Origin: a phage
Reading direction: 5' to 3' (one strand)
Length of the DNA: 64,000 nucleotides
NCBI GenBank assembly: GCA_029742005.1
Contig: GCA_029742005.1_4113.1
This document shows positions 1-64,000 of this stretch, piece after piece. How positions within the stretch are numbered: position 1 is the first letter of the stretch; every line of letters starts with the position of its first letter. The position numbers and the translations under genes were made by a program. Below the pieces are notes generated by a model. That model did no database searches and was not told the origin of the DNA. It saw only the letters and a list, made by a program, of their open reading frames with translations.

Positions 1-1
1 T

Positions 2-364
2 CATTCAGACGAAGAAATTGATGACATGGAAGCTGAACTGTCACAAGACCGCCAAATGACTGAAAAATCCCATAACGAACTACAGAAATTAATGCAATGG
101 GTTGCAGATGTTGGTGAAAAAGCTGGTGCTGATAAGAAGAGTATAAACCGAAATCTTAGTTGGATTAAAGATAAAGTTGGTAACAACGCTCGTAAACTAC
201 AAAAAGCGTGGACTGATGTAGTGAATGGTGCTGTTGACATTGATGTTGAATCCGGTGAGGCATATGATTATGCATTGACTACACTTGATGACTCTTTCCG
301 TGATTACGAAAATGGAAATGTAACTCCTTGGGAAAAGGATATCATGAGCAAATACGGTAAATGA
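2..364 (+). CDS. hypothetical protein (5' partial, continues upstream of window)
   Basis: Frame open to window start; stop at 362-364; hairpin + T-run terminator follows. Confidence 0.55.
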   Translation, partial: HSDEEIDDMEAELSQDRQMTEKSHNELQKLMQWVADVGEKAGADKKSINRNLSWIKDKVGNNARKLQKAWTDVVNGAVDIDVESGEAYDYALTTLDDSFRDYENGNVTPWEKDIMSKYGK

Positions 365-373
365 TAAAACAAA

Positions 374-400
374 AGGTTGACTTCGGTCAGCCTTTTTTTT
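374..400 (+). terminator. rho-independent terminator (GGTTGAC-TTCG-GTCAGCC + T8)
   Basis: Stem-loop followed by TTTTTTTT directly after stop. Confidence 0.7.
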
Positions 401-436
401 GTAAATACAAAAGAGGAATTAAGAAGAGGGATTACA

Positions 437-688
437 ATGAAAAAATATATTATATTTGGAATTGTATTATTTTCCAGTACTACTTATGGTGCAGATTATC
501 ATTGCTCCGTAGCAAGGCAGGATTTCAGAAATGGGGAGTTCTATACTACCTCATACACAAAAGGAATAATACACGACACCGACAGAACTATTGGATTTAA
601 TGCGTTTGACAACAAAGATTCATATACTTCAGGTATACTATCTGAGCGTAAGACGGATGTACTCGGAATAGAAAAAGAGTTTCGGTGA
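437..688 (+). CDS. small secreted/membrane-anchored protein (N-terminal signal-like segment)
   Basis: ATG preceded by AAGAGGG; hydrophobic N-terminus MKKYIIFGIVLFSSTTYGA. Confidence 0.55.
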   Translation: MKKYIIFGIVLFSSTTYGADYHCSVARQDFRNGEFYTTSYTKGIIHDTDRTIGFNAFDNKDSYTSGILSERKTDVLGIEKEFR

Positions 689-692
689 TTCC

Positions 693-1022
693 GTGGCAAT
701 GTGTAATGACATTGAAAGTACTAAAAAAATTTATTATAATAATGAAATAAATTATCGTTTTCATAATTTAACCACAAATAAAAGTTTACTATTTTACAAT
801 TGTAAAGAAGTAAAATTCCCACCAGACAATAGCTGTACTCCAACTAATCAACCCCCAGCACAATGTAATACTCCCTCTGAACCTGATAAAAATAAAAAAG
901 ACAAAGATAAAGATAAAAAAGAAGACAAAAAACCTTTAAAAGATAAAAAGAAAGATAAAAAACCTAATCCGTTTAAAAATAATAAACCAGCACAACCCGA
1001 TATGACGTGTAAAATAAAATAA
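693..1022 (+). CDS. hypothetical Lys/Asp-rich low-complexity protein
   Basis: 109-aa ORF with KDKDKDKK repeats and several Cys; no RBS checked. Confidence 0.4.
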   Translation: MAMCNDIESTKKIYYNNEINYRFHNLTTNKSLLFYNCKEVKFPPDNSCTPTNQPPAQCNTPSEPDKNKKDKDKDKKEDKKPLKDKKKDKKPNPFKNNKPAQPDMTCKIK

Positions 1023-1031
1023 GGATATAAA

Positions 1032-1451
1032 ATGAAAAAGATTTTTTTAAGTATTATTTTAGTACTTTTTAGTTTTAATGTATATGCAGCAGATGCTAAA
1101 CAGGTTGCTAATACAGTAAAAGATGTTATAGTAGACAATGCTCCTACCTTAGAGGAAATTGGGGTAAAAACTTGTGATATTGTAATATATAATTTAGTTA
1201 ATGATGAACGAGTTATGTTGAATACGTATGAACAAGTAGTCCCATTGGTTGAATCTGGTGCTGCTTTTAGCTTTACATATAAAGTTAAATTAACAGGAGG
1301 GGTTGAAGTTAATCTTGACATTGATACCGCTTCAGTACTAAAAGATAAACTAGGATATGTGTTCAATCGTATTCGTGAAGAAGGTCATCTTAAGTATGTT
1401 TATGAAAGTAAAATACTAAAACGTGCAATAGTTATAGAAAACTGTAAATGA
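1032..1451 (+). CDS. secreted protein with signal peptide
   Basis: RBS AAGGAT; N-terminus MKKIFLSIILVLFSFNVYAADA; terminator downstream. Confidence 0.65.
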   Translation: MKKIFLSIILVLFSFNVYAADAKQVANTVKDVIVDNAPTLEEIGVKTCDIVIYNLVNDERVMLNTYEQVVPLVESGAAFSFTYKVKLTGGVEVNLDIDTASVLKDKLGYVFNRIREEGHLKYVYESKILKRAIVIENCK

Positions 1452-1458
1452 TAATAAA

Positions 1459-1485
1459 AGGGTTGACTTCGGTCAGCCTTTTTTG
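1459..1485 (+). terminator. rho-independent terminator; stem carries TTGACT
   Basis: GGTTGACTTCGGTCAGCC hairpin + TTTTTTG. Confidence 0.65.
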
Positions 1486-1520
1486 TTATGATGTTGATAT
1501 TAACTACAGAGGATAAAGTA

Positions 1521-2162
1521 ATGACTAAGCAAGAAATATTCAAAACTTTAATTGACATTTTGCGTCCATCAAAAACTCGTTGTGCGATGGAGTTTGATAT
1601 TCCTTATGCTGAACGCGTAATCTTTCCACAAGTTAAAGCTGCTGGACTTACTTTGCTTGGAATGGGGATGTACTCTGTAGTAGTTGAACATAAAAACTAT
1701 CCTGGGCGTGCATTTAAAGTAACCACTTCACGCTGGGATGGTTTTCGTGCTTATGCAATGTACTGCATTGAAAACGCAGGAACCAAGTTTCTTCCAGTGA
1801 TCTACAGTGCAAACGAACAAGGAAACTTTGGATGGTATGAGATGGACAAGTACTATCCTATAATTAAACAAAAAAATAATTATGATGACTTTGTTAGTAC
1901 TAAAATTGGAGATTTATATTCTTATGCACATGCTGGTCAGTATGCTACTTCAGTGAATGATATGCGTGGAAATTCTGAAGAGATTGCTATTGCGACGGTC
2001 GCTGCTAACATCATGAAAGAGTTTCACGGGCGTTTTGTACCAGACATTCATTCCAGTAATGTCATGATGGATAAAGATGGCAATGTATTCATTACTGATC
2101 CTCTTTCGTGTGATGTACGTAGAGAAATACCAGTTACTGAAGAAGATCCAGTTTTTTATTGA
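1521..2162 (+). CDS. hypothetical protein, possible kinase/phosphotransferase-like fold
   Basis: RBS GAGGA before ATG; C-terminal DIHSSNVMMDKDGNVFITDP resembles a catalytic loop plus DFG-like motif. Confidence 0.45.
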   Translation: MTKQEIFKTLIDILRPSKTRCAMEFDIPYAERVIFPQVKAAGLTLLGMGMYSVVVEHKNYPGRAFKVTTSRWDGFRAYAMYCIENAGTKFLPVIYSANEQGNFGWYEMDKYYPIIKQKNNYDDFVSTKIGDLYSYAHAGQYATSVNDMRGNSEEIAIATVAANIMKEFHGRFVPDIHSSNVMMDKDGNVFITDPLSCDVRREIPVTEEDPVFY

Positions 2163-2224
2163 CAGAACTGATGTAATGAGGTATTCTTAATAAACCATTA
2201 AAAAGTGCGGTAAAGGATAAAATC

Positions 2225-2506
2225 ATGCGTTCATTTGAAAACTTAATAGGTAAGAATCTTTTATCTGAAATTGATGCAGACGTTAAAGAATTATCCAAAT
2301 CAAAAAGTTACATTCATTTGGATGAACTATTTGTTAAGTACGGTGAGATTGGTTTTAAGTCATTATTTGTTTTTACTATGAAAGTACATAGTTTAAAGTA
2401 CTTCGATTTGAGTGCTAAAGATGGTGAACCGAATCTATATTACATGTATTACCTTAAGAACAAAGATGAAGCTAATACATTACTCTCTGAATATATATTG
2501 GGGTAA
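2225..2506 (+). CDS. hypothetical protein
   Basis: RBS AAAGGATAAAATC-ATG; 93-aa ORF. Confidence 0.55.
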   Translation: MRSFENLIGKNLLSEIDADVKELSKSKSYIHLDELFVKYGEIGFKSLFVFTMKVHSLKYFDLSAKDGEPNLYYMYYLKNKDEANTLLSEYILG

Positions 2507-2508
2507 AA

Positions 2509-2847
2509 ATGGAACAATATTTTGAATTAATAAACAAAGTATCATTTTATGTAGTATCTTTGGTTTGGGTGTATTATATGTTTTGCTACATTATTGCATT
2601 CTTCCGATACACTACTTTATATGAACGTATCTACTATGATGCCCCAATTTCATTCTTGATGTTTTGTGCATGTACGTGGGGAATATTAGAAGTACTGATA
2701 TGTGGGTATAGTACTGATGAATTAAATCTGGTATCGGTGTTGACTGGGTTTTCATTTGTTGTTATGATAGCTGCCGTTCCAGTATGGTTGTTCTTTGGAC
2801 TAGTTCATCGCATTGATATATGGCGTTCTAATATCCCTGAAAAGTAA
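2509..2847 (+). CDS. small multi-pass membrane protein, family A
   Basis: Hydrophobic segments; basic C-terminus ..RSNIPEK; paralog of the 7584-10023 array. Confidence 0.55.
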   Translation: MEQYFELINKVSFYVVSLVWVYYMFCYIIAFFRYTTLYERIYYDAPISFLMFCACTWGILEVLICGYSTDELNLVSVLTGFSFVVMIAAVPVWLFFGLVHRIDIWRSNIPEK

Positions 2848-2856
2848 GGATTGGTA

Positions 2857-3198
2857 ATGATTTATTACACTAACATGTTTGCCTATGCTGTTGCTTGCAT
2901 TTACATTGTTTACTTCTTATTCGGTGGAGTACTGTGCTTCTTTAAGTACAAAACGTTGTTCAACCGAATGTACCCAAATCATCCAATTGTAGTTGTACTT
3001 TTGATTCTTTCAGTTTCTCAAATAATCGTTGAAACTACAATGGGTATCAGTAGTGTACATTATAGTTTTGGTACTATAGTAATTATTACTATGCTTATTG
3101 CATACATTTTAGTACTTGGATATGGTATCTTTGGTAATATTGGTATGAAAATGTATCATCGAATTAAAACATTACGTGATAATCTACCGGAGCGTTGA
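2857..3198 (+). CDS. small multi-pass membrane protein, family A
   Basis: RBS AAGGA; C-terminus ..LRDNLPER; table start at 2851 is TTG, ATG at 2857 used. Confidence 0.55.
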   Translation: MIYYTNMFAYAVACIYIVYFLFGGVLCFFKYKTLFNRMYPNHPIVVVLLILSVSQIIVETTMGISSVHYSFGTIVIITMLIAYILVLGYGIFGNIGMKMYHRIKTLRDNLPER

Positions 3199-3199
3199 T

Positions 3200-3544
3200 A
3201 TGTATAATTTGAACCTAATCTCATATATTATAACAACACTGTTTACATTCTATGCCTTTGTTGGTATAATCCTACTGTACTTTAAATTTTATAAAGTGTT
3301 TAACCGTTTCTATCCTTCAATGGAGAATGAGTTTTTCTTTGTGTTGTACGTATGTTACACATTCATGGCTACATGTTTCACTGTAGTCGATGGTGTCATC
3401 GGCATTAAAACTGCTGCACCAAATGGTAGTACGCTGGTTGCATTTATTCTTACCGGATTCCTTGCAACTTATATTGCCTTCATTGCAACATGGTCAGTGG
3501 TTGAATTTCTCTTGCGACTACGAAAGAATATGCCGAATCGATAG
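3200..3544 (+). CDS. small multi-pass membrane protein, family A
   Basis: RBS GGAG; C-terminus ..RKNMPNR; ATG at 3200 used instead of upstream GTG. Confidence 0.55.
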   Translation: MYNLNLISYIITTLFTFYAFVGIILLYFKFYKVFNRFYPSMENEFFFVLYVCYTFMATCFTVVDGVIGIKTAAPNGSTLVAFILTGFLATYIAFIATWSVVEFLLRLRKNMPNR

Positions 3545-3553
3545 GAGACATAT

Positions 3554-3808
3554 ATGTTTGCATTGCGTAACAAAAACACTAAAGAAATATTATGTTTAGA
3601 TACCGTATGGGATTGTGCGGGATCAACTACAGTTCTTGAAGAAGGAACTGGATATTGCGTGTTTGTTGTACATGATAGGAATGAACTCGAATTATTACTT
3701 GCTGAGTTCAATGCTGGTGGTAATCCTAACAGTACTGAATACCCTGAGATTATCAATCCAGCACCACCAGGCTCTTATGAAATTCTACAACTGTGGGAGT
3801 TGAAGTAA
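3554..3808 (+). CDS. hypothetical protein
   Basis: RBS TAGGAGA; 84 aa. Confidence 0.55.
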   Translation: MFALRNKNTKEILCLDTVWDCAGSTTVLEEGTGYCVFVVHDRNELELLLAEFNAGGNPNSTEYPEIINPAPPGSYEILQLWELK

Positions 3809-4188
3809 TGCGTCAAATGCACAAAGTAACCGAGCTAAACAAGCGTCTGGTTAAACAATCAATGTTCGAGGATAAAGAGTCTTATTATAACTTTAAACGT
3901 GCAGTAGAGGCTGCTATCCACATTCAGAAGCTTAAAGAACGTGGTTGTATTATTCTGGAAAATGGTTCGGAAGTTGTAACGGATGACTTTAGTGTAGCGT
4001 TTGATGTTTCACCTGACGGGACGCTATCAATGCCCCGCTTAGGAACTGGAAACATGACTGTTTGGGTTGGCTTCACTATGGGGAATGTACCTGGTACTGT
4101 GTACGTAGATGATGCGGAATTGAAAGACAGTTTCAAAAACTTATCTTATCTTGAACCACAATACGCACATGAAATGAATTTATTTTGA
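3808..4188 (+). CDS. hypothetical protein
   Basis: ATG overlaps preceding stop (TAATG); RBS GGGAG. Confidence 0.55.
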   Translation: MRQMHKVTELNKRLVKQSMFEDKESYYNFKRAVEAAIHIQKLKERGCIILENGSEVVTDDFSVAFDVSPDGTLSMPRLGTGNMTVWVGFTMGNVPGTVYVDDAELKDSFKNLSYLEPQYAHEMNLF

Positions 4189-4189
4189 G

Positions 4190-4218
4190 TTGACAAACAC
4201 ATTCAGTACTGTATAATG
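4190..4218 (+). promoter_or_regulatory. sigma70-like promoter (TTGACA-17-TATAAT) followed by 5' stem-loop at 4227-4246
   Basis: Exact consensus hexamers with 17-nt spacer; GGGATGA/TCATCCC hairpin downstream. Confidence 0.65.
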
Positions 4219-4264
4219 CTTATCAAGGGGATGAATTTCTCATCCCTACAATCGAGGAACTACC

Positions 4265-4819
4265 ATGATTACTTTTAAGAAAACTGCTAACCACATCCAT
4301 GAAATCTACATTAACGGTCACAAAGCTGGCCTTCTTCGTTTACTCGCCCATCATCCTGATGTTACCGTATCTGATAATGAACCTAAAGATTGGCGTGTAT
4401 TTTTCTTTGGAAAGTACAGTGATTTTCAAGTATCAAACCTGAAGAACATTCGTTCAGTATGCACGTTAACTGAAATTAAAGAAAAGTTAGAAAAAGCATT
4501 GAAAACTAATCCAGATGGTGTTCTTCCACCTGATAACTTTGTAGAGAAAGGTTATGCATTAGCTCATTTCAAAGATGGTACTATTCAATCTATCAGTACT
4601 GAATATGAATATCAATGGACTGAGTACTTCACTTATGGATCGCGTAATACATTGATGGCTTCACGTAGTAAATTGGAAGAAGTACTGACTCGTATGAATG
4701 AACGCGAACGTCAATTTTATGACAAACCAGAAATGTGGAGTTCAACTTACATTGACCGTATTGACTATGTTATTATGACTCCAATCTTTGACACTGCTTA
4801 CTATGATTCTTTGAAATAA
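4265..4819 (+). CDS. hypothetical protein
   Basis: RBS GAGGAA; 184 aa; downstream of promoter + hairpin. Confidence 0.6.
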   Translation: MITFKKTANHIHEIYINGHKAGLLRLLAHHPDVTVSDNEPKDWRVFFFGKYSDFQVSNLKNIRSVCTLTEIKEKLEKALKTNPDGVLPPDNFVEKGYALAHFKDGTIQSISTEYEYQWTEYFTYGSRNTLMASRSKLEEVLTRMNERERQFYDKPEMWSSTYIDRIDYVIMTPIFDTAYYDSLK

Positions 4820-4830
4820 GGATAACTTAT

Positions 4831-5007
4831 ATGAAACTACGTACTCGTAATCGACTGATGGATGCACTGTACCATGAACAGCTTTCACTGAATGAAGTGA
4901 AGCGACAGTTAATGTACACATATCTGTTACCCGCTCGCATTGCAAAACAACGTGCTAAAGAATTGCTGAAAGAAGCAATCGAGTACTGGGAATCTGATTC
5001 GTACTAA
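4831..5007 (+). CDS. small hypothetical protein (58 aa)
   Basis: RBS TAAGGA before ATG; absent from ORF track because under 60 aa. Confidence 0.45.
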   Translation: MKLRTRNRLMDALYHEQLSLNEVKRQLMYTYLLPARIAKQRAKELLKEAIEYWESDSY

Positions 5008-5035
5008 TTGTCACGTTAATTAAGTGAGGCGATAA

Positions 5036-5287
5036 ATGAAAATTTTATTAGTTCTAATACTACTAATTGTTTTACCATTTACGTTAGTATCCCCTGGACT
5101 TGCATGGAATGTGTTTGTGTACTTAGTATGTACTATTGTAGTAAATGGTATCTTGTTCTTAGTTCTATTCATAAATGGAATAGGACACGGTGGAGGATGG
5201 ACCAGTACTGCTGATATTGTACATAAAACCACTATGTCTTTATTTGTAGTGTGGAATTTATTCTGGACTTGGTTTGTGTTCTTCTAA
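5036..5287 (+). CDS. small membrane protein
   Basis: RBS GTGAGG; strongly hydrophobic 83 aa. Confidence 0.55.
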   Translation: MKILLVLILLIVLPFTLVSPGLAWNVFVYLVCTIVVNGILFLVLFINGIGHGGGWTSTADIVHKTTMSLFVVWNLFWTWFVFF

Positions 5288-5299
5288 TTAAAAAAAAAT

Positions 5300-5671
5300 A
5301 TGAATATAGATTTGAAAGGTGCAACCCGAACTGTCATACTCATTGGGGAATATGCTATCAAGATTCCAACCTTTAAAAGTTGGAAGCTATTCTTAACAGG
5401 GATGATAGCTAACCTCAATGAACGTTCTTGGATGCAGTACTCCAAGCGTAGTGATAGTGGTATCTGCCCTACGTTGTGGTCATCATGTACTGGACTAGTA
5501 ACTGTACAGAAACGTTGTAAGCCAGTACAACATAGGGGTTTATTTTGGGTGGAGTTGTGTGCTTTAGCATTGAATTCAGAGTTAAGTACTGACTTCTTCT
5601 ATTCAGATGCGAAGCCAGAAAACTTTGGGTATCTGGGTGGTAAGTTAGTTAAACTTGATTATGGAGATTAA
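5300..5671 (+). CDS. small protein with kinase-like motifs
   Basis: GATRTV..YAIKIP then DAKPENFG and KLDYGD, resembling Gly-loop/Lys/catalytic loop/DFG; only 123 aa. Confidence 0.4.
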   Translation: MNIDLKGATRTVILIGEYAIKIPTFKSWKLFLTGMIANLNERSWMQYSKRSDSGICPTLWSSCTGLVTVQKRCKPVQHRGLFWVELCALALNSELSTDFFYSDAKPENFGYLGGKLVKLDYGD

Positions 5672-5672
5672 T

Positions 5673-6095
5673 ATGTACGCACTGTATAATAAAGAAAAGA
5701 AACAATTTGCTAAGGTTGAAAAATCGATTGATACATTTGGCATGTTTAAGTACTGTATTGTGACGGACCCATATGCTAACTTGTATTACGTTCTTGATGA
5801 CGTATCAGTACTGCAACGATTGCTTGAACGTTCCAAAAGCCAATGCCAAGGTATCCATGATGGTTCAACTTATGAAACACCTGAGTGTTCCTATGGCTAT
5901 CTGGATGGGTATGAGATTGTGAAGTTGGGTGCATTGTTGATTAATGAGGAATTTATGAAACTATGTACATGTGATGATTGTGGTAAACAAATACCAGAAA
6001 GTGAAGTATATCGTAATGAAACTGCATTCGGTGATGATGGTGACTACTGCCAGGATTGTTTTTACGAGAACCATTATGATTTTGGCGATGATTAA
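5673..6095 (+). CDS. hypothetical protein with C-terminal Cys-rich (zinc-ribbon-like) region
   Basis: RBS GGAG; C-terminal CTCDDCGK..(21)..CQDC. Confidence 0.5.
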   Translation: MYALYNKEKKQFAKVEKSIDTFGMFKYCIVTDPYANLYYVLDDVSVLQRLLERSKSQCQGIHDGSTYETPECSYGYLDGYEIVKLGALLINEEFMKLCTCDDCGKQIPESEVYRNETAFGDDGDYCQDCFYENHYDFGDD

Positions 6096-6099
6096 AACA

Positions 6100-6127
6100 A
6101 AGGGTTGACTTCGGTCAGCCCTTTTTG
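6100..6127 (+). terminator. rho-independent terminator overlapping a promoter -35
   Basis: AGGGTTGACTTCGGTCAGCCCT hairpin + TTTTTG. Confidence 0.65.
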
Positions 6128-6134
6128 TTATAAT
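6105..6134 (+). promoter_or_regulatory. promoter TTGACT-18-TATAAT embedded in terminator
   Basis: -35 lies in hairpin stem; -10 TATAAT at 6129-6134. Confidence 0.5.
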
Positions 6135-6162
6135 CATTTCATCGAAACGAGAGGATGAATAC

Positions 6163-6678
6163 ATGACACGCATTAACTTAGTACACGTTAAAGAACTTGC
6201 TGACCAACATCTGATGGCTGAATATCGTGAACTCCCACGTGTATTTGGTGCTGTACAAAAACACGTTCAAGCACGTAAGCGTGTACGTGATTTCAAAATT
6301 AACAGTACTTACCTGTTAGGTTCAGGTCATGTAACATTCTTCTACAACAAGTTATTGTACTTACAGAAGCGTCATATTGATATTGTTAACGAATGTTTGC
6401 GTCGTGGTATGAAGATTCAAAACACTGAAGTAAACGACATTAGCGGATTCCCTGCTGAGTTTTGTAATGACTACGTACCATCGGAGTCAGAGATTAAAAT
6501 GTCTCGTGAGCGTTTGATTGAGAAGCTACAGATGAAGCCTACGTGGTATAAATTTACTGACGTTGAACGCCCACAGTATGTTAAAGATATGCAGGACGTA
6601 AGTAGTAATATAGAATCTAGTACTGATTTGTTCGACGAAATTGAAGAACAAATCAAAGATGAAATGAATAATTATTAA
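6163..6678 (+). CDS. denV: pyrimidine-dimer DNA glycosylase / endonuclease V
   Basis: N-terminal 130 aa closely match the T4 DenV sequence as recalled ([46 protein letters not shown]); acidic C-terminal extension. Confidence 0.88.
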
Positions 6679-6683
6679 AGAAA

Positions 6684-6710
6684 AGGGTTGACTTCGGTCA
6701 GCCCTTTTTG
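6684..6710 (+). terminator. rho-independent terminator overlapping a promoter -35
   Basis: GGGTTGACTTCGGTCAGCCC + TTTTTG. Confidence 0.65.
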
Positions 6711-6718
6711 CTATAATT
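6688..6718 (+). promoter_or_regulatory. promoter TTGACT-19-TATAAT embedded in terminator
   Basis: Same composite as at 6100; spacer is long (19). Confidence 0.4.
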
Positions 6719-6745
6719 ATTTCATCAACTGATGAGGATAACGAA

Positions 6746-7516
6746 ATGACCAGAGAAGCACGTAGCATTCAAATCCAGAAAAACTTCAACTCCATGATGG
6801 TTGCTCTTGAGTGTTTGCTCGATGATAGCAGTACTGTAAAAAGTATGGTTGTCAGCGGTGCACCTGGTGTTGGTAAGACTTACACCCTGTCACAACGCCT
6901 CCAGAAAGCTCATGACGCAGCAGAATGGAACGTAGCTACTATCAGTGGTAAGATGACTACTCTTGCTCTGTATGAAGTTCTGTACAAGAATCGTCACAGC
7001 ACTAACGTATTAGTACTGGATGATATGGACAGCATCTTTGATTCAGAAGACGGTATGAACCTGCTCAAAGCAGTACTGGACAGCGGTAAACGTACTGTGT
7101 CTTACATGACTAGCTCTAAGTACTTAACTACCAACGGTATCCCTAACAGCTTTGATTTTAACGGTCGTATCGTATTCATTACTAACAAAGATTTAGCACT
7201 GAATGCTAAAGCTAAAACCAAAATGTCTGCTCACTATGCTGCTCTTATGTCTCGCTCTGTGTATGTTGACTTACAGATCCAGACTAAAAGCGATATCATG
7301 ATTCACATTGAAAACGTAATGAACAAGACCAACATCCTGTCAACTAAAGGTGTTAATAGTAATGGTAGTAAAGCAATCCTGAATTGGATGCTGAAACATG
7401 AAGATGCACTTCGTGCCCCTTCACTGCGTATGCCTCTGTTGATTTCAGCAGTATACAACAACAACCCGTATGATTGGGAAGAGCAGTGCGAAAACTTGTT
7501 CCTTGAGAAAATTTAA
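6746..7516 (+). CDS. P-loop NTPase (AAA-like ATPase)
   Basis: Walker A GAPGVGKT and Walker B-like VLVLDDMD; RBS GAGGA. Confidence 0.6.
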   Translation: MTREARSIQIQKNFNSMMVALECLLDDSSTVKSMVVSGAPGVGKTYTLSQRLQKAHDAAEWNVATISGKMTTLALYEVLYKNRHSTNVLVLDDMDSIFDSEDGMNLLKAVLDSGKRTVSYMTSSKYLTTNGIPNSFDFNGRIVFITNKDLALNAKAKTKMSAHYAALMSRSVYVDLQIQTKSDIMIHIENVMNKTNILSTKGVNSNGSKAILNWMLKHEDALRAPSLRMPLLISAVYNNNPYDWEEQCENLFLEKI

Positions 7517-7525
7517 TTACATGTA

Positions 7526-7554
7526 TTGACAGTACTACACTATGGTAGTACTAT
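7526..7554 (+). promoter_or_regulatory. promoter TTGACA-17-TACTAT with inverted repeat AGTACTAC/GTAGTACT
   Basis: Consensus -35; weaker -10; palindrome spans the spacer. Confidence 0.45.
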
Positions 7555-7583
7555 AACTTAATATTCACCACCGGAGATACGAT

Positions 7584-7922
7584 ATGCTTGAGTTTTTTAA
7601 TTCAGATACAATGCTTAGTATTACTTTGATTTATCTGTTTGGTTTTTTCTTTTATCATGCACTAGTTGTAGTACTATGGTATTTTAAAAAGAAAATCGTT
7701 TTCAAACTGTATCCTGATGGAAACATTTCACTACTTCTTTTCACTATTATCCAAGGTATGTTTGCAATTGTTGGTCTTATCGCACACTTAATTTATTGTG
7801 CTAATCCACAGTTGAACTCAATATCACAATATATTGTATTCCTTGGATTACTAATTTGGGTGCTGATATACTTGTTTAATCTCATCATTAATGGTAGAGC
7901 AAAAATTCGTGGGGACTTCTAA
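7584..7922 (+). CDS. small multi-pass membrane protein, family A
   Basis: RBS GGAGA; hydrophobic; first of seven tandem paralogs. Confidence 0.55.
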   Translation: MLEFFNSDTMLSITLIYLFGFFFYHALVVVLWYFKKKIVFKLYPDGNISLLLFTIIQGMFAIVGLIAHLIYCANPQLNSISQYIVFLGLLIWVLIYLFNLIINGRAKIRGDF

Positions 7923-8269
7923 TGTTTGAATCTTATCTTGAGTTTTTAAAGAGTAGTTCTGTTGCACATTCAATTGCAGGGATTATTCTAACAGGTTATG
8001 TAACATTTTGGGTAGTTATGTTTCTAGGATGGTATTTTAAACGACAATTCTATAAGCGTAATGGTGAAGATTTTATGAATTCTTTCATTAATCAATCGTT
8101 GTTTGCATCAACATTGATAGCATGTATTGTAGCAACACTCACAGGAAAGGTACTGCCAGCATTCTCCGCAGTTTACGGTACATTGGGTATGATATGTGTA
8201 GTTTTTTACTTGACCATTAAACTTTGTTGTGTTATGATTGAACTTCGAAACAAGATACCGGAGGAATGA
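7922..8269 (+). CDS. small multi-pass membrane protein, family A
   Basis: Start overlaps previous stop; C-terminus ELRNKIPEE. Confidence 0.55.
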   Translation: MFESYLEFLKSSSVAHSIAGIILTGYVTFWVVMFLGWYFKRQFYKRNGEDFMNSFINQSLFASTLIACIVATLTGKVLPAFSAVYGTLGMICVVFYLTIKLCCVMIELRNKIPEE

Positions 8270-8604
8270 TGGAATATTTTTTACACTTACTGCCGTGGTA
8301 TATGAAAGTTAGTACTATGTACTATATTCTTAGTGCTGGATTCTACTTTCTGATGTGGTTCTTCAAACGACCAATTTCAGTATTCATCTCTGATAACATG
8401 CTGCAATTAAAATTACACGCATGGTTTTTTATGGCGATGTTTATGCCTATTATTCACTACTCAATGATTAGTAGAGGTTTACGTTCTAATGGTGAACCAA
8501 TTATATTAGTATTCTATTGGGGTTCAACTATTGCATATGTAAGTTTGTTGTTGATCCCAGCCGTTCATAAATTACGTGCTAAAGTTCCTGATGTGAGGTA
8601 CTAA
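8266..8604 (+). CDS. small multi-pass membrane protein, family A
   Basis: ATGA stop/start overlap; C-terminus KLRAKVPDVRY. Confidence 0.55.
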   Translation: MMEYFLHLLPWYMKVSTMYYILSAGFYFLMWFFKRPISVFISDNMLQLKLHAWFFMAMFMPIIHYSMISRGLRSNGEPIILVFYWGSTIAYVSLLLIPAVHKLRAKVPDVRY

Positions 8605-8918
8605 TGGATATCTTAACATTGATTTACACGTTGTATTCATTCTATTTTATTATGTGTTGGGTTGGATTTTTATTTGTACTGAAGATGTTTGATTATGTTG
8701 AAAAACAGATAAAAGAATTTTGTATTCCTTTTATTGGGTCAACCATTATTAGTATTACTTGTTTGTATTATTTGGTATGTGATCCACCTGATGATACAGC
8801 TATGATTGATTTCATGTTATTGCCAACAACTGTTATTTTTTTATGTAGTCTGATGCCACCGATTAGCCGTGGACTAACTGAATTTAGACGCAATCAAAAG
8901 CGTAAACGAGGGATGTGA
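8604..8918 (+). CDS. small multi-pass membrane protein, family A
   Basis: RBS GAGG; C-terminus EFRRNQKRKRGM. Confidence 0.55.
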   Translation: MDILTLIYTLYSFYFIMCWVGFLFVLKMFDYVEKQIKEFCIPFIGSTIISITCLYYLVCDPPDDTAMIDFMLLPTTVIFLCSLMPPISRGLTEFRRNQKRKRGM

Positions 8919-9286
8919 TGGAAATTGCACTTATTATATTAACTGCTATGTTGTTTATTAGTACAATTGTTATTATTGGCAAGTTCTTCTGTGTATCCTT
9001 CTTGGAAACCGTATACGATGAAATTGCTGATGATTATGAATTACATGCGGGATTTTTTACTACGTATTGGATTAGTTTATTACTACTTATCACTGTATGG
9101 ATTTTACATATATTCAAATGGGGTATGGTAGATGGTGATCCAGTACTGGCAATTATCTGTGTAGTGTTTGGTCTACTCGGTGGTGCTGTCCATAATCTGA
9201 TGGTAATTTGGCAAACCGTACAATATGTATTAGTTCCACATTTTCAGAGAATGCACCAAAGCATCAAATACCGCAAACGAGGATAA
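8918..9286 (+). CDS. small multi-pass membrane protein, family A
   Basis: ATG at 8918 after RBS GAGGG (ORF track starts at GTG 8915). Confidence 0.55.
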   Translation: MEIALIILTAMLFISTIVIIGKFFCVSFLETVYDEIADDYELHAGFFTTYWISLLLLITVWILHIFKWGMVDGDPVLAIICVVFGLLGGAVHNLMVIWQTVQYVLVPHFQRMHQSIKYRKRG

Positions 9287-9287
9287 C

Positions 9288-9650
9288 ATGAATAATATTG
9301 AATTATCTTTTATTGGTCAATTAATGGTAATGGCGTATACATTTATCTTCTCACTGAATGCATTCGTGTGCATTGGGAAGTACTTCCATAAGCGACCATT
9401 ATCAAATATATATGATGTAATCCAAAAGAGATATAGTCCAGCATATACTGTGTTGGGTACAGTATTCAATTTTGGTTTTATTGTATTAATAATTGGACTG
9501 TTCACATCCTCTTTGAATACAATAACCTTCGGTCTTATGATATGTTCATTGGTATTAGCCGTAATTATATGTTGTTTAGTACTACACCTTGTGATACTAT
9601 TATATATAAAGATCTCTGAAATCCACCAACGTTTGGGTATGAGGAAATAA
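9288..9650 (+). CDS. small multi-pass membrane protein, family A
   Basis: RBS GAGGA; hydrophobic. Confidence 0.55.
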   Translation: MNNIELSFIGQLMVMAYTFIFSLNAFVCIGKYFHKRPLSNIYDVIQKRYSPAYTVLGTVFNFGFIVLIIGLFTSSLNTITFGLMICSLVLAVIICCLVLHLVILLYIKISEIHQRLGMRK

Positions 9651-9651
9651 T

Positions 9652-10023
9652 ATGAGTTACCGTGAGATATTTTCCATTATTTCAATTATTATGTTCAGTA
9701 CTGGAACACTGGTATGGTTATTATATTTCTTCTGTATTAATCCAGTGTATAATATGTTATGTAATATTAAATCAAGTGCCGGATATATCACTTTTATGGT
9801 CTTTATGGGATATTATTGTCTAAGCATTTTAGGTGTTGTTTTGGTTGTTATATTTGATGTGGGGCCAAATAGTGATGGTATGGAAATACATGAATTAATA
9901 ACCATGTTTGGATGTATGATACCAACAGCACTACTGTTTGTAGCTACTGGTAGTGGATTGATAAAATTATATAATTATTTAAAATCCATTCATAATTCCA
10001 TTCATAATAAGCGTATGTCATAA
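9652..10023 (+). CDS. small multi-pass membrane protein, family A
   Basis: RBS GAGGAA; hydrophobic. Confidence 0.55.
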   Translation: MSYREIFSIISIIMFSTGTLVWLLYFFCINPVYNMLCNIKSSAGYITFMVFMGYYCLSILGVVLVVIFDVGPNSDGMEIHELITMFGCMIPTALLFVATGSGLIKLYNYLKSIHNSIHNKRMS

Positions 10024-10065
10024 TAAAAAATCCAGTACTATTAAGTACTGGATGTATAAGGAGTT

Positions 10066-10728
10066 ATGATGAAATCAAAATTAGGTTTGTTTTATAAAAA
10101 CTATTTTGTTAAACAACGTAAATTTATAAAAAAATATTTCTCTGGTGAGAAGTCTAGTCCTATAATTTTTAAAAGACCAAGTTATAATACTTACTTAGCT
10201 GGTGCTAAACAGTCTAAGAAATTTATTACTCTTTTAAATAAAAACAAAATTAAAGCTTCTTATGTTGAAACGAGAAGAAACTCATCAATAACTCCTGGTG
10301 ATTTTATTGAGTACGGATGTTTCAATATTAAGTATAATGATAATACATACTTTATGGATATTGATTGTAATACATCCAATCTTTTTAACATTGTAGTAAA
10401 TCCATTAAAACAATATAATGTTTATGGTGATTCTATTATCAAATTAATAAAAAACAAAGATGGCTTTGATTTTGAAATAAATGTTTTAGATGATAATTTT
10501 GACGAAGTACCCGTAAACCCTGAAATCTGTGATATTTTAAACAGTTTAAAAGGTAGTACCTACAATATATCATCTGATTTAATGTTTCAGTACTCATTAA
10601 TCCATAAAGATATTGAAAAGTATATTGAATGCTCCAGAATTTTGAATTTTCTCTATGATGAATTTAAAAAGAGTTCTAAAATAACTGCATACACTTTGTA
10701 CAATATTCCTAAAATGGTGAATCTTTAA
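10066..10728 (+). CDS. hypothetical protein
   Basis: RBS AAGGAG; 220 aa; converges on the minus-strand block. Confidence 0.55.
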   Translation: MMKSKLGLFYKNYFVKQRKFIKKYFSGEKSSPIIFKRPSYNTYLAGAKQSKKFITLLNKNKIKASYVETRRNSSITPGDFIEYGCFNIKYNDNTYFMDIDCNTSNLFNIVVNPLKQYNVYGDSIIKLIKNKDGFDFEINVLDDNFDEVPVNPEICDILNSLKGSTYNISSDLMFQYSLIHKDIEKYIECSRILNFLYDEFKKSSKITAYTLYNIPKMVNL

Positions 10729-11132
10729 CAAATACAGTACTGGCAACTCCACCGTCTGTAATATATTGTCCAGTACTGTAAATTTGTATACCATCGGTTA
10801 AGTAAGTTCTGTATAAAGTTGCTGTAACATATACGTTATTCATATTCATCTCTATTGGTAGTACACATTTGGTATAGGCCGACACATCTGTTTGTGTACC
10901 TATACCCAATTGACCTGCGTTATCGCCTGTGTTATTACCAGTTGCGTAAACACCCAATGAAGTTATAATATGATTAGAAAAATATGAATAACCCAAACTC
11001 TTGAGATTCTCTACTGTACAACGTACCATCTGACATAAGGGCAAAAACTGTTGTATCAGATGAAGCTATTTTTGTTACAGAAGGTTGTATGTTCTGTTTT
11101 GATGATGTGATAATTCTTCGAAAGGGTAGCAT
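10709..11132 (-). pseudogene. truncated/frameshifted RCC1-like paralog
   Basis: MLPFRR start after GGAGGA at 11132; frame breaks in 10974-11044; downstream frame has GNNTGDNAGQLGIG; total about 170 aa versus 370-395 aa for paralogs. Confidence 0.4.
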
Positions 11133-11203
11133 TGTATCCTCCAAATGTAAATCGTTATTATATTTAGGACAAAAAATGCCAGTACAAGGCACTGGCATAA
11201 AAT

Positions 11204-12373
11204 CTAAGCAGAAGGCATATCCTTCATCTTAATAAATGAAAATTGTGTACCAGTATTTGTGGTTTGATCAGTAAAATATGAATTACTACCAGCCCAGTAC
11301 AATTCATTATTAACTATACAATATATAACAGAACTCGAACTCTGTGAATACACACGACTTATATTTGATGGTTCTACTCCAGTACTGAACTGAACCGAAC
11401 CCAACTGTGAACTTGGTATCACATCAGTTGGTCTACCTAAACCATTAACACCAGCCCCACCACCACATGTATATACCCCAGTACTATCAGTTGATATATT
11501 AACATAACCATTCCCGGCATTTTCAAATAGTATTTCACTGGGAGCAACACCAAATCCTGTAAGATCTATTTTCCTGAATGTAGTGTAAACAGTAGAACCA
11601 CCAACACCTCTTCCACCATAATCATTAGAACCAGCCATATAGATACTATATCCAGAACTTCCTAAACATAATAACTGTACGTTGTCATATAATATTTGCA
11701 TAGATATAACGTTATCAGGAATACTCAATACCGTAAAAGTAGTTAAAGAAGAACTTCCAATATTACTACCAACCGATGTTCCACATCTGTAGTACTTACC
11801 GCCTTTTATATAATGGAACGATGAACCCCCTAACTTATGTGCTCCTATTGCACTTACCTCAGTATCTATGAGAATGGGAGATACAACTTTGTTATTAACA
11901 CCTAACTCAGATCTACTGTTCATACCGAACCCATATAAACGACCATCTAACATCAATATTAGTGTACTACCGGAAGTACCCGCTGACGTAAATTCTATAT
12001 TCTTTATTTGCGACACGTCAATACCTACAAATAATGAAGTTACTTCAGTCCAGTTAACATATGAACCACTAGCCCCAAAATATCCACCCATGTATAGACC
12101 TGCACAATATAATTTATTATCAACAGTCTTTATTAATGTACCGGATACACACGCCCAAAAATCATCAACTTCATAGGGTACATGTACCCAACCACCTAAT
12201 ACATCACTAGCATCCCCTGTACCTAATTTATAGTTCGAACCAGAACCACGCATGTACATATTCCCTGTACTATAAAGTAATCCGACATGTAATTGACTAC
12301 CATCCAATTTCTTTATTTCGGGAAGAGTTGGTTTAATATTTCCGTACTTTAACATTCTTCCAAAAGGTAACAT
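11204..12373 (-). CDS. RCC1-like repeat (beta-propeller) protein, MLPF family
   Basis: Start MLPFGRMLKYGN after AAAGGAGGAA; G-x-N-x-x-G-x-LG-like repeats. Confidence 0.6.
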   Translation of the reverse strand: MLPFGRMLKYGNIKPTLPEIKKLDGSQLHVGLLYSTGNMYMRGSGSNYKLGTGDASDVLGGWVHVPYEVDDFWACVSGTLIKTVDNKLYCAGLYMGGYFGASGSYVNWTEVTSLFVGIDVSQIKNIEFTSAGTSGSTLILMLDGRLYGFGMNSRSELGVNNKVVSPILIDTEVSAIGAHKLGGSSFHYIKGGKYYRCGTSVGSNIGSSSLTTFTVLSIPDNVISMQILYDNVQLLCLGSSGYSIYMAGSNDYGGRGVGGSTVYTTFRKIDLTGFGVAPSEILFENAGNGYVNISTDSTGVYTCGGGAGVNGLGRPTDVIPSSQLGSVQFSTGVEPSNISRVYSQSSSSVIYCIVNNELYWAGSNSYFTDQTTNTGTQFSFIKMKDMPSA

Positions 12374-12399
12374 AATTCCTCCTTTATTCATTATACTAT

Positions 12400-12437
12400 A
12401 TTTAATACAAAAAGAAAAGCCAGTACAGAGTACTGGC
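12400..12437 (-). terminator. terminator hairpin GCCAGTAC-N3-GTACTGGC with T-run on minus strand
   Basis: Perfect 8-bp stem; minus-strand transcript reads hairpin then TTTTCTTTTT. Confidence 0.55.
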
Positions 12438-12444
12438 CTATATT

Positions 12445-13164
12445 TTAGACTGAATTGTTAGGATAATATCTCCCACGTCCCCATATTATTCGCACAGCAC
12501 CACCACCAGCAGCCGTATAAGAAAAATTATCCCATATACTACCACCACCACCATACATCTTACCAGCACCACCACTACCAGCACCACCATTATATGAACC
12601 ATCGTATCTACCGCCAATACCATTAGCACCTTGAACAATGATACCAGTACCACCACCCGTACCAATGAACGAGGTATTATAGAATGCACCACCACCGCCG
12701 CCGCCGCCAGCACCATTTTCACCAGTGATTGCATCTCCGTTACCACCTTTACCAGTGTAGCCACCAGCACCACCACCAATGACTGCACCACCACTTACAC
12801 CAGCGTTGCCCCCATTACCACCACCATCATTAATAGCGTTAGCAGCTTTCCCACCTAGTCCACCAACCCTATATTCACCAGTGAAGCTAACACATAGTTT
12901 TTCAGTTCCACGATATAAACCGTTTTCAACTGGTGTAGTAGTGTTGGGATGTGTAAGAGAAACACTTAAGTACTCACCACTAGTAACCGGAATATTATTA
13001 CGCCACGATAAGCCGCCACCAGCACCACGTTGACCACCCGGCGAAATAACACATACTGATATTTCGGTAACGCCAGCAGGAACTGTAAATTGTGTTGTTC
13101 CTATTGTCGTGATTAATTGTTCACCATGTGGCTTATATTCAATTTTATTCCCTCCTTTATTCAT
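12445..13164 (-). CDS. glycine-rich repeat protein (possible fibre-like structural protein)
   Basis: 239 aa, long GGxGG runs in C-terminal two thirds; same upstream module as RCC1 genes. Confidence 0.55.
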   Translation of the reverse strand: MNKGGNKIEYKPHGEQLITTIGTTQFTVPAGVTEISVCVISPGGQRGAGGGLSWRNNIPVTSGEYLSVSLTHPNTTTPVENGLYRGTEKLCVSFTGEYRVGGLGGKAANAINDGGGNGGNAGVSGGAVIGGGAGGYTGKGGNGDAITGENGAGGGGGGGAFYNTSFIGTGGGTGIIVQGANGIGGRYDGSYNGGAGSGGAGKMYGGGGSIWDNFSYTAAGGGAVRIIWGRGRYYPNNSV

Positions 13165-13180
13165 TATAATATATTTAATA

Positions 13181-13211
13181 CAAAAAAGAAAAGCCAGTAC
13201 TCTGTACTGGC
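13181..13211 (-). terminator. terminator hairpin GCCAGTAC-N3-GTACTGGC with T-run
   Basis: Same hairpin as 12419-12437. Confidence 0.55.
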
Positions 13212-13218
13212 TTTTACA

Positions 13219-14409
13219 TTACAATTGTCTAGGTGTATCCAGTACATATCTATTTGTACGAGGACCACCATCATCATGCGTTCCGGTTGAATATATATTT
13301 TTCATATCAGCAGTTAGGAAAGTACGATACGAACCGCGATATATTTTAATTTTATCATACATAGAATATGTTATTCCTGACGGCAATGGACATGCAGTAA
13401 ATTTACCAATGGTAACATTAGAACCAACACCTAATGTACCAGCATAACCACTCGCATTTAAACCAGTTGCATATACACCTGTACTCGTAACTAGTATACT
13501 AGATTGTGATGCATATCCAGTATGGATTGAATAATAAGTTCCTGATGGTAATGTAGTACTATTATTCCCTAATACTGCTAGTGCTGTACTATTCGTAGTG
13601 TTATTACCCCATGCCCCATTATTAGCTAATCCACCAACTAGAAACTGACGTGCTCCTGTATTTGGATTCTCCACTAAAGCACTGACAGCACCAAATGAAC
13701 AAACAGTATATTGTAATGTTTTTGTATATGTGGTACTTGGCTTATACAAAGTATATTCATTAAATGGTGTCCATGTGGTACTAGTACTTATGCCAGATGT
13801 ACTACCACCAATATATAAATTATTTTGTGTATCAAAAAACATTGCACAGTAATTTGTTGACTGTATTTGTGCAATATCTACATCTGGTGTTACCGCTTTA
13901 ACAAATGAACCATCTGATATTTGATAAGTAGTTCCTGTACCATCTGCGAATTGTCTAGCACTATTCCACCCTGTACTCCATATTGTATTATTATCCATTA
14001 AGAAAGTAAACCATGTAGTACCTGCATACATCTGTTTAATTGAAGTACTTGAACTTTGTTTGTACAATTTTTCAATATATTGGTTATAACTTAAAAATGA
14101 TGTAGTACTAGTTTCTAAACCAATATGACTACCATATCCACAATAAAAATAATTTAAGTCCTTATCTTGAACTAACAAAGTTCCTTGTGTCATCCAGCAA
14201 TCTTTGACATTTTCTCTAATTAATGTCCACGACCTTACTGCATTATTATTTCCTCTACCAAACTTCCCAAAACTATTACTGCCTCGTGCGTATAGTTGAC
14301 CGTCGGTATAAAGTACAACAACCTCAGTATCAGTTGGTATTATTTTCTTAATTTGAAGAGGTTCAGGTGTGATATTCCCATAATCAAACATTCTAACAAA
14401 AGGTAACAT
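13219..14409 (-). CDS. RCC1-like repeat protein, MLPF family
   Basis: MLPFVRMFDYGN; RBS AAGGAGGAAAT; repeats such as YARGSNSFGKFGRGNN. Confidence 0.6.
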   Translation of the reverse strand: MLPFVRMFDYGNITPEPLQIKKIIPTDTEVVVLYTDGQLYARGSNSFGKFGRGNNNAVRSWTLIRENVKDCWMTQGTLLVQDKDLNYFYCGYGSHIGLETSTTSFLSYNQYIEKLYKQSSSTSIKQMYAGTTWFTFLMDNNTIWSTGWNSARQFADGTGTTYQISDGSFVKAVTPDVDIAQIQSTNYCAMFFDTQNNLYIGGSTSGISTSTTWTPFNEYTLYKPSTTYTKTLQYTVCSFGAVSALVENPNTGARQFLVGGLANNGAWGNNTTNSTALAVLGNNSTTLPSGTYYSIHTGYASQSSILVTSTGVYATGLNASGYAGTLGVGSNVTIGKFTACPLPSGITYSMYDKIKIYRGSYRTFLTADMKNIYSTGTHDDGGPRTNRYVLDTPRQL

Positions 14410-14478
14410 ATTTCCTCCTTATTCATTATACTATATTTAATACAAATAAGAATGCCAGTATCAAGTACTGGCATTATG

Positions 14479-15588
14479 TTATTTTGGTAAATCAATTTTA
14501 GTAAAGACTGCAACATCCTCGATTGCACCTGGAATGGCGTAATACGATCCAGTACTATACACATCTCCATTTTTGGTTAATATCGATGTCAAACCATCAC
14601 TAAAAAGAACATCCCTAATCTCACTAACTTCAACGGGTAATTGTAAATTGGTAGCACTATATATAGCACCAGTTTGAGAATTGTTTAATCCCAAACCACG
14701 GTTCGCCCCAACACCCTTCTGATATGTACTAGTAATTACCATTTGTGTAGCAGTATTTAAGGCAGGTGAATTCGTCATAAACAACGGAGAACTATTAGGC
14801 AAAGTACTTACAGGAACGGCACGGAATGTAGTCGTGCCTGAACTAAGAAAGTTTGGAGTTTGACCACATACGAAATATGATGTACCATTATAGTAATTGA
14901 ATGCATTACCACCAATGGCTGCATCGATTACACCAGAACTACGCAATCCCCAAGTGTTAATTTGTGTTTGGTTCCCCGTACCATGCTGTCCACTACTATT
15001 CCATCCAGAACTATATAGCTTATTATCTAATGTAAGATACATACTATCATTCGCATTGGTCATTACTTTACGAACGTTCGTAGCACATTGAGTTAATGTG
15101 TAAATTGATGAGGAACCAATACCCAAAGAACCACGATATCCATTATCTCCTGCACCATAGAGTACTGAATTAGTGCTAAGTACAAATATTAAACCATTTG
15201 TACATACAATATTAGCAATTTCACTTACTGGTATAGCATTGGTAAACCAATTAGTCCTTTCAACTAATACAGTACTGTAAGAAGTAGTTGTAGAAGATGA
15301 GAACCAGTACGTTTGACCTGATGTCCATATCGTATTATCATTTTTAATAATAACAAGTGTACGATCACCCACGAAAAAATTAGAAACATCTGCACTTACT
15401 AATATCCATGAAGATACCGTGTTGGTATTACCATTTCCAGATTCACCACCTTGATTTCTACCTATGTAATATAAATCATGTGAATCAGTCAATAAGAATT
15501 GACCTTGTGTAGAAGCACCAACTTTAATTATATTTTTAGGACCAGGTACAATATTTCCGTACTTAACCATTCTTGCAAAAGGTAACAT
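14479..15588 (-). CDS. RCC1-like repeat protein, MLPF family
   Basis: MLPFARMVKYGN start; 369 aa. Confidence 0.6.
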   Translation of the reverse strand: MLPFARMVKYGNIVPGPKNIIKVGASTQGQFLLTDSHDLYYIGRNQGGESGNGNTNTVSSWILVSADVSNFFVGDRTLVIIKNDNTIWTSGQTYWFSSSTTTSYSTVLVERTNWFTNAIPVSEIANIVCTNGLIFVLSTNSVLYGAGDNGYRGSLGIGSSSIYTLTQCATNVRKVMTNANDSMYLTLDNKLYSSGWNSSGQHGTGNQTQINTWGLRSSGVIDAAIGGNAFNYYNGTSYFVCGQTPNFLSSGTTTFRAVPVSTLPNSSPLFMTNSPALNTATQMVITSTYQKGVGANRGLGLNNSQTGAIYSATNLQLPVEVSEIRDVLFSDGLTSILTKNGDVYSTGSYYAIPGAIEDVAVFTKIDLPK

Positions 15589-15598
15589 AATTCTCTCC

Positions 15599-16729
15599 TT
15601 AATTTAATAATGCCCCTGGCAAATCCACTTTGACGAATTGTGCATATGCTGAGGAATTTTGATCAAAGTTTGGTCCCAATCCATAAAATGAGCTAATGCC
15701 GTCTTCATTTGTGTATATGATATAAACGTTCTTTACATCATTTCCGCATATAAATCGAATGTCTTTCGTTTGTGTTCCCGCTGGAACATTACGAAGGTTC
15801 ACAACGCCATTACTTGCATTGTTATCAGCCGACGCAATTGGTAATTGATTTTGACCATATTGACCACGCATATTTTTTGCATCTAAACCAAACACAGTAT
15901 TTGATACCGCACCAACTTTCAAAAATGAACCAAAACTATTATTGAATGACTTTGGAAATGTACCACTATAAACACTTCTCCCATCTGATAATACCGCTGA
16001 ACTGAATTTCCCGTTATTCGATATGGCAAATTCATTGTAAGGAAGTGTACCCATTTTGGTATATACAGAATATGAATTAGTGGAAGTATTATCAATAATC
16101 TTATTACCATTATATCCAATACCATACTGGTATCCGTCTGCATCTTGAACTATACACAAAGGACCACTTGGGGTTTGTGTCAACGAAACAACACGTTCAA
16201 CTTGTATATCACCAAATGTATTTCTTCGCCATGTTCTATCTATTATAGTACTAGTATTACCCAAAGATAATTCCACACTATATAATAGATTGTTTTCAGT
16301 AAAAATGGCAACATAATATGCGTGGTTAATAACTTGCTTCATCCCAGCATCAATAACTTCCTGTGGAATATGATCAGTAACATCCAACCAATCAAGGTTA
16401 GATGATGCAATATCTGGAGTACTGAATTTGTCAAATCTAGTTGAGCCACAAACTAGCACTCTATCATCATTTGTCAAAGCCACTGTGCTAGTCTGCATAT
16501 TAGAACTGAATGATTTAACATTACTAATGTTAGACTTGTACCAACCCTTATCAGCAGCACCCACCGTGAATCCGGTTCCCATTGATCCACTTGTACTTGT
16601 ACCATAAGCCCACATCTCACCACTATATGTTAGTGCCATACAGTGGCTTCCATTTGCTTGGAAATCCTTTATACCAGTGGGAGCAACCACTGTATTCCCA
16701 TAATCAAACATTCTAACAAAAGGTAACAT
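15599..16729 (-). CDS. RCC1-like repeat protein, MLPF family
   Basis: MLPFVRMFDYGN after GGAGAT; track start MEILV is the SD region. Confidence 0.6.
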   Translation of the reverse strand: MLPFVRMFDYGNTVVAPTGIKDFQANGSHCMALTYSGEMWAYGTSTSGSMGTGFTVGAADKGWYKSNISNVKSFSSNMQTSTVALTNDDRVLVCGSTRFDKFSTPDIASSNLDWLDVTDHIPQEVIDAGMKQVINHAYYVAIFTENNLLYSVELSLGNTSTIIDRTWRRNTFGDIQVERVVSLTQTPSGPLCIVQDADGYQYGIGYNGNKIIDNTSTNSYSVYTKMGTLPYNEFAISNNGKFSSAVLSDGRSVYSGTFPKSFNNSFGSFLKVGAVSNTVFGLDAKNMRGQYGQNQLPIASADNNASNGVVNLRNVPAGTQTKDIRFICGNDVKNVYIIYTNEDGISSFYGLGPNFDQNSSAYAQFVKVDLPGALLN

Positions 16730-16804
16730 AACTAAAATCTCCATATAATAATTATAATGTATTTACAAAAAAATACCAGTACATATTTCAGTACTGGCAT
16801 TTTG

Positions 16805-17932
16805 TTAAAATGGTAAATCTATTTGTTTAGTAAATGTCATACTTAGTGGTATTGAACACATTGACGCATTTCTCCCATTTAAATTGGACGGAGGCTGTCC
16901 GTTCATCCATATATTGGTATCGTCGTAAAAAGTACTCCACCACGTAGAACCTTCCGTATGAAGATTAATATTAAAATCAGGGAATTGACATTCTTGAAAA
17001 ACATCAAAAAACGGGATAGATGATACACTACTACCAGTAAATGGAGTGTAGCCTGTTGACATTAATTTATTAGTATCCGAATTTACCAAAAAGATAACAG
17101 AACCAGTATTGAATGGTGAATATTTTGGATACAAATTACTCATATCACCGATAGTGAAGTTGATATCAAATATTTTACTATGCTTACCAGTTCCTGAAAG
17201 TGTAGTACCAGTTACATATATTTTATTATCAGTTGTTCCCATGACAAACCCAATTCCAAATCCCACACAAAATGTTATGTCATATGGTATATTATCAAAG
17301 AGTGGGACAAACGTTGTGGCATCACCAGTAGTAGCTTTTATTTGATAGCTATTATTTGCCCCAGCACCCCAAACAGTACCATTTGATTTCACTTTGAATA
17401 TACTATCTCCTATGTAGTGACCGTATATACTATCAACTTCAGTATCAAGTTTTGTCCATTGTGATACAAAGTTTTTATGCCCTAAACCTAAACAACCATT
17501 GCGGTTTAGTCCCCTGCCGTATAGTGTACCATCATTCATCAGTACAAATGTTGTGTATCCACAAAGCATTTTTTTGATTTGTGTAACATCAATACCAGCA
17601 AAAAAACCACTCCAATCAGTATATCCTTGTTGGATTGCGTTTGATTTGGTGAATGACATAGTTGGTCCTGAACCATATATTTTACCATCTTTTATAATCA
17701 CTGAATAAGAACCTAACCATACATCTTGAACATTCTCACTAATTGTTTTCAATTCACCATATGCAGAGAATGGAGTACTTTGCCCTGCACTATATGATGA
17801 ATCTTCACCGTGTGCATATAATGTTCCATTTTCTGTTAGAATCATTTCCAAATATACACAATTGACAATTTTCTTTATTTTATTAACTTCTATTTTATTT
17901 CCGTACGCTAACATCCTTGCAAAAGGTAACAT
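16805..17932 (-). CDS. RCC1-like repeat protein, MLPF family
   Basis: MLPFARMLAYGN; YGRGLNRNGCLGLGH repeat. Confidence 0.6.
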   Translation of the reverse strand: MLPFARMLAYGNKIEVNKIKKIVNCVYLEMILTENGTLYAHGEDSSYSAGQSTPFSAYGELKTISENVQDVWLGSYSVIIKDGKIYGSGPTMSFTKSNAIQQGYTDWSGFFAGIDVTQIKKMLCGYTTFVLMNDGTLYGRGLNRNGCLGLGHKNFVSQWTKLDTEVDSIYGHYIGDSIFKVKSNGTVWGAGANNSYQIKATTGDATTFVPLFDNIPYDITFCVGFGIGFVMGTTDNKIYVTGTTLSGTGKHSKIFDINFTIGDMSNLYPKYSPFNTGSVIFLVNSDTNKLMSTGYTPFTGSSVSSIPFFDVFQECQFPDFNINLHTEGSTWWSTFYDDTNIWMNGQPPSNLNGRNASMCSIPLSMTFTKQIDLPF

Positions 17933-18007
17933 AACTAAAATCTCCATATAATAATTATAATGTATTTACAAAAAAATACCAGCACATATTTCAGTACTGG
18001 TATAATG

Positions 18008-19180
18008 TTATGGTAAAATAATAGCTTGTAACGAACTCATACCCAATGTTGGAACACTCGCCTGTGGTGCTGGTGCATTCACTTTTGGTGATGAAACCGC
18101 ATAAGTCATTCCTGTACCCAAATCTGGATCAAAAACTACAGAACAATAATCCCCATTGTATATAAGTCCATTAGTATATCCTTGTACACTTTGAATGCAT
18201 TTCGTGAACGTACCAATGTCAGTAGTGGCATTTATTAAGTTCCTCCCACGGTAGCCACATGTGTATATGAAATTATCATCACCTATGTACATACTCGCAT
18301 TCCCAGAAGAACTACATAGATAAGACATATAAGCACGCATGTTTTTAGGAGCAACTGACAATGTACCAGCATAGAATTTATTATTCATACCCGAAATATC
18401 ACCATCACCCAAAGCACCAAAACTCCCCCAACCAGTACCATAATATCTCTTATCACTCAAGAATATAATACAGTTGTTATTACACATCTTGACTTGATAT
18501 ATCAATGAAGGATCAACCCCAGGGAATGATTCAGTGTATGTTAGAACAGCCAGATCAGTACTGGCATTACATTGATGATATGTATTAGTACCAGCGGACA
18601 ATATTGTACCATCAACTAATAGAATCCTCGAAGTGCCAGTACCAGCAATACAAGCAACAGCATTACCTGTATATATTTTTCTGAAAGTAAAGAAACCAAC
18701 AGTCTTACTCCCCTGTCCACTCCAACCAGTATTATCAACACCACATGCCCATACTGAACCATCTTGCATGATCATCATTACACCATAGCGTTCTATCGAA
18801 ATATAGACAATCTTCGTAGTATCAACTGCACTAAATCTAGAAGTTATATCAGTCCAAACCTTTACACTCACCGCCGTCGCACCGAAAGTAGGATCTTCCC
18901 CTGCTATCATTATCCTACCATTGTTAGTCAGATACATTGTCTGACTATAACCAGTACTACAAAACTTAACACTATCAGTCTCTGGAACTTTTAACCACTC
19001 GTTGTAACGTGTTACGTTAGTGTTATTATCTAACTGATAATAGTTATTCATCCCAGATACATATAACACACCATCCTTTATTAAACTATAAGTCGCACTA
19101 TAGTCACTACAGGTATAACGTGTACCCACAGGTCGCTCAACGACGTTCCCATATTCTAACATCCTTACAAAAGGCAACAT
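18008..19180 (-). CDS. RCC1-like repeat protein, MLPF family
   Basis: MLPFVRMLEYGN; no clear SD; start uncertain. Confidence 0.5.
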   Translation of the reverse strand: MLPFVRMLEYGNVVERPVGTRYTCSDYSATYSLIKDGVLYVSGMNNYYQLDNNTNVTRYNEWLKVPETDSVKFCSTGYSQTMYLTNNGRIMIAGEDPTFGATAVSVKVWTDITSRFSAVDTTKIVYISIERYGVMMIMQDGSVWACGVDNTGWSGQGSKTVGFFTFRKIYTGNAVACIAGTGTSRILLVDGTILSAGTNTYHQCNASTDLAVLTYTESFPGVDPSLIYQVKMCNNNCIIFLSDKRYYGTGWGSFGALGDGDISGMNNKFYAGTLSVAPKNMRAYMSYLCSSSGNASMYIGDDNFIYTCGYRGRNLINATTDIGTFTKCIQSVQGYTNGLIYNGDYCSVVFDPDLGTGMTYAVSSPKVNAPAPQASVPTLGMSSLQAIILP

Positions 19181-19221
19181 AACTAAATACCAGAACATAT
19201 TTCAGTACTGGTATCGTAGCG

Positions 19222-20364
19222 TTAAAATGGCATCTTAACCTCTTTATATACTAATATATCACCGGATAAACCAGGAAACGCAGAACCATTACCACATGCA
19301 TATATAGTACTGTCATTCCACGCCGCTTGATGGTAATTACCTATAGTACATTTATAATTCGATAAATCAGTCACACCAGGTGTTAGTACATAATATACTG
19401 GTCCACTAGGTAAATTAAAATCAAATCTACCAAAGTAGTTCAAACCAGATGAATAGGACTTGTCATTAGCAAATATTACAGTACCATCTTCTGTAAAAGA
19501 ACTGTGAGAAATGTCTTTGAGATTGTTCACAACACCAGACGGTATTGATGTATTCAACGTAAAGGACGTCAATGGTGCTGCACTCGGTGTGTTGTTCGCC
19601 GTGTAACCATAATATGCATAACCAGCTACATATACACTCGAATCTGAACAAAATAAAAATGCACTCCTATAACCCAACCTAATACTCTCTATAGTCTTAC
19701 TAAAAGTAACTTTAGTAAAGGTAGGAACTAAACCACTATATCCTACCCCACATGTACCAAAATCATTCTTCCCAGTACTGTACAATTCGTTATTATTTGT
19801 AAGGTAAAATGACGCAGCAGCACCGCTATCTAAAGTACTGTAAACGTCTTTTACATTACTCGCAATCAATTTAAATGCACTCAATACGGTAGCCGAACCA
19901 TTGTTAGACAGCGTTGTTGAATCCGTGCCTTGTCCTATTGTATATAAATCTCCAGTACTAGTCAAAACAAATATACCATTAGTCGCCATAACAATTCTGT
20001 CATTCTTTAAATTAAATGAACTAAAAAGTGTACTTATATCAGTAAAGGTAGTATAACGCCCACTCTGCCCTATACTCGATAAATTCCCACTCAAATAAAC
20101 CTTATTATCATTACCAACAGCTACATAACAACCCCACCCAGCATATATCTGATCAATGCCTTGTATCGGTATTTGTAACCATTCACTACCAGTTACCGAA
20201 GCAGTACTTCCAGTTCCAAGTTCACCAGAGTTATTAGCTCCGAATACATATAAATTCCCACTATCCGATAAAACAACTGTATTACCAACTCCAGTTTTTA
20301 TATCCTTGATACCATTCTTAGGAGCAACATTCCCATAATCAAACATTCTAACAAAAGGTAACAT
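19222..20364 (-). CDS. RCC1-like repeat protein, MLPF family
   Basis: MLPFVRMFDYGN; RBS GGAGGGAAAT. Confidence 0.6.
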   Translation of the reverse strand: MLPFVRMFDYGNVAPKNGIKDIKTGVGNTVVLSDSGNLYVFGANNSGELGTGSTASVTGSEWLQIPIQGIDQIYAGWGCYVAVGNDNKVYLSGNLSSIGQSGRYTTFTDISTLFSSFNLKNDRIVMATNGIFVLTSTGDLYTIGQGTDSTTLSNNGSATVLSAFKLIASNVKDVYSTLDSGAAASFYLTNNNELYSTGKNDFGTCGVGYSGLVPTFTKVTFSKTIESIRLGYRSAFLFCSDSSVYVAGYAYYGYTANNTPSAAPLTSFTLNTSIPSGVVNNLKDISHSSFTEDGTVIFANDKSYSSGLNYFGRFDFNLPSGPVYYVLTPGVTDLSNYKCTIGNYHQAAWNDSTIYACGNGSAFPGLSGDILVYKEVKMPF

Positions 20365-20436
20365 ATTTCCCTCCTTTATTCATTATACTATATTTAATCA
20401 AAAATAAAAGCCAGTACTTGAGTACTGGCATAGTAT

Positions 20437-21564
20437 TCAAAAAGGTAAATCAATTTGCTTAGTAATAATAGTATCTAACGGTATTGAACACAATGAGAAA
20501 TTCTTTCCACCCGTATTTTCAGGATTATATCCATTCATCCATACATTATTACCTTCGTAAAATGTATTCCAGTATAAAGCCCCACTATATCGTGTATTCG
20601 AATTGAACGATGGAAAGTTGAATTCTTGGAATGATGTAAAATATGGAATGGAACTTGAACTACTTCCCGTAAATGGGGTATACCCAGTTGCTATTAGTTT
20701 GTTTGTATCTGCATTAATTAAAAATACAACACTAGTCGAATAGTCCAACGAATCAGGATGATATATATTACTCATATCACCTATAGTAAAACCAACATCA
20801 AAAACTTTACTATGTGCACCACTACCAGCAAAAGTAGTTCCAGTTGCATATATTTTATTATCAGATGTTATCATTACAAAACCAACACCAGAAACAAAAC
20901 TGCATTTTATATCATAAGATATATCATCAAACAACGGAACAAATGTGGTTGCATCACCCGATGTTGCTTTAACTTGAAAGCTGTTATTTGAACCTGAACC
21001 ATATACAGTTCCATCGTTTTTAATCTTAAACAATGTATCGCCAAGGTAACCGCCAAATATATTATCCACATTAGTGTCAAGTACAGTCCACGCTGAAACA
21101 TAATTTTTATGTCCTAAACCTAATGCACCACTTCGATTCCATCCTCTTCCATAAAGTGTTCCGTCTTTCATTAATATAAATGCTGTATAACCACATAACA
21201 TTTTTTTAATTTGGGTAACATCTATACCAGTGAAATACACAGCCCAGTCAGTATATCCTTGTTGGAAAGTATCAGAATTCGTGAATGCATATGTTGGACC
21301 TGAACCATATATTTTATCACCTTTAATAACAACGGAAAACAATCCTAACCATAAGTCATCAACTTCAGTTGTGATTTGTTGAACTGCTCCTAACGATACA
21401 AACTTTGTACTTAAACCCGCATTATAGTTTGAATCTTCACCGTGTGCATATACAGTGCCATCTTGCATTAGAAACATTTCAAGAGTGCCACTAACAACAC
21501 TTTTCTTTATATTATTAACTTCGATTATATTCCCATAATCAAACATTCTAACAAAAGGTAACAT
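20437..21564 (-). CDS. RCC1-like repeat protein, MLPF family
   Basis: MLPFVRMFDYGN; YGRGWNRSGALGLGH repeat; closest paralog of 16805-17932. Confidence 0.6.
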   Translation of the reverse strand: MLPFVRMFDYGNIIEVNNIKKSVVSGTLEMFLMQDGTVYAHGEDSNYNAGLSTKFVSLGAVQQITTEVDDLWLGLFSVVIKGDKIYGSGPTYAFTNSDTFQQGYTDWAVYFTGIDVTQIKKMLCGYTAFILMKDGTLYGRGWNRSGALGLGHKNYVSAWTVLDTNVDNIFGGYLGDTLFKIKNDGTVYGSGSNNSFQVKATSGDATTFVPLFDDISYDIKCSFVSGVGFVMITSDNKIYATGTTFAGSGAHSKVFDVGFTIGDMSNIYHPDSLDYSTSVVFLINADTNKLIATGYTPFTGSSSSSIPYFTSFQEFNFPSFNSNTRYSGALYWNTFYEGNNVWMNGYNPENTGGKNFSLCSIPLDTIITKQIDLPF

Positions 21565-21636
21565 AATTCCCTCCTTTATTCATTATACTTTATTTAATAC
21601 AAATAAGAATTCCTGTATCGAGTACTGGCATTCAAT

Positions 21637-22785
21637 TTATTGTAAAAAGGACATATCTACTTCTGTATAACTAAGAATGTTTTGACCAGCAATTCCACCC
21701 ATTACTACTATTGCATACCCACAATAATATAATTTCCCAGTGTCCGTAAGTATAAGTGAACCAGAAGGTGTTCTTACCAAATTACACGAACTATTAAAAG
21801 AAGTATACGAAGGAGTATAGGAGTACTGATTAATATTATTACCAACACCTAATTGACCACCCCTATTCGAACCAGATGCATAAAGTACTTCATCTGCTTT
21901 GACAATATGTGATGCCATGTTAGCAACACATGCATATACACCATATACCCCTGTACTCAATAATGTAGGAGTCTTGTATTGAATATCAGTACTAGTAGAT
22001 GTTCCACCTGTGCCAAATTCATTACCATATTGTGCTCCGTACTGCTTCCCACATGCGTACAAATTATTATCCGATTTGATAAAAAATGTACTCTGATAAC
22101 TTACATCAAAATCTATAACATCCGAAGAAATCATCGTTACCCCAGTAATCGAAGTTTGATTACCAGTACCCAACTGGTAGTAATAGTTAAAACCACAACC
22201 CCATAAAGTATTATCTTCTTTTAGGTATATGTTACCAACTGCCTTTTTAACCGAAGTTATAGTATCTACCCTTTTGAATGTGTTAAAAGAATTAATGTTT
22301 GTACCATCACCAAATGATGATAGGTTCGAGTTATTGTTAACTCCACAACAATACAACGTACCATCGTTTGTTATCAAATTCACCTTCATATCATTAAAAC
22401 TACTCATGTATTTTATATCAGAAACATTAATACCACCTGATGTTATCCATGTAGTACAGTCCGTCCATAACGTCTTCCTATCAGTTACCCCAGTAAATGC
22501 CTTCGTGTTACCAGTGATAAACACTTTACCAGTACCCTTTTCTTCATACAATTGACAATCACTACTGTTATCTTCCAATAAAACCCTCTGTACATTCTCT
22601 GCACAAAGAATAAATTTACTCGATGCTACACCTGTTCCAGTACCCCAATTCGTCGCAGAAGATGCATACAACTTATGTGTTAGTGTATCATGCAAATACA
22701 TAGAACCACTAGAATATATTTTAAAACGCCCAGAGTTGGTAGGTGCTTCATTCCCATAATCAAACATTCTAACAAAAGGTAACAT
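21637..22785 (-). CDS. RCC1-like repeat protein, MLPF family
   Basis: MLPFVRMFDYGN after AAAGGAGGAAAT; track start MNKGGN covers the SD. Confidence 0.6.
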   Translation of the reverse strand: MLPFVRMFDYGNEAPTNSGRFKIYSSGSMYLHDTLTHKLYASSATNWGTGTGVASSKFILCAENVQRVLLEDNSSDCQLYEEKGTGKVFITGNTKAFTGVTDRKTLWTDCTTWITSGGINVSDIKYMSSFNDMKVNLITNDGTLYCCGVNNNSNLSSFGDGTNINSFNTFKRVDTITSVKKAVGNIYLKEDNTLWGCGFNYYYQLGTGNQTSITGVTMISSDVIDFDVSYQSTFFIKSDNNLYACGKQYGAQYGNEFGTGGTSTSTDIQYKTPTLLSTGVYGVYACVANMASHIVKADEVLYASGSNRGGQLGVGNNINQYSYTPSYTSFNSSCNLVRTPSGSLILTDTGKLYYCGYAIVVMGGIAGQNILSYTEVDMSFLQ

Positions 22786-22827
22786 ATTTCCTCCTTTATT
22801 CATTATATCATATTTACCCCATAACCC

Positions 22828-22856
22828 TTGACATCCTTTCAGTACTGGTGTACTAT
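22828..22856 (+). promoter_or_regulatory. promoter TTGACA-17-TACTAT heading the 22.9-26.9 kb array
   Basis: Consensus -35, 17-nt spacer containing CAGTACTG. Confidence 0.5.
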
Positions 22857-22881
22857 AGAAGGAATATAAGGAGAACTACAC

Positions 22882-23109
22882 ATGACAGCTACACTTAAGT
22901 ACTACATTAATACTCTAAATGAACTAGAGTACGGTAAGTTTCTCGCGGATTGTTCGTGGCTAATAGAGCTAAAAACACATAACAGTACTGGATGTAACCT
23001 TATGCTGAACAATGCACTTGATACCCTTGTAGTGAGTATTTTACACAGCAACATCTGCGGGAATAGCAATAAACAATTATCAAAAATCTTAGTACTGGTA
23101 GCTATATGA
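22882..23109 (+). CDS. small hypothetical protein (family B-like)
   Basis: RBS TAAGGAG; 75 aa. Confidence 0.5.
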   Translation: MTATLKYYINTLNELEYGKFLADCSWLIELKTHNSTGCNLMLNNALDTLVVSILHSNICGNSNKQLSKILVLVAI

Positions 23110-23318
23110 ACACTATGAACATTAAACAGTACTACATCGATGCACTACCAACAAAAGGTCTACGAGAAAGCCTACTGTATACACAAAATAATTTTATACA
23201 CTACAAACGTTATCCTAAACTCCTGAACTCGTACAGGAATAATAACATAAGAAATGCTTTACAAGGGGTAGAAAGTATGCAATACTATTACATCCTTACC
23301 CTTTTAATCGAGTACTAA
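23106..23318 (+). CDS. small protein, family B
   Basis: ATGA overlap; MNTMNIKQYY.., C-terminus LTLLIEY. Confidence 0.5.
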   Translation: MNTMNIKQYYIDALPTKGLRESLLYTQNNFIHYKRYPKLLNSYRNNNIRNALQGVESMQYYYILTLLIEY

Positions 23319-23319
23319 T

Positions 23320-23505
23320 ATGTATAAAGAATTCTACTGTAGTAAGCTGCACAAGCAATACCGAGATTCATTCCCCAATGAACCTATGGACATGAATAGT
23401 CCATTTTATAAATTTGACTTCAGACTGGAGACACGTTATGCAATAGAACATCAATTTCCTGAAACTAAGTACTTATCTATCATGAACCTCATCTTTAAGT
23501 TCTAA
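23320..23505 (+). CDS. small protein, family B
   Basis: 61 aa, tightly packed. Confidence 0.45.
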   Translation: MYKEFYCSKLHKQYRDSFPNEPMDMNSPFYKFDFRLETRYAIEHQFPETKYLSIMNLIFKF

Positions 23506-23516
23506 AAGAGTACTAT

Positions 23517-23729
23517 ATGAAAACTATGAACATTCATCAGTACTACTTAGATATTCTCCCTAAAGATGTGCAGAACATCCTTAAACAAGAATTCAGTACT
23601 TTAAAAAACCTTAAAAGATCCGCACCGAATGTACTCATCCTGCACCAAATAAATGTAGTTGATAATATTCTACAAGGTGTACCAGGAACCGAGTACTTTA
23701 ATATAGTAAGGCTAATTACATTACAATGA
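23517..23729 (+). CDS. small protein, family B
   Basis: MKTMNIHQYY.., paralog of 23106. Confidence 0.5.
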   Translation: MKTMNIHQYYLDILPKDVQNILKQEFSTLKNLKRSAPNVLILHQINVVDNILQGVPGTEYFNIVRLITLQ

Positions 23730-23911
23730 ATCATATAAGCTACTATTACCAAAAACTATCCGACCGAGACAAGTACAGCCACAACTCCCATGTATGGTAC
23801 TACAAACGCGGTAGTATAAGGGACAAACAACATTACTTCTGTACTGCTATAAAAGAAAAACTAACAACTAAGTACACGTACAGAGCAGTACTGAAACTTA
23901 TTGATATGTAA
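23726..23911 (+). CDS. small protein, family B
   Basis: ATGA overlap; C-terminus KYTYRAVLKLIDM. Confidence 0.5.
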   Translation: MNHISYYYQKLSDRDKYSHNSHVWYYKRGSIRDKQHYFCTAIKEKLTTKYTYRAVLKLIDM

Positions 23912-23921
23912 AGAGAATACT

Positions 23922-24107
23922 ATGAATACATTTGAGTACTATACAAATAAACTATCTATGCCAGAAAGATCTCATCTCTATGTGTGGAGAAATGCGTATA
24001 AAAGCGGCAATAAACTTATACAAAGAAATTCCCTTACAGTGTGTACAAATTTAATTAAAGCAGAGTACCGCACATATATTGAAGTACTGAAACTAATCTC
24101 TATCTAA
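23922..24107 (+). CDS. small protein, family B
   Basis: RBS AAGAGA; C-terminus EYRTYIEVLKLISI. Confidence 0.5.
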   Translation: MNTFEYYTNKLSMPERSHLYVWRNAYKSGNKLIQRNSLTVCTNLIKAEYRTYIEVLKLISI

Positions 24108-24115
24108 GGTACTCT

Positions 24116-24295
24116 ATGCAAGAATTCTATATCTATAAACTTCAGCACAAAGATAGATACAACTATAATAAATTCCAAAGGTACTACACAGTCGGGAACA
24201 AAAGAGATAAAAAACGATACTTTCTATCATGTACAGTAGAAGCACAAAACGAAAAGTACACGTACAGAGAAGTACTGAAACTCATCTCAATCTAA
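24116..24295 (+). CDS. small protein, family B (59 aa)
   Basis: RBS TAAGG; C-terminus KYTYREVLKLISI; missing from ORF track. Confidence 0.5.
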   Translation: MQEFYIYKLQHKDRYNYNKFQRYYTVGNKRDKKRYFLSCTVEAQNEKYTYREVLKLISI

Positions 24296-24303
24296 GGAAT
24301 AAT

Positions 24304-24483
24304 ATGCAAGAATACTATATAGAACACATAAGCATTAAAGACCGTTTCATGTACGACACCTTCGTGAAGTACTACAACCTGGCAACTAACAGTACTAAAA
24401 ATATTAATCTCAATAGCTGCATTCATCAGGCACTAACAAAAGATAATCCCTTCAGGGAAATCCTCGCTCTCGCATCTGTATAA
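24304..24483 (+). CDS. small protein, family B
   Basis: RBS TAAGGAA; MQEYYIEH.. Confidence 0.5.
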   Translation: MQEYYIEHISIKDRFMYDTFVKYYNLATNSTKNINLNSCIHQALTKDNPFREILALASV

Positions 24484-24494
24484 AGGAATCTAAT

Positions 24495-25154
24495 ATGAAA
24501 CTTAATGCACACAGTAAACAATACCTTAAGCACTTTAAGTACCTCAACAGTATTCAAGCAGAATCTTTTACACCAACATATACTTACGACCCGTGTGTAC
24601 TAAAGAAACGAAATAAAAAGAAAAAATCCAGAAATGTTCTCGTATCTAAGAACCTCAAATCGTACTTGAAGAAAAATAATATAGCTCTTGCTTTTATTAA
24701 TATCTATAATACTGATTTAAAAGTATTGAGTACTAATACCAGCACAAAAGCACTAAAGAATGCATCTATCTATATACACATGGATAATATCCCGTGTACT
24801 ATAATTCTATCTTTCGGGAATGTATACTTCTTCGGGAATTGTAATAGCACCCATGATATCAGTACTGCACAATTCCAAATCGGCGATATGTACTGCATGG
24901 GTTCAGAAAAAATACACGATAACATGCACTTCTTCCAAAAGCAACGTACTAACGAAACTGATACAGTACTGCAATTCCTCAAAGAATTACAAGGCAAAGA
25001 ATTATCAGAAGAAGATCTATTCATGTACAGTACTGTAATCGATAATCCAGAACTCTATAAAAACGCGTACAATCTAACAAAACATGTACAGGAACTTATC
25101 AGTACTGATAAGAAATTTCATCACCTCATTACGTATATTTCAAACTATGTATAA
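24495..25154 (+). CDS. hypothetical protein (219 aa) inside small-gene array
   Basis: RBS AAAGGAA; Lys-rich N-terminal region. Confidence 0.55.
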   Translation: MKLNAHSKQYLKHFKYLNSIQAESFTPTYTYDPCVLKKRNKKKKSRNVLVSKNLKSYLKKNNIALAFINIYNTDLKVLSTNTSTKALKNASIYIHMDNIPCTIILSFGNVYFFGNCNSTHDISTAQFQIGDMYCMGSEKIHDNMHFFQKQRTNETDTVLQFLKELQGKELSEEDLFMYSTVIDNPELYKNAYNLTKHVQELISTDKKFHHLITYISNYV

Positions 25155-25329
25155 AGAATACTACAAAGATAAAATCCCAATGCATCTACAACACCATATA
25201 CCAAACGTTGCATTGGGTATCAAAGATCACGCAAAGATAATGTTCCAACAATGTACTAAGTACACGCTCATATACGATGATAATCCATATATGCTGTACT
25301 ACGTAGTAATGCTAACATTCAGGTACTAA
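25147..25329 (+). CDS. small protein, family B
   Basis: MYKEYYKD.., C-terminus VVMLTFRY. Confidence 0.5.
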   Translation: MYKEYYKDKIPMHLQHHIPNVALGIKDHAKIMFQQCTKYTLIYDDNPYMLYYVVMLTFRY

Positions 25330-25330
25330 T

Positions 25331-25510
25331 ATGAATACTTATAAAGAATTCTACCTCTCGTACCTTAATTCCGATATAGTAACATCCAATACATTCAGTA
25401 CTAAAATTATCTATAATGAATTAATGAAAGAATGTATTAACGGTGCTATTAACCCTAAAGATACGTATGACTTGTACTATGCAGTACTAACCCTTGTTTT
25501 CACGAAATAA
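25331..25510 (+). CDS. small protein, family B (59 aa)
   Basis: MNTYKEFY.., C-terminus LTLVFTK; missing from ORF track. Confidence 0.5.
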   Translation: MNTYKEFYLSYLNSDIVTSNTFSTKIIYNELMKECINGAINPKDTYDLYYAVLTLVFTK

Positions 25511-25518
25511 CACATAAT

Positions 25519-25710
25519 ATGAATAACCACAAAGAATACTACATAGAGAAACTCCCAATGTATCTCCAACACCTTGTACCAACAGAACCATTGGGTATAG
25601 AAAAAAACTACGAAAAAGACTACTTCATTCAGTGCACTAAATCCTCGATATATATTGAAGACTATAATCGAGTACTGTATCACATCCTTTTACTAATATA
25701 TAGGTACTAA
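25519..25710 (+). CDS. small protein, family B
   Basis: MNNHKEYYIEKLPMYLQH.., C-terminus LLLIYRY. Confidence 0.5.
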   Translation: MNNHKEYYIEKLPMYLQHLVPTEPLGIEKNYEKDYFIQCTKSSIYIEDYNRVLYHILLLIYRY

Positions 25711-25711
25711 T

Positions 25712-25894
25712 ATGCACAAAGAATACTACACACAATTTCTCCCCAGCATTTTTGAACACTACGCCAGATACAAAGTCCCTATGGATAACGATTTGGCAGT
25801 ACTGGGATTCAATAACTGCATAGAACGAAGTATAGAAAATAGTAGTAGTTATGACCAGCTATATAACACTATCCTACTTATATTCAGGTACTAA
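25712..25894 (+). CDS. small protein, family B
   Basis: MHKEYYTQF.., C-terminus ILLIFRY. Confidence 0.5.
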   Translation: MHKEYYTQFLPSIFEHYARYKVPMDNDLAVLGFNNCIERSIENSSSYDQLYNTILLIFRY

Positions 25895-25895
25895 T

Positions 25896-26081
25896 ATGCA
25901 TAAAGAATACTACACACAATTTGTTAAAGGGAACTACAAACATGCCGTACCCAGAACCCCTTTAAATTCTCATGACCCAAGTACTATATTCTTGTTTAAT
26001 GACGCAATACGTACAGTACTCAATACTAAAGATGAAGATGTGCAGTACGTATTCTTACTATTACTTATATACAGACACTAA
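25896..26081 (+). CDS. small protein, family B
   Basis: MHKEYYTQF.., C-terminus LLLLIYRH. Confidence 0.5.
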   Translation: MHKEYYTQFVKGNYKHAVPRTPLNSHDPSTIFLFNDAIRTVLNTKDEDVQYVFLLLLIYRH

Positions 26082-26086
26082 CTAAT

Positions 26087-26296
26087 ATGAATAAAGAACA
26101 TAAAGAATTCTACTCCAAATACATAAGCCCCTCAGAACAAATGTTTCTAAGGACTACTCCACCTTTAAGTACTAATACATTTTTCGGCAGAGTATGCTAC
26201 AATAATTGTATTCAAATGACTTTAAACGCAAACGAAGATGGTAACAGTACTAACCTGTACTCAGGTATCATAGGTATACTATTCCTGTATGAATAA
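26087..26296 (+). CDS. small protein, family B
   Basis: MNKEHKEFY.. Confidence 0.5.
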   Translation: MNKEHKEFYSKYISPSEQMFLRTTPPLSTNTFFGRVCYNNCIQMTLNANEDGNSTNLYSGIIGILFLYE

Positions 26297-26477
26297 TTAC
26301 AAAGACTTCTATTTGAATACACTACCTACTGTACTTTCTCTAAGTGCTCAATGTAAAATCCCGCTGGATAATGCTTACGCCAGATATAGCTATTCCATAA
26401 CTGTTAATCGATGTATAGAGAATCATTGCAGTACTAACCAGTACTATAACATAATCCTACTTATATTCAGGTACTAA
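26289..26477 (+). CDS. small protein, family B
   Basis: MNNYKDFY.., C-terminus ILLIFRY. Confidence 0.5.
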   Translation: MNNYKDFYLNTLPTVLSLSAQCKIPLDNAYARYSYSITVNRCIENHCSTNQYYNIILLIFRY

Positions 26478-26478
26478 T

Positions 26479-26625
26479 ATGAATAAAGAACATAAAGAAT
26501 TCTATATACGAAAACTAACATTCGTCCCCGTAAGAATATATAAAGAATGCGACCCAAGATTATACCTATGGCACTTCAATGAGTGCATAAAAGATTCTAT
26601 ATACCATAAGAACTATAAAGAATAA
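26479..26625 (+). CDS. small protein, family B (48 aa, possibly truncated)
   Basis: MNKEHKEFY.. N-terminus; short; missing from ORF track. Confidence 0.35.
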   Translation: MNKEHKEFYIRKLTFVPVRIYKECDPRLYLWHFNECIKDSIYHKNYKE

Positions 26626-26676
26626 TTGTGCTCAGTACTAACACTAGTACTATCATATTAATTAATAGAGAATACT

Positions 26677-26868
26677 ATGTATAAAAACTTCTATATAAGT
26701 AAACTAAAAGAAAATGAACAAGTATGGATTAGATCTATAATTCCACTGGCATTTAATAGATATGCATTTAACAGATGTACCGAGATTGCTATAGACCCTT
26801 ATAATATTAAAGAGAATGTACAGTATAATCAGTACTACTATATCTTAATGCTTATATATAGAAAGTAA
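26677..26868 (+). CDS. small protein, family B
   Basis: MYKNFYISKL.., C-terminus LMLIYRK. Confidence 0.5.
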   Translation: MYKNFYISKLKENEQVWIRSIIPLAFNRYAFNRCTEIAIDPYNIKENVQYNQYYYILMLIYRK

Positions 26869-27506
26869 TTAAACACAAGTAGACAGGGGAAGCTCCTAGT
26901 GAACAACCTTTATGTACAGGCGAATTGTTAAAATTCAGCCTGGACAAATGCGATCACTAGGATTCTCCCCAGGCTAAACCCCGTAATCATAGGTAGTCAT
27001 AAGTAATCATATATAAACATTTATATGAGCACCGTAGAATCACAGAATGATTATATATGATTCAGTACTGATTAGTATAGACAAGATTGCTCAAGAATGC
27101 ACGGAAATGTGTGTGAATGATTCAGTACTGATATCCCACTAAGTAGGCAGAGGAAGTCTGCCGTACTTTTTAGTTTCCAAGCTCCTTTTCCATTTTTCAA
27201 ATTACATCAAATGTAATCAAAAGTAATCACGCAATGATTAGTACTGAATTATTACTTTCACCTTAATTTCAATGACCCCTTTACCCTTCGGGGTAAAATT
27301 CCATTACCCCTTGAGGCTCCAGCAAAAAGTTGGTTAGTACTCCATCCTAAATCTCGATCCTAAAAATTTTGGAGTACCTATGAAATAAAAGTTGGATCTT
27401 CGAAAGTTGAAATTTACGTTGGGACGTTTATGATTTGTGGGATATAATGATGTTTGTAGTCGGGTAGTTCTCAAGAATATCAGTACTGAATAATGAAAGA
27501 AAGCTA

Positions 27507-27534
27507 TTGACATTATGATTCAGTACTGTATAAT
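27507..27534 (+). promoter_or_regulatory. promoter TTGACA-16-TATAAT in non-coding region
   Basis: Consensus hexamers; no protein ORF downstream. Confidence 0.5.
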
Positions 27535-27540
27535 GTTCTA

Positions 27541-27655
27541 CATAGCTTCAAGGGGTGATGAGTTGCTGCGAACAATTCATTTACTCTACCTCCTGTCGTG
27601 AGACAGTACAGAAAAGATAGTTCCTCCTGTGGTGGTACATCTTTTTGAACCTCAT
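27541..27655 (+). ncRNA. candidate small non-coding transcript
   Basis: Promoter upstream, no credible ORF, T-run near 27650. Confidence 0.25.
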
Positions 27656-27726
27656 ATGAAAATCGTAATAACAGTACTGATATTAACAGAATGGTGTCAG
27701 TACTGATTTTAATCTAAAGCATTATG

Positions 27727-27746
27727 CCACCAGCACAAGCTGGTGG
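27727..27746 (+). repeat. inverted Chi octamers forming hairpin CCACCAGC-ACAA-GCTGGTGG
   Basis: Perfect 8-bp inverted repeat whose arms are the E. coli Chi octamer and its complement. Confidence 0.6.
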
Positions 27747-27889
27747 ATTCCCTCTAACAGTATTCAGTACTACATGATAGTCTTCATCCTCCTAGGGTAA
27801 CATAGTGAGGGCTATGATGGCAGTACTGAATACTCCCTTTCAAAAGATAGATCTATGGTATAGTACTGACGGATTTTGGGCGTAGTTAC

Positions 27890-28060
27890 CCTGGATGGAT
27901 TTTGGACGTAGATATGTCTAGCCCTCCAGAAGTCTGGAAGTAAAGATGGCTATCCATCTAGACGGCTAAACGGCTAGATTTCTGGATGGCTGGATGGCTA
28001 GACGTTTGGACGGCTAAACGGCTAGATGGTTACACGTCTGGAAGTATAGACGGCTAAATC
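27890..28060. repeat. iteron-like direct repeat cluster
   Basis: GACGGCTAAACGGCTAGAT at 27961 and 28009, partial at 28049; TCTGGAAGTA twice; palindrome AGATGGCTATCCATCT. Confidence 0.6.
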
Positions 28061-28816
28061 AAAATTTTATTTTGTTTTTTCCAATAGTTCCCCTACCGCG
28101 TGGGGATAGTTTCCCCGCAGTATCTGGAGTTAGATTTTTCTGAATCTGGAATCATTATCTTATAAACTGGGGGCAATGTCAACCGCCTGGACGGATATTT
28201 TTAAAAATTTTTTCAGTACTGAATTTTGGGCGTAACTATGCACCCGGTGGGCTATAGTCTTTCTCGACTTGATGGAACTATTATACAGTACTGAAAAAAT
28301 AAAGCAATACCCTGGAAGCAAAAAAGTTTTAATTAATTTGCTTGCCATCCTGGGCCGTACTATGGTACTATATTTCAGTACTGAGAAAGTGCGTTTACCT
28401 GCTAGGGTGCGGGAGTGTATCCTTTTTTTATATCTTGAATTTTGGGCGTAATTCCGCACCCTCTGGGGTTTCCGCTTTCTCGCGTCTATGTAGTAATTAT
28501 ACGCTTTTTCAGGATCAAGTCAATACCTAAAAACAAAATAATTGAAAATAATTTAACGCGTTTAAACGGCCCGTAACGCCCTGGAATGATTGGAATGGTG
28601 CAAATGTATAGCTTAGGTGTATTAATGCGTTAGAATGCGTCTGAGGCCGTTTTACGGGGTATGGGGATGATTTAGTGGATTGATTCAGTACTGAATGATA
28701 GTACTACTATATAGAAAGATAGTTCCCCTGGATGGTTGCAGTACTGAATGATAGTACTGAATAATAGTTCCCCTATATAGAAAGAAAACTATTTTAAAAG
28801 TATTTGTAGAAAGTAC

Positions 28817-28844
28817 TTGCAAACTATGTTTAACGGCGTATAAT
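28817..28844 (+). promoter_or_regulatory. promoter TTGCAA-16-TATAAT followed by 5' stem-loop at 28856-28877
   Basis: First PeSL-like unit of the 28.8-45.3 kb region. Confidence 0.6.
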
Positions 28845-28899
28845 GTTTTACATCGAGAGCGGGAACACTTCCCGCTACACTTTAAGAGAGATTAATACG

Positions 28900-29262
28900 A
28901 TGGCGACTCAAATCACTAAAATCATGCTTAACCTGGTAAACTTCCGCGATGAGATGAAAGGTCTTCCGGCTGAAACTGTAAAAATTCACATTGCAGCTTA
29001 TCGGGAACTTATTGCAATGTTGCCGCTTAAGCGTGAACAATACGCCGCTACTTTGATGCTTGATTCAATGATCCATATAATGATCTCAAATGATTTAACG
29101 ATGGTTTATCAGTATATGGGTGAATTGTTCGCGGTGTATAGTAAACCAGTACCAGGAATGGAAAGTACAGAAGTATTACACGGTTTAAATTTAAAACAAG
29201 ATGCATGGGATAATATGCCTCGTTTCCTGGTATGGGCTGACAGTGGCAAGATTTACGAATAA
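28900..29262 (+). CDS. hypothetical protein
   Basis: ATG after RBS and hairpin; track start 28843 lies in the promoter. Confidence 0.55.
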   Translation: MATQITKIMLNLVNFRDEMKGLPAETVKIHIAAYRELIAMLPLKREQYAATLMLDSMIHIMISNDLTMVYQYMGELFAVYSKPVPGMESTEVLHGLNLKQDAWDNMPRFLVWADSGKIYE

Positions 29263-29276
29263 GTTTTAGAAAGTAC

Positions 29277-29304
29277 TTGCAAACTAAGTTTAAAAGCGTA
29301 TAAT
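29277..29304 (+). promoter_or_regulatory. promoter TTGCAA-16-TATAAT followed by stem-loop GTGGGGAATAGTTCCCCAC
   Basis: Same architecture as 28817. Confidence 0.6.
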
Positions 29305-29355
29305 GTTTTACATCAGGTGGGGAATAGTTCCCCACTATATAAGAGGATTAAAAAA

Positions 29356-29595
29356 ATGGCTAAATCAAAAATGTTCTTGGGTCACAAAAACAAAACTCAT
29401 TGGAATGTAAGCCTTTGGATTAATAACGATGAGTCATTGTACCGGTTGGCCCAGGACTTTATTGCCGCCAATACTAATCGCAATGATGCGGCCCGTCATA
29501 TGATGTTATTTTTAGAACAGACTGGACAATATAAAACACCGGACGGATTCAAATATAGCACTACTGCGATCCGTGCGGCGATGGTTGGAATGTAA
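29356..29595 (+). CDS. hypothetical protein
   Basis: RBS AAGAGGA; MAKSKMF.. Confidence 0.55.
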   Translation: MAKSKMFLGHKNKTHWNVSLWINNDESLYRLAQDFIAANTNRNDAARHMMLFLEQTGQYKTPDGFKYSTTAIRAAMVGM

Positions 29596-29609
29596 TAGAA
29601 TTTATTTAA

Positions 29610-29643
29610 AGTACTATCGCAAAAAATGATAGTACTTTATAAT
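29610..29643 (+). promoter_or_regulatory. promoter with operator-like inverted repeat AGTACTATC-N9-GATAGTACT before TATAAT
   Basis: Perfect 9-bp arms; -10 at 29638-29643; weak -35. Confidence 0.45.
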
Positions 29644-29680
29644 AGTGTTTTATTCATACACCAACGATAAGGGCAACAGC

Positions 29681-29947
29681 ATGAATATTAAGTATTTTGC
29701 GACGCGTGAACAAGCTCGGATCGCCGCACGCCAGGACGGGGCAACGTTTAAAGATATGGGCGTACAATCGGAACGTGGTAAACGTTGGGCCATTATAAAG
29801 CGTAGTACCGCCAGATCATTACAGTACTGGCTATCTGCTTTAAAGCGTCCTGATAGTGTATCGCGTCGCGTGGTAGAAATAAAGCACGACCGCAAGGGCA
29901 ACCGCGTTACTGTGTACAGTACTAAAAAGATAGCAGTACTTGAATAA
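29681..29947 (+). CDS. hypothetical protein, KYFATREQAR family
   Basis: Paralog of 40678-41073 (shared ..FATREQARI.AR..G.TFKDMG.. and ..HDRKGNRVTVYS..). Confidence 0.55.
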   Translation: MNIKYFATREQARIAARQDGATFKDMGVQSERGKRWAIIKRSTARSLQYWLSALKRPDSVSRRVVEIKHDRKGNRVTVYSTKKIAVLE

Positions 29948-30131
29948 AAGTACTTGCATACTATGTTTAAAGGCGTATAATGTTTTACATCAGGACGGGG
30001 AACGAAATAAGTAACTTCCCGTTAAGTAGCCCAGGAGTAAGGCACACGAAAAACTCCCCTGATAAAATAGTTTGACAAATGTTTTTAAAAGCGTATAATA
30101 CTTACATCAACTACTGAATGAGGGTTACAAA
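29946..30131 (+). repeat. dual-promoter repeat unit, copy 1
   Basis: Near-identical to 39417-39601; promoters at 29954-29981 and 30072-30099. Confidence 0.6.
29988..30070 (+). ncRNA. candidate small RNA between tandem promoters
   Basis: Hairpin ACGGGGAA..CTTCCCCGT; no ATG-initiated ORF; conserved in second copy. Confidence 0.3.
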
Positions 30132-30743
30132 ATGAAAACTATCACTACTACTACTTTCGTTATGGCTTTTTCTGAATTGAACGCAGAACAACAAACGTCA
30201 GCTATCGAACTGGTTCGGGATCGGGAACGTTCAAGCGGTGATGATTTCTTTTCTGAGTCAGTGATCGAGTACTATAAAGAAACAGTACTACCAGAATATG
30301 GAATTGATGACGCTGATTTGCAATTCAGTGGTTTTTGGTCGCAGGGTGACGGTGCATCAATCAGTACTGACCACGTTGACGCAGTGAAGTTTTTACGCAA
30401 GATTAAAGCATTAACTAAGTATCGTTCTATCCGTCACCTGCTGAATGAAGATGATTTGGCGATGAGTGTAAAGCGTTCTCACTCCCACTACTCGCATGAA
30501 AACACTGTAAGCGGGTACATTGAATCGGGGTACACTGATTTAACCGCAAAACAAGAAACGTTAGTTAATGAGCTTGAGGAACTACTCACTGAAACTATTC
30601 GTGAATTATCCCGCAAGTTGTACCGTGATTTAGAGAATGCATATGAGGATCAATTCACTACTGAAAACATTACGGCACTGATTGAGGGTAACGAATATCA
30701 ATTCAATGTTATTGATGGCGTAGTAGAATCTATCGAATATTAA
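30132..30743 (+). CDS. hypothetical protein
   Basis: 203 aa after promoter 30072-30099. Confidence 0.6.
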   Translation: MKTITTTTFVMAFSELNAEQQTSAIELVRDRERSSGDDFFSESVIEYYKETVLPEYGIDDADLQFSGFWSQGDGASISTDHVDAVKFLRKIKALTKYRSIRHLLNEDDLAMSVKRSHSHYSHENTVSGYIESGYTDLTAKQETLVNELEELLTETIRELSRKLYRDLENAYEDQFTTENITALIEGNEYQFNVIDGVVESIEY

Positions 30744-30799
30744 TTCAGTACTGAATCAATGGCGGGAGTGGTTCCCGCCTATAACCAGGAGTAAGCATC

Positions 30800-31033
30800 A
30801 TGTTCGAACAAATTCAAACGACCACAAGCCGGAGCGGAACGAAAGTACATTACATCGCTGATACTGATAAAGGTGTACCCTATTGTGCTGTACACGTAAA
30901 TACTGACGGTGACTATTGGTTAACTGTATACGGGCGTTACTCGTTTGCTTTTAGTGCACATTGTAAGATCCTGGAAGTAGTGAAGCCTACCGGTAAGAAT
31001 ATCACGCCGGGAAAATGTTTTACTAAGCACTAA
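30800..31033 (+). CDS. hypothetical protein, family with 31955-32191
   Basis: RBS AGGAG; shares GVPYCAVHVNT..YW.TVYG.YSF and ..PTGKNIT. Confidence 0.55.
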   Translation: MFEQIQTTTSRSGTKVHYIADTDKGVPYCAVHVNTDGDYWLTVYGRYSFAFSAHCKILEVVKPTGKNITPGKCFTKH

Positions 31034-31119
31034 AAAGTACTTGCATACTAAGTTTAAAAGCGTATAATACTTTATATCGAGGCGGGGGAATGGTTCCCGC
31101 CTTTACTGAGGATTATCTA

Positions 31120-31407
31120 ATGAGCAAAGTAATTAACTATACAGTACTAAGCAAGTCATTATCTATTAGCCAGTGCACCGATGGTTTTTGGCTGTACGAT
31201 GAAACGCGTGGCATGAATTTAGCTATGCGGGAGAAAACTGCTGAGGCGGCGTATTTACAAGCCCTGGAATACTACCAGGAACGTTTAAAGGAAGTAGAAA
31301 ACAATTATCAAAATTTAAAAGAGAAAGTAGATAATTTCGTTGGTCAATTCGTTGACGATGACGAGGAAGACGGGCACTACTGCAACCGTTGCGGATCTTA
31401 CAATTAA
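31120..31407 (+). CDS. hypothetical protein with C-terminal CxxC
   Basis: Promoter + hairpin GGCGGGGGAATGGTTCCCGCC upstream; RBS GAGGA. Confidence 0.55.
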   Translation: MSKVINYTVLSKSLSISQCTDGFWLYDETRGMNLAMREKTAEAAYLQALEYYQERLKEVENNYQNLKEKVDNFVGQFVDDDEEDGHYCNRCGSYN

Positions 31408-31489
31408 GTACTTGCAATTAGTTTTCAGTACTGTATAATGGTTTACATCAAAGGGAGAAATGGTTCTCCCTGGTAATGAGGAAAATAAA

Positions 31490-31711
31490 ATGGCTAATAT
31501 CACTACTCTTTCCCAACTGGAAGCACTGGTTAAATCTATGCGGGAACATGCCGACAAAATCGGCGTACAAGATCCAGCCGTTTGCTTTTGCGACGAATTG
31601 AATGATGATACCCTGGTAATAGCAGAAGTCCAGGACGTTTCTAACTATTCCTCGCGTTACACTGGCGGCGTAGCAAATAAAGGTGACTTCTGTTTATACC
31701 TTACAAAATAA
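31490..31711 (+). CDS. hypothetical protein
   Basis: Promoter + hairpin GGGAGAAATGGTTCTCCC upstream; RBS GAGGAA. Confidence 0.55.
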   Translation: MANITTLSQLEALVKSMREHADKIGVQDPAVCFCDELNDDTLVIAEVQDVSNYSSRYTGGVANKGDFCLYLTK

Positions 31712-31714
31712 CAA

Positions 31715-31747
31715 CGCGGGGAGATAATAACTCCCCGTTACTTTTTC
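31715..31747 (+). terminator. rho-independent terminator
   Basis: CGCGGGGAG..CTCCCCGT hairpin + TTACTTTTTC. Confidence 0.6.
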
Positions 31748-31954
31748 AGTACTGAATCATTTAATAGACGGATCTATGCACCCGGTGGGTTAGTGACTGT
31801 TTCGTCTTGATGTAGTAATTATGCCAGTACTGGATGCACTTGTCAACAATTATTTTTCAAATACTTTTTATTAAAATACTTGCAATTAGTTTTTAAACGC
31901 GTATAATGTTTTGCATAGGGGGAGCGGTTCCCCTGGTAACTAAGGAATAATAAA

Positions 31955-32191
31955 ATGCTTGAACAAATCAAATCAACGTCTTCGAATGTAACGGGAACGG
32001 TAGCACACTTTACTAGTGATGAATCGCGGGGCGTTCCCTATTGTGCTGTACATGTAAACACTGAGGGTAACTACTGGTTTACGGTTTACGGTTCATATTC
32101 ATTTGGACGGCCAGGGCATCAAAAAATTCTGGATAAAGTACAGCCAACGGGTAAAAATATCACTGCTGAAATGTTTTATAAAAAATCATAA
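31955..32191 (+). CDS. hypothetical protein, paralog of 30800-31033
   Basis: Promoter + hairpin upstream; RBS TAAGGAA. Confidence 0.55.
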   Translation: MLEQIKSTSSNVTGTVAHFTSDESRGVPYCAVHVNTEGNYWFTVYGSYSFGRPGHQKILDKVQPTGKNITAEMFYKKS

Positions 32192-32275
32192 AGTACTTGC
32201 AATTAGTTTTTAGTACTGTATAATATTTTACATCGCAAGGGGGAGCGGTTCCCCCTGGTAACTAAGGATAATCAA

Positions 32276-32575
32276 ATGAAAATTGCAATCATCGCCCTGG
32301 CTTTATCTGTTTCCTCTTTCGCTGTTAATGCGTCATTAGATGTAAGTAGTGAAAAATTCATTCAGTGCACTGTTGCAATGACCGATGAAAGTACTGGCGA
32401 GATTGTTTTAAAGGATTTAGAGATCCAGCCGGAAGCATTTAAAAACGGGCCGTTCCATGAAGAAGACGAAAAAGGTAGCACGACAATTTATTACGATGCA
32501 AGTACTAAACGCGGTTCGGTCACTGTTATGGATACTGAGAAAGTAACTCATACTGGCGTTATTAATTGCCGTTGA
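32276..32575 (+). CDS. secreted protein with signal peptide
   Basis: MKIAIIALALSVSSFAVNA; promoter + hairpin upstream. Confidence 0.6.
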   Translation: MKIAIIALALSVSSFAVNASLDVSSEKFIQCTVAMTDESTGEIVLKDLEIQPEAFKNGPFHEEDEKGSTTIYYDASTKRGSVTVMDTEKVTHTGVINCR

Positions 32576-32596
32576 TAGATACTACGGGGTAACATC

Positions 32597-32827
32597 ATGA
32601 CTAAGCGAATTGTTTTACTTAACGAAAGCAGTACTACACAACTACTTAACGCCGTGCATTATGATATTGAAACGAGCGTTAATCTTATCAGTACTGTCGT
32701 ACTGTTGGACACTGGAAAGGTCGCCAATGATAAAGCGATTGCAGGTATACTAACGGATCTTGAGCCTGGTAGCAGTGCACCAATAACGTTAAATGGTAAA
32801 GTGTTTAACATTTTACTTACTGATTAA
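32597..32827 (+). CDS. hypothetical protein
   Basis: 76-aa ORF, terminator immediately downstream. Confidence 0.5.
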   Translation: MTKRIVLLNESSTTQLLNAVHYDIETSVNLISTVVLLDTGKVANDKAIAGILTDLEPGSSAPITLNGKVFNILLTD

Positions 32828-32833
32828 GTACAT

Positions 32834-32856
32834 AGCCCACCCGGTGGGCTTTTTTG
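32834..32856 (+). terminator. rho-independent terminator AGCCCACC-CGGTGGGCT + T-run
   Basis: Perfect stem + TTTTTTG. Confidence 0.7.
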
Positions 32857-33059
32857 TTTTTGTAGTATCGTAGTACTGAGATACTTTGAAAATAGTTTTA
32901 AAAAATAGTTGACATTACCGCAGAAAAGCGTAGAATGTATTACATCAAGACGGGGAGCACTAAGTAGACCGCCAGTAAGTCGAACGAAAAACTGGACACG
33001 TCGAGAAAACTTTGATACACTAATAAACGTAAACTAAACTTTAATTGAGGATTTATAAA

Positions 33060-33542
33060 ATGGCTAATGTAAAATCATTCATCAAAGCACTGGTAGCAAA
33101 TGAAACTAACGTCGCGGCAGAGATCCTGGCTGATCTGGATAACGATACCATGAAAGCGGTACGCAATAATTTTAACATCGCTTATAGTACTGCGAAAGAA
33201 CTACAAGCAAATAAAGCGGCAGAAATTGAAGCGGCAAAGGCGGCCCGTGAAGCAGAACTACAAGCAACAATTGAAAGTATCCAGGCGGCAGTAGTTGGAT
33301 TGGATCTGGAAGTAGTTACAGAGATGGCACAAAAAGCCCTGGCGGTTAAGTATGGGGAAGATAAGCCGGAATCTAAGCCTAAAAAATGGATTCAAAAACG
33401 TGTAGCGGTAGTACTGGACAACGGGGAAGAATATCTGATTCCGGTGCGTGGTAACTGCATTGCGGTAGTACTGGATGCGATTAACTCCAGTGGTATGACT
33501 CGCGAGGAATGGATCGAAGCTCATCGCAAAGTGGAAGCATAA
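33060..33542 (+). CDS. hypothetical Ala-rich protein
   Basis: RBS GAGGA; long 5' UTR after promoter TTGACA..TAGAAT near 32909. Confidence 0.55.
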   Translation: MANVKSFIKALVANETNVAAEILADLDNDTMKAVRNNFNIAYSTAKELQANKAAEIEAAKAAREAELQATIESIQAAVVGLDLEVVTEMAQKALAVKYGEDKPESKPKKWIQKRVAVVLDNGEEYLIPVRGNCIAVVLDAINSSGMTREEWIEAHRKVEA

Positions 33543-33563
33543 CAATTAAAGTACTGAATCACT

Positions 33564-33590
33564 AGCCCACCTTAAACGGTGGGCTTTTTT
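33564..33590 (+). terminator. rho-independent terminator AGCCCACC-TTAAAC-GGTGGGCT + T-run
   Basis: Stem + TTTTTTG. Confidence 0.7.
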
Positions 33591-33609
33591 GTGTTTATCG
33601 TTTACCAGG

Positions 33610-33679
33610 CCACCAGCACCGCCTAGAAACGATTCTAACGCATTAAACTGATTATCTGATGCATTGCCCTAGCTGGTGG
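33610..33679 (+). repeat. inverted Chi octamers separated by about 55 nt
   Basis: CCACCAGC at 33610-33617 and GCTGGTGG at 33672-33679. Confidence 0.5.
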
Positions 33680-33827
33680 CGTTAAGGCTGTAAGAACGCG
33701 ATTGAGAGCGTTTAAAGTATTTTGCAAAAAGTAATAAAAAGTACTTGCACGATTAAGAGATTAGCGTATAATGTTTTACATCGAGAGGGGGAAACGGTTC
33801 TCCTTCCAAATCAAAGGAATTAAAACA

Positions 33828-34055
33828 ATGGCTATCGTAATCACTCGCGTAACTGGTACTACTGGCAATTCTTCTACTGTTGCTGTAATTACTAATAAGA
33901 AAGGTGCGGAATTGCATTTTGCAATGGATAAATGGGCCGTTAATGAGTTCGGTCAGTGGGCAAGTGTAGCATACATTGAAACCTATCAAGTGCCGTCAAT
34001 TAGTTTAACTGATTTGGGCGTTGAGCGTATCCTTTGCCTGGATGAATTAAATTAA
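33828..34055 (+). CDS. hypothetical protein
   Basis: Promoter + hairpin upstream; RBS AAAGGAA. Confidence 0.55.
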   Translation: MAIVITRVTGTTGNSSTVAVITNKKGAELHFAMDKWAVNEFGQWASVAYIETYQVPSISLTDLGVERILCLDELN

Positions 34056-34141
34056 AAAAGTACTTGCAAAGTAAATCAGATAAAGTATAATACATTACAT
34101 CAAGGGGAGAAATGGTTCTCCCTGATAATGAGGAAACTAAT

Positions 34142-34285
34142 ATGAAAACTTGTCAATGTGGTAAAAAATCTATTACTGGTTTAAAGCGGGGCGTTGCACT
34201 TTGCCAGTACCATTATAATTTACAAGTATGGGGTAAAGAATGGGCCGACCAGGTGGAAGCAGCAAAGAAAGCAAAAAGTAAGTAA
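34142..34285 (+). CDS. small Cys-containing protein (47 aa)
   Basis: Promoter + hairpin upstream; RBS GAGGAA; CQCG..CQYH. Confidence 0.45.
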   Translation: MKTCQCGKKSITGLKRGVALCQYHYNLQVWGKEWADQVEAAKKAKSK

Positions 34286-34297
34286 AAATATTATCAC

Positions 34298-34333
34298 AGT
34301 ACTATTGACATAGTTTGATAGTACTGGCATAAT
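34298..34333 (+). promoter_or_regulatory. promoter TTGACA-17-CATAAT bracketed by inverted repeat CAGTACTAT/ATAGTACTG
   Basis: IR arms flank -35 and fill the spacer; same unit at 37151, 40593, 43371. Confidence 0.55.
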
Positions 34334-34366
34334 AGATTTTATCAAGACAACTAAGAGGAAATTAAA

Positions 34367-34711
34367 ATGGCTAATATCAACACTATCGCAAAACAAAATA
34401 TCAACCTGTCTTCTGTTGAAGTTGTACATATTGCCGCTCGGCGTTGGTTCCAGGCTTCATATGGTAACACTTATTTCTCTTTAAGTGTAGACGTAGAAAT
34501 TGATGGTAATTTTATTGAAGTAGTAAACGTGCCGTTCCAATATGGATACGGGGATCACTTTGACACTGTAGCAATGGAAGAATTTAGCAAGGTTATTAAT
34601 ATGGAAGATAAGGAGTTTACACGCGGAACGTACCTTTCACGTTTTTGCCGTGATAATAATATCACTGTTTATAGTTCTGTTAGTGATGTTAAACGCAAAA
34701 AAGATCTTTAA
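34367..34711 (+). CDS. hypothetical protein, paralog of 40255-40578
   Basis: Shared ..GNTY.S..V..YGYG.. and C-terminal VKRKKD. Confidence 0.55.
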   Translation: MANINTIAKQNINLSSVEVVHIAARRWFQASYGNTYFSLSVDVEIDGNFIEVVNVPFQYGYGDHFDTVAMEEFSKVINMEDKEFTRGTYLSRFCRDNNITVYSSVSDVKRKKDL

Positions 34712-34791
34712 TTAGCTTTACTTTATGCAGATACTTTGATATAGTGTCTGCATAGGGGAAAGAAATTAAATTAACTTAAGAGGATAGTATA

Positions 34792-35061
34792 ATGAAAAAT
34801 ATCAGTACTTTAATCGATGCAGGTACACATGTTCGGCGGTCAATGGTTGCAACCAGTACTACAAAACAAGTAGCGAGCGGTTATCTTGTATTTGTGCACG
34901 ATGGTAAACTCCTGGAACGTTCAATCAATTTTGATGTTAAAAACAATTGCCGTTTTATTATCTTTCGCCGTGAACAATATAAGATCGACATTCCAGCGAA
35001 GCCCATTAGCGGGGCGTATAACGTCTATTCATTGTTTGAGCGTCAACCATACACCTATTAA
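34792..35061 (+). CDS. hypothetical protein
   Basis: RBS AAGAGGA. Confidence 0.5.
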   Translation: MKNISTLIDAGTHVRRSMVATSTTKQVASGYLVFVHDGKLLERSINFDVKNNCRFIIFRREQYKIDIPAKPISGAYNVYSLFERQPYTY

Positions 35062-35112
35062 TCAAAACATCGTTAGCGGTTGATTTAGGCCGCTTATATT
35101 GAGGATTATACC

Positions 35113-35385
35113 ATGAACGTTAATCAAGTACTGAATGAGATCGAAAGCATCATTAAACCGATGAAGCGTACTGATGCTATGTTAACACCGGAAGAATGCC
35201 GCCTATATGAGCGTTATAGCGTCGAACAAGTCCAGGCAATGGCTATGGCTACCCCAGCCGTTAAACCGCCTGAGAATGCGTTACAGGACGTTACAGGGGA
35301 TTATATCATCAATCCAGTACTAGGGAAGATGGCTGCAATCACCGAAGATCAACAAGACTACTTAAGCCAGTACTTAAAAGGTTAA
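35113..35385 (+). CDS. hypothetical protein
   Basis: RBS GAGGA. Confidence 0.5.
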   Translation: MNVNQVLNEIESIIKPMKRTDAMLTPEECRLYERYSVEQVQAMAMATPAVKPPENALQDVTGDYIINPVLGKMAAITEDQQDYLSQYLKG

Positions 35386-35390
35386 TTAAT

Positions 35391-35600
35391 ATGCTTACTG
35401 TACAGGATAAGATCGACATCTTAAAGGTTAATATGTATGTGATTGATGCCGTACCTGGTAAAGTATTTGCATACGATGATAGTACTGTAAGCGATTTCTA
35501 CTATAGCCAGGACGTGGGGGATCTTTCTGTACAGTCGGTTATTGAAAACGTAGTTAATGCAGCGTATGAGCATTTACTTTCAAATAGTACTTGCAATTAG
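35391..35600 (+). CDS. hypothetical protein
   Basis: 69-aa ORF; weak RBS. Confidence 0.4.
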   Translation: MLTVQDKIDILKVNMYVIDAVPGKVFAYDDSTVSDFYYSQDVGDLSVQSVIENVVNAAYEHLLSNSTCN

Positions 35601-35669
35601 TTTTTAAACGCGTATAATGTTTTACATGAAGGGGAGAAATGATTCTCCCCACTAATTAAGGAATATGAA

Positions 35670-35816
35670 ATGAAAGCATCAAAAAAGAGTAATACCAAGA
35701 AAGCATGTTCACCTTTCGCTGGGGTATTCCCTTTACGTTTCGTTGATGAAGTAGTTTCCTACCCGCCGGGCCTTACTCCTGAGATGGTAGAAAGTTTGCG
35801 TAAATCTAAAAAATAG
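35670..35816 (+). CDS. small hypothetical protein (48 aa)
   Basis: Promoter + hairpin GGGGAGAAATGATTCTCCCC upstream; RBS TAAGGAA. Confidence 0.45.
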   Translation: MKASKKSNTKKACSPFAGVFPLRFVDEVVSYPPGLTPEMVESLRKSKK

Positions 35817-35897
35817 TACTTGCAATTAGTTTTTAGTACTGTATAATAGTTTACATGAAGGGGAGAAATGGTTCTCCCCAATAACAGGAGAATCAAA

Positions 35898-36050
35898 ATG
35901 AAACAATACAACGCTCGGTTTGATGTTACTATCGGTAACGGCAAAGGTCAATTCTCTTTCAGTACTCGCAAAAGTTATACAGAAAACTTCCTGCGTAATT
36001 GTGCACTGACCGCCGCACAAATTAAACATTATTTTCAGGCTAAAAAATGA
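35898..36050 (+). CDS. small hypothetical protein (50 aa)
   Basis: Promoter + hairpin upstream; RBS AGGAGAA. Confidence 0.5.
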   Translation: MKQYNARFDVTIGNGKGQFSFSTRKSYTENFLRNCALTAAQIKHYFQAKK

Positions 36051-36136
36051 AAACATTAGCTTACTATAGTTCGGCCCTGGTCGGTGCATTGATCGCGGCG
36101 TTGTTAGTAACCTATCTATTCTTTATGGTGATTTAA
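36047..36136 (+). CDS. tiny hydrophobic peptide (29 aa)
   Basis: ATGA overlap with upstream gene; one predicted TM helix. Confidence 0.3.
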   Translation: MKTLAYYSSALVGALIAALLVTYLFFMVI

Positions 36137-36280
36137 ATGAATCCAACAGGTTTAAACTATAAAAGTTGTTCGGCGTTTACGAAAGCAAATAAAGCGAATG
36201 CACGTAAAGCGAAAGTACAGGAATACATCAAGCAAGGCATGACGCGAAAGGCGGCGATTCTAAAAGCTAAAAATAAATGA
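36137..36280 (+). CDS. small basic protein (47 aa)
   Basis: Starts right after previous stop; Lys/Ala-rich; terminator follows. Confidence 0.35.
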   Translation: MNPTGLNYKSCSAFTKANKANARKAKVQEYIKQGMTRKAAILKAKNK

Positions 36281-36285
36281 AAAAA

Positions 36286-36319
36286 GTGGTTGACTCCGGT
36301 CAGCCATTTTGCTATTATA
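36286..36319 (+). terminator. terminator-promoter composite (hairpin with TTGACT, then TATTAT)
   Basis: TGGTTGACTCCGGTCAGCCA hairpin; -35 36290-36295; -10 36314-36319. Confidence 0.55.
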
Positions 36320-36490
36320 TATTCATTGAGAGATAGCTCACTAGCCCACAGGGTGCATAAGTGTATCTATTATATAAGTATTGAGTACTGAAAACTATTT
36401 TTAAAAAGTACTTGCAAACTATCTCAATTGGCGTATAATGTTTTACATCGCAAGGGGAAACGGTTTCCCCTGGTAATAAGGAAACGAATC

Positions 36491-36832
36491 ATGACTATCT
36501 CAATTGCTCAATCTAACTTTGAAAACGAAATCATCGCCCAGGCACTGCGTTTAAATGATGGTCGGGCCGAAATTAATTACGGTTTCAATTCAGGCGGTTG
36601 CGAAAAATATCAGTACTTTGTAACGGCTGATGGCGGTGTCCTGGGGATCAATACAGTTATTGTAAACATTCAGAAAATTAATTTCAATGATCCAGAAGAT
36701 AGCCAGTTTTACATCACGGGTGTGAACGTGAACTATGAGGATGATTATCTAACTGATGATCACACTGGCGAGAAGTTAGAAAGTGCATACGGTGAAGATG
36801 ATTATCAGTCCGGTCCAGAAGATTTTGAATAA
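36491..36832 (+). CDS. hypothetical acidic protein
   Basis: Promoter + hairpin upstream; RBS AAGGAAA. Confidence 0.55.
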   Translation: MTISIAQSNFENEIIAQALRLNDGRAEINYGFNSGGCEKYQYFVTADGGVLGINTVIVNIQKINFNDPEDSQFYITGVNVNYEDDYLTDDHTGEKLESAYGEDDYQSGPEDFE

Positions 36833-36927
36833 TATTAAAAAATAGTTTGACAATAGATTATAGTACTGTATAATAAGTTACATCAAGGGGAGAAATGATT
36901 CTCCCCCACTAACAAAGAGAAAACAAA

Positions 36928-37140
36928 ATGGCTAATATCTGCACTGTACTGAAAAATGCAAAACAAGTTTTATTTTCTGATCATGAAAATTTCAACAAGG
37001 ATATTACGGGCGTTCGGAATATCAAAGATGTAAAAAGTGTTATGGGTATCTATTGCAATATGAAACGTGTTGGTACGTTCGGCGACAAAGTACTATACCA
37101 GGCAGGGGATTATAACTTTACATTAACCATTATCAATTAA
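36928..37140 (+). CDS. hypothetical protein
   Basis: Promoter + hairpin upstream. Confidence 0.5.
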   Translation: MANICTVLKNAKQVLFSDHENFNKDITGVRNIKDVKSVMGIYCNMKRVGTFGDKVLYQAGDYNFTLTIIN

Positions 37141-37150
37141 AATATATTAC

Positions 37151-37187
37151 CAGTACTATTGACAATGATTGATAGTACTGGCATAAT
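37151..37187 (+). promoter_or_regulatory. promoter TTGACA-17-CATAAT bracketed by IR CAGTACTAT/ATAGTACTG
   Basis: -35 37159-37164; -10 37182-37187. Confidence 0.55.
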
Positions 37188-37231
37188 AACTTTTATCAAC
37201 AGTAGTTAACTTAACAAAAGAGAGAAACAAA

Positions 37232-37375
37232 ATGATCGCACTAGATTCATTCATCGACGCAGTACTGGCAAAAACTGGCGAGGATCTGACCGCAGAACAA
37301 TACGCGATGATCGAACAATGTCAGCAAAACGGTAAATCGGTGAAAGATACTGTTAAGATTATCCGCAAGATGTAA
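37232..37375 (+). CDS. small hypothetical protein (47 aa)
   Basis: RBS AGAGAGAAA; hairpin with Chi octamer downstream. Confidence 0.45.
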   Translation: MIALDSFIDAVLAKTGEDLTAEQYAMIEQCQQNGKSVKDTVKIIRKM

Positions 37376-37474
37376 GATTATAGCCCACTGGTTAACGCTG
37401 GTGGGCTATAATTCATTACCCTATACAATGCCAGTACTAAACCGTTTATCTCGTTAGAATGCGTTACAGGACGT

Positions 37475-37678
37475 TTGACAATGATTAGCATGAAATCAGT
37501 ACAAAAACAAATAGAAACATTATCAAAAATTAAACGTAAACAATACTCCTTAGAATATAATATCAATGGTAACTATCATCTAATGAAAGAAAATAATTTT
37601 ATAGTCATTGATGAATCATTGCAAATTATTAGTATAGTACTGAAAGCATTAATCAATGACAGAAAAAAGTTAAAATAA
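37475..37678 (+). CDS. hypothetical protein
   Basis: ORF only; start uncertain (alternative ATG at 37490). Confidence 0.4.
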   Translation: MTMISMKSVQKQIETLSKIKRKQYSLEYNINGNYHLMKENNFIVIDESLQIISIVLKALINDRKKLK

Positions 37679-37935
37679 TGGCTGTAGGATTCGCGAAAGA
37701 CGGGGCCGAGCAAGACGAGATTAACGCAGTGATTCAGGCCGCCGTAAACCACGCTAGAAAGCAAATTAACGCACAAATAGAATCACTGATACATTGCCGC
37801 GACTGCGGCGATATAATCCCTGAGAAACGACGCCAGGCCGTTAAGGGATGTAAGTACTGCATAACTTGCCAGGAGGATCATGATAGTACTTTTAAACGTC
37901 CCCCGCGTAATTGTTGGCATAGATCTATGAGATAA
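37678..37935 (+). CDS. TraR/DksA-type C4 zinc-finger protein
   Basis: CRDCGDIIPEKRRQAVKGCKYCITCQ = CxxC-N17-CxxC typical of the family. Confidence 0.55.
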   Translation: MAVGFAKDGAEQDEINAVIQAAVNHARKQINAQIESLIHCRDCGDIIPEKRRQAVKGCKYCITCQEDHDSTFKRPPRNCWHRSMR

Positions 37936-38016
37936 AAAGTATTGACAGTACTATCCAGTAGTGTTATAGTACTTACATCAAGGGGAAACATCTTCCCCTA
38001 CTAAGAGGAAATGAAA

Positions 38017-38205
38017 ATGGAAAACTTATCAAGTATTTTAGTACAAGATGATTTCGGTAATCCTGGAAGTGCTATCATTGTTCGGGGTAATAAAGCAACA
38101 TTTGTTATTGCTGGTGGACCTGTACAGCGTAGCATTAAAAACAATGCCGTTACTATTAATAATGTACGCTATCGCTTAGATAAAGAATTGATTCATAAAC
38201 TGTAA
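38017..38205 (+). CDS. hypothetical protein
   Basis: Promoter + hairpin upstream; RBS AAGAGGAAA. Confidence 0.5.
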   Translation: MENLSSILVQDDFGNPGSAIIVRGNKATFVIAGGPVQRSIKNNAVTINNVRYRLDKELIHKL

Positions 38206-38232
38206 TATTAATTTAATAGAGGATAACAATAA

Positions 38233-38556
38233 ATGTACATTCATACTACTATCACAAAGGAAGTCCGTTGCCAGTTCGAAAGTATTCCGGGCGTATGTTT
38301 CATCACTGGTACGTTTTCCCCTGGTGATCGTGATAATCCAGTACTGTTACAATTACGCCATCCATCATGGGATAAAGCATTTGATCTACCGTTGAATGAA
38401 TTCGCAACTACTGCTGAAAAGTACATTAAAAATATTCGCGAGAATGATCGACTATTCATTAATGCTTTTAGTGATTCCGCGTTAAGCGAGATCCACGGCG
38501 TATTGGTTGCAATCATGGAATCAATGGAGAAAACTAAATTCAAACAAGGTGAATAA
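38233..38556 (+). CDS. hypothetical protein
   Basis: RBS TAGAGGA. Confidence 0.55.
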   Translation: MYIHTTITKEVRCQFESIPGVCFITGTFSPGDRDNPVLLQLRHPSWDKAFDLPLNEFATTAEKYIKNIRENDRLFINAFSDSALSEIHGVLVAIMESMEKTKFKQGE

Positions 38557-38639
38557 AAACTATTGACAATGTAATCTAGTACTGTATAATAAGTTACATG
38601 AAGGGGAGAAATGATTCTCCCCACTGAGAGGAAAGAAAA

Positions 38640-38852
38640 ATGCAAGGTCAACTAATCGTTCGTAAATGGTCTGATACTAACGAAAAACCGTGGGATGTAC
38701 AATACATCGGACCGGACGGTGTTTCACGTTATCAACCTGGCGTAACGCATAGTACTGAGCAATATGCCGCCGCTCACCGCGAACGCCTGTTAGAATCCAT
38801 GAAACAGGGATTCTGTGAAAAATTCATTCAAGATCATTGGCTGAAAGATTAA
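38640..38852 (+). CDS. hypothetical protein
   Basis: Promoter TTGACA-16-TATAAT + hairpin upstream; RBS GAGAGGAAA. Confidence 0.55.
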   Translation: MQGQLIVRKWSDTNEKPWDVQYIGPDGVSRYQPGVTHSTEQYAAAHRERLLESMKQGFCEKFIQDHWLKD

Positions 38853-38869
38853 TATAAGGAGTACAGCTT

Positions 38870-38962
38870 ATGCAAATGAATCCGATGATTATTGTTTTAG
38901 CTGTACTTATGATCATTCATGCAATTGTAGAAGTATTAACGCAATCAGGAGTAATAAAATGA
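38870..38962 (+). CDS. tiny hydrophobic peptide (30 aa)
   Basis: RBS TAAGGAG; one TM-like segment. Confidence 0.35.
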   Translation: MQMNPMIIVLAVLMIIHAIVEVLTQSGVIK

Positions 38963-39132
38963 TTCAAGTAGAATTATCAGTACTGAAAGATCTGTTTTAT
39001 CGGATTGGTACTACTGGCGAATATCCGAAGGGTGATAATGCAAAACTTTACGTATCACTCGACTTATGGCAACGCGAACAATTAGCAACAGCGTGGCGTA
39101 AAGGTAAAGCAGATCGCGAGGTGAAAGCATGA
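38959..39132 (+). CDS. small hypothetical protein (57 aa)
   Basis: ATGA overlap with upstream ORF. Confidence 0.4.
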   Translation: MIQVELSVLKDLFYRIGTTGEYPKGDNAKLYVSLDLWQREQLATAWRKGKADREVKA

Positions 39133-39278
39133 AAGAATTCTTATTCGAAGTAGTGTTCCAGGGCGTAGGAAGTAACCAACTGATTCGATCAAGTGGTTAC
39201 AATGTTAACCAGGCATGGAATAACATTAAACAAATGTACCCGAACGCTATCACCTATCGCAACCCAAAACAAGTTTAA
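39129..39278 (+). CDS. small hypothetical protein (49 aa)
   Basis: ATGA overlap; terminator-promoter follows. Confidence 0.4.
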   Translation: MKEFLFEVVFQGVGSNQLIRSSGYNVNQAWNNIKQMYPNAITYRNPKQV

Positions 39279-39292
39279 AAAGAATTGAAAAA

Positions 39293-39325
39293 GGGATTGA
39301 CTCCGGTCAGTCCCTTTGCTATTAT
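39293..39325 (+). terminator. terminator-promoter composite
   Basis: GGGATTGACTCCGGTCAGTCCC hairpin; TTGACT-17-TATTAT. Confidence 0.6.
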
Positions 39326-39416
39326 ATATTCATTGAAACAATCTAGCCCACAGGGTGCATAAATGTATCTATTGTTTGCTGGTGGCTAGTACTATCAAGT
39401 ACTGAAAACTATTTTT

Positions 39417-39601
39417 AAAAAGTACTTGCAAAGTATCACGATAAGCGTATAATGTTTTACATCAGGACGGGGAACGAAACAAGTAACTCCCCGTTAAGTA
39501 GTCCAGGAGTAAGACATACGAAAACCTCCCCTGATAAAATAGTTTGACAATAGAAATTAAACGAGTATAATACTTACATCAACCACAAAGAGGAATACAA
39601 A
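39417..39601 (+). repeat. dual-promoter repeat unit, copy 2
   Basis: Near-identical to 29946-30131. Confidence 0.6.
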
Positions 39602-39802
39602 ATGAAACATTTTACTTTCGGTGTAGTAGGCTTTACAGTATCCAGCGGCGTTTATAAATCAGAACGCGGTGCTAAAAATGCAGCAAGTCGGGCGTATGGT
39701 TCACAGCGTGACTTACAGGTCGGTTATATTAGTAACATTAATAACATGTTTATTCCTGTTTCACAGCGTAAAGCGGGTAACATGAAATGGGAAACAATTT
39801 GA
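39602..39802 (+). CDS. hypothetical protein
   Basis: RBS AAGAGGAA. Confidence 0.5.
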   Translation: MKHFTFGVVGFTVSSGVYKSERGAKNAASRAYGSQRDLQVGYISNINNMFIPVSQRKAGNMKWETI

Positions 39803-39891
39803 TAAAATAGTTTGACAATAGTTTTTAGTACTGTATAATAGTTTACATCAAGTGGGGAATAGTTCCCCACCTAACAAAGAGAGAAATTAAA

Positions 39892-40167
39892 ATGCGGATT
39901 CTACTGACAGCTAACGAAATCGAGCAAGTACTGACTACTAACCTGGAAGACTGGAAACGTGATGCAGATATCCAGGCGGTTCAATGCCTTAACGATAAGT
40001 TAACGCCAGATGACTTAAGCACGATTGTTGATCCACAATTTTATGAAGATATTCACGACATGGATTTAAGCGTAGAGGATGTACTTGATAAGCACTACAT
40101 TGATACTGATTTACAGGTTTACGGTCGTAAAAACTTTATCACTATTCACGACATTTACAATACTTAA
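39892..40167 (+). CDS. hypothetical acidic protein
   Basis: Promoter + hairpin GTGGGGAATAGTTCCCCAC upstream. Confidence 0.55.
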   Translation: MRILLTANEIEQVLTTNLEDWKRDADIQAVQCLNDKLTPDDLSTIVDPQFYEDIHDMDLSVEDVLDKHYIDTDLQVYGRKNFITIHDIYNT

Positions 40168-40254
40168 GTATTGACAAAGTATCTTAGTACTGTATAATAG
40201 TTTACATCAAGTGAGGGGAATGGTTCCCCTCCTAACAAAAAGAGAGAAATTAAA

Positions 40255-40578
40255 ATGGCTATGATCCTTACCCAGAAAGTAGAAATGAAAATTGTAACTT
40301 CCTTTGACATTAAAGTTAATCGGTGGACTGATAGCCACGGCAATACTTACCACTCATGCTACGTGTCTGCATTGATTGGTGACCGCTGGGAAGACCTGGG
40401 ACATGAAACCTTTACTTACGGTTACGGTACACAAGGCGAATACACGGGCTTGGAGATCATTAAAGAAACTGTAATAGGTTTCAACCCGAAAGAGAAAGTA
40501 CTACACAGAATTGAGGATGAGATCAACAAAGAAATTACAGTTCGTTACTACGATGTAAAACGTAAGAAAGACATGTAA
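40255..40578 (+). CDS. hypothetical protein, paralog of 34367-34711
   Basis: Promoter + hairpin upstream; C-terminus VKRKKDM. Confidence 0.55.
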   Translation: MAMILTQKVEMKIVTSFDIKVNRWTDSHGNTYHSCYVSALIGDRWEDLGHETFTYGYGTQGEYTGLEIIKETVIGFNPKEKVLHRIEDEINKEITVRYYDVKRKKDM

Positions 40579-40592
40579 TAGAATCCATTTAA

Positions 40593-40629
40593 AGTACTAT
40601 TTGACATTACCCAGATAGTACTTTATAAT
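40593..40629 (+). promoter_or_regulatory. promoter TTGACA-17-TATAAT bracketed by IR AGTACTAT/ATAGTACT
   Basis: -35 40601-40606; -10 40624-40629. Confidence 0.6.
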
Positions 40630-40677
40630 AGACTCTAACTTGTAGTACTAATTAACTTAACTAATAGGATGTACACC

Positions 40678-41073
40678 ATGATTACTAAATTCTTCGCTAC
40701 CCGTGAACAAGCTCGCATCGTTGCCCGTGAAGAAGGTGAAACATTTAAAGACATGGGCAAAGATGCACCGAAAGGACAACGCTGGGCGGTACAGTTCAAA
40801 GAGATCTCTGATATTGTGAATTCACCTGAACCAGTACTTACTGAAGCAGAACTAAAGCAAGCTCAAGAACTGGCTGAAGTACTGAACGCTCAAGATGACT
40901 TCTTGGAAGGTTCTGATATTCAAGTACAAGTGAATAGTAATGCATGGACTCACGCGGATCACCTGGCAAACCTTAAGCGTCCAAGTGAACTGATTCGTAA
41001 CCAGAAAGAGATCCGTCATGACCGTAAAGGAAACCGTGTAACAGTATACAGTAAACGCCGCCAGGTTATCTAA
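40678..41073 (+). CDS. hypothetical protein, KFFATREQAR family
   Basis: Paralog of 29681-29947. Confidence 0.55.
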   Translation: MITKFFATREQARIVAREEGETFKDMGKDAPKGQRWAVQFKEISDIVNSPEPVLTEAELKQAQELAEVLNAQDDFLEGSDIQVQVNSNAWTHADHLANLKRPSELIRNQKEIRHDRKGNRVTVYSKRRQVI

Positions 41074-41095
41074 TAACTTGCAGTACTAACAACAC

Positions 41096-41120
41096 GGCGG
41101 GTTCAGTTCCCGCCTTTTTT
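41096..41120 (+). terminator. rho-independent terminator
   Basis: GGCGGG-TTCAGTT-CCCGCC + TTTTTT. Confidence 0.7.
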
Positions 41121-41135
41121 ATAGGATAAACTAAA

Positions 41136-41390
41136 ATGATGAAGGTACAACTATCTAAAGATAATATCTTGCGGGTACACTATAAAGCACCACAGAGAAT
41201 CATCACAAAGGCCGTACAGCTTGCTAATGAGTTTATTAATGGTAGTCTATTACCCAGGAAGTTAAGCAACGGAAAACTACGTGTTATCGATGTAGACACT
41301 AACAATAGAATAGTAATTGAGAGTACTGGAAAAATTAATCTATATGAACACCAACAATACAATAAAAAAATAAAACTAATATCACGTTGA
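41136..41390 (+). CDS. hypothetical protein
   Basis: RBS TAGGATAAA. Confidence 0.5.
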   Translation: MMKVQLSKDNILRVHYKAPQRIITKAVQLANEFINGSLLPRKLSNGKLRVIDVDTNNRIVIESTGKINLYEHQQYNKKIKLISR

Positions 41391-41446
41391 CAGTACTCAA
41401 TTGTTTTAGTATTATGTATCTATACCAACACAGAGAGAGAAACAAA

Positions 41447-41665
41447 ATGAAATTATCTAAAATCGAAAAGAAAACTATTGATGAAGCAGTGAAGCACGGT
41501 TATACCTTTCGTAATGATTCACATTTTACCAATTTTCAACAAGGGTATCGTACTATTAAAAAACTAATTGACAAAGGTTTATTAGTTGAAGTCAATAACG
41601 GCAATGGCATTGAGTATCAACCAACACAAGACGCATTATCACTAAAGAAATATTCTATTATCTAA
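41447..41665 (+). CDS. hypothetical protein
   Basis: Promoter TTGACAGTACTCAATTGTTTTAG-TATTAT upstream. Confidence 0.5.
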   Translation: MKLSKIEKKTIDEAVKHGYTFRNDSHFTNFQQGYRTIKKLIDKGLLVEVNNGNGIEYQPTQDALSLKKYSII

Positions 41666-41722
41666 TTGACAGTACTCAAATGTTTTAGTACTATGTACGC
41701 ATACCAACACGGGGAAAACAAA

Positions 41723-41950
41723 ATGATTACTTTAGAAAAACGTATCAAAGAGACTACAACGCTGGTGGAACTGTTAACCGTTCTTAAATGCCGGGTAACT
41801 CCATTCAGTACACCGGACTTTATCAACATGGTGGACGTTAACGGTCGATATCGTATTGCGGTCGAACAAGGTACGGCAAAAGTATTCAGTACTAAAAATA
41901 CGCGTGAAGTATTCCACGCAGTTCAAGTAAAAAAAAGTAGTTGCCATTGA
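41723..41950 (+). CDS. hypothetical protein
   Basis: Near-identical duplicated promoter upstream. Confidence 0.5.
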   Translation: MITLEKRIKETTTLVELLTVLKCRVTPFSTPDFINMVDVNGRYRIAVEQGTAKVFSTKNTREVFHAVQVKKSSCH

Positions 41951-41997
41951 TAGTAAAGTACTGTAATATAGTTTCATTAACTCAAGGAGTCAACACA

Positions 41998-42582
41998 ATG
42001 CGTAACTATACTAAATTCATCCGTTCACTTCATGCAATGGAAACCAACAAAGAGATCCTTTCAGCTTGTCGGTTAGCTGGACTGGAGATCGTCGGTGCGG
42101 GTTCTTCCCGTATTGTATTCGCTTTAAATGATCGGTTAGTGATTAAGGTCGCGAATTGTGATGCGGGTGTAGAACAAAATGAAACTGAATGTAAGGTATG
42201 GAATTTTTTAGATTATGACCGTCCGCACCTTAAACAGTTCTTTGCCAAGGTGCATATGCATTTATGCGATCCTGATAATCTGTTTATTGTTATGGATCGT
42301 TTGAGTACTGCAAGCAAAGGCAGTGTAAAGCATGTAAACGCGTGCAATGAGTTAAAGTACAATATTAAACGTAATACGGTAGAACGCCAACACCATTTCG
42401 CTGATGCTCTCAATCACGTTGATGATACATTATCCACACTAACGATAAGAGATATCAGAAAACAGAATATCGGCCAGGATCGCAACGGCTTGATTAAAGT
42501 ACTTGATTACGGTTTAACCCGCAATATCTGGAATCAGTACTATAAAAAACGTGATGTTAACGCGATAACTATAACACGATAA
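41998..42582 (+). CDS. protein kinase-like protein
   Basis: GAGSSRIVF (Gly loop), VIKVA (Lys), IRDIRKQN (catalytic loop), KVLDYG (DFG-like); RBS AAGGAG. Confidence 0.5.
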   Translation: MRNYTKFIRSLHAMETNKEILSACRLAGLEIVGAGSSRIVFALNDRLVIKVANCDAGVEQNETECKVWNFLDYDRPHLKQFFAKVHMHLCDPDNLFIVMDRLSTASKGSVKHVNACNELKYNIKRNTVERQHHFADALNHVDDTLSTLTIRDIRKQNIGQDRNGLIKVLDYGLTRNIWNQYYKKRDVNAITITR

Positions 42583-42596
42583 AAAAGATTAAAAAA

Positions 42597-42629
42597 GGGA
42601 TTGACTCCAGTCAGTCCCTTTGCTATTAT
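42597..42629 (+). terminator. terminator-promoter composite
   Basis: GGGATTGACTCCAGTCAGTCCC hairpin; TTGACT-17-TATTAT. Confidence 0.6.
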
Positions 42630-42803
42630 ATATTCATTGAGAGATAACTCACTGACCCATAGGGTGCGGAAGTGTATCTATTATATAAGTATTCAGTACT
42701 GAAAACTATTTGATAAAAAGTACTTGCAAACTATCTCAAAGAGCGTATAATGTTTTATATCGAGAGGGGGAAATGGTTTCCCCTCAAGTCCAGGAGATAC
42801 ACC

Positions 42804-43067
42804 ATGAACACTATCGAAATCACTATCAATGCACACGTATACGACAACGTAGTACTGCAAACTACTATGACCGCTAACGATACCAGTACTTTGCGGAATA
42901 CTGTTATTAGTGCTGTATGTGCCGCTATCGGTGATGTCGCCCTGGAAAATGCAAAACACGTAAACGATGGTTTCACTATGTGCAAACGTGATAACGCAAA
43001 ACATATCATCGTAGAAGGTTACGGCGGTGTAGAATATAATGTTTATATGAAAAAAGTACTTGCATAG
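42804..43067 (+). CDS. hypothetical protein
   Basis: Promoter + hairpin GAGAGGGGGAAATGGTTTCCCCTC upstream. Confidence 0.55.
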   Translation: MNTIEITINAHVYDNVVLQTTMTANDTSTLRNTVISAVCAAIGDVALENAKHVNDGFTMCKRDNAKHIIVEGYGGVEYNVYMKKVLA

Positions 43068-43134
43068 TACTGAATAAAGCGTATAATGTTTTGCATAGGG
43101 GGAGATATCCTCCCCCACTAAAAGGAGTATTAAA

Positions 43135-43359
43135 ATGGCTAACTTTGATGAACTGATGCGGGAAGTAGCTAACCTGGCAGAAGAGAAGAAATCATTCGAT
43201 TCTATCTATAACACCGCTCACCGTGATTCAGTACTGGCATGTAACCAGGATCAAAAAGATGAACTAATCGCCACATATCATGAAGCATGGAAGTACTACC
43301 GACAATGGGAGAAAGAAGAAAGCGAGTCTACCATCGAAGGTATCAATAATCTAATCTAA
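43135..43359 (+). CDS. hypothetical protein
   Basis: Promoter + hairpin upstream; RBS AAGGAG. Confidence 0.55.
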   Translation: MANFDELMREVANLAEEKKSFDSIYNTAHRDSVLACNQDQKDELIATYHEAWKYYRQWEKEESESTIEGINNLI

Positions 43360-43370
43360 AAGTTTTATTT

Positions 43371-43407
43371 CAGTACTATTGACATAGCTTGATAGTACTG
43401 ATATGAT
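43371..43407 (+). promoter_or_regulatory. promoter TTGACA-17-TATGAT bracketed by IR CAGTACTAT/ATAGTACTG
   Basis: -35 43379-43384; -10 43402-43407. Confidence 0.55.
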
Positions 43408-43434
43408 AACTTTACTAACTAAAGGGGAAACATA

Positions 43435-43692
43435 ATGGAACAGTTCACACAATATCGGGTAAATCCTCAAGCGATGGCCTACGTAGAAGACCATAAAACG
43501 TTACCAGTACTGCAACCAGTTAAAGGCCATATCTATCGTGCAATGTCGTGGAGTGCGGCCCAGGATGGATATAAAACCGTCGCCGTGGGGATGTATTGCG
43601 GGAATGGTGAATGGTTTGATCCTAACAATCCGATTGCACTTGACAGTACTGAAAAAATGAAATGGGCCGACTACATCGAAGATATTTCATAA
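43435..43692 (+). CDS. hypothetical protein
   Basis: RBS AAAGGGGAAA. Confidence 0.55.
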   Translation: MEQFTQYRVNPQAMAYVEDHKTLPVLQPVKGHIYRAMSWSAAQDGYKTVAVGMYCGNGEWFDPNNPIALDSTEKMKWADYIEDIS

Positions 43693-43782
43693 AAACTATT
43701 TGACAGTACTAACCAGTAATGTATAATGTTTTACATAGAGCGGGGGAATAGTTCTCCCGCCAATAGTTTGGAGTAAAACATT

Positions 43783-43983
43783 ATGTCTATCGCTATCGCC
43801 CTGGTTGAAGTACTGAAAGAAGCTAAAGCCAACCTTATCGATGTACAGATTAAGGAATTGCAAAACGGCTTAATCGGCTGTACTTGTACCGCTGGTGGAG
43901 CGGCAGACTATCGAGAACACGAATCACTCGAATCACTGGTTCGGTATCTTACCATGATCGTTGATGATTGGAGAATCATCTAA
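43783..43983 (+). CDS. hypothetical protein
   Basis: Promoter + hairpin GCGGGGGAATAGTTCTCCCGC upstream. Confidence 0.55.
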   Translation: MSIAIALVEVLKEAKANLIDVQIKELQNGLIGCTCTAGGAADYREHESLESLVRYLTMIVDDWRII

Positions 43984-44000
43984 CAAAAAAGAATAAAAAA

Positions 44001-44033
44001 GGGATTGACTCCGGTCAGTCCCTTTGCTATTAT
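44001..44033 (+). terminator. terminator-promoter composite
   Basis: GGGATTGACTCCGGTCAGTCCC hairpin; TTGACT-17-TATTAT. Confidence 0.6.
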
Positions 44034-44228
44034 ATACGCATAGACAAAAACTAGCCCACTGGGTGCATAAGTGTATCCAAAATATATAGTTAATAACGGT
44101 GAGTAACTATCTGCTGGTGGAGTGAAAACTATTAATAAAAAAAGTATTGACAAAGTATATCAGTACTGCGATAATGTATCTCGTAGGGCGGCAATGGTGC
44201 GACGGCCCACAAAGTTAGGAGATTCAAA

Positions 44229-44561
44229 ATGACTACTTCAATCGCTATCGTTAAAGCTTTCATCCGTACTAATGTTTCCTCTGTATTCATCGACGGCCTC
44301 GACCGTAACGTAGAATACTCAATCATTATCGCACAAACGGCAAACGGTTCTCGGTACATCCTGAATGATAGTGAAGCAAATCACTACTACTTCACTAAAG
44401 CCACTGGCTTTAAACGCATCGATGCTGATGTAGTATACGCTAAGATGAATAAGCTGGTAGATAAGATTAACGCTAAAGGTACTATAGATTTACAGTACTG
44501 GACCGAAACCGATCCAGAATATGGATCTCACCGCTACCTGAATCCAGGTATTAAAATGTAA
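44229..44561 (+). CDS. hypothetical protein
   Basis: RBS TAGGAGA. Confidence 0.55.
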   Translation: MTTSIAIVKAFIRTNVSSVFIDGLDRNVEYSIIIAQTANGSRYILNDSEANHYYFTKATGFKRIDADVVYAKMNKLVDKINAKGTIDLQYWTETDPEYGSHRYLNPGIKM

Positions 44562-44650
44562 AAAGTACTTGCATAGTACTTAGATTCATGTATAATGTTT
44601 TACATAGAGAGGGGGAAATGGTTCTCCCTCCTAAATTAAGGAGTTTTATC

Positions 44651-45052
44651 ATGACCTTCTCAATCACTTCCTTCGCTGACGTTTTAGTACTGGCTCGGAC
44701 TTTTGGTAAAGATGCACTGGAGTACGCTGTAAGTAATGGCACTATCCAACCGGAACAGTGCCGCATCATTGGAAACTGCAAACGTTGGGCGGTATCCAAT
44801 ACTATTGCACTGGAAAACTTCAACGATGGCAACAATGAATATTCTGTTGATGCAGTATTCGAAGCCGTAGACCTGGGCGGTATCTATAACACTAACCTGA
44901 ATGATGTGCGTATCGTTCGCACTGGCTTCGGTGCTTATGATGTATCTATCCGTGAAGCTATGGACAAGGGATACATTAGCAAGGACCAGTTAGCTTACAT
45001 CATGCAGCAAACTAAGGAGCGTAACGAAGCCCGTACTATCTTAGGGTTGTAA
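44651..45052 (+). CDS. hypothetical protein
   Basis: Promoter + hairpin GAGAGGGGGAAATGGTTCTCCCTC upstream; RBS AAGGAG. Confidence 0.55.
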   Translation: MTFSITSFADVLVLARTFGKDALEYAVSNGTIQPEQCRIIGNCKRWAVSNTIALENFNDGNNEYSVDAVFEAVDLGGIYNTNLNDVRIVRTGFGAYDVSIREAMDKGYISKDQLAYIMQQTKERNEARTILGL

Positions 45053-45120
45053 GCGTTACACATCACCAAACATCATAGGCCGCCTTGTAGCGGCCTTAAC
45101 TATATCAGGAGTACATACAC

Positions 45121-45330
45121 ATGATCTATACAGTATATAGCGTTCTAGGTACTATTGCAGGCGTACACGATAACGTCGATAGTGCTATGCGTACAGTACT
45201 GCAACAGGTTCCACTAAAGCCTAAGACCATTAAGCAGATGACAGCACGATTAACCAGGGCGACGGCTGGCGTGGAAGTATGGCAGGACTATGGGGATACA
45301 CAGATAATCGTAAGCGTAACGAAGGATTAA
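45121..45330 (+). CDS. hypothetical protein
   Basis: RBS TCAGGAG. Confidence 0.5.
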   Translation: MIYTVYSVLGTIAGVHDNVDSAMRTVLQQVPLKPKTIKQMTARLTRATAGVEVWQDYGDTQIIVSVTKD

Positions 45331-45561
45331 TGCGTAAAAGGATTTAGTACTGAATCAAAAAAAAGTCAAGGCATTTTTTTCATGCGTCGAAAAAAAACTT
45401 AACCAGTACACTATCACGCATGAAATAATTTTGACCAGTGATTATATCTCTTGCCCTAAAGGGCGGGTAATGTCTTAGCGAGCATATTGGAGTTCTTGGG
45501 TAGGACAAAATTATTTCTTGTGCTATAATTATATCGAATGTAATCATAGAAAGGAGTCCCT

Positions 45562-45759
45562 ATGCGTATTTTAACTGAAGAAGAGCACAACCACACACTC
45601 ATATCCAACATGGCATATATCCTACATATGTCACATATCCGTGGTATTGCATATAAGCGTGAATTGGTTATGAAACTTTTCATAGGAACTAACTATCAAG
45701 AAAAGTATATCGAACTATACTTACAAGAATTACGAAGGGACATAAAAGGAAGACGATGA
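45562..45759 (+). CDS. small protein, LGTNYQ-motif family C
   Basis: RBS AAAGGAG; ..FIGTNYQEKY.. Confidence 0.55.
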   Translation: MRILTEEEHNHTLISNMAYILHMSHIRGIAYKRELVMKLFIGTNYQEKYIELYLQELRRDIKGRR

Positions 45760-45956
45760 AAATGCGTATTTTAAATAAAGAAGATTATCAAGAACTGTTA
45801 TGTAAAAACATGGTAAAGATTTATAACACAGACACAAACTTAGAACGAATTGAGTTATACCTTTTGATTACATTGGGAACAAGCTATCAGAGAAGATGGG
45901 TGATTCAATATATGGATGCATTGAAAAATGAAATATTGTCCACGAGGAAACAATGA
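45756..45956 (+). CDS. small protein, family C
   Basis: ATGA overlap; ..LGTSYQRR.. Confidence 0.5.
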   Translation: MKMRILNKEDYQELLCKNMVKIYNTDTNLERIELYLLITLGTSYQRRWVIQYMDALKNEILSTRKQ

Positions 45957-46162
45957 AAACTATAACACGAACCCAATCATACGGTCTTATCTTGAGATAC
46001 ATGGACTTAATGTTGGATATCAGCAAAGACCTTCCTAAAACTGCAATTGAAGTTACAAGAGCAGAGATCCGCATGTTGGCTGTACTGAACACAAACCATC
46101 AGGAAGAGTATGTTGATGATTGGATTAATTTTTTAATTCAAGATATAAAGAGTAAACTATGA
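45953..46162 (+). CDS. small protein, family C
   Basis: ATGA overlap; ..LNTNHQEEY.. Confidence 0.5.
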   Translation: MKTITRTQSYGLILRYMDLMLDISKDLPKTAIEVTRAEIRMLAVLNTNHQEEYVDDWINFLIQDIKSKL

Positions 46163-46371
46163 TTTTTTTAACACCAGAAGAATATAAGATACGTTTTGTT
46201 TCTGTCCAGAATAAAATCTTAATTATATACAATTCAAATGCAGACCTTAACTTATCAAGGGTATTAGAAAAAGATTTACTTATGGGTGCATTTTTGGATA
46301 CAGACTTTCAGGAGTATTATGTAGGGGAATACTTAATTGCACTCAAGAATTATATTAAGAGTAAACTATGA
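46159..46371 (+). CDS. small protein, family C
   Basis: ATGA overlap; ..LDTDFQEYY.. Confidence 0.5.
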   Translation: MIFLTPEEYKIRFVSVQNKILIIYNSNADLNLSRVLEKDLLMGAFLDTDFQEYYVGEYLIALKNYIKSKL

Positions 46372-46583
46372 ATATCATTGCAAACTCAAATCAATATACC
46401 GAACGCGTCGCTGCAAGACAACTTGAAATTCTCATAGTATACGAAGAGACTTCTGATTTAAACTTAGCCGAGGTATTGGAAAATGATATACTATTGGGTG
46501 CATTCCTCGGCACAGACTATCAGGAGCACTTCTTGAATGAGTATATAATTGCACTCCAGAAATACATTAAGAGCAAACTATGA
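46368..46583 (+). CDS. small protein, family C
   Basis: ATGA overlap; ..LGTDYQEHF.. Confidence 0.5.
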   Translation: MNIIANSNQYTERVAARQLEILIVYEETSDLNLAEVLENDILLGAFLGTDYQEHFLNEYIIALQKYIKSKL

Positions 46584-46816
46584 AACATTTAAGTAACTCC
46601 GAGAAGAATAAAATTATCGTTGCTGCAATAAACAAATATTTTACACTTCCTCACACAGAAGGTTTATGTGTAAGAGAACACAGGATAAACACCACCGATA
46701 TACGCATGATGGCTGTACTGGGGACTAACTTTCAGAAGGAGTATGTTGATGCACACATTACCGCACTGATGAACTTTATAATGGGAAAGGTAAATGAAAC
46801 ACTTAACACTAGATGA
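46580..46816 (+). CDS. small protein, family C
   Basis: ATGA overlap; ..LGTNFQKEY.. Confidence 0.5.
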   Translation: MKHLSNSEKNKIIVAAINKYFTLPHTEGLCVREHRINTTDIRMMAVLGTNFQKEYVDAHITALMNFIMGKVNETLNTR

Positions 46817-47051
46817 ATATGAAACTATAGTCCGTAAACTAACCCCTATAGCAAGGATAGTCTACGATGACCCCAGCCTTACATGGAACCAAATGCGAGC
46901 TAAAGTTAATGAGCTATGGTTGCTGTACTTTATGGGAACGCAATATCAAGATAAGTTTTGCACAGAATATGTCGAACAATTAATGAATGTTATACAGGAT
47001 AAACTAGATGATTATTGGCTCGCAAAACATGAAGACTTTATCAGGAGTTGA
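46794..47051 (+). CDS. small protein, family C
   Basis: ..MGTQYQDKF.. Confidence 0.5.
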   Translation: MKHLTLDEYETIVRKLTPIARIVYDDPSLTWNQMRAKVNELWLLYFMGTQYQDKFCTEYVEQLMNVIQDKLDDYWLAKHEDFIRS

Positions 47052-47280
47052 GTATCAAACTGCCCTATTCTCTTTAATCCATACCCTTAGAAAAAACAAT
47101 GCCTTACATGGTGCACCTGAAGTGGATGTTATCAACGGTGAACTTTATCTGATGAAATTCATTGGAACAAACTATCAAGATCTGTTCATTCAACGATACC
47201 TATCAGCATTAAGAAACCAAATCCAATATAAAACCATCAAGGCCAAAAAAGAATGGAATAAACAATGCGACACAGACTAA
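47029..47280 (+). CDS. small protein, family C
   Basis: ..IGTNYQDLF..; start uncertain. Confidence 0.45.
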   Translation: MKTLSGVEYQTALFSLIHTLRKNNALHGAPEVDVINGELYLMKFIGTNYQDLFIQRYLSALRNQIQYKTIKAKKEWNKQCDTD

Positions 47281-47516
47281 ATCACAAAATGTATTGTAAA
47301 CTATTGCAGACACTGGCACAGAAACACTATGACACGGTATCTGAAATATTACCCTATGATATCATGCGTTTACTTCACTGTGAGGCCGAGATGCTTGTAC
47401 TGATGACAGGCACAGATAAAAAAGCAATTGCCAAATCAATAGATATGTTCATCGAAGCACAATGTCAACACATTAGAACCGAGATATGGAGGCGAGAGAA
47501 TGATAACCCTAAATGA
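47265..47516 (+). CDS. small protein, family C (divergent)
   Basis: ..MTGTDKKAI.. Confidence 0.45.
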   Translation: MRHRLNHKMYCKLLQTLAQKHYDTVSEILPYDIMRLLHCEAEMLVLMTGTDKKAIAKSIDMFIEAQCQHIRTEIWRRENDNPK

Positions 47517-47715
47517 GTATCAGTATCATTGGAGGTTACAAGCTATAAGAAGGAAAGTTGTTAGTATTTCTTTAGACAAGTCTATTGCACAAGAGGACAA
47601 ATGTGTTATAATAGCTGAAATGAAGTTGGGTGTTTTCGTAGGGACAAACTATCAAAACATCTACACTGACGTATTGTTAAGTGTCTTACGTAACAAGGTG
47701 ATATCAAAAGAATGA
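47500..47715 (+). CDS. small protein, family C
   Basis: ..VGTNYQNIY.. Confidence 0.5.
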   Translation: MITLNEYQYHWRLQAIRRKVVSISLDKSIAQEDKCVIIAEMKLGVFVGTNYQNIYTDVLLSVLRNKVISKE

Positions 47716-47930
47716 GAAAATTACAAGGCTTTGAATACATCAGGCTCCTGAAAACATGTGGCAGCAGAAGGAGAATGATATCAAGCGATAAGAGCATCTC
47801 TATTGACCTGAAGCACGCAATGAAAGCTGAACTCTATGTATGAGCACTATTGGGGACAAACTATCAACAAATGTATGTAGACCTATGGATTGATGCATTA
47901 GTCAAGGAGGTCCAAAGTAAATGCAAATGA
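47712..47930 (+). pseudogene. family C member interrupted by in-frame TGA at 47841-47843
   Basis: ATGA overlap start; 43 codons, TGA, then ALLGTNYQQMYVDLWIDALVKEVQSKCK in the same frame. Confidence 0.5.
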
Positions 47931-48139
47931 TTAATTTAAGTAAAGATGAATTTTATGTTCTACTGGCGAAAACTTATTCATTACGCAAGGCCGTTTATGA
48001 TAGTCACATTATTGAACCAACAAAGAAGTTGATTTTAGTATCTGAGATAAAGATGCTTTCAGTCTTAGGAACAAACTACCAAGAGAATGCTGTACTGTTG
48101 TTAATTGATGCCCTCAAGAGAGAGATACAAAGTAAATGA
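47927..48139 (+). CDS. small protein, family C
   Basis: ATGA overlap; ..LGTNYQENA.. Confidence 0.5.
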   Translation: MINLSKDEFYVLLAKTYSLRKAVYDSHIIEPTKKLILVSEIKMLSVLGTNYQENAVLLLIDALKREIQSK

Positions 48140-48375
48140 TTCATTTATCTTACCATGATTATCAAAAACGTTTAAATGCATCAAGGGATATAAGAATTCA
48201 AATCTTCAATAACAAAAAATTGAAACCTGACACCAGAAGAATCAAAATAATCGAAGCAGAGTTATGCAACTTCCTGGGGACGAACTATCAGGCAGGTAAG
48301 GTAAAAAACTATCTTAGAGAACTCATGAATTGTATCGAAAATAAATGCGATGCTTTGGAGGATAAAAATGATTAA
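48136..48375 (+). CDS. small protein, family C
   Basis: ATGA overlap; ..LGTNYQAGK.. Confidence 0.5.
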   Translation: MIHLSYHDYQKRLNASRDIRIQIFNNKKLKPDTRRIKIIEAELCNFLGTNYQAGKVKNYLRELMNCIENKCDALEDKND

Positions 48376-48625
48376 TTTAAATTCTGATGAATATCATGAA
48401 CGCATGGCTAAAATCTCAACTAAACGAAATGAAATCTATCACAACCCAGAAATTCAACACAGTAAGAAAATGATTATGATGCGTGAGTTAAAGTTGGGTG
48501 TATTCTTAGGAACAAACTATCAAGAACCAGAGGTCCAACGCGTATTAAATGAATTACTAATGGAAATCAGAGGTAAGCTTTACTTTCATCAAATGACCCA
48601 ACCACTGAGGTGTACTGTGAAATGA
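48368..48625 (+). CDS. small protein, family C
   Basis: RBS GGAGGA; ..LGTNYQEPE.. Confidence 0.5.
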   Translation: MINLNSDEYHERMAKISTKRNEIYHNPEIQHSKKMIMMRELKLGVFLGTNYQEPEVQRVLNELLMEIRGKLYFHQMTQPLRCTVK

Positions 48626-48837
48626 TCAACATCACATTACAAGAAAGATTCATCCGAATCAACTATGCAATTTCCAAATTAGATGCTACAATAGGATTTC
48701 AAAGTCTACCGTTCAAAACCAGAATGATATTAGAGTGCGAAGCCAGGTTAGGTGTACTGTTAGGGACGCAACACCAACAACGATATGTGGAAATCTGGAT
48801 TGATCTTTTAACCCAAAATGCACATGAGAGAATGTAA
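48622..48837 (+). CDS. small protein, family C
   Basis: ..LGTQHQQRY.. Confidence 0.5.
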   Translation: MINITLQERFIRINYAISKLDATIGFQSLPFKTRMILECEARLGVLLGTQHQQRYVEIWIDLLTQNAHERM

Positions 48838-49068
48838 ATGCAAAATGAAATGATATACTTAACACATGATGAATTTCAAGAGAAGATGTTAAAAGCCAAT
48901 AACATTACTCTTAAGTTCGTTCCAAATCAATCAATATATGAAATGTCTGCGAATGTATTGTTTGAGAAGCTACCATACGTTCTTGGAACTGATAAACAAG
49001 AATTTATGGTTCAAAATATGATTGAGCATCTTGCAATGAGTATTATGGAAAAAGTAAATGCAAAATGA
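48838..49068 (+). CDS. small protein, family C (divergent)
   Basis: ..LGTDKQEFM..; start may be 48850. Confidence 0.45.
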   Translation: MQNEMIYLTHDEFQEKMLKANNITLKFVPNQSIYEMSANVLFEKLPYVLGTDKQEFMVQNMIEHLAMSIMEKVNAK

Positions 49069-49318
49069 AATGAAATACTTAACATATAATGAATACGTCG
49101 AGAGATTAGTTAGTGCCAAGAGATATGCCAATCAACTTCCTAATGATCCAAACCAAACCCCAGAGGAAAAGAATGCGGAAGCTCTATTCCAAGCACTACC
49201 ATACCTTCTTGGAACTGATAGGCAGGAGTATCACGTTGAACGTATAATTAAATCTCTTAAAATCACTATTAAGGAAAAAGTAAATGCAAAAGGAAATGAT
49301 ATACTTAACAGACGATGA
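49058..49318 (+). CDS. small protein, family C (divergent)
   Basis: ..LGTDRQEYH..; start may be 49070. Confidence 0.45.
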   Translation: MQNEMKYLTYNEYVERLVSAKRYANQLPNDPNQTPEEKNAEALFQALPYLLGTDRQEYHVERIIKSLKITIKEKVNAKGNDILNRR

Positions 49319-49541
49319 GTTAAAAGAACGATTAATTAAATCCAGAAAACTTACAAATCAACTTCCAAACGACACAAACAAGTCACCTGCCGAAAGGAGT
49401 GCAGAAGTTTTATACATTCAACTCATGTACTTTCTTGGAACTGACAGACAAGAGTATTACATTGAAAGTATGCTTCGATATCTTAAATTCTCTATAAAGG
49501 AAAAGATACATGCTCAAGAATTTAAAAATCCTAACAGCTAA
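49284..49541 (+). CDS. small protein, family C (divergent)
   Basis: ..LGTDRQEYY..; start may be 49296. Confidence 0.45.
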   Translation: MQKEMIYLTDDELKERLIKSRKLTNQLPNDTNKSPAERSAEVLYIQLMYFLGTDRQEYYIESMLRYLKFSIKEKIHAQEFKNPNS

Positions 49542-49767
49542 TGAATATCATAAGATTGTAATGGAAACTAATAGTGCTTACGCTAAAAAATCAAACCCAA
49601 AGTATATACTGGAACACACATTTGAAGAACGTCAATTAGCTCTAGTTGAAGCAAAACTTCTTGCACTATTAGGAACAAACTATCAGGAAGAATACAATAG
49701 AAAACTAATATACCTTTTAACTAAACACATCAGGAAAAGAAAAAAGCATGAAACACTTGACAGATGA
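49510..49767 (+). CDS. small protein, family C
   Basis: ..LGTNYQEEY.. Confidence 0.5.
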   Translation: MLKNLKILTANEYHKIVMETNSAYAKKSNPKYILEHTFEERQLALVEAKLLALLGTNYQEEYNRKLIYLLTKHIRKRKKHETLDR

Positions 49768-49978
49768 TGAACATGGGCTTATAGTAATGGATGTAATCAA
49801 CATCGAATTCAAAAAGTTGATACGCTACCGTTGTTATGAAGATAAGCAACTCGTTCTAGCAGAACAGAAGTTGTTTCGACTCTTAAACACAAACTACCAA
49901 GCACAATACGAAGAATCGTATATGTACCTTTTGGCGAGGAAAGCAAAAAGAGATTATGAAAATTTTAAGCCACGATAA
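49748..49978 (+). CDS. small protein, family C
   Basis: ..LNTNYQAQY.. Confidence 0.5.
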   Translation: MKHLTDDEHGLIVMDVINIEFKKLIRYRCYEDKQLVLAEQKLFRLLNTNYQAQYEESYMYLLARKAKRDYENFKPR

Positions 49979-50171
49979 ACAAACAGAATTGTTAATCTTT
50001 AATACAAGTAAATTCTTAAACATAACATTGTCTGATATAGATGAGGATGAAAAAGAGTTACTTAGAGCAGATTTAAGAGTTCTTTTATATATTGGAACTA
50101 ACTTCCAAGAGCAATTCGTTGAGGACTACATCGATGAACTTAAAGAATCTGTACTGAGAACATGCAAATGA
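49956..50171 (+). CDS. small protein, family C
   Basis: ..IGTNFQEQF.. Confidence 0.5.
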   Translation: MKILSHDKQTELLIFNTSKFLNITLSDIDEDEKELLRADLRVLLYIGTNFQEQFVEDYIDELKESVLRTCK

Positions 50172-50413
50172 AAATCCTTTCACCAAGTGAATACCACGAA
50201 CTATTAAGTAGTTTAATTCTAAAATTGTATATAGCAAAGACCACAGATTTACCAGATGAAGAAAAAAATATTCTAATGAGTGAAATCTATGTTAATTCTA
50301 CCCTAGGGACTAACTATCAAGAATGTAATATTAATGATTACATCAAAGAACTAAAAAGGTTTATCCAATGCAAATGCGAATCATTACCGGAGAAGAATAC
50401 CGAACAATCATAA
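50168..50413 (+). CDS. small protein, family C
   Basis: ATGA overlap; ..LGTNYQECN..; 3' end runs into next gene. Confidence 0.5.
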   Translation: MKILSPSEYHELLSSLILKLYIAKTTDLPDEEKNILMSEIYVNSTLGTNYQECNINDYIKELKRFIQCKCESLPEKNTEQS

Positions 50414-50610
50414 ATGGACTGTTTTTGAAGTTATTTGCCATTAACACATCAAAACTACCAGATACGGATAAAATTATTAAGTTAAATGAAATCTACGTTC
50501 AAGCTACTCTAGGAACTAACTATCAAGAAGCCAATGTGTATAATTACATTAATACACTTAAAAGGGTAATACAATTAAAATGCACAGACAGCACATACAC
50601 AAACCCCTAG
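50374..50610 (+). CDS. small protein, family C
   Basis: ..LGTNYQEAN..; near-duplicate of 50168. Confidence 0.5.
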   Translation: MRIITGEEYRTIINGLFLKLFAINTSKLPDTDKIIKLNEIYVQATLGTNYQEANVYNYINTLKRVIQLKCTDSTYTNP

Positions 50611-50810
50611 GAACAGCAGAATACATTGAACTAATGGCAGCAAACTTCTCATCCTTTCAGAAACTGATGCAAGAATCAAATAATGATTTAGAATATCATA
50701 TCAAAAGTTCAGATTTAAGATTGTTACTCACTCTAGGAACAGACAGTCAGTACAAATTCGTACAGGAGCATATTAGAGCACTTTTAAATGGCATCAGGAA
50801 TAAACTATGA
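50580..50810 (+). CDS. small protein, family C (divergent)
   Basis: ..LGTDSQYKF.. Confidence 0.45.
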   Translation: MHRQHIHKPLGTAEYIELMAANFSSFQKLMQESNNDLEYHIKSSDLRLLLTLGTDSQYKFVQEHIRALLNGIRNKL

Positions 50811-51022
50811 AGGTAATATCAAACCAAGAGTACTTGGCACTATTCAGAAAAAATAGTCAAGAATTTCTGAATCTTGATACAAGAACTGATATAAGTGAAC
50901 TTGAAAAAAATCTTTTGCGTTCAGAGATGATAGTACTGACACTCTTAGGAACACAGCACCAAGAGAGAACTGTTAATTCACACATAGGGATTCTTATACA
51001 GATAGTACAGGAAAAGATATGA
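50807..51022 (+). CDS. small protein, family C (divergent)
   Basis: ATGA overlap; ..LGTQHQERT.. Confidence 0.5.
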   Translation: MKVISNQEYLALFRKNSQEFLNLDTRTDISELEKNLLRSEMIVLTLLGTQHQERTVNSHIGILIQIVQEKI

Positions 51023-51240
51023 GAATCATAACACAACAAGATATTCTTAAGTTCACAAGGGTTCATGCATCTGAATTTGATGCTATATTATCAAAAAGTT
51101 ACAACAACCCTTATACAGAAGATGTACACTACAGTGAATTATGGGTGTATATACTTTTAGGTACAGATCATCAAGAGCAAGCAGTACAGAAGTATTTGTT
51201 AGCGTTAAGTACTGCTACTGCTAATGGAGTATGTGTTTAA
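51019..51240 (+). CDS. small protein, family C (divergent)
   Basis: ATGA overlap; ..LGTDHQEQA.. Confidence 0.5.
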   Translation: MRIITQQDILKFTRVHASEFDAILSKSYNNPYTEDVHYSELWVYILLGTDHQEQAVQKYLLALSTATANGVCV

Positions 51241-51241
51241 T

Positions 51242-51484
51242 ATGAAAGTACTGACAGAATTAGAAATGTATCATAGATTTAATAAGTACTATCATTTACT
51301 TAAACCTATACAGAGGATTAAGTGTCCCTTTGTAGTGAAACAGGTATTAATTTATGAGCATAAGTTATTTGTATCATTAGGTACGAATGAACAAGAGTAT
51401 TATTTGAAGTTGTACTTAATTACTTTAATTGAATTGATTAATTACAAAACTCAGAAAGCGAAGAAATCTAAAAATGAAAACTAA
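51242..51484 (+). CDS. small protein, family C (divergent)
   Basis: RBS GGAG; ..LGTNEQEYY.. Confidence 0.5.
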   Translation: MKVLTELEMYHRFNKYYHLLKPIQRIKCPFVVKQVLIYEHKLFVSLGTNEQEYYLKLYLITLIELINYKTQKAKKSKNEN

Positions 51485-51815
51485 AATTCAACTCAGGGTA
51501 TACATATCGTATGAAAATATATACGTTAAAAGTAGTCTATGTAAAGATGTAATGGACTACAAAGGTAAACCATTCACAGTTACTTACAGTTTAACAGGAG
51601 GTTTATATATCTCTTTTGCTAATTACGAAAATAATATGTACGAACACATTGACATTGAAGATTTAAGTACTTTATCACCAGAGGAATACTTCCAGGAATC
51701 ATTAGTATGGGATTTAGAGTTCCCTATGCCATTAGTACATAAGATGATAGTACTAATGAAAGAATCTAAACAGGAGCCTAATAGTGCTTATGAAGAACAC
51801 ATTATTGAGTATTAA
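51474..51815 (+). CDS. FQ-motif family D protein inside family C array
   Basis: ..SPEEYFQESLVWDLEF.. Confidence 0.5.
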   Translation: MKTKIQLRVYISYENIYVKSSLCKDVMDYKGKPFTVTYSLTGGLYISFANYENNMYEHIDIEDLSTLSPEEYFQESLVWDLEFPMPLVHKMIVLMKESKQEPNSAYEEHIIEY

Positions 51816-51827
51816 GAGTACTGATAT

Positions 51828-52043
51828 ATGAAAAGATTATCATACAAAGATTACAGTAAACTTATCAGTACTTTACAACCAGAAATTAGAAGAATTAATT
51901 ATCTTCCTATATCTAACGAAGAACGTGTAGTACTGAAAAATGAGTTAATCTTAAAACGCACAGTAGGTACTAACTATCAAGATAATAGTGTTCGCGATTT
52001 AATTAGAGGGTTAATGATCACAATAAAGGCCAAGTGCTATTGA
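51828..52043 (+). CDS. small protein, family C
   Basis: ..VGTNYQDNS.. Confidence 0.5.
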   Translation: MKRLSYKDYSKLISTLQPEIRRINYLPISNEERVVLKNELILKRTVGTNYQDNSVRDLIRGLMITIKAKCY

Positions 52044-52107
52044 CAGTACTTGACGGAGCTTTTCATTACTGATATAGTGCATCAACGTTAATCATAGGGT
52101 ACAGATT

Positions 52108-52353
52108 ATGTTAAAATTTTTAAATTTCCTTATCGTCTTGTGTATTGTTCTTGGAATTGCACCGTTTGTATTAGCGTATCTGGATTCAGATGAAATGCAG
52201 AAGATGAATTGCACAAAGACAGGACAGAGTAGAGAAGAGACGGTTATGATGCCTGTAACGGTTATTGTGAATAACATACCAATTACGAACATGATTCCTA
52301 CCCTAACGACAACGTACCAGTACTCTTGTGCTGACGGAGAGAGGTGGAGATGA
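52108..52353 (+). CDS. small membrane protein
   Basis: Hydrophobic N-terminus; RBS ATAGGG weak. Confidence 0.45.
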   Translation: MLKFLNFLIVLCIVLGIAPFVLAYLDSDEMQKMNCTKTGQSREETVMMPVTVIVNNIPITNMIPTLTTTYQYSCADGERWR

Positions 52354-52661
52354 AATTTAATATAGCAAAAACATCGAGTATATGTATTTTTGGTTATTCC
52401 TATGAATTGGGTGATATTGACATTCTATTGTACAAAACGAATGGTGTTATGCATTTCAAGTACCAGGATGAAGAGGCAGACAATTATCTTTTACCTAATT
52501 TAGTACAAATGCAGGAAGAGGAATTATTCCAGTACAGCTTAATATACGACATTGATATTTGCACGATGCCAGTATTAATTAGTATTCAAAAAGTGATGCT
52601 CGATATGTATGATAAGCTAATACAAGGTATGTCAGGGAGGATCATTGAAATCGATATATAA
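52344..52661 (+). CDS. FQ-motif family D protein
   Basis: ..QEEELFQYSLIYDIDI.. Confidence 0.5.
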   Translation: MEMKFNIAKTSSICIFGYSYELGDIDILLYKTNGVMHFKYQDEEADNYLLPNLVQMQEEELFQYSLIYDIDICTMPVLISIQKVMLDMYDKLIQGMSGRIIEIDI

Positions 52662-52857
52662 GAATTTACCTAATGAATATTTGTTGAAGTACAAAGAGTT
52701 TATTAAAGATGTATATGTAGATCCTTTTAATATCAAATTTGCAGAGTTCGAAGTATCATTTTATCTAGGGACAATAGTACAGGACCAATACGTTGATAAT
52801 CTAATAAGGTGTTTGAAAAAGGAGATACAATGCAGACCCAAATGTACAAAAAAATAA
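52645..52857 (+). CDS. small protein, family C (divergent)
   Basis: ..LGTIVQDQY.. Confidence 0.45.
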   Translation: MKSIYKNLPNEYLLKYKEFIKDVYVDPFNIKFAEFEVSFYLGTIVQDQYVDNLIRCLKKEIQCRPKCTKK

Positions 52858-53093
52858 ACTGTTATTTGTATGCATCAAAGTACAGGGATTTTTGTTTACG
52901 AGGGGGAGAGGAAGATTTTGCTCTGAGATTATCGGAATTTAATATGTTATTTTATCTTGGTACATCAGTACAAGAAGAAATGGTACAGAAATTTATCAAT
53001 CACCTTGTACAAAAAATTAATATGCAAATTTTGATGCTTGAGTTACAGAATGAGATAAACAAATATGAACCCAACAATAGTACAGGATCTTAA
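52830..53093 (+). CDS. small protein, family C (divergent)
   Basis: RBS AGGAGA; ..LGTSVQEEM.. Confidence 0.45.
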   Translation: MQTQMYKKINCYLYASKYRDFCLRGGEEDFALRLSEFNMLFYLGTSVQEEMVQKFINHLVQKINMQILMLELQNEINKYEPNNSTGS

Positions 53094-53454
53094 ACAAGTA
53101 ATATTCCTTTTGAATACAAGAAGTGAAATGTATACAGAGTTTAAAGAGATTAATGCATTTTATCAGAATTTTGTAATTCAAGAGTTCAGTGATTTAATTA
53201 CAGATGCATTATTTGAATTATCGGAAAAATACAAAGGAACAGAGTTCAGTGTTAAAAATGTATTACGTTCTTTATCAACGCGTATAATAAAATTAGATCA
53301 TTTCAAATTTGAAAATAAAGATTTATTCAGTCACAATCCAAGTACAGCTTTATATTTTATTCCTGATTCAGACAAAAATCATCCTATTCATTACGGATGG
53401 ATTTTGTCGTACATAGTACAAGGAAAGGAGTATCCTATTAAATGGAACGATTAG
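53065..53454 (+). CDS. hypothetical protein
   Basis: 129-aa ORF. Confidence 0.45.
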   Translation: MNPTIVQDLKQVIFLLNTRSEMYTEFKEINAFYQNFVIQEFSDLITDALFELSEKYKGTEFSVKNVLRSLSTRIIKLDHFKFENKDLFSHNPSTALYFIPDSDKNHPIHYGWILSYIVQGKEYPIKWND

Positions 53455-53602
53455 GGCGATTAGATTATTACACAATTAATACAAATTATTTGTTGCGTAA
53501 TATAAAATCCGATTACAAAATATGGATAAAGAACAGAGATAGTATGTGTTATGAATTTTATTTAGATTATGCCATCAAACGCTTTTTAAGAGAAGAACAT
53601 TA

Positions 53603-53794
53603 ATGCACACACCGCACAAAGAGCACAAAAATACAAAAACGATAAATGTTTTAAATGATTCTTTATTGGTGAGTATAAATTTATATTATAAAATTCATTT
53701 AAATGGTGGTATTGAAAATTTTAGTTATTATTTGAGTGCAATATCGCAAGAGCATTTAATATACCAAGATCATTTATTGCACCCGAATCCATAA
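53603..53794 (+). CDS. hypothetical small protein (doubtful)
   Basis: ORF only; no RBS; AT-rich. Confidence 0.25.
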   Translation: MHTPHKEHKNTKTINVLNDSLLVSINLYYKIHLNGGIENFSYYLSAISQEHLIYQDHLLHPNP

Positions 53795-53802
53795 GGCGAA
53801 TT

Positions 53803-54348
53803 ATGAATGAGATAGAATTATTAGCACACAAGATTAGTACAATAATGCTTATCCTAAATAACAACCATCCTATATCGCAGATAGATGGAATCCTGAGTCA
53901 GAGGACAGGTGGTAGTTTATATTTGACATTAACAGAGGTTATCGCAAGGAATTACATTGATATTGAAATCGAGAACAGTGATGCATCAGGAAAGGTTGAT
54001 GTAGGTGCATTAATCAGTTCAAATCCAGTATCAGCATCCCCATTGACCAAAGGTGTTAGTACAGGATTCGAAGGGTATTTGTGGTACAATACCAATGATG
54101 ATTATTTTATATATCAGCATTCCAATACAAATTATGATGAAGACAAATTTCAGTTCATAGACCCTTATGATGAAGCTGAAGTATTTCAAAAATCATTAAT
54201 CACAAAACCGCATGAGATGATGTATCTAATGTTATTCAGTACAATGCATTTGAATCCATTAATTAAAGGTTTAAAATTTTATATTCAATTGAAATTAGTC
54301 CATGTAGTTTATGATTTATTAATGCAAGGATATAGTTATGAAGTATAA
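53803..54348 (+). CDS. FQ-motif family D protein
   Basis: ..YDEAEVFQKSLITKP.. Confidence 0.5.
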   Translation: MNEIELLAHKISTIMLILNNNHPISQIDGILSQRTGGSLYLTLTEVIARNYIDIEIENSDASGKVDVGALISSNPVSASPLTKGVSTGFEGYLWYNTNDDYFIYQHSNTNYDEDKFQFIDPYDEAEVFQKSLITKPHEMMYLMLFSTMHLNPLIKGLKFYIQLKLVHVVYDLLMQGYSYEV

Positions 54349-54655
54349 AATGCTTAATACAGTATCAGGGATATATGTAGAATTAGAATCCGATTATTCA
54401 GATGGATGGAATTTTATTAAACGACACGATAGAAATACATGGTACATGGCACATTTGGATAATGACGTAATAATAGATAATTTTGTCGATTTTAATACAT
54501 TATCAGAAGAAGAATTTTTCCAAATGCAATTTGTGCTTGATACAAATGGATTTGATTTGCTATTATTAAGGAATATTCAGAAAGCGGTTAATGAATTCAT
54601 AATCCAAAATAATTCAGGTAAAATGGGGATGTTCCATGATCTGGAAGTACAATGA
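54338..54655 (+). CDS. FQ-motif family D protein
   Basis: ..LSEEEFFQMQFVLDT.. Confidence 0.5.
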   Translation: MKYKMLNTVSGIYVELESDYSDGWNFIKRHDRNTWYMAHLDNDVIIDNFVDFNTLSEEEFFQMQFVLDTNGFDLLLLRNIQKAVNEFIIQNNSGKMGMFHDLEVQ

Positions 54656-55193
54656 AATTCAGTACACCTACGCTAATGCAATCCTTATGGGACAAAAGTT
54701 AGCTTGTATTGTTGCAGCCTTATATAATGCACAGAAAGATTACAAGCGTCATATCCACAAATGTATTGGTATTATTCCATCGAAGTACAATACATATATT
54801 GCGTGCACGAGTCATTTTGATAAACGATTCAATACACCTGATACCCCAAATGCCAGTAGTGTTATTGGTCTTTTGGATTTCGCACCTGGTGCTGTTATTG
54901 GAAAGAATGATTTAGAGTACACATGGTATAATAAAAATGCCCCGTTAGTAATGGGAAAATATGATACAGAAACGAACAAAACAATAGAGTACAATACATA
55001 TAAATCAGAGGAAGAATTTTTCCAAGGTTCATTGCTTGTACCAGTGCGTTTGTTGTTTTATAATGTCCTTATTAGTACAGTACACAATAGTCCATTACAC
55101 AAGAATCACAAAATTAATTTCAATTTTTGTGCTTATGCGATTGATGGTGTGTATGAGTGTTTAATGGAGGTATTGAGTTATGAAGCTGAATAA
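54636..55193 (+). CDS. FQ-motif family D protein
   Basis: ..KSEEEFFQGSLLVP.. Confidence 0.5.
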   Translation: MIWKYNEIQYTYANAILMGQKLACIVAALYNAQKDYKRHIHKCIGIIPSKYNTYIACTSHFDKRFNTPDTPNASSVIGLLDFAPGAVIGKNDLEYTWYNKNAPLVMGKYDTETNKTIEYNTYKSEEEFFQGSLLVPVRLLFYNVLISTVHNSPLHKNHKINFNFCAYAIDGVYECLMEVLSYEAE

Positions 55194-55521
55194 TACATTT
55201 GATATTAATAAGTTAAGAGAATGGTTTTATAGTATTGAAATTGAAGCCATCCCGTATCATAGATATGAACAATATAATTTAACCAGTATTGATATCCGTG
55301 AGTTGTACGCGTATTATCAAAGTGCATTAGAGATGCATAAGTTATTTTTGAGTACAGATTTTGTTATAAATTACAATTTTGAGGAATTTAATAATTATAA
55401 TTTAGTACAGAAATATGTAGTAGCAAAGTACATGTACCTTCAAGGAATTACAAGTAATTTGGAATTCAATACAGTCCTGGCTTTAGTTGAGGTAATTTTA
55501 TGCAGTACATGTATGATTTAG
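55180..55521 (+). CDS. hypothetical protein (array member, motif not evident)
   Basis: RBS GGAGG. Confidence 0.45.
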   Translation: MKLNNTFDINKLREWFYSIEIEAIPYHRYEQYNLTSIDIRELYAYYQSALEMHKLFLSTDFVINYNFEEFNNYNLVQKYVVAKYMYLQGITSNLEFNTVLALVEVILCSTCMI

Positions 55522-55895
55522 AGTTTAGTTTAGATGCTGCCTTTAAATTTGTTCACAAGATAGAAACAATATACAGTACATTATGTGCAATACAATCAGT
55601 ATCATCTGAGTTTGATGTTGGTGAAAAATATCAGGTATGGAATAATACATTTCTAAACAAAGAACGTTGCTCTACGGGGTTTAATATTTTAACATTTAAT
55701 CCCAGCAATTGTTACCCAGAGAAGCATGAACGTTATCCGAATGACGACATGTGGTTTGATTACACAAAAGATGGTGATATGTCATCCCTTGTAGTTCCTG
55801 ATGATTTTAATGCCGAAGATTTAACGGAAGAGTGGTGGTTTCAACAGAATTTAGTTCACGATGATATTGATTTATTTTTTTTATGTAGTATTTAA
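55500..55895 (+). CDS. FQ-motif family D protein
   Basis: ..LTEEWWFQQNLVHDDIDL.. Confidence 0.5.
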   Translation: MQYMYDLEFSLDAAFKFVHKIETIYSTLCAIQSVSSEFDVGEKYQVWNNTFLNKERCSTGFNILTFNPSNCYPEKHERYPNDDMWFDYTKDGDMSSLVVPDDFNAEDLTEEWWFQQNLVHDDIDLFFLCSI

Positions 55896-56022
55896 AATGC
55901 TTTATCACAACAATATATTAAAAGATAGTGTGTTTTTTTCATGTCTATATATTGATGATTTGTACAATGAAATCCAAATCAACATTCCCAGCACGCCTGT
56001 ATCGTAAGATATGGGCTTTTTT

Positions 56023-56050
56023 CGTTTTGGTATTGACAAAGAAGTGCAAA
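56023..56050 (+). promoter_or_regulatory. internal promoter TTGACA-16-TATCAT
   Basis: Consensus -35; precedes RBS AAAGGAGAA and GTG start. Confidence 0.45.
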
Positions 56051-56089
56051 GCTGTTATCATGTGTAATCATTTTAAAGGAGAACATATA

Positions 56090-56602
56090 GTGAGTTTCAT
56101 AATCCCAAGTACATACGAAGATGCATCAAGTGCAGTTCATAAGATTCATTATATTTTTAATTTAATTATTAGATCTGCAAAAATTAAAATGTATGCACCT
56201 CTTGTGGAATACGATAAAAATGAGGAAATTTTTGTTAGCACAGACCAAATTATTTTTCCATATTTCAATGAAGATAGATTGTGGTTCATGCATTTAGCTG
56301 CATTACAAAAATATAAAATGTCAATTCGTAATAATTTGGATATACCGTTATATCATCCTGATATTGGAGAGGATGAATATTTTCAGTACAGTACAGTACA
56401 CCGCCATGAAGATATCTTTGTTGCTATGCTTATTGCTAAATTGAATACCGTTGATTTGGAGCAGTACAAATACAATAATAAATCATGTAAGATCATAATC
56501 CCTGCATTCATAGCTCTTTATGATTATGTGGTGCATAACAAAAAAGATGATACATATGCTTTCAATGAAGAGTATTTGAATTTTTTTAAGGAGAACATAT
56601 GA
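56090..56602 (+). CDS. FQ-motif family D protein
   Basis: GTG start after AAAGGAGAA; ..IGEDEYFQYSTVHRHED.. Confidence 0.5.
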   Translation: MSFIIPSTYEDASSAVHKIHYIFNLIIRSAKIKMYAPLVEYDKNEEIFVSTDQIIFPYFNEDRLWFMHLAALQKYKMSIRNNLDIPLYHPDIGEDEYFQYSTVHRHEDIFVAMLIAKLNTVDLEQYKYNNKSCKIIIPAFIALYDYVVHNKKDDTYAFNEEYLNFFKENI

Positions 56603-57126
56603 GCAGTGAAGTGCTGAAATCAATGACATTCAATGAAATTGGTGCATTTAAAGATAAGATCATTGATTGCATTGAATACATGATTTGTAGTAATATCGAA
56701 AGTATTGAGATATTTAACAAGACAAATCGCTCTTACCATATGATGTACATTGCAAACAATAATGGTATCATTCCATTTATTTCGGATAGTACAATATGGT
56801 ACGCATGTGATACGAAAAAAACCACAATAGGTTTACATTCATTTGAGACACATTATGATCTAATTATTCCTGAACATTGTATGCAAGAAGAAGAATATTT
56901 TCAAATGCAATGTATACATTCACCATTAGTGTTGTTTAGTTTATATATTATACCTTATATCACCAAATGTGTTCATGAGAATAAAGCTCCGTGGAATCAT
57001 GAATTTGTATCGTTGAAGTTATTGTATAATGTATTAGTAGAATATTATGATTACAGGCACAATGGTACAATCAGTGATGTATGGGATTTTGAATCGCTAA
57101 GGGTGAAAACATACACAGGTGAATGA
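56599..57126 (+). CDS. FQ-motif family D protein
   Basis: ..MQEEEYFQMQCIHSP.. Confidence 0.5.
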   Translation: MSSEVLKSMTFNEIGAFKDKIIDCIEYMICSNIESIEIFNKTNRSYHMMYIANNNGIIPFISDSTIWYACDTKKTTIGLHSFETHYDLIIPEHCMQEEEYFQMQCIHSPLVLFSLYIIPYITKCVHENKAPWNHEFVSLKLLYNVLVEYYDYRHNGTISDVWDFESLRVKTYTGE

Positions 57127-57742
57127 TATGACCAGAATTAAAATGTATGATTTGATGCAGTACAGTAAAATTGCCATTCCAGTGCTTAATAAAGTGCTGG
57201 ATGCATTCATTGCCAAATACCCTGAGAATTCAGTGTTATGTATTCCATTTAGTGTTCCAGATAAAGATGATATATTCCAAGTGAATGTCAGTACACGTGG
57301 TATTACATTGCAGCAGAAATACATGGATACGGAATATTATGGAATAAAGTTGGATTCAGTACAGGGTTCAAAATCAGCCTATGATTTTTTTGTTCCTAAT
57401 AATATAGAGTCATGGGAAACAAACATTTCAAAGAAAGATGAAAATGATGTTCCTATTAGTGGTGTGTTCAACAATAAAGTTTTTTATTATTACGAAACCG
57501 ACAAATTCCCTGAAGAGTTATATTACAATTCAGAAATGATTGAAGATGTAGATGCATTCATGTTTCAATTATCGTTAGTACATGATATCATTGATGTTCA
57601 AGAGTTAAGAGCAGAAATCAATTTAGCTAAAGAGTTATCGGACATGCTGCCACCGTTTAGTATGCTTTTTTGTGAAGGAGGTTATTTTTCAAAAGAAGTG
57701 TTTGAACATTTCGTAGATGTTGTAAAAGGGTTGGATATATAG
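57119..57742 (+). CDS. FQ-motif family D protein (divergent)
   Basis: ..EDVDAFMFQLSLVHDIIDV.. Confidence 0.5.
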   Translation: MNDMTRIKMYDLMQYSKIAIPVLNKVLDAFIAKYPENSVLCIPFSVPDKDDIFQVNVSTRGITLQQKYMDTEYYGIKLDSVQGSKSAYDFFVPNNIESWETNISKKDENDVPISGVFNNKVFYYYETDKFPEELYYNSEMIEDVDAFMFQLSLVHDIIDVQELRAEINLAKELSDMLPPFSMLFCEGGYFSKEVFEHFVDVVKGLDI

Positions 57743-57743
57743 T

Positions 57744-57938
57744 ATGCTTACAGTTGATGTTAAACAAAAATACCGTAAGTTTGATTGGTTCACCGACAGT
57801 TTCCAGCTTGAATTATTACATTTGAATATCTGTGAAACATTATGTGCAGAAACACAAGATGAATTTGATGATAGAGTGCTTCACATCGTAGTTCTTTCTT
57901 GCTTTAAACATTTTGGTTATTTTTTCGGACAGAATTGA
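57744..57938 (+). CDS. small hypothetical protein
   Basis: 64-aa ORF. Confidence 0.4.
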   Translation: MLTVDVKQKYRKFDWFTDSFQLELLHLNICETLCAETQDEFDDRVLHIVVLSCFKHFGYFFGQN

Positions 57939-57946
57939 GGTAAAAA

Positions 57947-58465
57947 ATGCATCAACACAAGCATCATTCATATGATTTTGCAATTAACATTATGAAGTTC
58001 ATTCGAGCGTTGGAGGATGGGAAGCTTAGTCATAAGTACACCAAAGTGGGTGACAATTGGTTCAGAAATGATGATGATGAGTTCAGAAGTCATAAGATTG
58101 TTTACAGCAATAATTACAGTGCCAATTACCTACAAGATGTAGTGATGTGTTTTGAATACGTGTTACAGTTCAGGGGTTCCATCAGTCCTGAGCTAAGAGA
58201 ACACATGTACATTCGATACCTACCAATGCTTAAGGATGAGAAATCAATATTCAATTCAGTACACCACAGAGTACGAGAGAGAACATTCAGAGATATTTTG
58301 GAAGATGAAGCTGCCTATTTTCAGCAATCATTGATTGATGCTCCTGATGTGTTACAGATGCAGAATTTGTATAATGTATTAGATGCGAACATCGATACGG
58401 ATATCTTTTTTTCCTTAAGTGATTATGAAACATTTTTGGAAGATTTAAAGGAAATAGGATTATGA
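57947..58465 (+). CDS. FQ-motif family D protein
   Basis: RBS GAGGT; ..EDEAAYFQQSLIDAPD.. Confidence 0.5.
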   Translation: MHQHKHHSYDFAINIMKFIRALEDGKLSHKYTKVGDNWFRNDDDEFRSHKIVYSNNYSANYLQDVVMCFEYVLQFRGSISPELREHMYIRYLPMLKDEKSIFNSVHHRVRERTFRDILEDEAAYFQQSLIDAPDVLQMQNLYNVLDANIDTDIFFSLSDYETFLEDLKEIGL

Positions 58466-58806
58466 GTAGATTTTCAGTTTATATAGTAAACGTCAGTAAA
58501 GATGGTAGTTTAATTGAATTTGATGTAGTTGATAACAATGATAATTCATATGGTATTAAGGTACAGGACAATGATGTACAGTTCAGTACAAGGACAAATT
58601 TTGAGAATCCAGTCCAAGTTCCGAATTTCATAGAAGATGAAGCTGCACGATTCCAATACGAAACGGCCTTTGATAATTTAGCGATGCATATTATTATGCA
58701 AGAAAGTTTAGTTCAATTGCTTCAGGTATTCAGACAAAATATATATGTACATGAAGTGTCGATTAATGGCATTCAAAGTTCCGTTTTGTTCGGTACAAAT
58801 ATGTAA
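58462..58806 (+). CDS. FQ-motif family D protein
   Basis: ATGA overlap; ..EDEAARFQYETAFD.. Confidence 0.5.
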   Translation: MSRFSVYIVNVSKDGSLIEFDVVDNNDNSYGIKVQDNDVQFSTRTNFENPVQVPNFIEDEAARFQYETAFDNLAMHIIMQESLVQLLQVFRQNIYVHEVSINGIQSSVLFGTNM

Positions 58807-58816
58807 GGAAAGTACA

Positions 58817-59371
58817 ATGAGTTCAATGAGTTTATTAGATACATTAGAAAAAGACAGAAGTGCCATTAAGAGATTAAAAAATCTTGTCCAGAGCATTGCG
58901 AACAACGCTGAGAAGTTCAGTGACAATCTTAGTATAGGTGATATAACCAGTACAGGAATAAAATCCCTGAAGTCAGATTTATTAATTCATAAGGAAGATA
59001 AATTATTATTTGTATTGAGTTCAGATTTAATGGTTGCAAGTAATGGTTTCAATTCGATATCAACACAAGATGGTAGCACAGGATTATATCTATCACAGGG
59101 TGTCCAGACGAACGAACAGAAGTGTTTTAGTTCAGGAGTACAGAATCCCTTTAAGTTCAGTACAGAACAAGCTACAGAGCTTTTAGAGGCTTCAGAAGAG
59201 ATGTTATTTCAGTACAAAACGGTTCATACAGATTTTGAATTACGATGCATGTACGCTGTTAAGCATTATGTTCAGGAGTTCGAGGATTTAAGTTATCTTT
59301 TAGTTCGAACGAATACAAAGAACATTGGTGCATTAGAAGATTACATTTCAAAAGTTGTTAAAGGTTGTTAA
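58817..59371 (+). CDS. FQ-motif family D protein
   Basis: RBS AAGGAAAG; ..SEEMLFQYKTVHTDF.. Confidence 0.5.
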   Translation: MSSMSLLDTLEKDRSAIKRLKNLVQSIANNAEKFSDNLSIGDITSTGIKSLKSDLLIHKEDKLLFVLSSDLMVASNGFNSISTQDGSTGLYLSQGVQTNEQKCFSSGVQNPFKFSTEQATELLEASEEMLFQYKTVHTDFELRCMYAVKHYVQEFEDLSYLLVRTNTKNIGALEDYISKVVKGC

Positions 59372-59380
59372 AGGGTGCTG

Positions 59381-59542
59381 ATGAAAGAGTTATTTGAAGA
59401 ACAGTTCGATACATATGTGGATAATATTCTTTATTCTAGCCGTGCTAGTCAACGAGGAAATCGTGCTTACAACATAGATTACCTATTAACGGTGCTGAGT
59501 TCACAGTACACCTACGCTGTACAGAGGACATATTATGAATAA
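59381..59542 (+). CDS. small hypothetical protein (53 aa)
   Basis: ORF overlapping next start; weak RBS. Confidence 0.3.
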   Translation: MKELFEEQFDTYVDNILYSSRASQRGNRAYNIDYLLTVLSSQYTYAVQRTYYE

Positions 59543-59738
59543 TTTTAGAGATGTTGCAAAGGAGAAGTTCAAGTGCAGTTTAGATTACGGTTTAAATGAT
59601 TTTCTTACATGCACAATGTACAGGAATGATGATTATGAGCAATCCGTAATTTCGTTGCACAGATATTTCGAAATAATTTACGCAAGATATCTTAGAAGGT
59701 TAGAGGGAATAGGGGATTGGAATTATGATTACGTTTGA
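59535..59738 (+). CDS. small hypothetical protein
   Basis: 67-aa ORF. Confidence 0.4.
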   Translation: MNNFRDVAKEKFKCSLDYGLNDFLTCTMYRNDDYEQSVISLHRYFEIIYARYLRRLEGIGDWNYDYV

Positions 59739-59949
59739 AGAGCCGGAAGTGGTATATTGCTTTAGTGTGAAAGGTTTTGAATACATGATGGATTCGATTT
59801 TGAAGGATACATATTTGGTTCAGATTGCAGTTACAGATAATACAGATAATGCATTACAGCGTGTAATGAATATGTACGAGAAGACAAGTCGAAGGCTTTG
59901 TGCAATGAAAAGGATTGAAGAAATCAAGGTTTCTAGGCTGAATAAATAG
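59725..59949 (+). CDS. small hypothetical protein
   Basis: 74-aa ORF, RBS GGAATT weak. Confidence 0.4.
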   Translation: MITFEEPEVVYCFSVKGFEYMMDSILKDTYLVQIAVTDNTDNALQRVMNMYEKTSRRLCAMKRIEEIKVSRLNK

Positions 59950-60147
59950 AGACGTTTCATTTTGACAGGCCGCAGGGGGGTCAAAAAAATTTCCGCTGAA
60001 AAACATGCTAAGGTATATGTTTAATATAAAGTTTTATATTGTGTTTTTCAGAGTACAGTTCATGTTTCCTGAAACAAAAAAAATACCCCGCCACCGAACG
60101 TGCTCCTTATATTGGAGTTTACCTTATTAATTATAGTAGAGATTAAG

Positions 60148-60525
60148 ATGGAAATAAAATATAATGAATTTTGTGCAAGGACATGGATGTACACTGGTGA
60201 GTTAGTTACGCACTCTAACTTATACAAGGGTGATTTAAACTACGCTAGGGACAAGATTTTAAAGTACTGGAATGCTGACTTTTATTTGATGGATTTTAGT
60301 ACTGGGTTTAGGGGTAAAGCAACCGAGATGTTGGACTATACAGTACTTGATGATGCTGCACTGTTTCAGGAGGCATTAGTATTTGATAAGAAGTACATCT
60401 GTACATTAGAAGAGATGATTGAATTACAGCGTAGAATTAAATGTATTCACAGGGAATGTATAGATATCTGGTGCAGTACTGGTGAAGTTGATTTTTGTAA
60501 TCATTTCAATCTAGGGGAAGTGTGA
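60148..60525 (+). CDS. FQ-motif family D protein (LFQEALVFDKKYICT subgroup)
   Basis: ..DDAALFQEALVFDKKYICTLEEMIELQ.. Confidence 0.5.
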   Translation: MEIKYNEFCARTWMYTGELVTHSNLYKGDLNYARDKILKYWNADFYLMDFSTGFRGKATEMLDYTVLDDAALFQEALVFDKKYICTLEEMIELQRRIKCIHRECIDIWCSTGEVDFCNHFNLGEV

Positions 60526-60881
60526 TGGAATTTGATTTTTTAATATCAGTACATTCTTTTAAGCACAGTTTTCAGTACTTTTGTAATTTAAACAAAGGTG
60601 ATTTAATGCACAGTGCGAATGAGTATATTCATTTTACTGATGGTAAATTCTCATTTATTGATTACAGTTCATTAGATTTTCCATACACTGATATGCCGGA
60701 CTATACATTGATGGATGCTGGTGAACTATTTCAAGCTGCATTAGTATTTGACAAGAAGTACATCTGTACATTTGAAGAAGTAATTACTATACAAAATGAA
60801 ATGAAGGTGTATGCATCGTTGAATAAACCTAATGAATGTATTAATCAAGAATACAAATTCAATATAGGAATTCCAAAATGA
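60522..60881 (+). CDS. FQ-motif family D protein (same subgroup)
   Basis: ATGA overlap; ..DAGELFQAALVFDKKYICTFEEVITIQ.. Confidence 0.55.
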   Translation: MMEFDFLISVHSFKHSFQYFCNLNKGDLMHSANEYIHFTDGKFSFIDYSSLDFPYTDMPDYTLMDAGELFQAALVFDKKYICTFEEVITIQNEMKVYASLNKPNECINQEYKFNIGIPK

Positions 60882-61237
60882 CATATGATTATTCTATGTA
60901 CTATTATAAGTTACCTAAAGGATGGGACTTGTGCTGTAATCTTATTAAGGGAGACTCGGAACATGAGTTGAGTTTATATATGCACTACAAAGATTCTTGT
61001 TTTAAATTTATTCATGTATTACATGATGGCTATGACTATGAATCTGAGAGTCTTATAGATTATACAGTACTGGACGATGGTGAACTATTTCAGGAAGCAT
61101 TAGTGTTTGATAAGAATAAGTACTCCTGTACATTTGAAGAAATGGTTTCTTTGCAAAATGAAATGAAGAGATTTGAAAAAGAAAACGTATTTAATCCATC
61201 CCCATCAAGAACGAATAATTATTATTTCAATATATGA
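60878..61237 (+). CDS. FQ-motif family D protein (same subgroup)
   Basis: ATGA overlap; ..DDGELFQEALVFDKNKYSCTFEEMVSLQ.. Confidence 0.55.
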   Translation: MTYDYSMYYYKLPKGWDLCCNLIKGDSEHELSLYMHYKDSCFKFIHVLHDGYDYESESLIDYTVLDDGELFQEALVFDKNKYSCTFEEMVSLQNEMKRFEKENVFNPSPSRTNNYYFNI

Positions 61238-61246
61238 GATTATAAA

Positions 61247-61741
61247 ATGACATTACAGAGTTCATTGGAAAAAGCAAAGAAGATTCATGAGTACATGAAT
61301 ATGGCAAAAGAAGGTTCAGTTTACGGTGTTTTCAAAGACACAAGTACTCAATATTATGTGCCAGATAACCTCCTTTATAATGACTGCTCAGATACAGAAA
61401 CGTGCGTACTGGATACAGAAACGTGCATACTAGATACCGACCCTAATGATTATGAATGTTTCATTGATATGCATAATGAGTACATGGTCTATATTAATGA
61501 TGCAGATATTACCATATACAGTACTGACTGCGATTCCGATGACATTATAATTCCGAGTGAAGTACTAGAAGGTCAGTGGGATAGTGAAGAGTATTACTTC
61601 CAACAAAGTACTGTTTACGATGATGAAGTACTTGAAGTATTAGTTATTATGTGGTACTTTAAAAGTATTGGTTCTGGGAACTTCTATTTCGATTACAGAT
61701 ACGTAACGAAAACTGTAGATAACGGTATTAACAGGGGTTGA
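61247..61741 (+). CDS. FQ-motif family D protein (EEYYFQ/WYFK subgroup)
   Basis: RBS GAGATT; ..WDSEEYYFQQSTVYDDEVLEVLVIMWYFKSI.. Confidence 0.55.
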   Translation: MTLQSSLEKAKKIHEYMNMAKEGSVYGVFKDTSTQYYVPDNLLYNDCSDTETCVLDTETCILDTDPNDYECFIDMHNEYMVYINDADITIYSTDCDSDDIIIPSEVLEGQWDSEEYYFQQSTVYDDEVLEVLVIMWYFKSIGSGNFYFDYRYVTKTVDNGINRG

Positions 61742-61742
61742 A

Positions 61743-62213
61743 ATGAGTTTAGAAAGAGCATTAGAGATTGCGAAGTTAATTGATTTATGCAGCAAAGAAA
61801 TTGTATCAAATTGTCTCAATGGATATCTATTCAAGGAAGGTAAATCATATTGTCGAATGATATACGATGACAGTAGTGAATATATCCATATGTATGAAGA
61901 AAACTTAGATGATTCTGACATAGTACTCACAGGATGTGATGTTAATTTGGAAGATAATTACATGTACTTCTGCCGTGATGCTGATATTTTAATCCAAGAT
62001 TCATTAATTCAAACAGGTGCACCAGAGGTATATCTTCCGTATTCAGTACTGGATAATAACTGGGGTAGTGAAGATTACTATTTCCAGCAGAGTACTATAT
62101 ATAATGAAGATATACTTGACAAACTTGTTATTTCGTGGTACTTTCATAACACGGATTATAGTAGCTTCTACATAGACTTGGATCTACTAAGAGTACTTAA
62201 AGAGGATATATGA
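61743..62213 (+). CDS. FQ-motif family D protein (same subgroup)
   Basis: ..WGSEDYYFQQSTIYNEDILDKLVISWYFH.. Confidence 0.55.
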   Translation: MSLERALEIAKLIDLCSKEIVSNCLNGYLFKEGKSYCRMIYDDSSEYIHMYEENLDDSDIVLTGCDVNLEDNYMYFCRDADILIQDSLIQTGAPEVYLPYSVLDNNWGSEDYYFQQSTIYNEDILDKLVISWYFHNTDYSSFYIDLDLLRVLKEDI

Positions 62214-62650
62214 GTTTAGAAAGAGCACTAGAACTAGCCAACAAAATACATCAGTACTACGATAAAATAAAAAGTGGGTTCTATGGTGATAAAGTACATG
62301 CATATGGGAATGAATATTACCTCACAGGAGTAAAGAGATACTCTAATGATATTTTACTTATGGGTCATGATAAAGACTATACTATACAGTACTCTTCATG
62401 TAGTCAATATACTAGTTTTATGGTATATATTCCTGGTACTAAGATTACTTTTGACACATCAAATACACCTGTTGACTTTGAAGTGTTGGAAGGACCGTGG
62501 GGTACTGAAGAATATTACTTCCAACAGAGTCTCATTTTTAACCAAGAAATGCTTGATTCCTTGGTTGTGTTGTGGTACTTTAAGGAATTGAATTTTGAAC
62601 CATTCTTTCTTGACTGGGGATCATGTGAGTATTTAATTTCAGGGGAATAA
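62210..62650 (+). CDS. FQ-motif family D protein (same subgroup)
   Basis: ATGA overlap; ..WGTEEYYFQQSLIFNQEMLDSLVVLWYFK.. Confidence 0.55.
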   Translation: MSLERALELANKIHQYYDKIKSGFYGDKVHAYGNEYYLTGVKRYSNDILLMGHDKDYTIQYSSCSQYTSFMVYIPGTKITFDTSNTPVDFEVLEGPWGTEEYYFQQSLIFNQEMLDSLVVLWYFKELNFEPFFLDWGSCEYLISGE

Positions 62651-62652
62651 TA

Positions 62653-63141
62653 ATGTCATTACAAAGTGCATTGAAAGAAGCAAAGAAAATTCATGAGTTC
62701 ATGATTATGGTACAGGAAGGTTCAGTACCAGGTGTATACAAAACATCAGATACGGAATTCTTCGTTAAGGATAGAGATGATTATGACGATTCAGAGGTAT
62801 GTGCAGAAACATTAGTACTGCACACTGATACTGGTGACAGTGATAACTGTGAATATCATATGTACAATCAGTACATTAGTTATTGCCGTAATGAAGATAT
62901 TACCATCTACAACACAGATAGTGATGCTGATGACACTATCATTCCTTATTCAGTACTGGAAGGTCCGTGGGATAGTGAAGAATATTACTTCCAGAATAGT
63001 ACTATCTACAATGAAGAAGAACTGGATGTTATTGTGATTATGTGGTATTTCAAAAGTATTGACTCCAGTAGTTTCTATTTTGATTATGAATATGTAGAGA
63101 ATACAGTAGGAGAAGGTAATGTCATTACAAAGTGCTCTTGA
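62653..63141 (+). CDS. FQ-motif family D protein (same subgroup)
   Basis: ..WDSEEYYFQNSTIYNEEELDVIVIMWYFKSI.. Confidence 0.55.
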   Translation: MSLQSALKEAKKIHEFMIMVQEGSVPGVYKTSDTEFFVKDRDDYDDSEVCAETLVLHTDTGDSDNCEYHMYNQYISYCRNEDITIYNTDSDADDTIIPYSVLEGPWDSEEYYFQNSTIYNEEELDVIVIMWYFKSIDSSSFYFDYEYVENTVGEGNVITKCS

Positions 63142-63571
63142 AAAAGCAAAAGAACTACATGGATACTTTGAAGATATAAAGGCCGGAAAGTTCAAAGAAG
63201 TGTACAAAGCCGAGAACGGTAACTACTACAAAGATGAAATGTATAATAACTCCGTTGGTGTAAGGGTTATTCTTGGGTTGAATTCCAATAGTCCTATATC
63301 GTTTTCTGAATACAATAGAGATGCAGAATTTATTAGTTATGTTGAAAATGGTAGCATTCGTTTTATTAATAGACAAAAACCATTAATTTTGAATTATGAA
63401 GTACTGGATGGACAGTGGAATAGTGAAGAGTATTACTTCCAAAACAGTACTGTATATGATGATGAAGTACTTGAAGCATTAGTTATTATGTGGTACTTCA
63501 AGAGTGTTAGCTGTCCTCGATTTTATTTGGATTTCGAAGATCTTCGTAAAGATCCAGAAGGTATAGAATGA
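63119..63571 (+). CDS. FQ-motif family D protein (same subgroup)
   Basis: ..WNSEEYYFQNSTVYDDEVLEALVIMWYFKSV.. Confidence 0.55.
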   Translation: MSLQSALEKAKELHGYFEDIKAGKFKEVYKAENGNYYKDEMYNNSVGVRVILGLNSNSPISFSEYNRDAEFISYVENGSIRFINRQKPLILNYEVLDGQWNSEEYYFQNSTVYDDEVLEALVIMWYFKSVSCPRFYLDFEDLRKDPEGIE

Positions 63572-63882
63572 AAAACTTATTCAGTGTTCAGTACGTTCCT
63601 GGTGAAATTGGTTTATTGTATCTATTTGACCATGATAATTCATTATTACTAGTAGTGAAGAAATGCCAAGCTAGTTCGTTTGTTGAATACATTCACGATA
63701 GTGAATACATTCCTGATTTCCTAGAGTGTGATTATCACGATGAACATGAATCATTTATTTTTCAGGAATCACTCGTTTGGGATAAGTCTATTAACTTCTT
63801 TACGTTAATTGAATTACAAAAGCAGGTGAAGTATCATTGGGATTACTTAATTACACAGGATTACATTGAGATAGAAATATAA
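63568..63882 (+). CDS. FQ-motif family D protein
   Basis: ATGA overlap; ..HESFIFQESLVWDKSINFF.. Confidence 0.5.
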   Translation: MKNLFSVQYVPGEIGLLYLFDHDNSLLLVVKKCQASSFVEYIHDSEYIPDFLECDYHDEHESFIFQESLVWDKSINFFTLIELQKQVKYHWDYLITQDYIEIEI

Positions 63883-64000
63883 TGACTAAAAATGAATTTG
63901 ATTCACTTTGTACGGTTTATAATTCATTGACAGAAATACCTGACTTTATTAATTACATTTCAGCTTTAAATCAAATTATGCATAGTTTTGAACAATCGTT
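63882..64000 (+). CDS. hypothetical protein (3' partial, continues past window end)
   Basis: ATG overlapping previous stop (TAATG); open to window end. Confidence 0.4.
   Translation, partial: MTKNEFDSLCTVYNSLTEIPDFINYISALNQIMHSFEQS

What the first reader, a model, noticed from the sequence alone, without database searches (positions are those of the whole stretch)
26880..28840. 2 kb protein-free region dense in direct repeats and palindromes
No credible ORF spans this interval in an otherwise gene-dense window. It contains at least 16 CAGTACTG-type palindromes, iteron-like direct repeats (GACGGCTAAACGGCTAGAT twice plus a partial copy; TCTGGAAGTA twice; palindrome AGATGGCTATCCATCT) at 27890-28060, a repeated element TTTTGGGCGTA(A/G).. 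at 27877, 28225 and 28442 with a related copy near 31770, a consensus promoter with no ORF, and a long-range inverted repeat GGGGAAGCTCCTAGTGA/TCACTAGGATTCTCCCC at 26886-26980. Clustered iterons plus AT-rich flanks are the classic signature of a replication origin or other DNA-protein assembly site.
Basis: seen in the sequence. Interest (0 to 1): 0.65.

Follow-up and report, generated by a model that had tools for sequence, protein, structure and literature searches.

The report
Gene-free leader at phage genome end
This 2-kb stretch without genes is the control region at the physical left end of a giant E. coli virus's DNA, and its "iterons" score as a run of 14-16 binding sites for the host methionine repressor MetJ, a module that recurs near the DNA ends of unrelated viruses and that I could not find described anywhere.

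Summary
The window is an Asteriusvirus (PBECO4/121Q-like) jumbo coliphage. Base 27142 is base 1 of seven relatives' records, so the region spans the left boundary of the ~18-21 kb direct terminal repeat (DTR): 273 bp of unique DNA plus a 1.7-kb gene-free leader. The leader is better conserved than the neighbouring genes, and its layout is collinear in four genera.

The "iterons" have an 8-bp period. Scored with the published MetJ met-box matrix, 27944-28055 is 14 consecutive in-phase boxes (102.8 bits; native E. coli operators have 4 boxes, 25-31 bits). Similar arrays lie near DTR boundaries in T5-like and phiKT-like phages. Klebsiella relatives and T5 carry Fur-box clusters at the same position.

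The leader also holds:
- a conserved cut-site motif (CCACTA|);
- a back-to-back Chi pair 586 bp from the end;
- a perfect sigma-70 promoter with a short non-coding transcript;
- repeated leftward promoter modules;
- many copies of a genome-wide AGTACT palindrome.

A replication origin is not supported but not excluded. MetJ binding, and any sponge, sensor or roadblock role, is inferred and untested.

The parts
26869..27141 (.). Last 273 bp of the unique genome, non-coding. Contains a 100-nt hairpin (arms 26880-26902 / 26954-26976), a 10-bp-period GTAATCA repeat (26983-27011), a palindrome (27005-27021 / 27046-27062) and two 27-nt direct repeats that each end in CAGTACTGAT (27046-27072, 27106-27132).
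   Evidence: hairpin z = -4.1. Less conserved among relatives (0.47-0.83) than the DTR side.
27124..27144 (+). Terminase cut-site context AGTACTGATATCCCACTA|AGT. The left DTR boundary, which is the physical left genome end, lies between 27141 and 27142.
   Evidence: 27142 is base 1 of fEgEco12, vB_Ec-M-J, BF17, CRJP21, BAU.Micro_ELP-22 and E9.1, and the last base (reverse complement) of G17. The fEgEco12 termini were set by PhageTerm plus restriction digests (PMC13070987) and the G17 repeats by coverage (PMC6563267). The fEgEco12 DTR copies are identical over 20,993 bp. (C/G)CACTA| is conserved in RaK2/Muenster, GAP32 and EJP2.
27142..27172 (+). The first 26 nt of the genome form a hairpin (GGCAGA/TCTGCC core) followed by a T-run. 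It contains GAAGTC at +12 to +17, which is shared with Eneladusvirus and Mimasvirus termini.
   Evidence: terminator-like; z = -3.4; TATCT..CCTGAAGTC at base 1 of the BF, pEa12 and XbC2 records.
27197..27229 (+). 10-bp-period repeat TCAAATGTAA x3.3, a GTAATCA motif like the one at 26983-27011 on the other side of the cut.
   Evidence: (family D8).
27340..27378 (+). Conserved block CTCCATCCTAAATCTCGATCCTAAAAATTTTGGAGTACC.
   Evidence: 100% identity among seven Asteriusvirus sequences. Recognisable in BF, XbC2, GAP32 and Muenster leaders. Function unknown.
27507..27534 (+). P1, a perfect sigma-70 promoter (TTGACA-16-TATAAT) with CAGTACTG in the spacer, abutting the -10 element.
   Evidence: 12 of 12. 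A strong promoter sits at the equivalent place (+270 to +390 from the end) in Muenster, BF, XbC2 and GAP32, read directly.
27541..27650 (+). Predicted ~107-nt non-coding P1 transcript: three hairpins, the last followed by UUUUU.
   Evidence: fold z = -1.55, not significant on its own. The 20-codon ORF in it is not frame-conserved in EJP2 (sequence reading). Inferred, not shown.
27672..27705 (.). 14-bp-stem hairpin built from two CAGTACTG palindromes.
   Evidence: z = -5.6 for 27660-27760.
27727..27746 (.). Back-to-back Chi pair, CCACCAGC-ACAA-GCTGGTGG. CCACCAGC is the orientation active against RecBCD entering at the left end, 586 bp away.
   Evidence: The window holds 14 Chi against 0.35 expected. 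The orientation rule is quoted from PMC12315714. A left-active Chi lies at +576 to +588 in fEgEco12, vB_Ec-M-J, 121Q and EJP2.
27868..27914 (+). Two copies of G(A/G)(C/T)GGATTTTGG(G/A)CGTAG, the same motif as in the leftward-promoter modules downstream.
   Evidence: family D6. GAATTTTGGGTGTA precedes the array in BF and GAP32 as well.
27912..28055 (.). Met-box (MetJ operator-like) array of 18 in-phase 8-bp units. 16 pass the published single-box threshold, and 14 of those are contiguous (27944-28055, 102.8 bits).
   Evidence: using the matrix from PMC3228920 Table 3. 0 of 20,000 column-permuted/relabelled arrays reach the score. Copy number varies by whole units among relatives (12-15 boxes).
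28056..28105 (+). A/T run followed by the conserved motif TTCCAATAGTTCCCCTACCGCGTGGGG.
   Evidence: TTTTCCATTAG(T/C)TCCCCTTCCGCGTC follows the array in BF, pEa12, XbC2, GAP32 and Yen9-04, and a related form follows the Fur-box cluster in Muenster and RaK2. This is what makes the two kinds of array positional equivalents.
28154..28182 (-). Leftward sigma-70-like promoter (TTGACA-17-GATAAT) pointing at the array.
   Evidence: 11 of 12. Not clearly conserved as a promoter in other genera.
28218..28315 (-). Module B': a leftward promoter (TTGCTT-16-TATAAT with CAGTACTG abutting the -10) plus its conserved initial transcribed region (GTCGAGAAAGAC..GCCCACCGGGTGC..TTACGCCCAAAATTC).
   Evidence: Read; repeats D6/D3/I15. 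A third copy lies at 31765-31835.
28342..28430 (+). P2 (TTGCCA-18-TACTAT) and a ~50-nt transcript ending in a terminator hairpin (28404-28423) plus T7.
   Evidence: A promoter at the same place (TTGACA/TTGCAA-17-TATAAT-like) in all nine sequences.
28404..28462 (.). Conserved inverted repeat AGGGTGCGG (28404-28412) / CCGCACCCT (28454-28462), spaced 41 bp here (about 40-60 bp elsewhere).
   Evidence: Present in nine sequences from four genera. The core GGGTGC/GCACCC is invariant, 4 of 19 pairs show compensatory change, and the covariation term is about 0, so sequence-specific recognition is as likely as RNA structure.
28434..28523 (-). Module B: a leftward promoter (TTGACT-16-TATAAT, 28523-28496) plus its conserved initial transcribed region. 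This is the part that is 67-72% identical to Klebsiella Muenster, RaK2 and K64-1.
   Evidence: (Muenster 1156-1383 against 1139-1361 here, measured from the terminus).
28686..28790 (.). Cluster of AGTACTGAAT(G/A)ATAGT and ATAGTTCCCCT repeats upstream of the first early promoter.
   Evidence: D2, D9, D12; 13-bp period. The least conserved part of the leader (0.66-0.76).
28817..28844 (+). Pe1, the first of the reiterated early promoters (AAAGTACTTGCAA-16-TATAAT). It is followed by a stem-loop, an RBS and the first DTR gene, with the ATG at 28900 or 28843.
   Evidence: the same unit recurs at 29277-29304; (phrog_7352).
45456..45480 (+). Predicted right DTR boundary (CTAAAGGGCGGGTAATGTCT|TAGCG, cut about 45475|45476). 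It is outside the finding and is given to delimit the repeat (27142-45475, 18.3 kb).
   Evidence: by alignment to the last bases of fEgEco12, vB_Ec-M-J and G17 (...CTAAAGGGCGGGTAACCT). Inferred by homology.

Best explanation
The interval is the non-coding control region at the physical left end of an Asteriusvirus jumbo-phage genome.

Shown:
- The terminase cut that creates the left end of the ~18-21 kb direct terminal repeat lies at 27141|27142, after a conserved (C/G)CACTA motif.
- Everything from there to the first early gene (1.7 kb) is gene-free. It is more conserved than the flanking genes and collinear in layout across Asteriusvirus, Alcyoneusvirus, Eneladusvirus and Mimasvirus.

Shown in silico:
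- The 'iterons' are a tandem, in-phase array of 14-16 met boxes, the 8-bp operator unit of the host methionine repressor MetJ. Each box scores like a native one, but there are 3-4 times more boxes than in any E. coli operator.
- A back-to-back Chi pair sits 586 bp from the end, in the orientation that would stop RecBCD entering there.

Inferred mechanism:
- This DNA is exposed as a free end at each infection. RecBCD entering at the end would chew only gene-free DNA before meeting Chi, then load RecA and favour recombination between the two terminal repeats.
- Host RNA polymerase fires the consensus promoter P1 and the small convergent promoter modules, giving short non-coding transcripts.
- Host MetJ-SAM polymerises cooperatively on the array. 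My preferred reading is that the array works as a cis-acting host-repressor trap: as the phage replicates (two arrays per genome) it titrates MetJ and de-represses methionine/SAM synthesis. It would also form a SAM-dependent nucleoprotein block between the rightward and leftward leader promoters.
- In the same slot Klebsiella relatives and T5 carry Fur boxes. This suggests the slot is for arrays of sites for metabolite-sensing host repressors.
For: Terminus:
- Seven records begin or end exactly at 27142.
- Independent determinations: PhageTerm plus restriction digests for fEgEco12 (PMC13070987), coverage for G17 (PMC6563267), and PhageTerm for Muenster at the homologous CCACTA|AGT site.
- The fEgEco12 repeat copies are identical over 20,993 bp.
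- GC content steps up at about 27 kb.

Non-coding and conserved: plus unannotated gaps of 1.3-1.8 kb at the start of the Muenster, BF, pEa12 and XbC2 records.

Met boxes:
- With the published matrix and criteria (PMC3228920) there are 14 contiguous boxes totalling 102.8 bits. Only one other site in the 64 kb passes, and it is marginal.
- The same scan recovers the metJ/metB and metF operators as the only sites in 5.2 kb of E. coli (4 boxes each; 31.2 and 24.9 bits).
- Base frequencies match the MetJ profile at 7 of 8 positions, including the secondary preferences.
- 9 of 13 box junctions are T|A.
- 0 of 20,000 relabelled arrays score as high.
- Indels among relatives are whole 8-bp units.

Distribution:
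- Heterogeneous arrays of 9-28 boxes lie within about 1 kb of DTR ends or non-coding DTR regions in phiKT-like PGT2 and in T5-like Pontus, AhSzq-1, AhSzw-1 and PSTCR5.
- All hosts but one belong to orders that possess MetJ (PMC3228920).
- No phage record encodes a MetJ homologue.
- The array has no match in 5,426 E. coli genomes or 72,556 plasmids.

Fur swap: 7 Fur-like 19-mers in Muenster and in RaK2, and 4 in T5, against 0.1-0.2 in shuffles, at the position-equivalent site.

Chi: 14 in the window against 0.35 expected. Within the DTR, 8 are in the right-entry-active orientation and 2 in the left-entry-active orientation, and 6 of these 10 are intergenic. The left-active copy in the leader is conserved at +576 to +588 in four relatives.
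Against: - No binding, transcript or terminus data exist for this phage itself. The terminus is transferred from relatives that are 94-98% identical.
- Position 6 of the phage boxes is G in about 60% of units. Natural boxes have T 87% and G 10% there. Each box therefore has one weakened half-site, and the units are directional. That could point to a different 8-bp-repeat binder, such as an unidentified phage ribbon-helix-helix protein.
- The array does not overlap an obvious promoter, unlike every known MetJ operator. A regulatory role would therefore be non-canonical.
- XbC2 carries an array but is recorded on Xanthomonas, an order without MetJ.
- Single-unit 8-bp microsatellites in unrelated viral contigs also pass the matrix, so the score alone is not proof.
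- One genome copy offers only about 16 sites, so titration could matter only after replication.
- Chi is absent from the first 3.5 kb of the Eneladusvirus and Alcyoneusvirus leaders.
Confidence: 0.6

Rival explanations
1. Packaging and terminal-repeat-generation site. The whole leader, array included, is the recognition platform for the phage terminase or an accessory protein. That protein sets the cut at 27141|27142 and directs duplication of the repeat from concatemers. On this view the 8-bp array binds a phage protein, or uses a host protein merely as a roadblock for a fork or motor near the boundary.
For: The cut site is inside the interval and has a conserved motif. GTAATCA 10-bp repeats flank it on both sides. 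In three phage families the arrays lie within about 1 kb of a DTR boundary. T7 has short-repeat arrays next to its terminal repeat (from memory, Dunn & Studier 1983).
Against: The three families have unrelated gene sets, so a shared phage-encoded binder is unlikely. The unit matches a host repressor's matrix. The array is replaced by Fur boxes in close relatives that keep the same cut-site motif. It lies 770-915 bp from the cut here but 38-109 bp from the end in PGT2.
Confidence: 0.2
2. Replication origin. Iterons plus an A/T-rich unwinding element, or a promoter-driven R-loop origin fired from P1 or the leftward promoters.
For: The cumulative GC-skew minimum falls at about 27 kb. The + strand genes at 22.9-26.9 kb have negative skew while those to the right are positive. 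The leader has strong promoters without ORFs and an A/T run at 28056-28080.
Against: An 8-bp period is not iteron-like. There are no DnaA boxes. No ORF in or beside the gap has an initiator-like family hit. The skew step coincides with a compositional boundary, the repeat versus unique DNA. The homologous arrays in T5-likes sit in a region Davison argues is not an origin (10.1101/866236).
Confidence: 0.1
3. DNA-entry checkpoint of the T5 type. The leader is an injection-stop or entry-control signal at the inner boundary of the terminal repeat. Host proteins (MetJ, Fur; DnaA in T5) bind the arrays and arrest or ratchet the incoming DNA until early proteins are made.
For: There is a close architectural parallel with T5 Repeat Region 3. 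Both are untranslated and dense in repeats and palindromes, and both straddle a repeat boundary: 270 bp of overrun in T5 and 273 bp here. The same met-box or Fur-box modules occur in T5-likes.
Against: Two-step entry has not been reported for these jumbo phages. In T5 the region lies downstream of the pre-early genes, whereas here it lies upstream. The paired DnaA boxes conserved across the 25 T5-like iss regions Davison compared are absent. Which end enters first is unknown.
Confidence: 0.12
4. Chiefly a cluster of small non-coding RNA genes: the P1 RNA, the P2 RNA and leftward RNAs from modules B and B' that overlap P2 antisense. On this view the repeats are secondary.
For: Consensus or near-consensus promoters are followed by terminator-like hairpins. 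Promoter positions and initial transcribed sequences are conserved across genera.
Against: There are no Rfam matches. Fold z-scores of the putative RNAs are unremarkable (-1.3 and -1.55). The covariation term is about 0 for the best conserved helix. None of this explains the 8-bp array, Chi or the cut site.
Confidence: 0.15

Closest known systems
[quoted passage not shown] 2005; Davison, bioRxiv 10.1101/866236)
   Same: A 1.2-2 kb untranslated block, highly conserved and packed with direct repeats, inverted repeats and palindromes. It lies in a long terminal repeat full of small sigma-70-driven early genes and overruns the repeat boundary by about 270 bp. T5-like phages of Aeromonas, Vibrio and Providencia carry the same met-box arrays in it, and T5 itself carries Fur-like boxes as RaK2 does.
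   Different: It lies downstream of the pre-early genes and at the inner end of the repeat. Here the region is upstream of the early genes and starts at the terminus. The paired DnaA boxes, the LexA-type palindrome and the GTGCAAATCCGACA repeats of T5 are absent here. The phages are unrelated (a siphovirus of ~120 kb against a myovirus of ~350 kb).
[quoted passage not shown]
   Same: An 8-bp unit in strict tandem phase, per-box scores like native boxes, the same base preferences at 7 of 8 positions, and T|A junctions.
   Different: 14-28 boxes instead of 2-5. No overlapping promoter and no methionine gene. G rather than T dominates position 6. The array sits in virulent-phage DNA and is absent from E. 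coli genomes and plasmids.
Left end of T7-group genomes: terminal repeat, short-repeat array SRL, then strong host promoters A1-A3 ahead of the first gene (from memory, Dunn & Studier 1983)
   Same: A gene-free leader at the end that carries the early genes, a short-period repeat array next to the terminal repeat, and strong host-type promoters before the first gene. phiKT-like PGT2 has a 9-box met-box array at nt 38-109.
   Different: The T7 repeats are 7-bp CCTAAAG units, not met boxes. The T7 repeat is 160 bp against 18-21 kb here. Transcription-driven entry has not been shown for jumbo phages.
Terminally clustered, oriented Chi sites in lambdoid phages such as LLS (PMC12315714) and Chi enrichment in phages lacking recombinases (PMC3784561)
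   Same: Chi is about 40-fold over-represented and strongly oriented (8 to 2 in the repeat). It is concentrated in the terminal region and mostly intergenic.
   Different: The genome has DTR ends rather than cos ends. A palindromic double Chi sits close to one end. Dependence on RecBCD is untested.
Chromosomal and plasmid titration loci (E. coli datA for DnaA; iteron 'handcuffing' or decoy arrays; synthetic decoy arrays, PMC3322331)
   Same: Homotypic clusters of binding sites whose proposed job is to sequester a regulator rather than to control an adjacent gene.
   Different: Those act on the element's own or the cell's own regulator. Here a virulent phage would be trapping a host metabolic repressor.

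Membership tests
Direct-terminal-repeat boundary (physical genome end) of Rak2-like jumbo phages | The sequence coincides with experimentally determined termini of close relatives. | tested here: met
   27142 is base 1 or the last base of seven records. Methods are given in PMC13070987 and PMC6563267.
Direct-terminal-repeat boundary (physical genome end) of Rak2-like jumbo phages | The DNA to the right of the boundary is present at both ends of full-length records, and the DNA to the left is not. | tested here: met
   The fEgEco12 copies are identical over 20,993 bp, and the flanks differ at both boundaries.
Direct-terminal-repeat boundary (physical genome end) of Rak2-like jumbo phages | Read-start pile-up or doubled coverage in this phage's own sequencing data. 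| not testable with these tools
   No reads are available for the window.
MetJ operator (met-box array) | An 8-bp unit, two or more adjacent in phase, each at least 1/4 of the consensus score and the total at least the consensus score (Augustus & Spicer criteria). | tested here: met
   14 contiguous boxes, 102.8 bits against a 12.58-bit threshold. The positive control on E. coli metBJ and metF worked.
MetJ operator (met-box array) | Base preferences at all eight positions of the box. | tested here: inconclusive
   7 of 8 positions agree, including minor bases. Position 6 is G 64% / T 36% against T 87% / G 10% in native boxes.
MetJ operator (met-box array) | It overlaps the promoter of a methionine or SAM gene and represses it. 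| tested here: not met
   No sigma-70-like promoter overlaps 27912-28055, and there is no met gene nearby.
MetJ operator (met-box array) | It binds MetJ cooperatively in the presence of S-adenosylmethionine. | not testable with these tools
   Needs EMSA, footprinting or ChIP.
MetJ operator (met-box array) | The host encodes MetJ. | tested here: met
   E. coli metJ was retrieved. Array-bearing phages infect Enterobacterales, Vibrionales and Aeromonadales, all orders with MetJ (PMC3228920). The exception is XbC2, recorded on Xanthomonas.
Iteron-type replication origin | Directly repeated 17-22-bp initiator sites, helically phased. | tested here: not met
   The period is 8 bp. The 19-mer 'iteron' is two and a half met boxes.
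Iteron-type replication origin | DnaA boxes, or an adjacent initiator gene. | tested here: not met
   There is no TTWTNCACA in 26400-28842. Internal and flanking ORFs have no relevant family hit.
Iteron-type replication origin | Replication initiates here. | not testable with these tools
   Only a GC-skew minimum at the boundary can be seen, and that is confounded by the composition change.
T5 injection-stop region (Repeat Region 3) | Untranslated, repeat-dense, conserved, and straddling a long-terminal-repeat boundary. | tested here: met
T5 injection-stop region (Repeat Region 3) | Paired DnaA boxes in the IRD'-spacer-IRC' arrangement. | tested here: not met
   No DnaA boxes in the leader.
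T5 injection-stop region (Repeat Region 3) | DNA entry pauses at the site (two-step transfer). | not testable with these tools
   An experimental property.
Known RNA families (Rfam 15) | A covariance-model match at the gathering score. | tested here: not met
   No hits in the window or in six related leaders. Only a chance-level hit at E = 0.03.

The most novel reading that the evidence does not exclude
Non-coding DNA at the ends of terminal-repeat phages is a cis-acting effector: a slot that holds large homotypic arrays of binding sites for metabolite-sensing host repressors. Here and in Eneladusvirus, Mimasvirus, phiKT-like and Vibrio/Aeromonas T5-like phages the sites are for MetJ-SAM. In T5 and in RaK2-like Klebsiella phages they are for Fur-Fe. 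The arrays would either reprogram host methionine/SAM or iron metabolism by titration, with no phage protein needed, or gate the first steps of infection on host metabolic state. Three unrelated phage lineages would have acquired this independently.
Probability: 0.3. Interest if true: 0.85.

Novelty: new variant of a known kind. Interest (0 to 1): 0.7.

Why it matters
Three things would follow if this holds.

1. It gives a concrete, testable identity to a block of DNA that is left blank, or filled with spurious 'hypothetical proteins', in dozens of jumbo-phage records. It also fixes where these genomes physically begin.

2. A 14-28-box MetJ 'super-operator' on virulent-phage DNA would be a new way for a virus to sense or rewire host metabolism using DNA alone. 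Fur-box arrays occupy the same slot in sister phages, and both kinds occur in the long-puzzling T5 injection-stop region.

3. It offers a fresh, directly testable handle on what the T5 iss region does. The available tests are MetJ/Fur binding, delta-metJ or delta-fur hosts, and array deletions.

The oriented Chi clusters further suggest that these phages manage RecBCD at their free ends through sequence rather than through an inhibitor. That matters for phage engineering and for defences that watch DNA ends.

Tried and rejected
- tRNA and Rfam searches of the window and six related leaders: nothing.
- Pfam and PHROG scans of the six internal ORFs: nothing. The 99-aa minus-strand ORF annotated in fEgEco12 (g614) is therefore treated as spurious.
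- RNA covariation for the conserved AGGGTGCGG/CCGCACCCT helix: the core is invariant and the covariation term is about 0, so neither RNA structure nor a protein site can be claimed.
- A degenerate 5-unit pattern scan of IMG/VR. It mostly returned single-unit 8-bp microsatellites from unrelated or giant-virus contigs. The only heterogeneous arrays were T5-like contigs already seen. The useful lesson is a caution about the matrix.
- A phage-encoded MetJ: tblastn found none. The three hits are host-DNA records.
- Host origin of the array: no match in E. coli genomes or plasmids.
- CsrA (GGA) sites: only about half the units contain GGA, and the Aeromonas arrays almost none.
- TrpR tandem sites: CTAG at 8-bp spacing is shared, but the flanks ACTAGT do not fit.
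- SlmA sites for the AGTACT palindrome: the core is shared but the flanks are TTC..GAA rather than GTG..CAC (consensus from memory).
- GAAGTC/GACTTC as an inverted signal at the two cuts: present in fEgEco12 but not at the window's right boundary.
- ATGTAATCA about 65 bp right of both cuts in the window: not conserved in fEgEco12.
- A gene-free leader in the distant relative PA5oct: absent, with genes starting at nt 122.
- My attempt to map the T5 region onto this one by flipping gene orientation failed once the T5 annotation was checked.


Full report
WHAT THE WINDOW IS

A megablast of 26880-28840 finds 42 phage records. 35 of them cover at least 80% of the interval, and most matches are 95-98% identical. 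Nearly all are Escherichia or Salmonella jumbo phages of the genus Asteriusvirus, such as PBECO4, 121Q, phAPEC6, G17 and fEgEco12. Most records annotate nothing in the interval. A few fill it with 5-8 'hypothetical proteins'.

THE OBSERVATION

The ORF list shows only short ORFs inside the interval.
- None of the six I tested hits Pfam or PHROGs. Both flanking genes do: 26677-26868 is phrog_11711 and 28843-29262 is phrog_7352.
- There is no tRNA and no Rfam family.

The palindrome claim needs correcting. There are 12 exact CAGTACTG and 19 AGTACT cores in the interval. CAGTACTG occurs 61 times in the window against 0.83 expected. AGTACT occurs 269 times against about 21 expected. It is found in all three reading frames, at 3.4 per kb in coding DNA and 8.2 per kb in non-coding DNA. 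It is a genome-wide word, denser here but not specific to this locus.

THE INTERVAL CONTAINS THE PHYSICAL END OF THE GENOME

Records longer than about 360 kb hit twice, which pointed to terminal repeats.
- fEgEco12 is 374,733 bp with 20,993-bp direct terminal repeats, determined with PhageTerm and confirmed by restriction digests (PMC13070987).
- vB_Ec-M-J annotates 'Direct Terminal Repeats' at 1..21525.
- G17's ~20-kb redundancy came from sequence coverage (PMC6563267).

The first base of fEgEco12, vB_Ec-M-J, BF17, CRJP21, BAU.Micro_ELP-22 and E9.1, and the last base of G17 in reverse complement, all map to window 27142, AGTAGGCAGAGGAAGTCTGCC.... The two fEgEco12 copies are identical over 20,993 bp, and the sequence diverges exactly at ...GATATCCCACTA|AGTAGG. 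By homology to the last bases of those records, the right boundary in the window is about 45475|45476. This gives an 18.3-kb repeat. GC content also steps up at about 27 kb, although it stays raised to about 48 kb rather than falling at 45.5 kb.

So the finding consists of 273 bp of unique DNA plus a 1.7-kb gene-free leader that opens the terminal repeat. The first early gene follows. Its real start is probably the RBS-preceded ATG at 28900, because 28843 overlaps promoter Pe1.

THE LEADER IS A CONSERVED, ORDERED STRUCTURE

Among seven Asteriusvirus sequences the DTR side of the gap is 0.84-1.0 identical per 50-bp bin, apart from a less conserved stretch at 28677-28776 (0.66-0.76). The unique side and the upstream gene are 0.47-0.83.

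Records of Klebsiella phage Muenster (Alcyoneusvirus; PhageTerm repeat 1..20030), Serratia BF and Erwinia pEa12 (Eneladusvirus), and XbC2 (Mimasvirus) all begin with 1.3-1.8 kb without genes. Read side by side, the leaders are collinear:
- a terminus preceded by (C/G)CACTA. This reads ATATCCCACTA|AGT here, ATATGCCACTA|AGT in RaK2, CCTTCCACTA|TATCTG in GAP32 and TTGCACTA|TATCTT in EJP2. An AGTACT palindrome lies 11-17 bp upstream of the cut;
- a hairpin at the very first bases (z = -3.4 here), with GAAGTC at +12;
- the AAATCTCGA / AAAATTTTGGAGTACC block;
- a strong sigma-70 promoter at +270 to +390 (P1, perfect 12 of 12 here);
- hairpins;
- a short-period array;
- the motif TTTTCCATTAG(T/C)TCCCCTTCCGCG;
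- a rightward promoter P2 with a ~50-nt terminated transcript;
- a conserved inverted repeat AGGGTGC...GCACCCT;
- a leftward promoter module ('module B'). This is what blastn detects at 67-72% identity between this phage (1139-1361 from the end) and Muenster (1156-1383).

It is present twice in the leader, partially next to the array, and again at 31765-31835.

THE 'ITERONS' ARE MET BOXES

Tandem Repeats Finder and the repeat finder show an 8-bp register with units AGATGGCT, AGACGGCT, AAACGGCT, GGATGGCT, AGACGTTT and ACACGTCT. This is the architecture of the operator of MetJ, the methionine repressor: 8-bp boxes with consensus AGACGTCT, each bound by one dimer and repeated in tandem.

I took the information matrix and acceptance rules of Augustus & Spicer (PMC3228920, Table 3).
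- 27944-28055 is 14 consecutive in-phase boxes, each above the single-box threshold. The total is 102.8 bits against a 12.58-bit requirement. Two more boxes lie at 27912 and 27928.
- The only other accepted site in the 64 kb is a marginal 2-box hit.
- As a positive control, the same code finds exactly two sites in 5.2 kb of E. coli K-12: the metJ/metB and metF operators, with 4 boxes each (31.2 and 24.9 bits).
- Mean bits per box are 7.3 for the phage and 6-8 for the native operators.
- Base frequencies follow the MetJ profile at seven positions, down to the minor bases: A over G at position 1, C over T at 4, C over T and A at 7.
- 9 of 13 junctions are the T|A step.
- None of 20,000 arrays made by permuting columns and relabelling bases scores as high.
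- Close relatives differ by whole units: 12, 13, 14 and 15 boxes.

The one systematic deviation is G at position 6. It is 64% here against 10% in native boxes. This weakens one half-site per box and makes the units directional. I treat it as the main internal evidence against a simple MetJ reading.

THE SAME MODULE OCCURS NEAR THE ENDS OF UNRELATED PHAGES, AND IT SWAPS WITH FUR BOXES

blastn with the array alone hits 86 phage records. It hits nothing in 5,426 E. coli genomes or 72,556 plasmids. Besides the jumbo phages, the hits are:
- phiKT-like podoviruses: PGT2 has 9 boxes at nt 38-109 of the record;
- T5-like siphoviruses of Vibrio, Aeromonas and Providencia: Pontus has 15 boxes, AhSzq-1 has 28 boxes (221 bits), and AhSzw-1 and PSTCR5 also carry arrays.

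In each case the array lies in non-coding DNA near the record end or in the terminal-repeat gap.

In the T5-likes the array sits beside a LexA-type palindrome, DnaA boxes and GTGCAAATCC-type repeats. This is the region homologous to T5 Repeat Region 3, which Davison describes as untranslated, 'extremely complicated', conserved, and overrunning the repeat boundary by 270 bp (10.1101/866236).

T5 itself has no met boxes there. It has four Fur-box-like 19-mers, each matching at least 14 of 19 positions, against 0.1 expected. The Klebsiella phages Muenster and RaK2 have seven each, against 0.2 expected. In those two phages the Fur boxes lie immediately upstream of the same TTTTCC..ATTAG..CCC motif that follows the met-box array in the other genera.

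All array-bearing phages but one infect Enterobacterales, Vibrionales or Aeromonadales, orders that have MetJ (PMC3228920). XbC2, recorded on Xanthomonas, is the exception. No phage record encodes a MetJ homologue.

Seven literature searches covered MetJ or met boxes in phage DNA, host-factor decoy sites, these jumbo phages, and the T5 region. None turned up a description of any of this. That covers only the held library.

CHI

The hairpin that ARNOLD calls a terminator in G17 (27727-27746) reads CCACCAGC-ACAA-GCTGGTGG, which is two Chi octamers back to back.
- The window has 14 Chi against 0.35 expected.
- Within the predicted repeat, eight are GCTGGTGG on the + strand. That orientation is active for RecBCD entering from the right end; the rule is quoted in PMC12315714.
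- Two are CCACCAGC, active for entry from the left end. The first of these is the leader copy, 586 bp from the terminus.
- Six of the ten are intergenic.
- fEgEco12 has ten and two. The left-active leader Chi is at +576 to +588 in fEgEco12, vB_Ec-M-J, 121Q and EJP2.
- It is absent from the first 3.5 kb of the Eneladusvirus and Alcyoneusvirus leaders.

Oriented terminal Chi clusters are known in some lambdoid phages (PMC12315714). Chi enrichment is known in phages without recombinases (PMC3784561).

HOW IT MOST LIKELY WORKS

Shown:
- the location of the terminus, by homology to mapped relatives;
- the absence of genes;
- conservation of the leader and its collinearity across genera;
- the promoter and terminator consensus matches;
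- the met-box scores;
- the Chi statistics.

Inferred:
- The leader is the DNA exposed at a free end on infection. RecBCD entering there meets Chi after about 0.6 kb of dispensable DNA and is converted to a RecA loader. This favours repeat-repeat recombination into circles or concatemers.
- Host RNA polymerase fires P1, P2 and the leftward modules to give short non-coding transcripts.
- MetJ-SAM coats the array.

An array 3-7 times longer than any operator, not overlapping a promoter, and interchangeable with a Fur-box cluster suggests one of two functions. It may titrate the repressor, which would become effective once hundreds of genome copies, each with two arrays, have accumulated. Or it may form a metabolite-dependent nucleoprotein block between the convergent leader promoters. 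I rank titration first, but with modest confidence.

RIVALS
- A packaging or repeat-duplication platform. The cut site is certainly here. Whether the array belongs to that function is doubtful, because it is swapped for Fur boxes in phages that keep the same cut motif.
- A replication origin. The only support is the GC-skew minimum at the boundary and the ORF-less promoters. The defining features tested were not met.
- A T5-like entry checkpoint. This is attractive by analogy, but the orientation relative to the genes differs and DnaA boxes are lacking.
- A cluster of sRNA genes. Promoters and terminators fit, but the folds and covariation are unremarkable.

VERDICT

The 'origin' reading is not supported. 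The 'DNA-protein assembly site' reading and the suggested end-mapping test were on target.

Terminal repeats in these phages are already published. The following are, as far as I could find, undescribed:
- the gene-free leader and its conserved layout;
- the CCACTA| cut motif;
- the double Chi;
- above all, the MetJ-type super-array and its Fur-box counterpart, shared with T5-like and phiKT-like phages.

I classify the finding as a new variant of known kinds (operator arrays, titration loci, the T5 iss-like region). Interest is 0.7.

Noticed in passing
L018 (T5 AY587007) 9470-9640; L010 (Muenster) 787-905, 1073-1097, 1306-1324; L020 (RaK2) the same places: There are clusters of Fur-box-like 19-mers, each matching at least 14 of 19 positions of GATAATGATAATCATTATC. 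T5 has 4 and the two Klebsiella phages have 7 each, against 0.1-0.2 in shuffles. They sit exactly where sister phages carry met-box arrays. The T5 iss paper I read discusses only DnaA boxes.
   Followed up: partly
L018 (T5) 9330-9349; L015 (Pontus) 784-799; L016 (AhSzq-1) about 1139-1154: T5 'palindrome D' (TACTGTATAAATATACAGTA) and its counterparts have the form of a LexA SOS box (CTGT-N8-ACAG). They sit next to the DnaA boxes of the T5-like non-coding region.
   Followed up: no
whole window; e.g. 27063, 27123, 27521, 28286: AGTACT is about 12-fold over-represented (269 copies). It occurs in all reading frames and in non-coding DNA, and is almost absent from 52-60 kb. The extended form is TTCAGTACTGAA. 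It often abuts a -10 element (CAGTACTG-TATAAT) on either strand, and it lies 11-17 bp upstream of the terminase cut in four genera. What binds it is unknown. The SlmA site shares only the core.
   Followed up: partly
window 27142-45475 (predicted terminal repeat): Eight GCTGGTGG and two CCACCAGC lie on the + strand, about one Chi per 1.8 kb, and six of the ten are intergenic. fEgEco12 has ten and two. This suggests both free ends are managed through RecBCD-Chi rather than, or in addition to, an inhibitor.
   Followed up: partly
window 22860-26868: A run of small + strand genes has negative GC skew (-0.12 to -0.23) and AT skew of about +0.2. This is the opposite of the + strand genes in the repeat, so the cumulative GC-skew minimum falls exactly at the repeat boundary.
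   Followed up: no
window 31765-31835: A third copy of the leftward-promoter module (GCACCCGGTGGG...GTAGTAATTATGCCAGTACTGG) lies between two rightward early genes. These antisense-pointing modules are therefore not confined to the leader. GCCCACAGGGTGC also recurs at about 39345, next to a Chi site.
   Followed up: no
L011 (BF) about 1500-1660; L013 (XbC2) about 1425-1590; L017 (GAP32) about 2790-2935; L023 (Yen9-04) about 815-960: Eneladusvirus and Mimasvirus leaders share a ~150-nt conserved stretch behind a strong promoter (ATCGAAAGGCGG.AAGGTTCGCCGGATGATAGG ... CCTATCTACCGCC). It looks like a structured RNA. There is no Rfam hit, and it is absent from this window.
   Followed up: no
window 28843-28900: The first terminal-repeat gene is annotated from 28843 in several relatives. 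That ATG overlaps the -10 of its own promoter. The RBS-preceded, in-frame ATG at 28900 (used in BF17) is the more likely start.
   Followed up: partly
L013 (XbC2, OP292654): XbC2 is recorded on Xanthomonas vesicatoria. It has a leader nearly collinear with Cronobacter phage GAP32, including a 14-box met-box array, although Xanthomonadales lack MetJ. Either the host record or the MetJ reading needs a second look.
   Followed up: no

What the first reader, a model, noticed from the sequence alone, without database searches (positions are those of the whole stretch)
26880..45400. Strong over-representation of the palindrome (C)AGTACT(G)
AGTACT (the ScaI site) appears dozens of times, concentrated in intergenic DNA: about 16 copies in the 2 kb non-coding region, in most promoter spacers as ..AGTACTG-TATAAT, in terminator stems such as GCCAGTAC..GTACTGGC, and as paired inverted copies around -35 elements. 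Enrichment of one palindrome across regulatory positions suggests recognition by a single DNA-binding factor, or a connection to DNA modification.
Basis: seen in the sequence. Interest (0 to 1): 0.5.

Follow-up and report, generated by a model that had tools for sequence, protein, structure and literature searches.

The report
Genome-wide AGTACT palindrome in jumbo phages
The six-base palindrome AGTACT is the commonest six-letter word in this giant E. coli virus and its relatives (about ten times chance), sits at two fixed places in their early promoters and is kept by selection, which suggests an unidentified DNA-reading factor.

Summary
AGTACT occurs 269 times in the window (about 20 expected) and 122 times in the flagged interval (5.5 expected). 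It is the most frequent hexamer in the window and in a whole 352-kb relative (919 vs 101). The window is an Asteriusvirus-type jumbo coliphage. The flagged interval matches the roughly 21-kb direct terminal repeat, which holds the early genes. Most copies lie inside ORFs, enriched in all three frames, and 53% of Ser-Thr pairs are written AGT-ACT. Copies are retained better than flanking hexamers (84.5% vs 68%). The enrichment (8-10x) is shared by RaK2, CBB and GAP32, whose DNA is unrelated, but not by PA5oct, T4 or E. coli. In the terminal repeats of both this phage and CBB the motif sits at two promoter registers (about -40 and -19). The best reading is a binding site for an unidentified dimeric DNA-binding factor; no protein was identified. 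Modification is unsupported and SlmA mimicry fails. Side discovery: one "motif-free" island is an 8-kb block of about 18 genes with almost no ACT on the sense strand, where AGTACA replaces AGTACT. A conserved RelE/YoeB-like putative RNase lies in the repeat.

The parts
1..64000 (.). Whole window: 269 copies of AGTACT. The extended preference is C at -1 (45%) and G at +1 (48%), with G at -1 and C at +1 disfavoured. CAGTACTG occurs 61 times.
27142..45480 (+). Equivalent of the direct terminal repeat, i.e. the early-gene region. Boundaries were transferred from fEgEco12, whose termini were confirmed experimentally. It holds 120 copies (6.5/kb): 12.5/kb in intergenic DNA and 4.3/kb in ORFs.
26880..28842 (.). 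Non-coding leader spanning the inferred genome terminus (27142), with 19 copies. Many read (A)TTCAGTACTGAA(T), e.g. 28212-28223 and 28684-28695.
31407..31439 (+). Example of a two-site early promoter: AGTACT fused to the -35 hexamer (AGTAC-TTGCAA, copy at 31407) and AGTACT abutting the -10 hexamer (AGTACTG-TATAAT, copy at 31427). The same architecture occurs at 32192-32224 and 35815-35847.
34298..34333 (+). Second promoter class: AGTACT-A-TTGACA ... AGTACT-GG-CATAAT, with copies at about -42 and -20. Repeated at 37152-37187 and 43372-43407.
37942..37973 (+). Third promoter class: the motif overlaps the 3' end of -35 (TTGAC-AGTACT) and overlaps the -10 (TAT-AGTACT).
22810..27141 (+). Array of small ORFs just before the terminal repeat, with 37 copies (8.5/kb).
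11204..22803 (-). Ten tandem ORFs, each about 240-400 aa. The nine that were aligned are only 21-27% identical to the first in protein sequence, and the one scanned has an RCC1-like domain. The block carries about 3 AGTACT per kb. Hairpins CCAGTAC..GTACTGG lie in four of the spacers between these genes.
45481..50828 (+). Island 1: about 19 tightly packed ORFs of 43-91 aa. It has 0 AGTACT (1.3 expected) and no GTAC enrichment (12 vs 11.9), so the motif pressure is absent here.
50829..52330 (+). Dense patch between the two islands: 12 copies in 1.5 kb.
52323..60192 (+). Island 2, a zone almost free of ACT on the sense strand. There is one ACT in 7.87 kb, against 199 AGT, across about 18 ORFs all on the + strand.
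60263..64000 (+). The motif resumes inside genes: 24 copies, 6.4/kb.

Best explanation
AGTACT, with optimum (T)TCAGTACTGA(A), is the recognition site of a sequence-specific, probably dimeric, double-strand DNA-binding factor. The enterobacterial RaK2-like jumbo phages (Asteriusvirus, Alcyoneusvirus, Mimasvirus) have accumulated this site by selection at roughly 900 places per genome. In the terminal repeats, which carry the sigma70-driven early genes, copies sit immediately upstream of or fused to the -35 hexamer and immediately upstream of the -10 hexamer. That is two helical turns apart on one face of the DNA, so occupancy would clamp the promoter and most likely shut early transcription off. 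The copies inside genes would be further binding sites that mark or coat phage DNA, which carries about 40-120 times more sites per kb than the sampled host DNA. What is shown: the enrichment, the symmetry, the above-background retention of sites, the spread across the clade and the fixed promoter registers. What is inferred: that a protein binds the site, that it is phage-encoded, and that it represses.
For: Enrichment is 13-fold in the window and 9-fold in a whole relative, where AGTACT is the top hexamer. In ORFs of 100 aa or more there are 630 copies against 183 +/- 12 after synonymous-codon shuffling, and all three frames are enriched. 53% of Ser-Thr dipeptides are encoded as AGT-ACT against 16% expected. 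Copies are retained in 84.5% of cases against 68% for flanking hexamers (z = 6.8), in both coding and non-coding DNA. One-mismatch neighbours are mildly enriched rather than depleted. Flank preferences are symmetric and are also seen in coding copies and in other genera: C at -1 in 30-46% of half-sites, G at -1 in 6-8%. TTCAGTACTGAA occurs 5 times against 0.02 expected. The same 8-10-fold enrichment is found in RaK2, CBB, GAP32 and a Salmonella Asteriusvirus, but not in PA5oct, T4 or E. coli. In the orthologous tail sheath gene some copies are shared across genera and others were created by amino-acid replacements. Promoter registers are about -39/-42 and -19/-20 in 24 of 36 window promoters and about -40 and -19 in 27 of 40 CBB terminal-repeat promoters, against 1 of 13 and 2 of 31 outside the repeats. 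Inside the ACT-free zone only the nearest allowed variant, AGTACA, is enriched (12-fold) and retained, so the pressure tolerates a change at the outermost base pair, as protein binding would.
Against: No binding protein was identified. The larger and the cross-genus conserved early proteins show no DNA-binding family. About 84% of copies are inside genes and spread almost evenly along them, which is unusual for a regulator. A 6-8-bp core is short for a specific operator. The promoter copies belong to promoter families that arose by duplication, so they are not independent counts. A host factor shared by Enterobacterales fits the PA5oct contrast equally well. The retention advantage per site is moderate: the loss rate is roughly halved.
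Confidence: 0.42

Rival explanations
1. A host protein common to Enterobacterales, not a phage protein, reads the motif, and the phages have accumulated sites to recruit or titrate it. The nearest known candidate is the nucleoid-occlusion factor SlmA, whose site GTGAGTACTCAC has the same core.
For: The enrichment is present in phages of Escherichia, Salmonella, Klebsiella, Cronobacter and Pectobacterium but absent, and even depleted (1 vs 7.8), in the Pseudomonas relative PA5oct. The SlmA site shares the AGTACT core (PMC3020112).
Against: SlmA needs G1, T2, a purine at position 3, A4 and G5. The whole 352-kb relative has 0 fully SBS-compatible sites and only about 1% compatible half-sites. G at -1 is the least-used flank in every genus. 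T4, an AT-rich phage of the same host, shows no enrichment, so there is no general host-driven pressure. I know of no other enterobacterial protein with this site (own knowledge).
Confidence: 0.12
2. The functional unit is the asymmetric word (C)AGTAC, read on single-stranded DNA or by a translocating enzyme such as a primase recognition site or a Chi-like signal for a helicase-nuclease. The palindrome is then simply the most economical way to place the word on both strands.
For: Spacing in the bulk genome is more even than random: the coefficient of variation of gaps is 0.87 and the longest gap is 2.1 kb against about 2.9 kb expected. In the ACT-free zone the half CAGTAC stays 15-fold enriched on one strand only. 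Density rises towards the genome ends. The terminal repeats also carry genuine, oriented E. coli Chi sites, so end protection is evidently under selection.
Against: Outside the zone the asymmetric variants are only 1.2-2.1-fold enriched while the full palindrome is 9-fold. The polarity in the zone is explained by the ACT ban and need not reflect any requirement for polarity. The fixed promoter registers and the symmetric flanks fit double-strand binding better.
Confidence: 0.15
3. AGTACT is the target of a DNA modification or of a restriction-like system (the ScaI site), and its abundance is tied to that enzyme, as proposed for the cyanobacterial HIP1 palindrome and its methyltransferases.
For: It is a perfect 6-bp type II-like palindrome. 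The phages do encode two DNA methyltransferases. From my own knowledge, HIP1 offers a precedent for a link between an iterated palindrome and methylases.
Against: The C5 enzyme is a 286-aa Dnmt3-like protein with a minimal target-recognition region, and RaK2 DNA is reported to be CpG-methylated. The other enzyme is a 173-aa phage Dam-family protein. Flank preferences beyond the 6 bp and the tolerance of AGTACA are not typical of type II recognition. A restriction target would be avoided, not enriched. fEgEco12 DNA cuts as predicted with ten enzymes, but ScaI was not among them.
Confidence: 0.1
4. The motif has no function of its own and results from a mutational, repair or gene-conversion bias that keeps creating AGTACT.
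For: The abundance is comparable to that of iterated palindromes whose function has stayed unknown (own knowledge). Copies occur in every frame and in every gene class.
Against: Near-cognate words are not depleted, as a conversion drive would predict. A polarised three-genome comparison shows no excess of gains (6 observed vs about 10.6 neutral) and few losses (19 vs about 95, though that expectation is crude). Island 1 has sat in this lineage without acquiring any copies. Positions are fixed relative to promoters in two genera. In the ACT-free zone only one specific substitute is enriched, rather than a spectrum of broken sites.
Confidence: 0.06

Closest known systems
HIP1, the highly iterated palindrome GCGATCGC of cyanobacteria (own knowledge)
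   Same: It is a short perfect palindrome that is the most over-represented word genome-wide, at about one copy per few hundred to a thousand bases. It occurs inside genes in all frames as well as between them, and is kept across related genomes. Its function is unresolved.
   Different: The sequence is different, and the carrier is a virulent phage clade, not its host: the E. coli sample is at background. Here the motif also has fixed positions in early promoters and a 3-fold density peak in the terminal repeats. No cognate methyltransferase is evident.
SlmA-binding sequence (SBS) GTGAGTACTCAC of E. coli (PMC3020112)
   Same: It has an identical central AGTACT within a 12-bp palindrome read by a dimeric TetR-type protein, and occurs at many chromosomal sites outside promoters.
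   Different: The flanks that SlmA requires (G1, T2, purine at position 3) are not used. The phage prefers T, T, C, and there are 0 compatible sites in 352 kb. E. coli has about 50 SBS, against about 900 phage sites.
Multi-site phage repressor systems: stoperators of mycobacteriophage L5, and the C1 operators of P1 (own knowledge)
   Same: One short sequence is repeated many times across a phage genome, at promoters and within transcription units, and read by one phage protein to silence transcription.
   Different: Those systems have tens of sites that are asymmetric, mostly intergenic and belong to temperate phages. Here there are hundreds of palindromic sites, mostly inside genes, in a virulent jumbo phage, and no protein is known.
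DNA uptake sequences (USS/DUS) and Chi (own knowledge)
   Same: They are short words enriched about 1 per kb or less often across coding and non-coding DNA. They serve as a mark of self DNA and sometimes occur as inverted pairs forming terminator hairpins.
   Different: Those words are asymmetric and are read by uptake or RecBCD machinery. AGTACT is palindromic. Genuine Chi sites are present separately in the terminal repeat.
MazF-type mRNA interferases and ACA-less transcripts (for the side finding; PMC10864209 and own knowledge)
   Same: A three-base word is completely excluded from the sense strand of a set of genes regardless of reading frame. This is how an mRNA escapes a sequence-specific endoribonuclease.
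   Different: The excluded word is ACU, while ACA is abundant (241 copies). I know of no RNase specific for ACU alone. The only RNase candidate found here has a RelE/YoeB-type fold, and that family is usually ribosome-dependent and codon-specific.

Membership tests
Highly iterated palindrome (HIP1-like phenomenon) | A short perfect palindrome is the most over-represented word of the whole genome | tested here: met
   It is the top hexamer in the window (269 vs about 20) and in a 352-kb relative (919 vs 101).
Highly iterated palindrome (HIP1-like phenomenon) | Present inside genes in all reading frames as well as between genes | tested here: met
   Frame counts are 330/113/187 against 108/30/45 after synonymous shuffling.
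Highly iterated palindrome (HIP1-like phenomenon) | Copies retained between related genomes beyond background | tested here: met
   Retention is 84.5% against 68% for flanking hexamers. Positions are shared across genera in the tail sheath gene.
Highly iterated palindrome (HIP1-like phenomenon) | Association with a methyltransferase that targets the palindrome or its core | tested here: inconclusive
   Two methyltransferases are present, but their predicted types (Dam family; CpG-type C5) do not match AGTACT. No methylome data are available.
SlmA-binding sequence | 12-bp palindrome with G1, T2, purine at position 3, A4, G5 (GTRAGYRCTYAC) | tested here: not met
   There are 0 full matches in 352 kb or in the window, and 19 of 1838 half-sites are compatible. 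The requirement is taken from PMC3020112.
Operator of a dimeric repressor | Two-fold symmetric site with symmetric flank preferences | tested here: met
   The consensus is TTCAGTACTGAA. The C/G preference at -1/+1 also holds in coding copies and in other genera.
Operator of a dimeric repressor | Fixed position overlapping the core promoter elements | tested here: met
   The registers are about -40 and -19/-20 in the window and in CBB terminal-repeat promoters.
Operator of a dimeric repressor | A cognate DNA-binding protein encoded nearby or elsewhere in the genome | tested here: inconclusive
   No DNA-binding family was found among 20 early proteins scanned, including 10 of the 11 conserved with CBB. 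The rest of the genome was not scanned.
Operator of a dimeric repressor | Demonstrated binding and repression | not testable with these tools
   This needs EMSA or pull-down and promoter-reporter assays.
Type II restriction-modification target (ScaI-type) | The site is avoided, or protected by a cognate methylase | tested here: not met
   The site is enriched 9-13-fold, not avoided, and no matching methylase was identified. By contrast, 24 GC-rich palindromic hexamers are absent from the window.
Polar motif (Chi/KOPS-like) | Strand-asymmetric word with an orientation bias over large domains | tested here: not met
   The enriched word is a palindrome. The asymmetric variants are balanced outside EC22 50-85 kb (sense 168 vs antisense 120). 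The one strongly polar stretch is explained by the ACT ban.
Endoribonuclease-immune transcript (ACA-less/MazF logic; side finding) | Frame-independent exclusion of one short word from the sense strand of a transcription unit | tested here: met
   The window has one ACT in 7.87 kb. EC22 has 0 ACT in 8,213 nt, although ACT occurs about once per 52 nt genome-wide. ACA, ACC and ACG are at normal levels.
Endoribonuclease-immune transcript (ACA-less/MazF logic; side finding) | A cognate RNase of matching specificity | tested here: inconclusive
   [not shown]

The most novel reading that the evidence does not exclude
Enterobacterial RaK2-like jumbo phages run a genome-marking system. An undiscovered clade-specific protein reads about 900 AGTACT sites per genome to tell phage DNA from host DNA and to clamp the early promoters in the terminal repeats. 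Alongside this, Asteriusviruses keep an 8-kb block of about 18 genes free of ACU, so that its transcripts survive a sequence-specific RNase, possibly the conserved RelE/YoeB-like early protein, which degrades other mRNAs. That would be a natural version of the engineered 'single-protein production' trick.
Probability: 0.2. Interest if true: 0.85.

Novelty: new variant of a known kind. Interest (0 to 1): 0.66.

Why it matters
If a protein reads this motif, it would be a master regulator, or a self-marker, for a whole clade of 350-kb phages in which more than 80% of genes are uncharacterised. It would also give a direct handle on how their early programme is switched off. The motif is a cheap diagnostic signature for this clade in metagenomes. 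It is also a practical point for anyone mapping these genomes: ScaI should cut them into hundreds of pieces, and if it does not, the DNA is modified. The ACT-free gene block is, as far as I can tell, an unreported natural case of complete trinucleotide exclusion from a multi-gene transcript. It makes the hypothesis of a phage- or host-encoded ACU-specific RNase directly testable.

Tried and rejected
1. SlmA mimicry. The core is the same, but the flanks SlmA requires are absent (0 compatible sites), so it was rejected at the sequence level.
2. Islands as recently imported foreign DNA. Rejected, because both islands match only Asteriusvirus-type records (34 and 36 records, no other genera).
3. 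Opposite polarity of a half-motif in island 1 (9 TGTACT vs 1 AGTACA). Downgraded, because 5 of the 7 in-ORF copies fall in one reading frame and encode x-Val-Leu in small ORFs that look paralogous, and GTAC is not enriched there.
4. Extended -10 (TGn) explanation for AGTACTG-TATAAT. The TG sits directly against TATAAT and is therefore out of register. Only the CATAAT class fits TGn.
5. Neutral gain/loss expectations from a three-genome comparison. The loss expectation (95 vs 19 observed) is inflated by mosaic divergence, so I rely on the local-flank control instead.
6. My first codon-model gene caller was biased by the tandem paralogs. It was replaced by greedy longest-ORF calls and by fEgEco12 annotation.
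7. A search of viral contigs with a protein from the ACT-free zone returned only one near-identical locus, so it gave no information on breadth.
8. Pfam and PHROGs scans of 10 zone proteins and 20 early proteins found no DNA-binding candidate.
9. Literature searches for AGTACT with phage, jumbo or over-representation terms, and for ScaI with RaK2, found no prior description.

Full report
**What the window is.** The flagged region matches Asteriusvirus-type jumbo coliphages (PBECO4, 121Q, G17, phAPEC6, fEgEco12 and others, 348-386 kb) at about 90-95% identity. fEgEco12 has 20,993-bp direct terminal repeats, confirmed by PhageTerm and restriction digests (PMC13070987). Its position 1 aligns to window 27142, and the end of its repeat aligns to about window 45,480. 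It holds about 47 small ORFs (fEgEco12 annotates 56 genes in its repeat), most preceded by a sigma70-like promoter. These boundaries are transferred by homology and were not measured for this genome.

**Where the copies lie.** About 72% of copies in the window and 84% genome-wide lie fully inside ORFs, although intergenic density is higher: 12.5 vs 4.3 per kb in the repeat, and 4.3 vs 2.4 per kb genome-wide. In confident ORFs (100 aa or more) there are 630 copies, against 183 +/- 12 after shuffling synonymous codons and 113 +/- 10 after shuffling codon order. All three frames are enriched 3-4-fold. More than half of all Ser-Thr dipeptides (330 of 626) are written AGT-ACT, against 16% expected from codon usage. 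Copies are spread almost evenly along genes, with only about a 2-fold excess just after stop codons and about 50 nt upstream of starts. This is therefore a DNA-level signal laid over the coding sequence, not simply an intergenic element.

**Selection or mutation bias?** Against EC22.5-2, 84.5% of aligned copies are intact, compared with 68% of hexamers in the 30 nt on either side (z = 6.8). The result is similar in coding and non-coding DNA and against fEgEco12. One-mismatch neighbours are 1.2-2.1-fold enriched rather than depleted, which argues against a repair-type conversion drive. A polarised three-genome comparison shows no excess of gains. In the bulk genome the spacing is somewhat more even than random: the coefficient of variation of the gaps is 0.87, and the longest gap is 2.1 kb against about 2.9 kb expected. 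The tandem RCC1-like paralogs aligned here are only 21-27% identical to the first in protein sequence, yet the block carries about 3 copies per kb.

**Phylogenetic spread.** The same palindrome is the top outlier, at 8-10 times expectation, in several other phages:
- RaK2 (Alcyoneusvirus, Klebsiella): 119 vs 12.0
- CBB (Mimasvirus, Pectobacterium): 65 vs 7.8
- GAP32 (Mimasvirus, Cronobacter): 64 vs 7.2
- a Salmonella Asteriusvirus: 59 vs 7.1 (all)

The flank rule is the same in the three genera checked: C or A at -1, and G disfavoured at 6-8%. The enrichment is absent from the more distant Pseudomonas relative PA5oct (1 vs 7.8), from T4 (4 vs 5.7) and from an E. coli K-12 sample (3 in 50 kb). 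In the orthologous tail sheath gene (66-73% amino-acid identity between genera) the enriched phages have 6-9 copies, PA5oct has 0 and T4 has 1. One position is shared by all four enriched phages and two more by three of them. Other copies were created by lineage-specific amino-acid changes to Ser-Thr. Ser-Thr is written AGT-ACT in 4-8 of 8-10 cases in the enriched phages, against 0 of 7 in PA5oct and in T4. The trait is therefore old, clade-specific and actively maintained.

**Promoter architecture.** Reading the spacers and using the consensus scanner, 24 of 36 strong +-strand sigma70-like sites in the repeat carry the motif between -47 and -4, against 24% of random 46-nt windows. The copies fall in three registers:
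- about -39/-42, fused to or just upstream of -35: 14 copies
- about -30, overlapping the 3' end of -35: 4 copies
- -19/-20, abutting -10: 13 copies

Nine promoters hold two copies, mostly 20-22 bp apart. In the annotated 22.5-kb terminal repeat of CBB, whose DNA cannot be aligned to the window, motif density is again 6-7.6 per kb. There, 27 of 40 promoter-like sites carry the motif at the same registers (-39 to -41 in 18 cases, -19 in 13), and many carry both. Outside the repeats the figures are 1 of 13 (CBB 22.5-50 kb) and 2 of 31 (RaK2 1-50 kb). In the non-coding leader many copies read (A)TTCAGTACTGAA(T), and the 12-mer occurs 5 times against 0.02 expected. This is the arrangement expected of an operator for a dimeric protein binding twice on one face of the promoter. 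One caveat is that these promoters form families that arose by duplication.

**What it is not.**
- SlmA site: the E. coli SlmA site GTGAGTACTCAC has the same core, but SlmA needs G1, T2 and a purine at position 3 (PMC3020112). The relative genome has no compatible site.
- Known methylation target: the two phage methyltransferases are a 173-aa Dam-family enzyme and a 286-aa Dnmt3-like C5 enzyme. RaK2 DNA is reported to be CpG-methylated (PMC3622015). Neither fits AGTACT, but nobody appears to have tried ScaI or methylome sequencing.
- Previously described: I found no paper describing the enrichment.

**The two islands.** The only long AGTACT-free stretches, in the window and in the whole relative, are 45.35-50.83 kb and 52.32-60.26 kb. 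Both are long-term residents of this lineage, because they match only Asteriusvirus-type records.

Island 1 (about 19 tightly packed small ORFs) shows no enrichment of the motif or of its GTAC core.

Island 2 is different. It has only 5 ACT in 7,932 nt on the sense strand, against 199 AGT, 241 ACA, 50 ACC and 59 ACG, and it has no TACT. The ACT-poor stretch runs from 52323 to 60192 with a single ACT at 52858. In EC22.5-2 there are 8,213 consecutive nucleotides without ACT, in a genome where ACT occurs about once per 52 nt. The next-longest run free of any trinucleotide is 3,975 nt, for the much rarer GGC. fEgEco12 has 4 ACT in 8.5 kb. All of the roughly 18 ORFs in the zone are on the + strand and the exclusion ignores reading frame, so AGTACT is absent simply because ACT is banned.

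The pressure for the motif persists inside the zone. AGTACA occurs 44 times (12 times expectation), split evenly over the three frames (13/14/11 of the 38 copies inside ORFs). It is retained at 80% against 66% for other hexamers, while every other ACT-less neighbour of AGTACT sits at background. This tells us two things:
- The outermost base pair of the site can be swapped, T for A, at some cost.
- A second, strand-specific constraint operates on this block.

The simplest reading of the second constraint is that this transcript must avoid ACU, as ACA-less mRNAs avoid MazF. MazF/PemK enzymes that cut U^ACU are known in enterobacteria (PMC10864209), but I know of no RNase specific for ACU alone. 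No such zone was seen in CBB 1-50 kb or in the pieces of RaK2, GAP32, PA5oct and T4 that I held. The zone's proteins have no recognisable family.

**Conclusion.** AGTACT is a highly iterated palindrome of the enterobacterial RaK2-like jumbo phages. It is maintained by selection genome-wide, is densest in the terminal repeats, and sits at two fixed registers of the early promoters. The most likely mechanism is binding by an unidentified dimeric DNA-binding factor. I think that factor is more likely phage-encoded than host-encoded. It would act as an operator at early promoters and as a genome-wide mark elsewhere. I put this at about 0.4, because no protein was found and most copies are inside genes. 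The rivals cannot be excluded without experiments: a host factor, a single-strand or translocating enzyme that reads (C)AGTAC, a modification target, or a neutral drive.

Noticed in passing
window 52323-60192 (+ strand); also EC22.5-2 58328-66539 (L002) and fEgEco12 29022-37500 (L009): An 8-kb block of about 18 genes is almost devoid of the trinucleotide ACT on the sense strand: one ACT in 7.87 kb in the window and none in 8,213 nt in EC22.5-2, against one per about 52 nt genome-wide. ACA, ACC and ACG are at normal levels, and the ban ignores reading frame. It looks like a transcript built to escape an ACU-specific endoribonuclease.
   Followed up: yes
[not shown]
   Followed up: partly
window 27739, 33672, 37397, 38110, 39378, 41761, 43891, 44113 (+ strand); CBB L018 9311-21020: Genuine E. 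coli Chi sites (GCTGGTGG) occur 8 times in one orientation inside the terminal repeat, against 0.26 expected for the whole window. CBB's repeat has 7 forward and 2 reverse. As oriented, they would protect against RecBCD entering from the right genome end. At 27727/27739 and 33610/33672 Chi lies close to its reverse complement.
   Followed up: partly
window 45481-50828: Island 1 holds about 19 tightly packed, overlapping ORFs of 43-91 aa directly after the terminal repeat. They have no internal promoters and no AGTACT or GTAC enrichment. The region matches itself 3-5 times per relative genome, so it appears to be a paralogous small-gene array.
   Followed up: partly
window 11204-22803 (- strand): Ten tandem ORFs of about 240-400 aa. 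The nine aligned are only 21-27% identical to the first, and all share the N-terminus MLPFxRMxxYGN. The one scanned (11204-12391) has an RCC1-like beta-propeller domain (E = 2.5e-16, below the curated cut-off).
   Followed up: partly
window 22810-26900 (+ strand): An array of about 190-250-nt units, each apparently a small ORF starting M-x-K-E-(Y/F)-Y and preceded by ...ttatattcaggtactaat. It lies at the right end of the unique genome just before the repeat and has 8.5 AGTACT per kb.
   Followed up: no
window 36283-36318, 39290-39325, 42594-42629, 43998-44033: Four copies of a module in which the -35 hexamer TTGACT sits inside a 12-bp hairpin (AAAGGGATTGACTCCGGTCAGTCCCTTT) followed by GCTATTATAT. 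These promoter-like sites carry no AGTACT.
   Followed up: no
window 27957-28056: A short degenerate tandem array (units of 16-48 bp, GGCTAAACGGCTAGA-like) lies about 800 bp inside the inferred left genome end. It may be related to packaging or replication.
   Followed up: no
whole window: 24 of the 64 palindromic hexamers, all GC-rich (e.g. GGATCC, CTGCAG, GTCGAC, CCATGG), are completely absent, and several others are strongly depleted (TCTAGA 2 vs 14.5; AAGCTT 5 vs 16). This is the opposite behaviour to AGTACT and is consistent with restriction avoidance.
   Followed up: no
PA5oct L014 (MK797984 100001-125000): In the Pseudomonas relative, AGTACT is depleted (1 vs 7.8 expected) rather than merely not enriched. 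CTGCAG is its top palindrome (9 vs 2.1).
   Followed up: no
EC22.5-2 55-85 kb (L002), corresponding roughly to window 50-64 kb and beyond: AGTACA on the + strand outnumbers its complement TGTACT by 89 to 14 across a 30-kb domain that extends well beyond the ACT-free block. Elsewhere the sense/antisense ratio is 168:120.
   Followed up: partly
window 37678-37935 and 41941-42582: The early region also encodes a DksA/TraR-type zinc-finger protein (E = 8e-11), a likely RNA polymerase secondary-channel binder, and a weak protein-kinase-like ORF (E about 1e-3).
   Followed up: no
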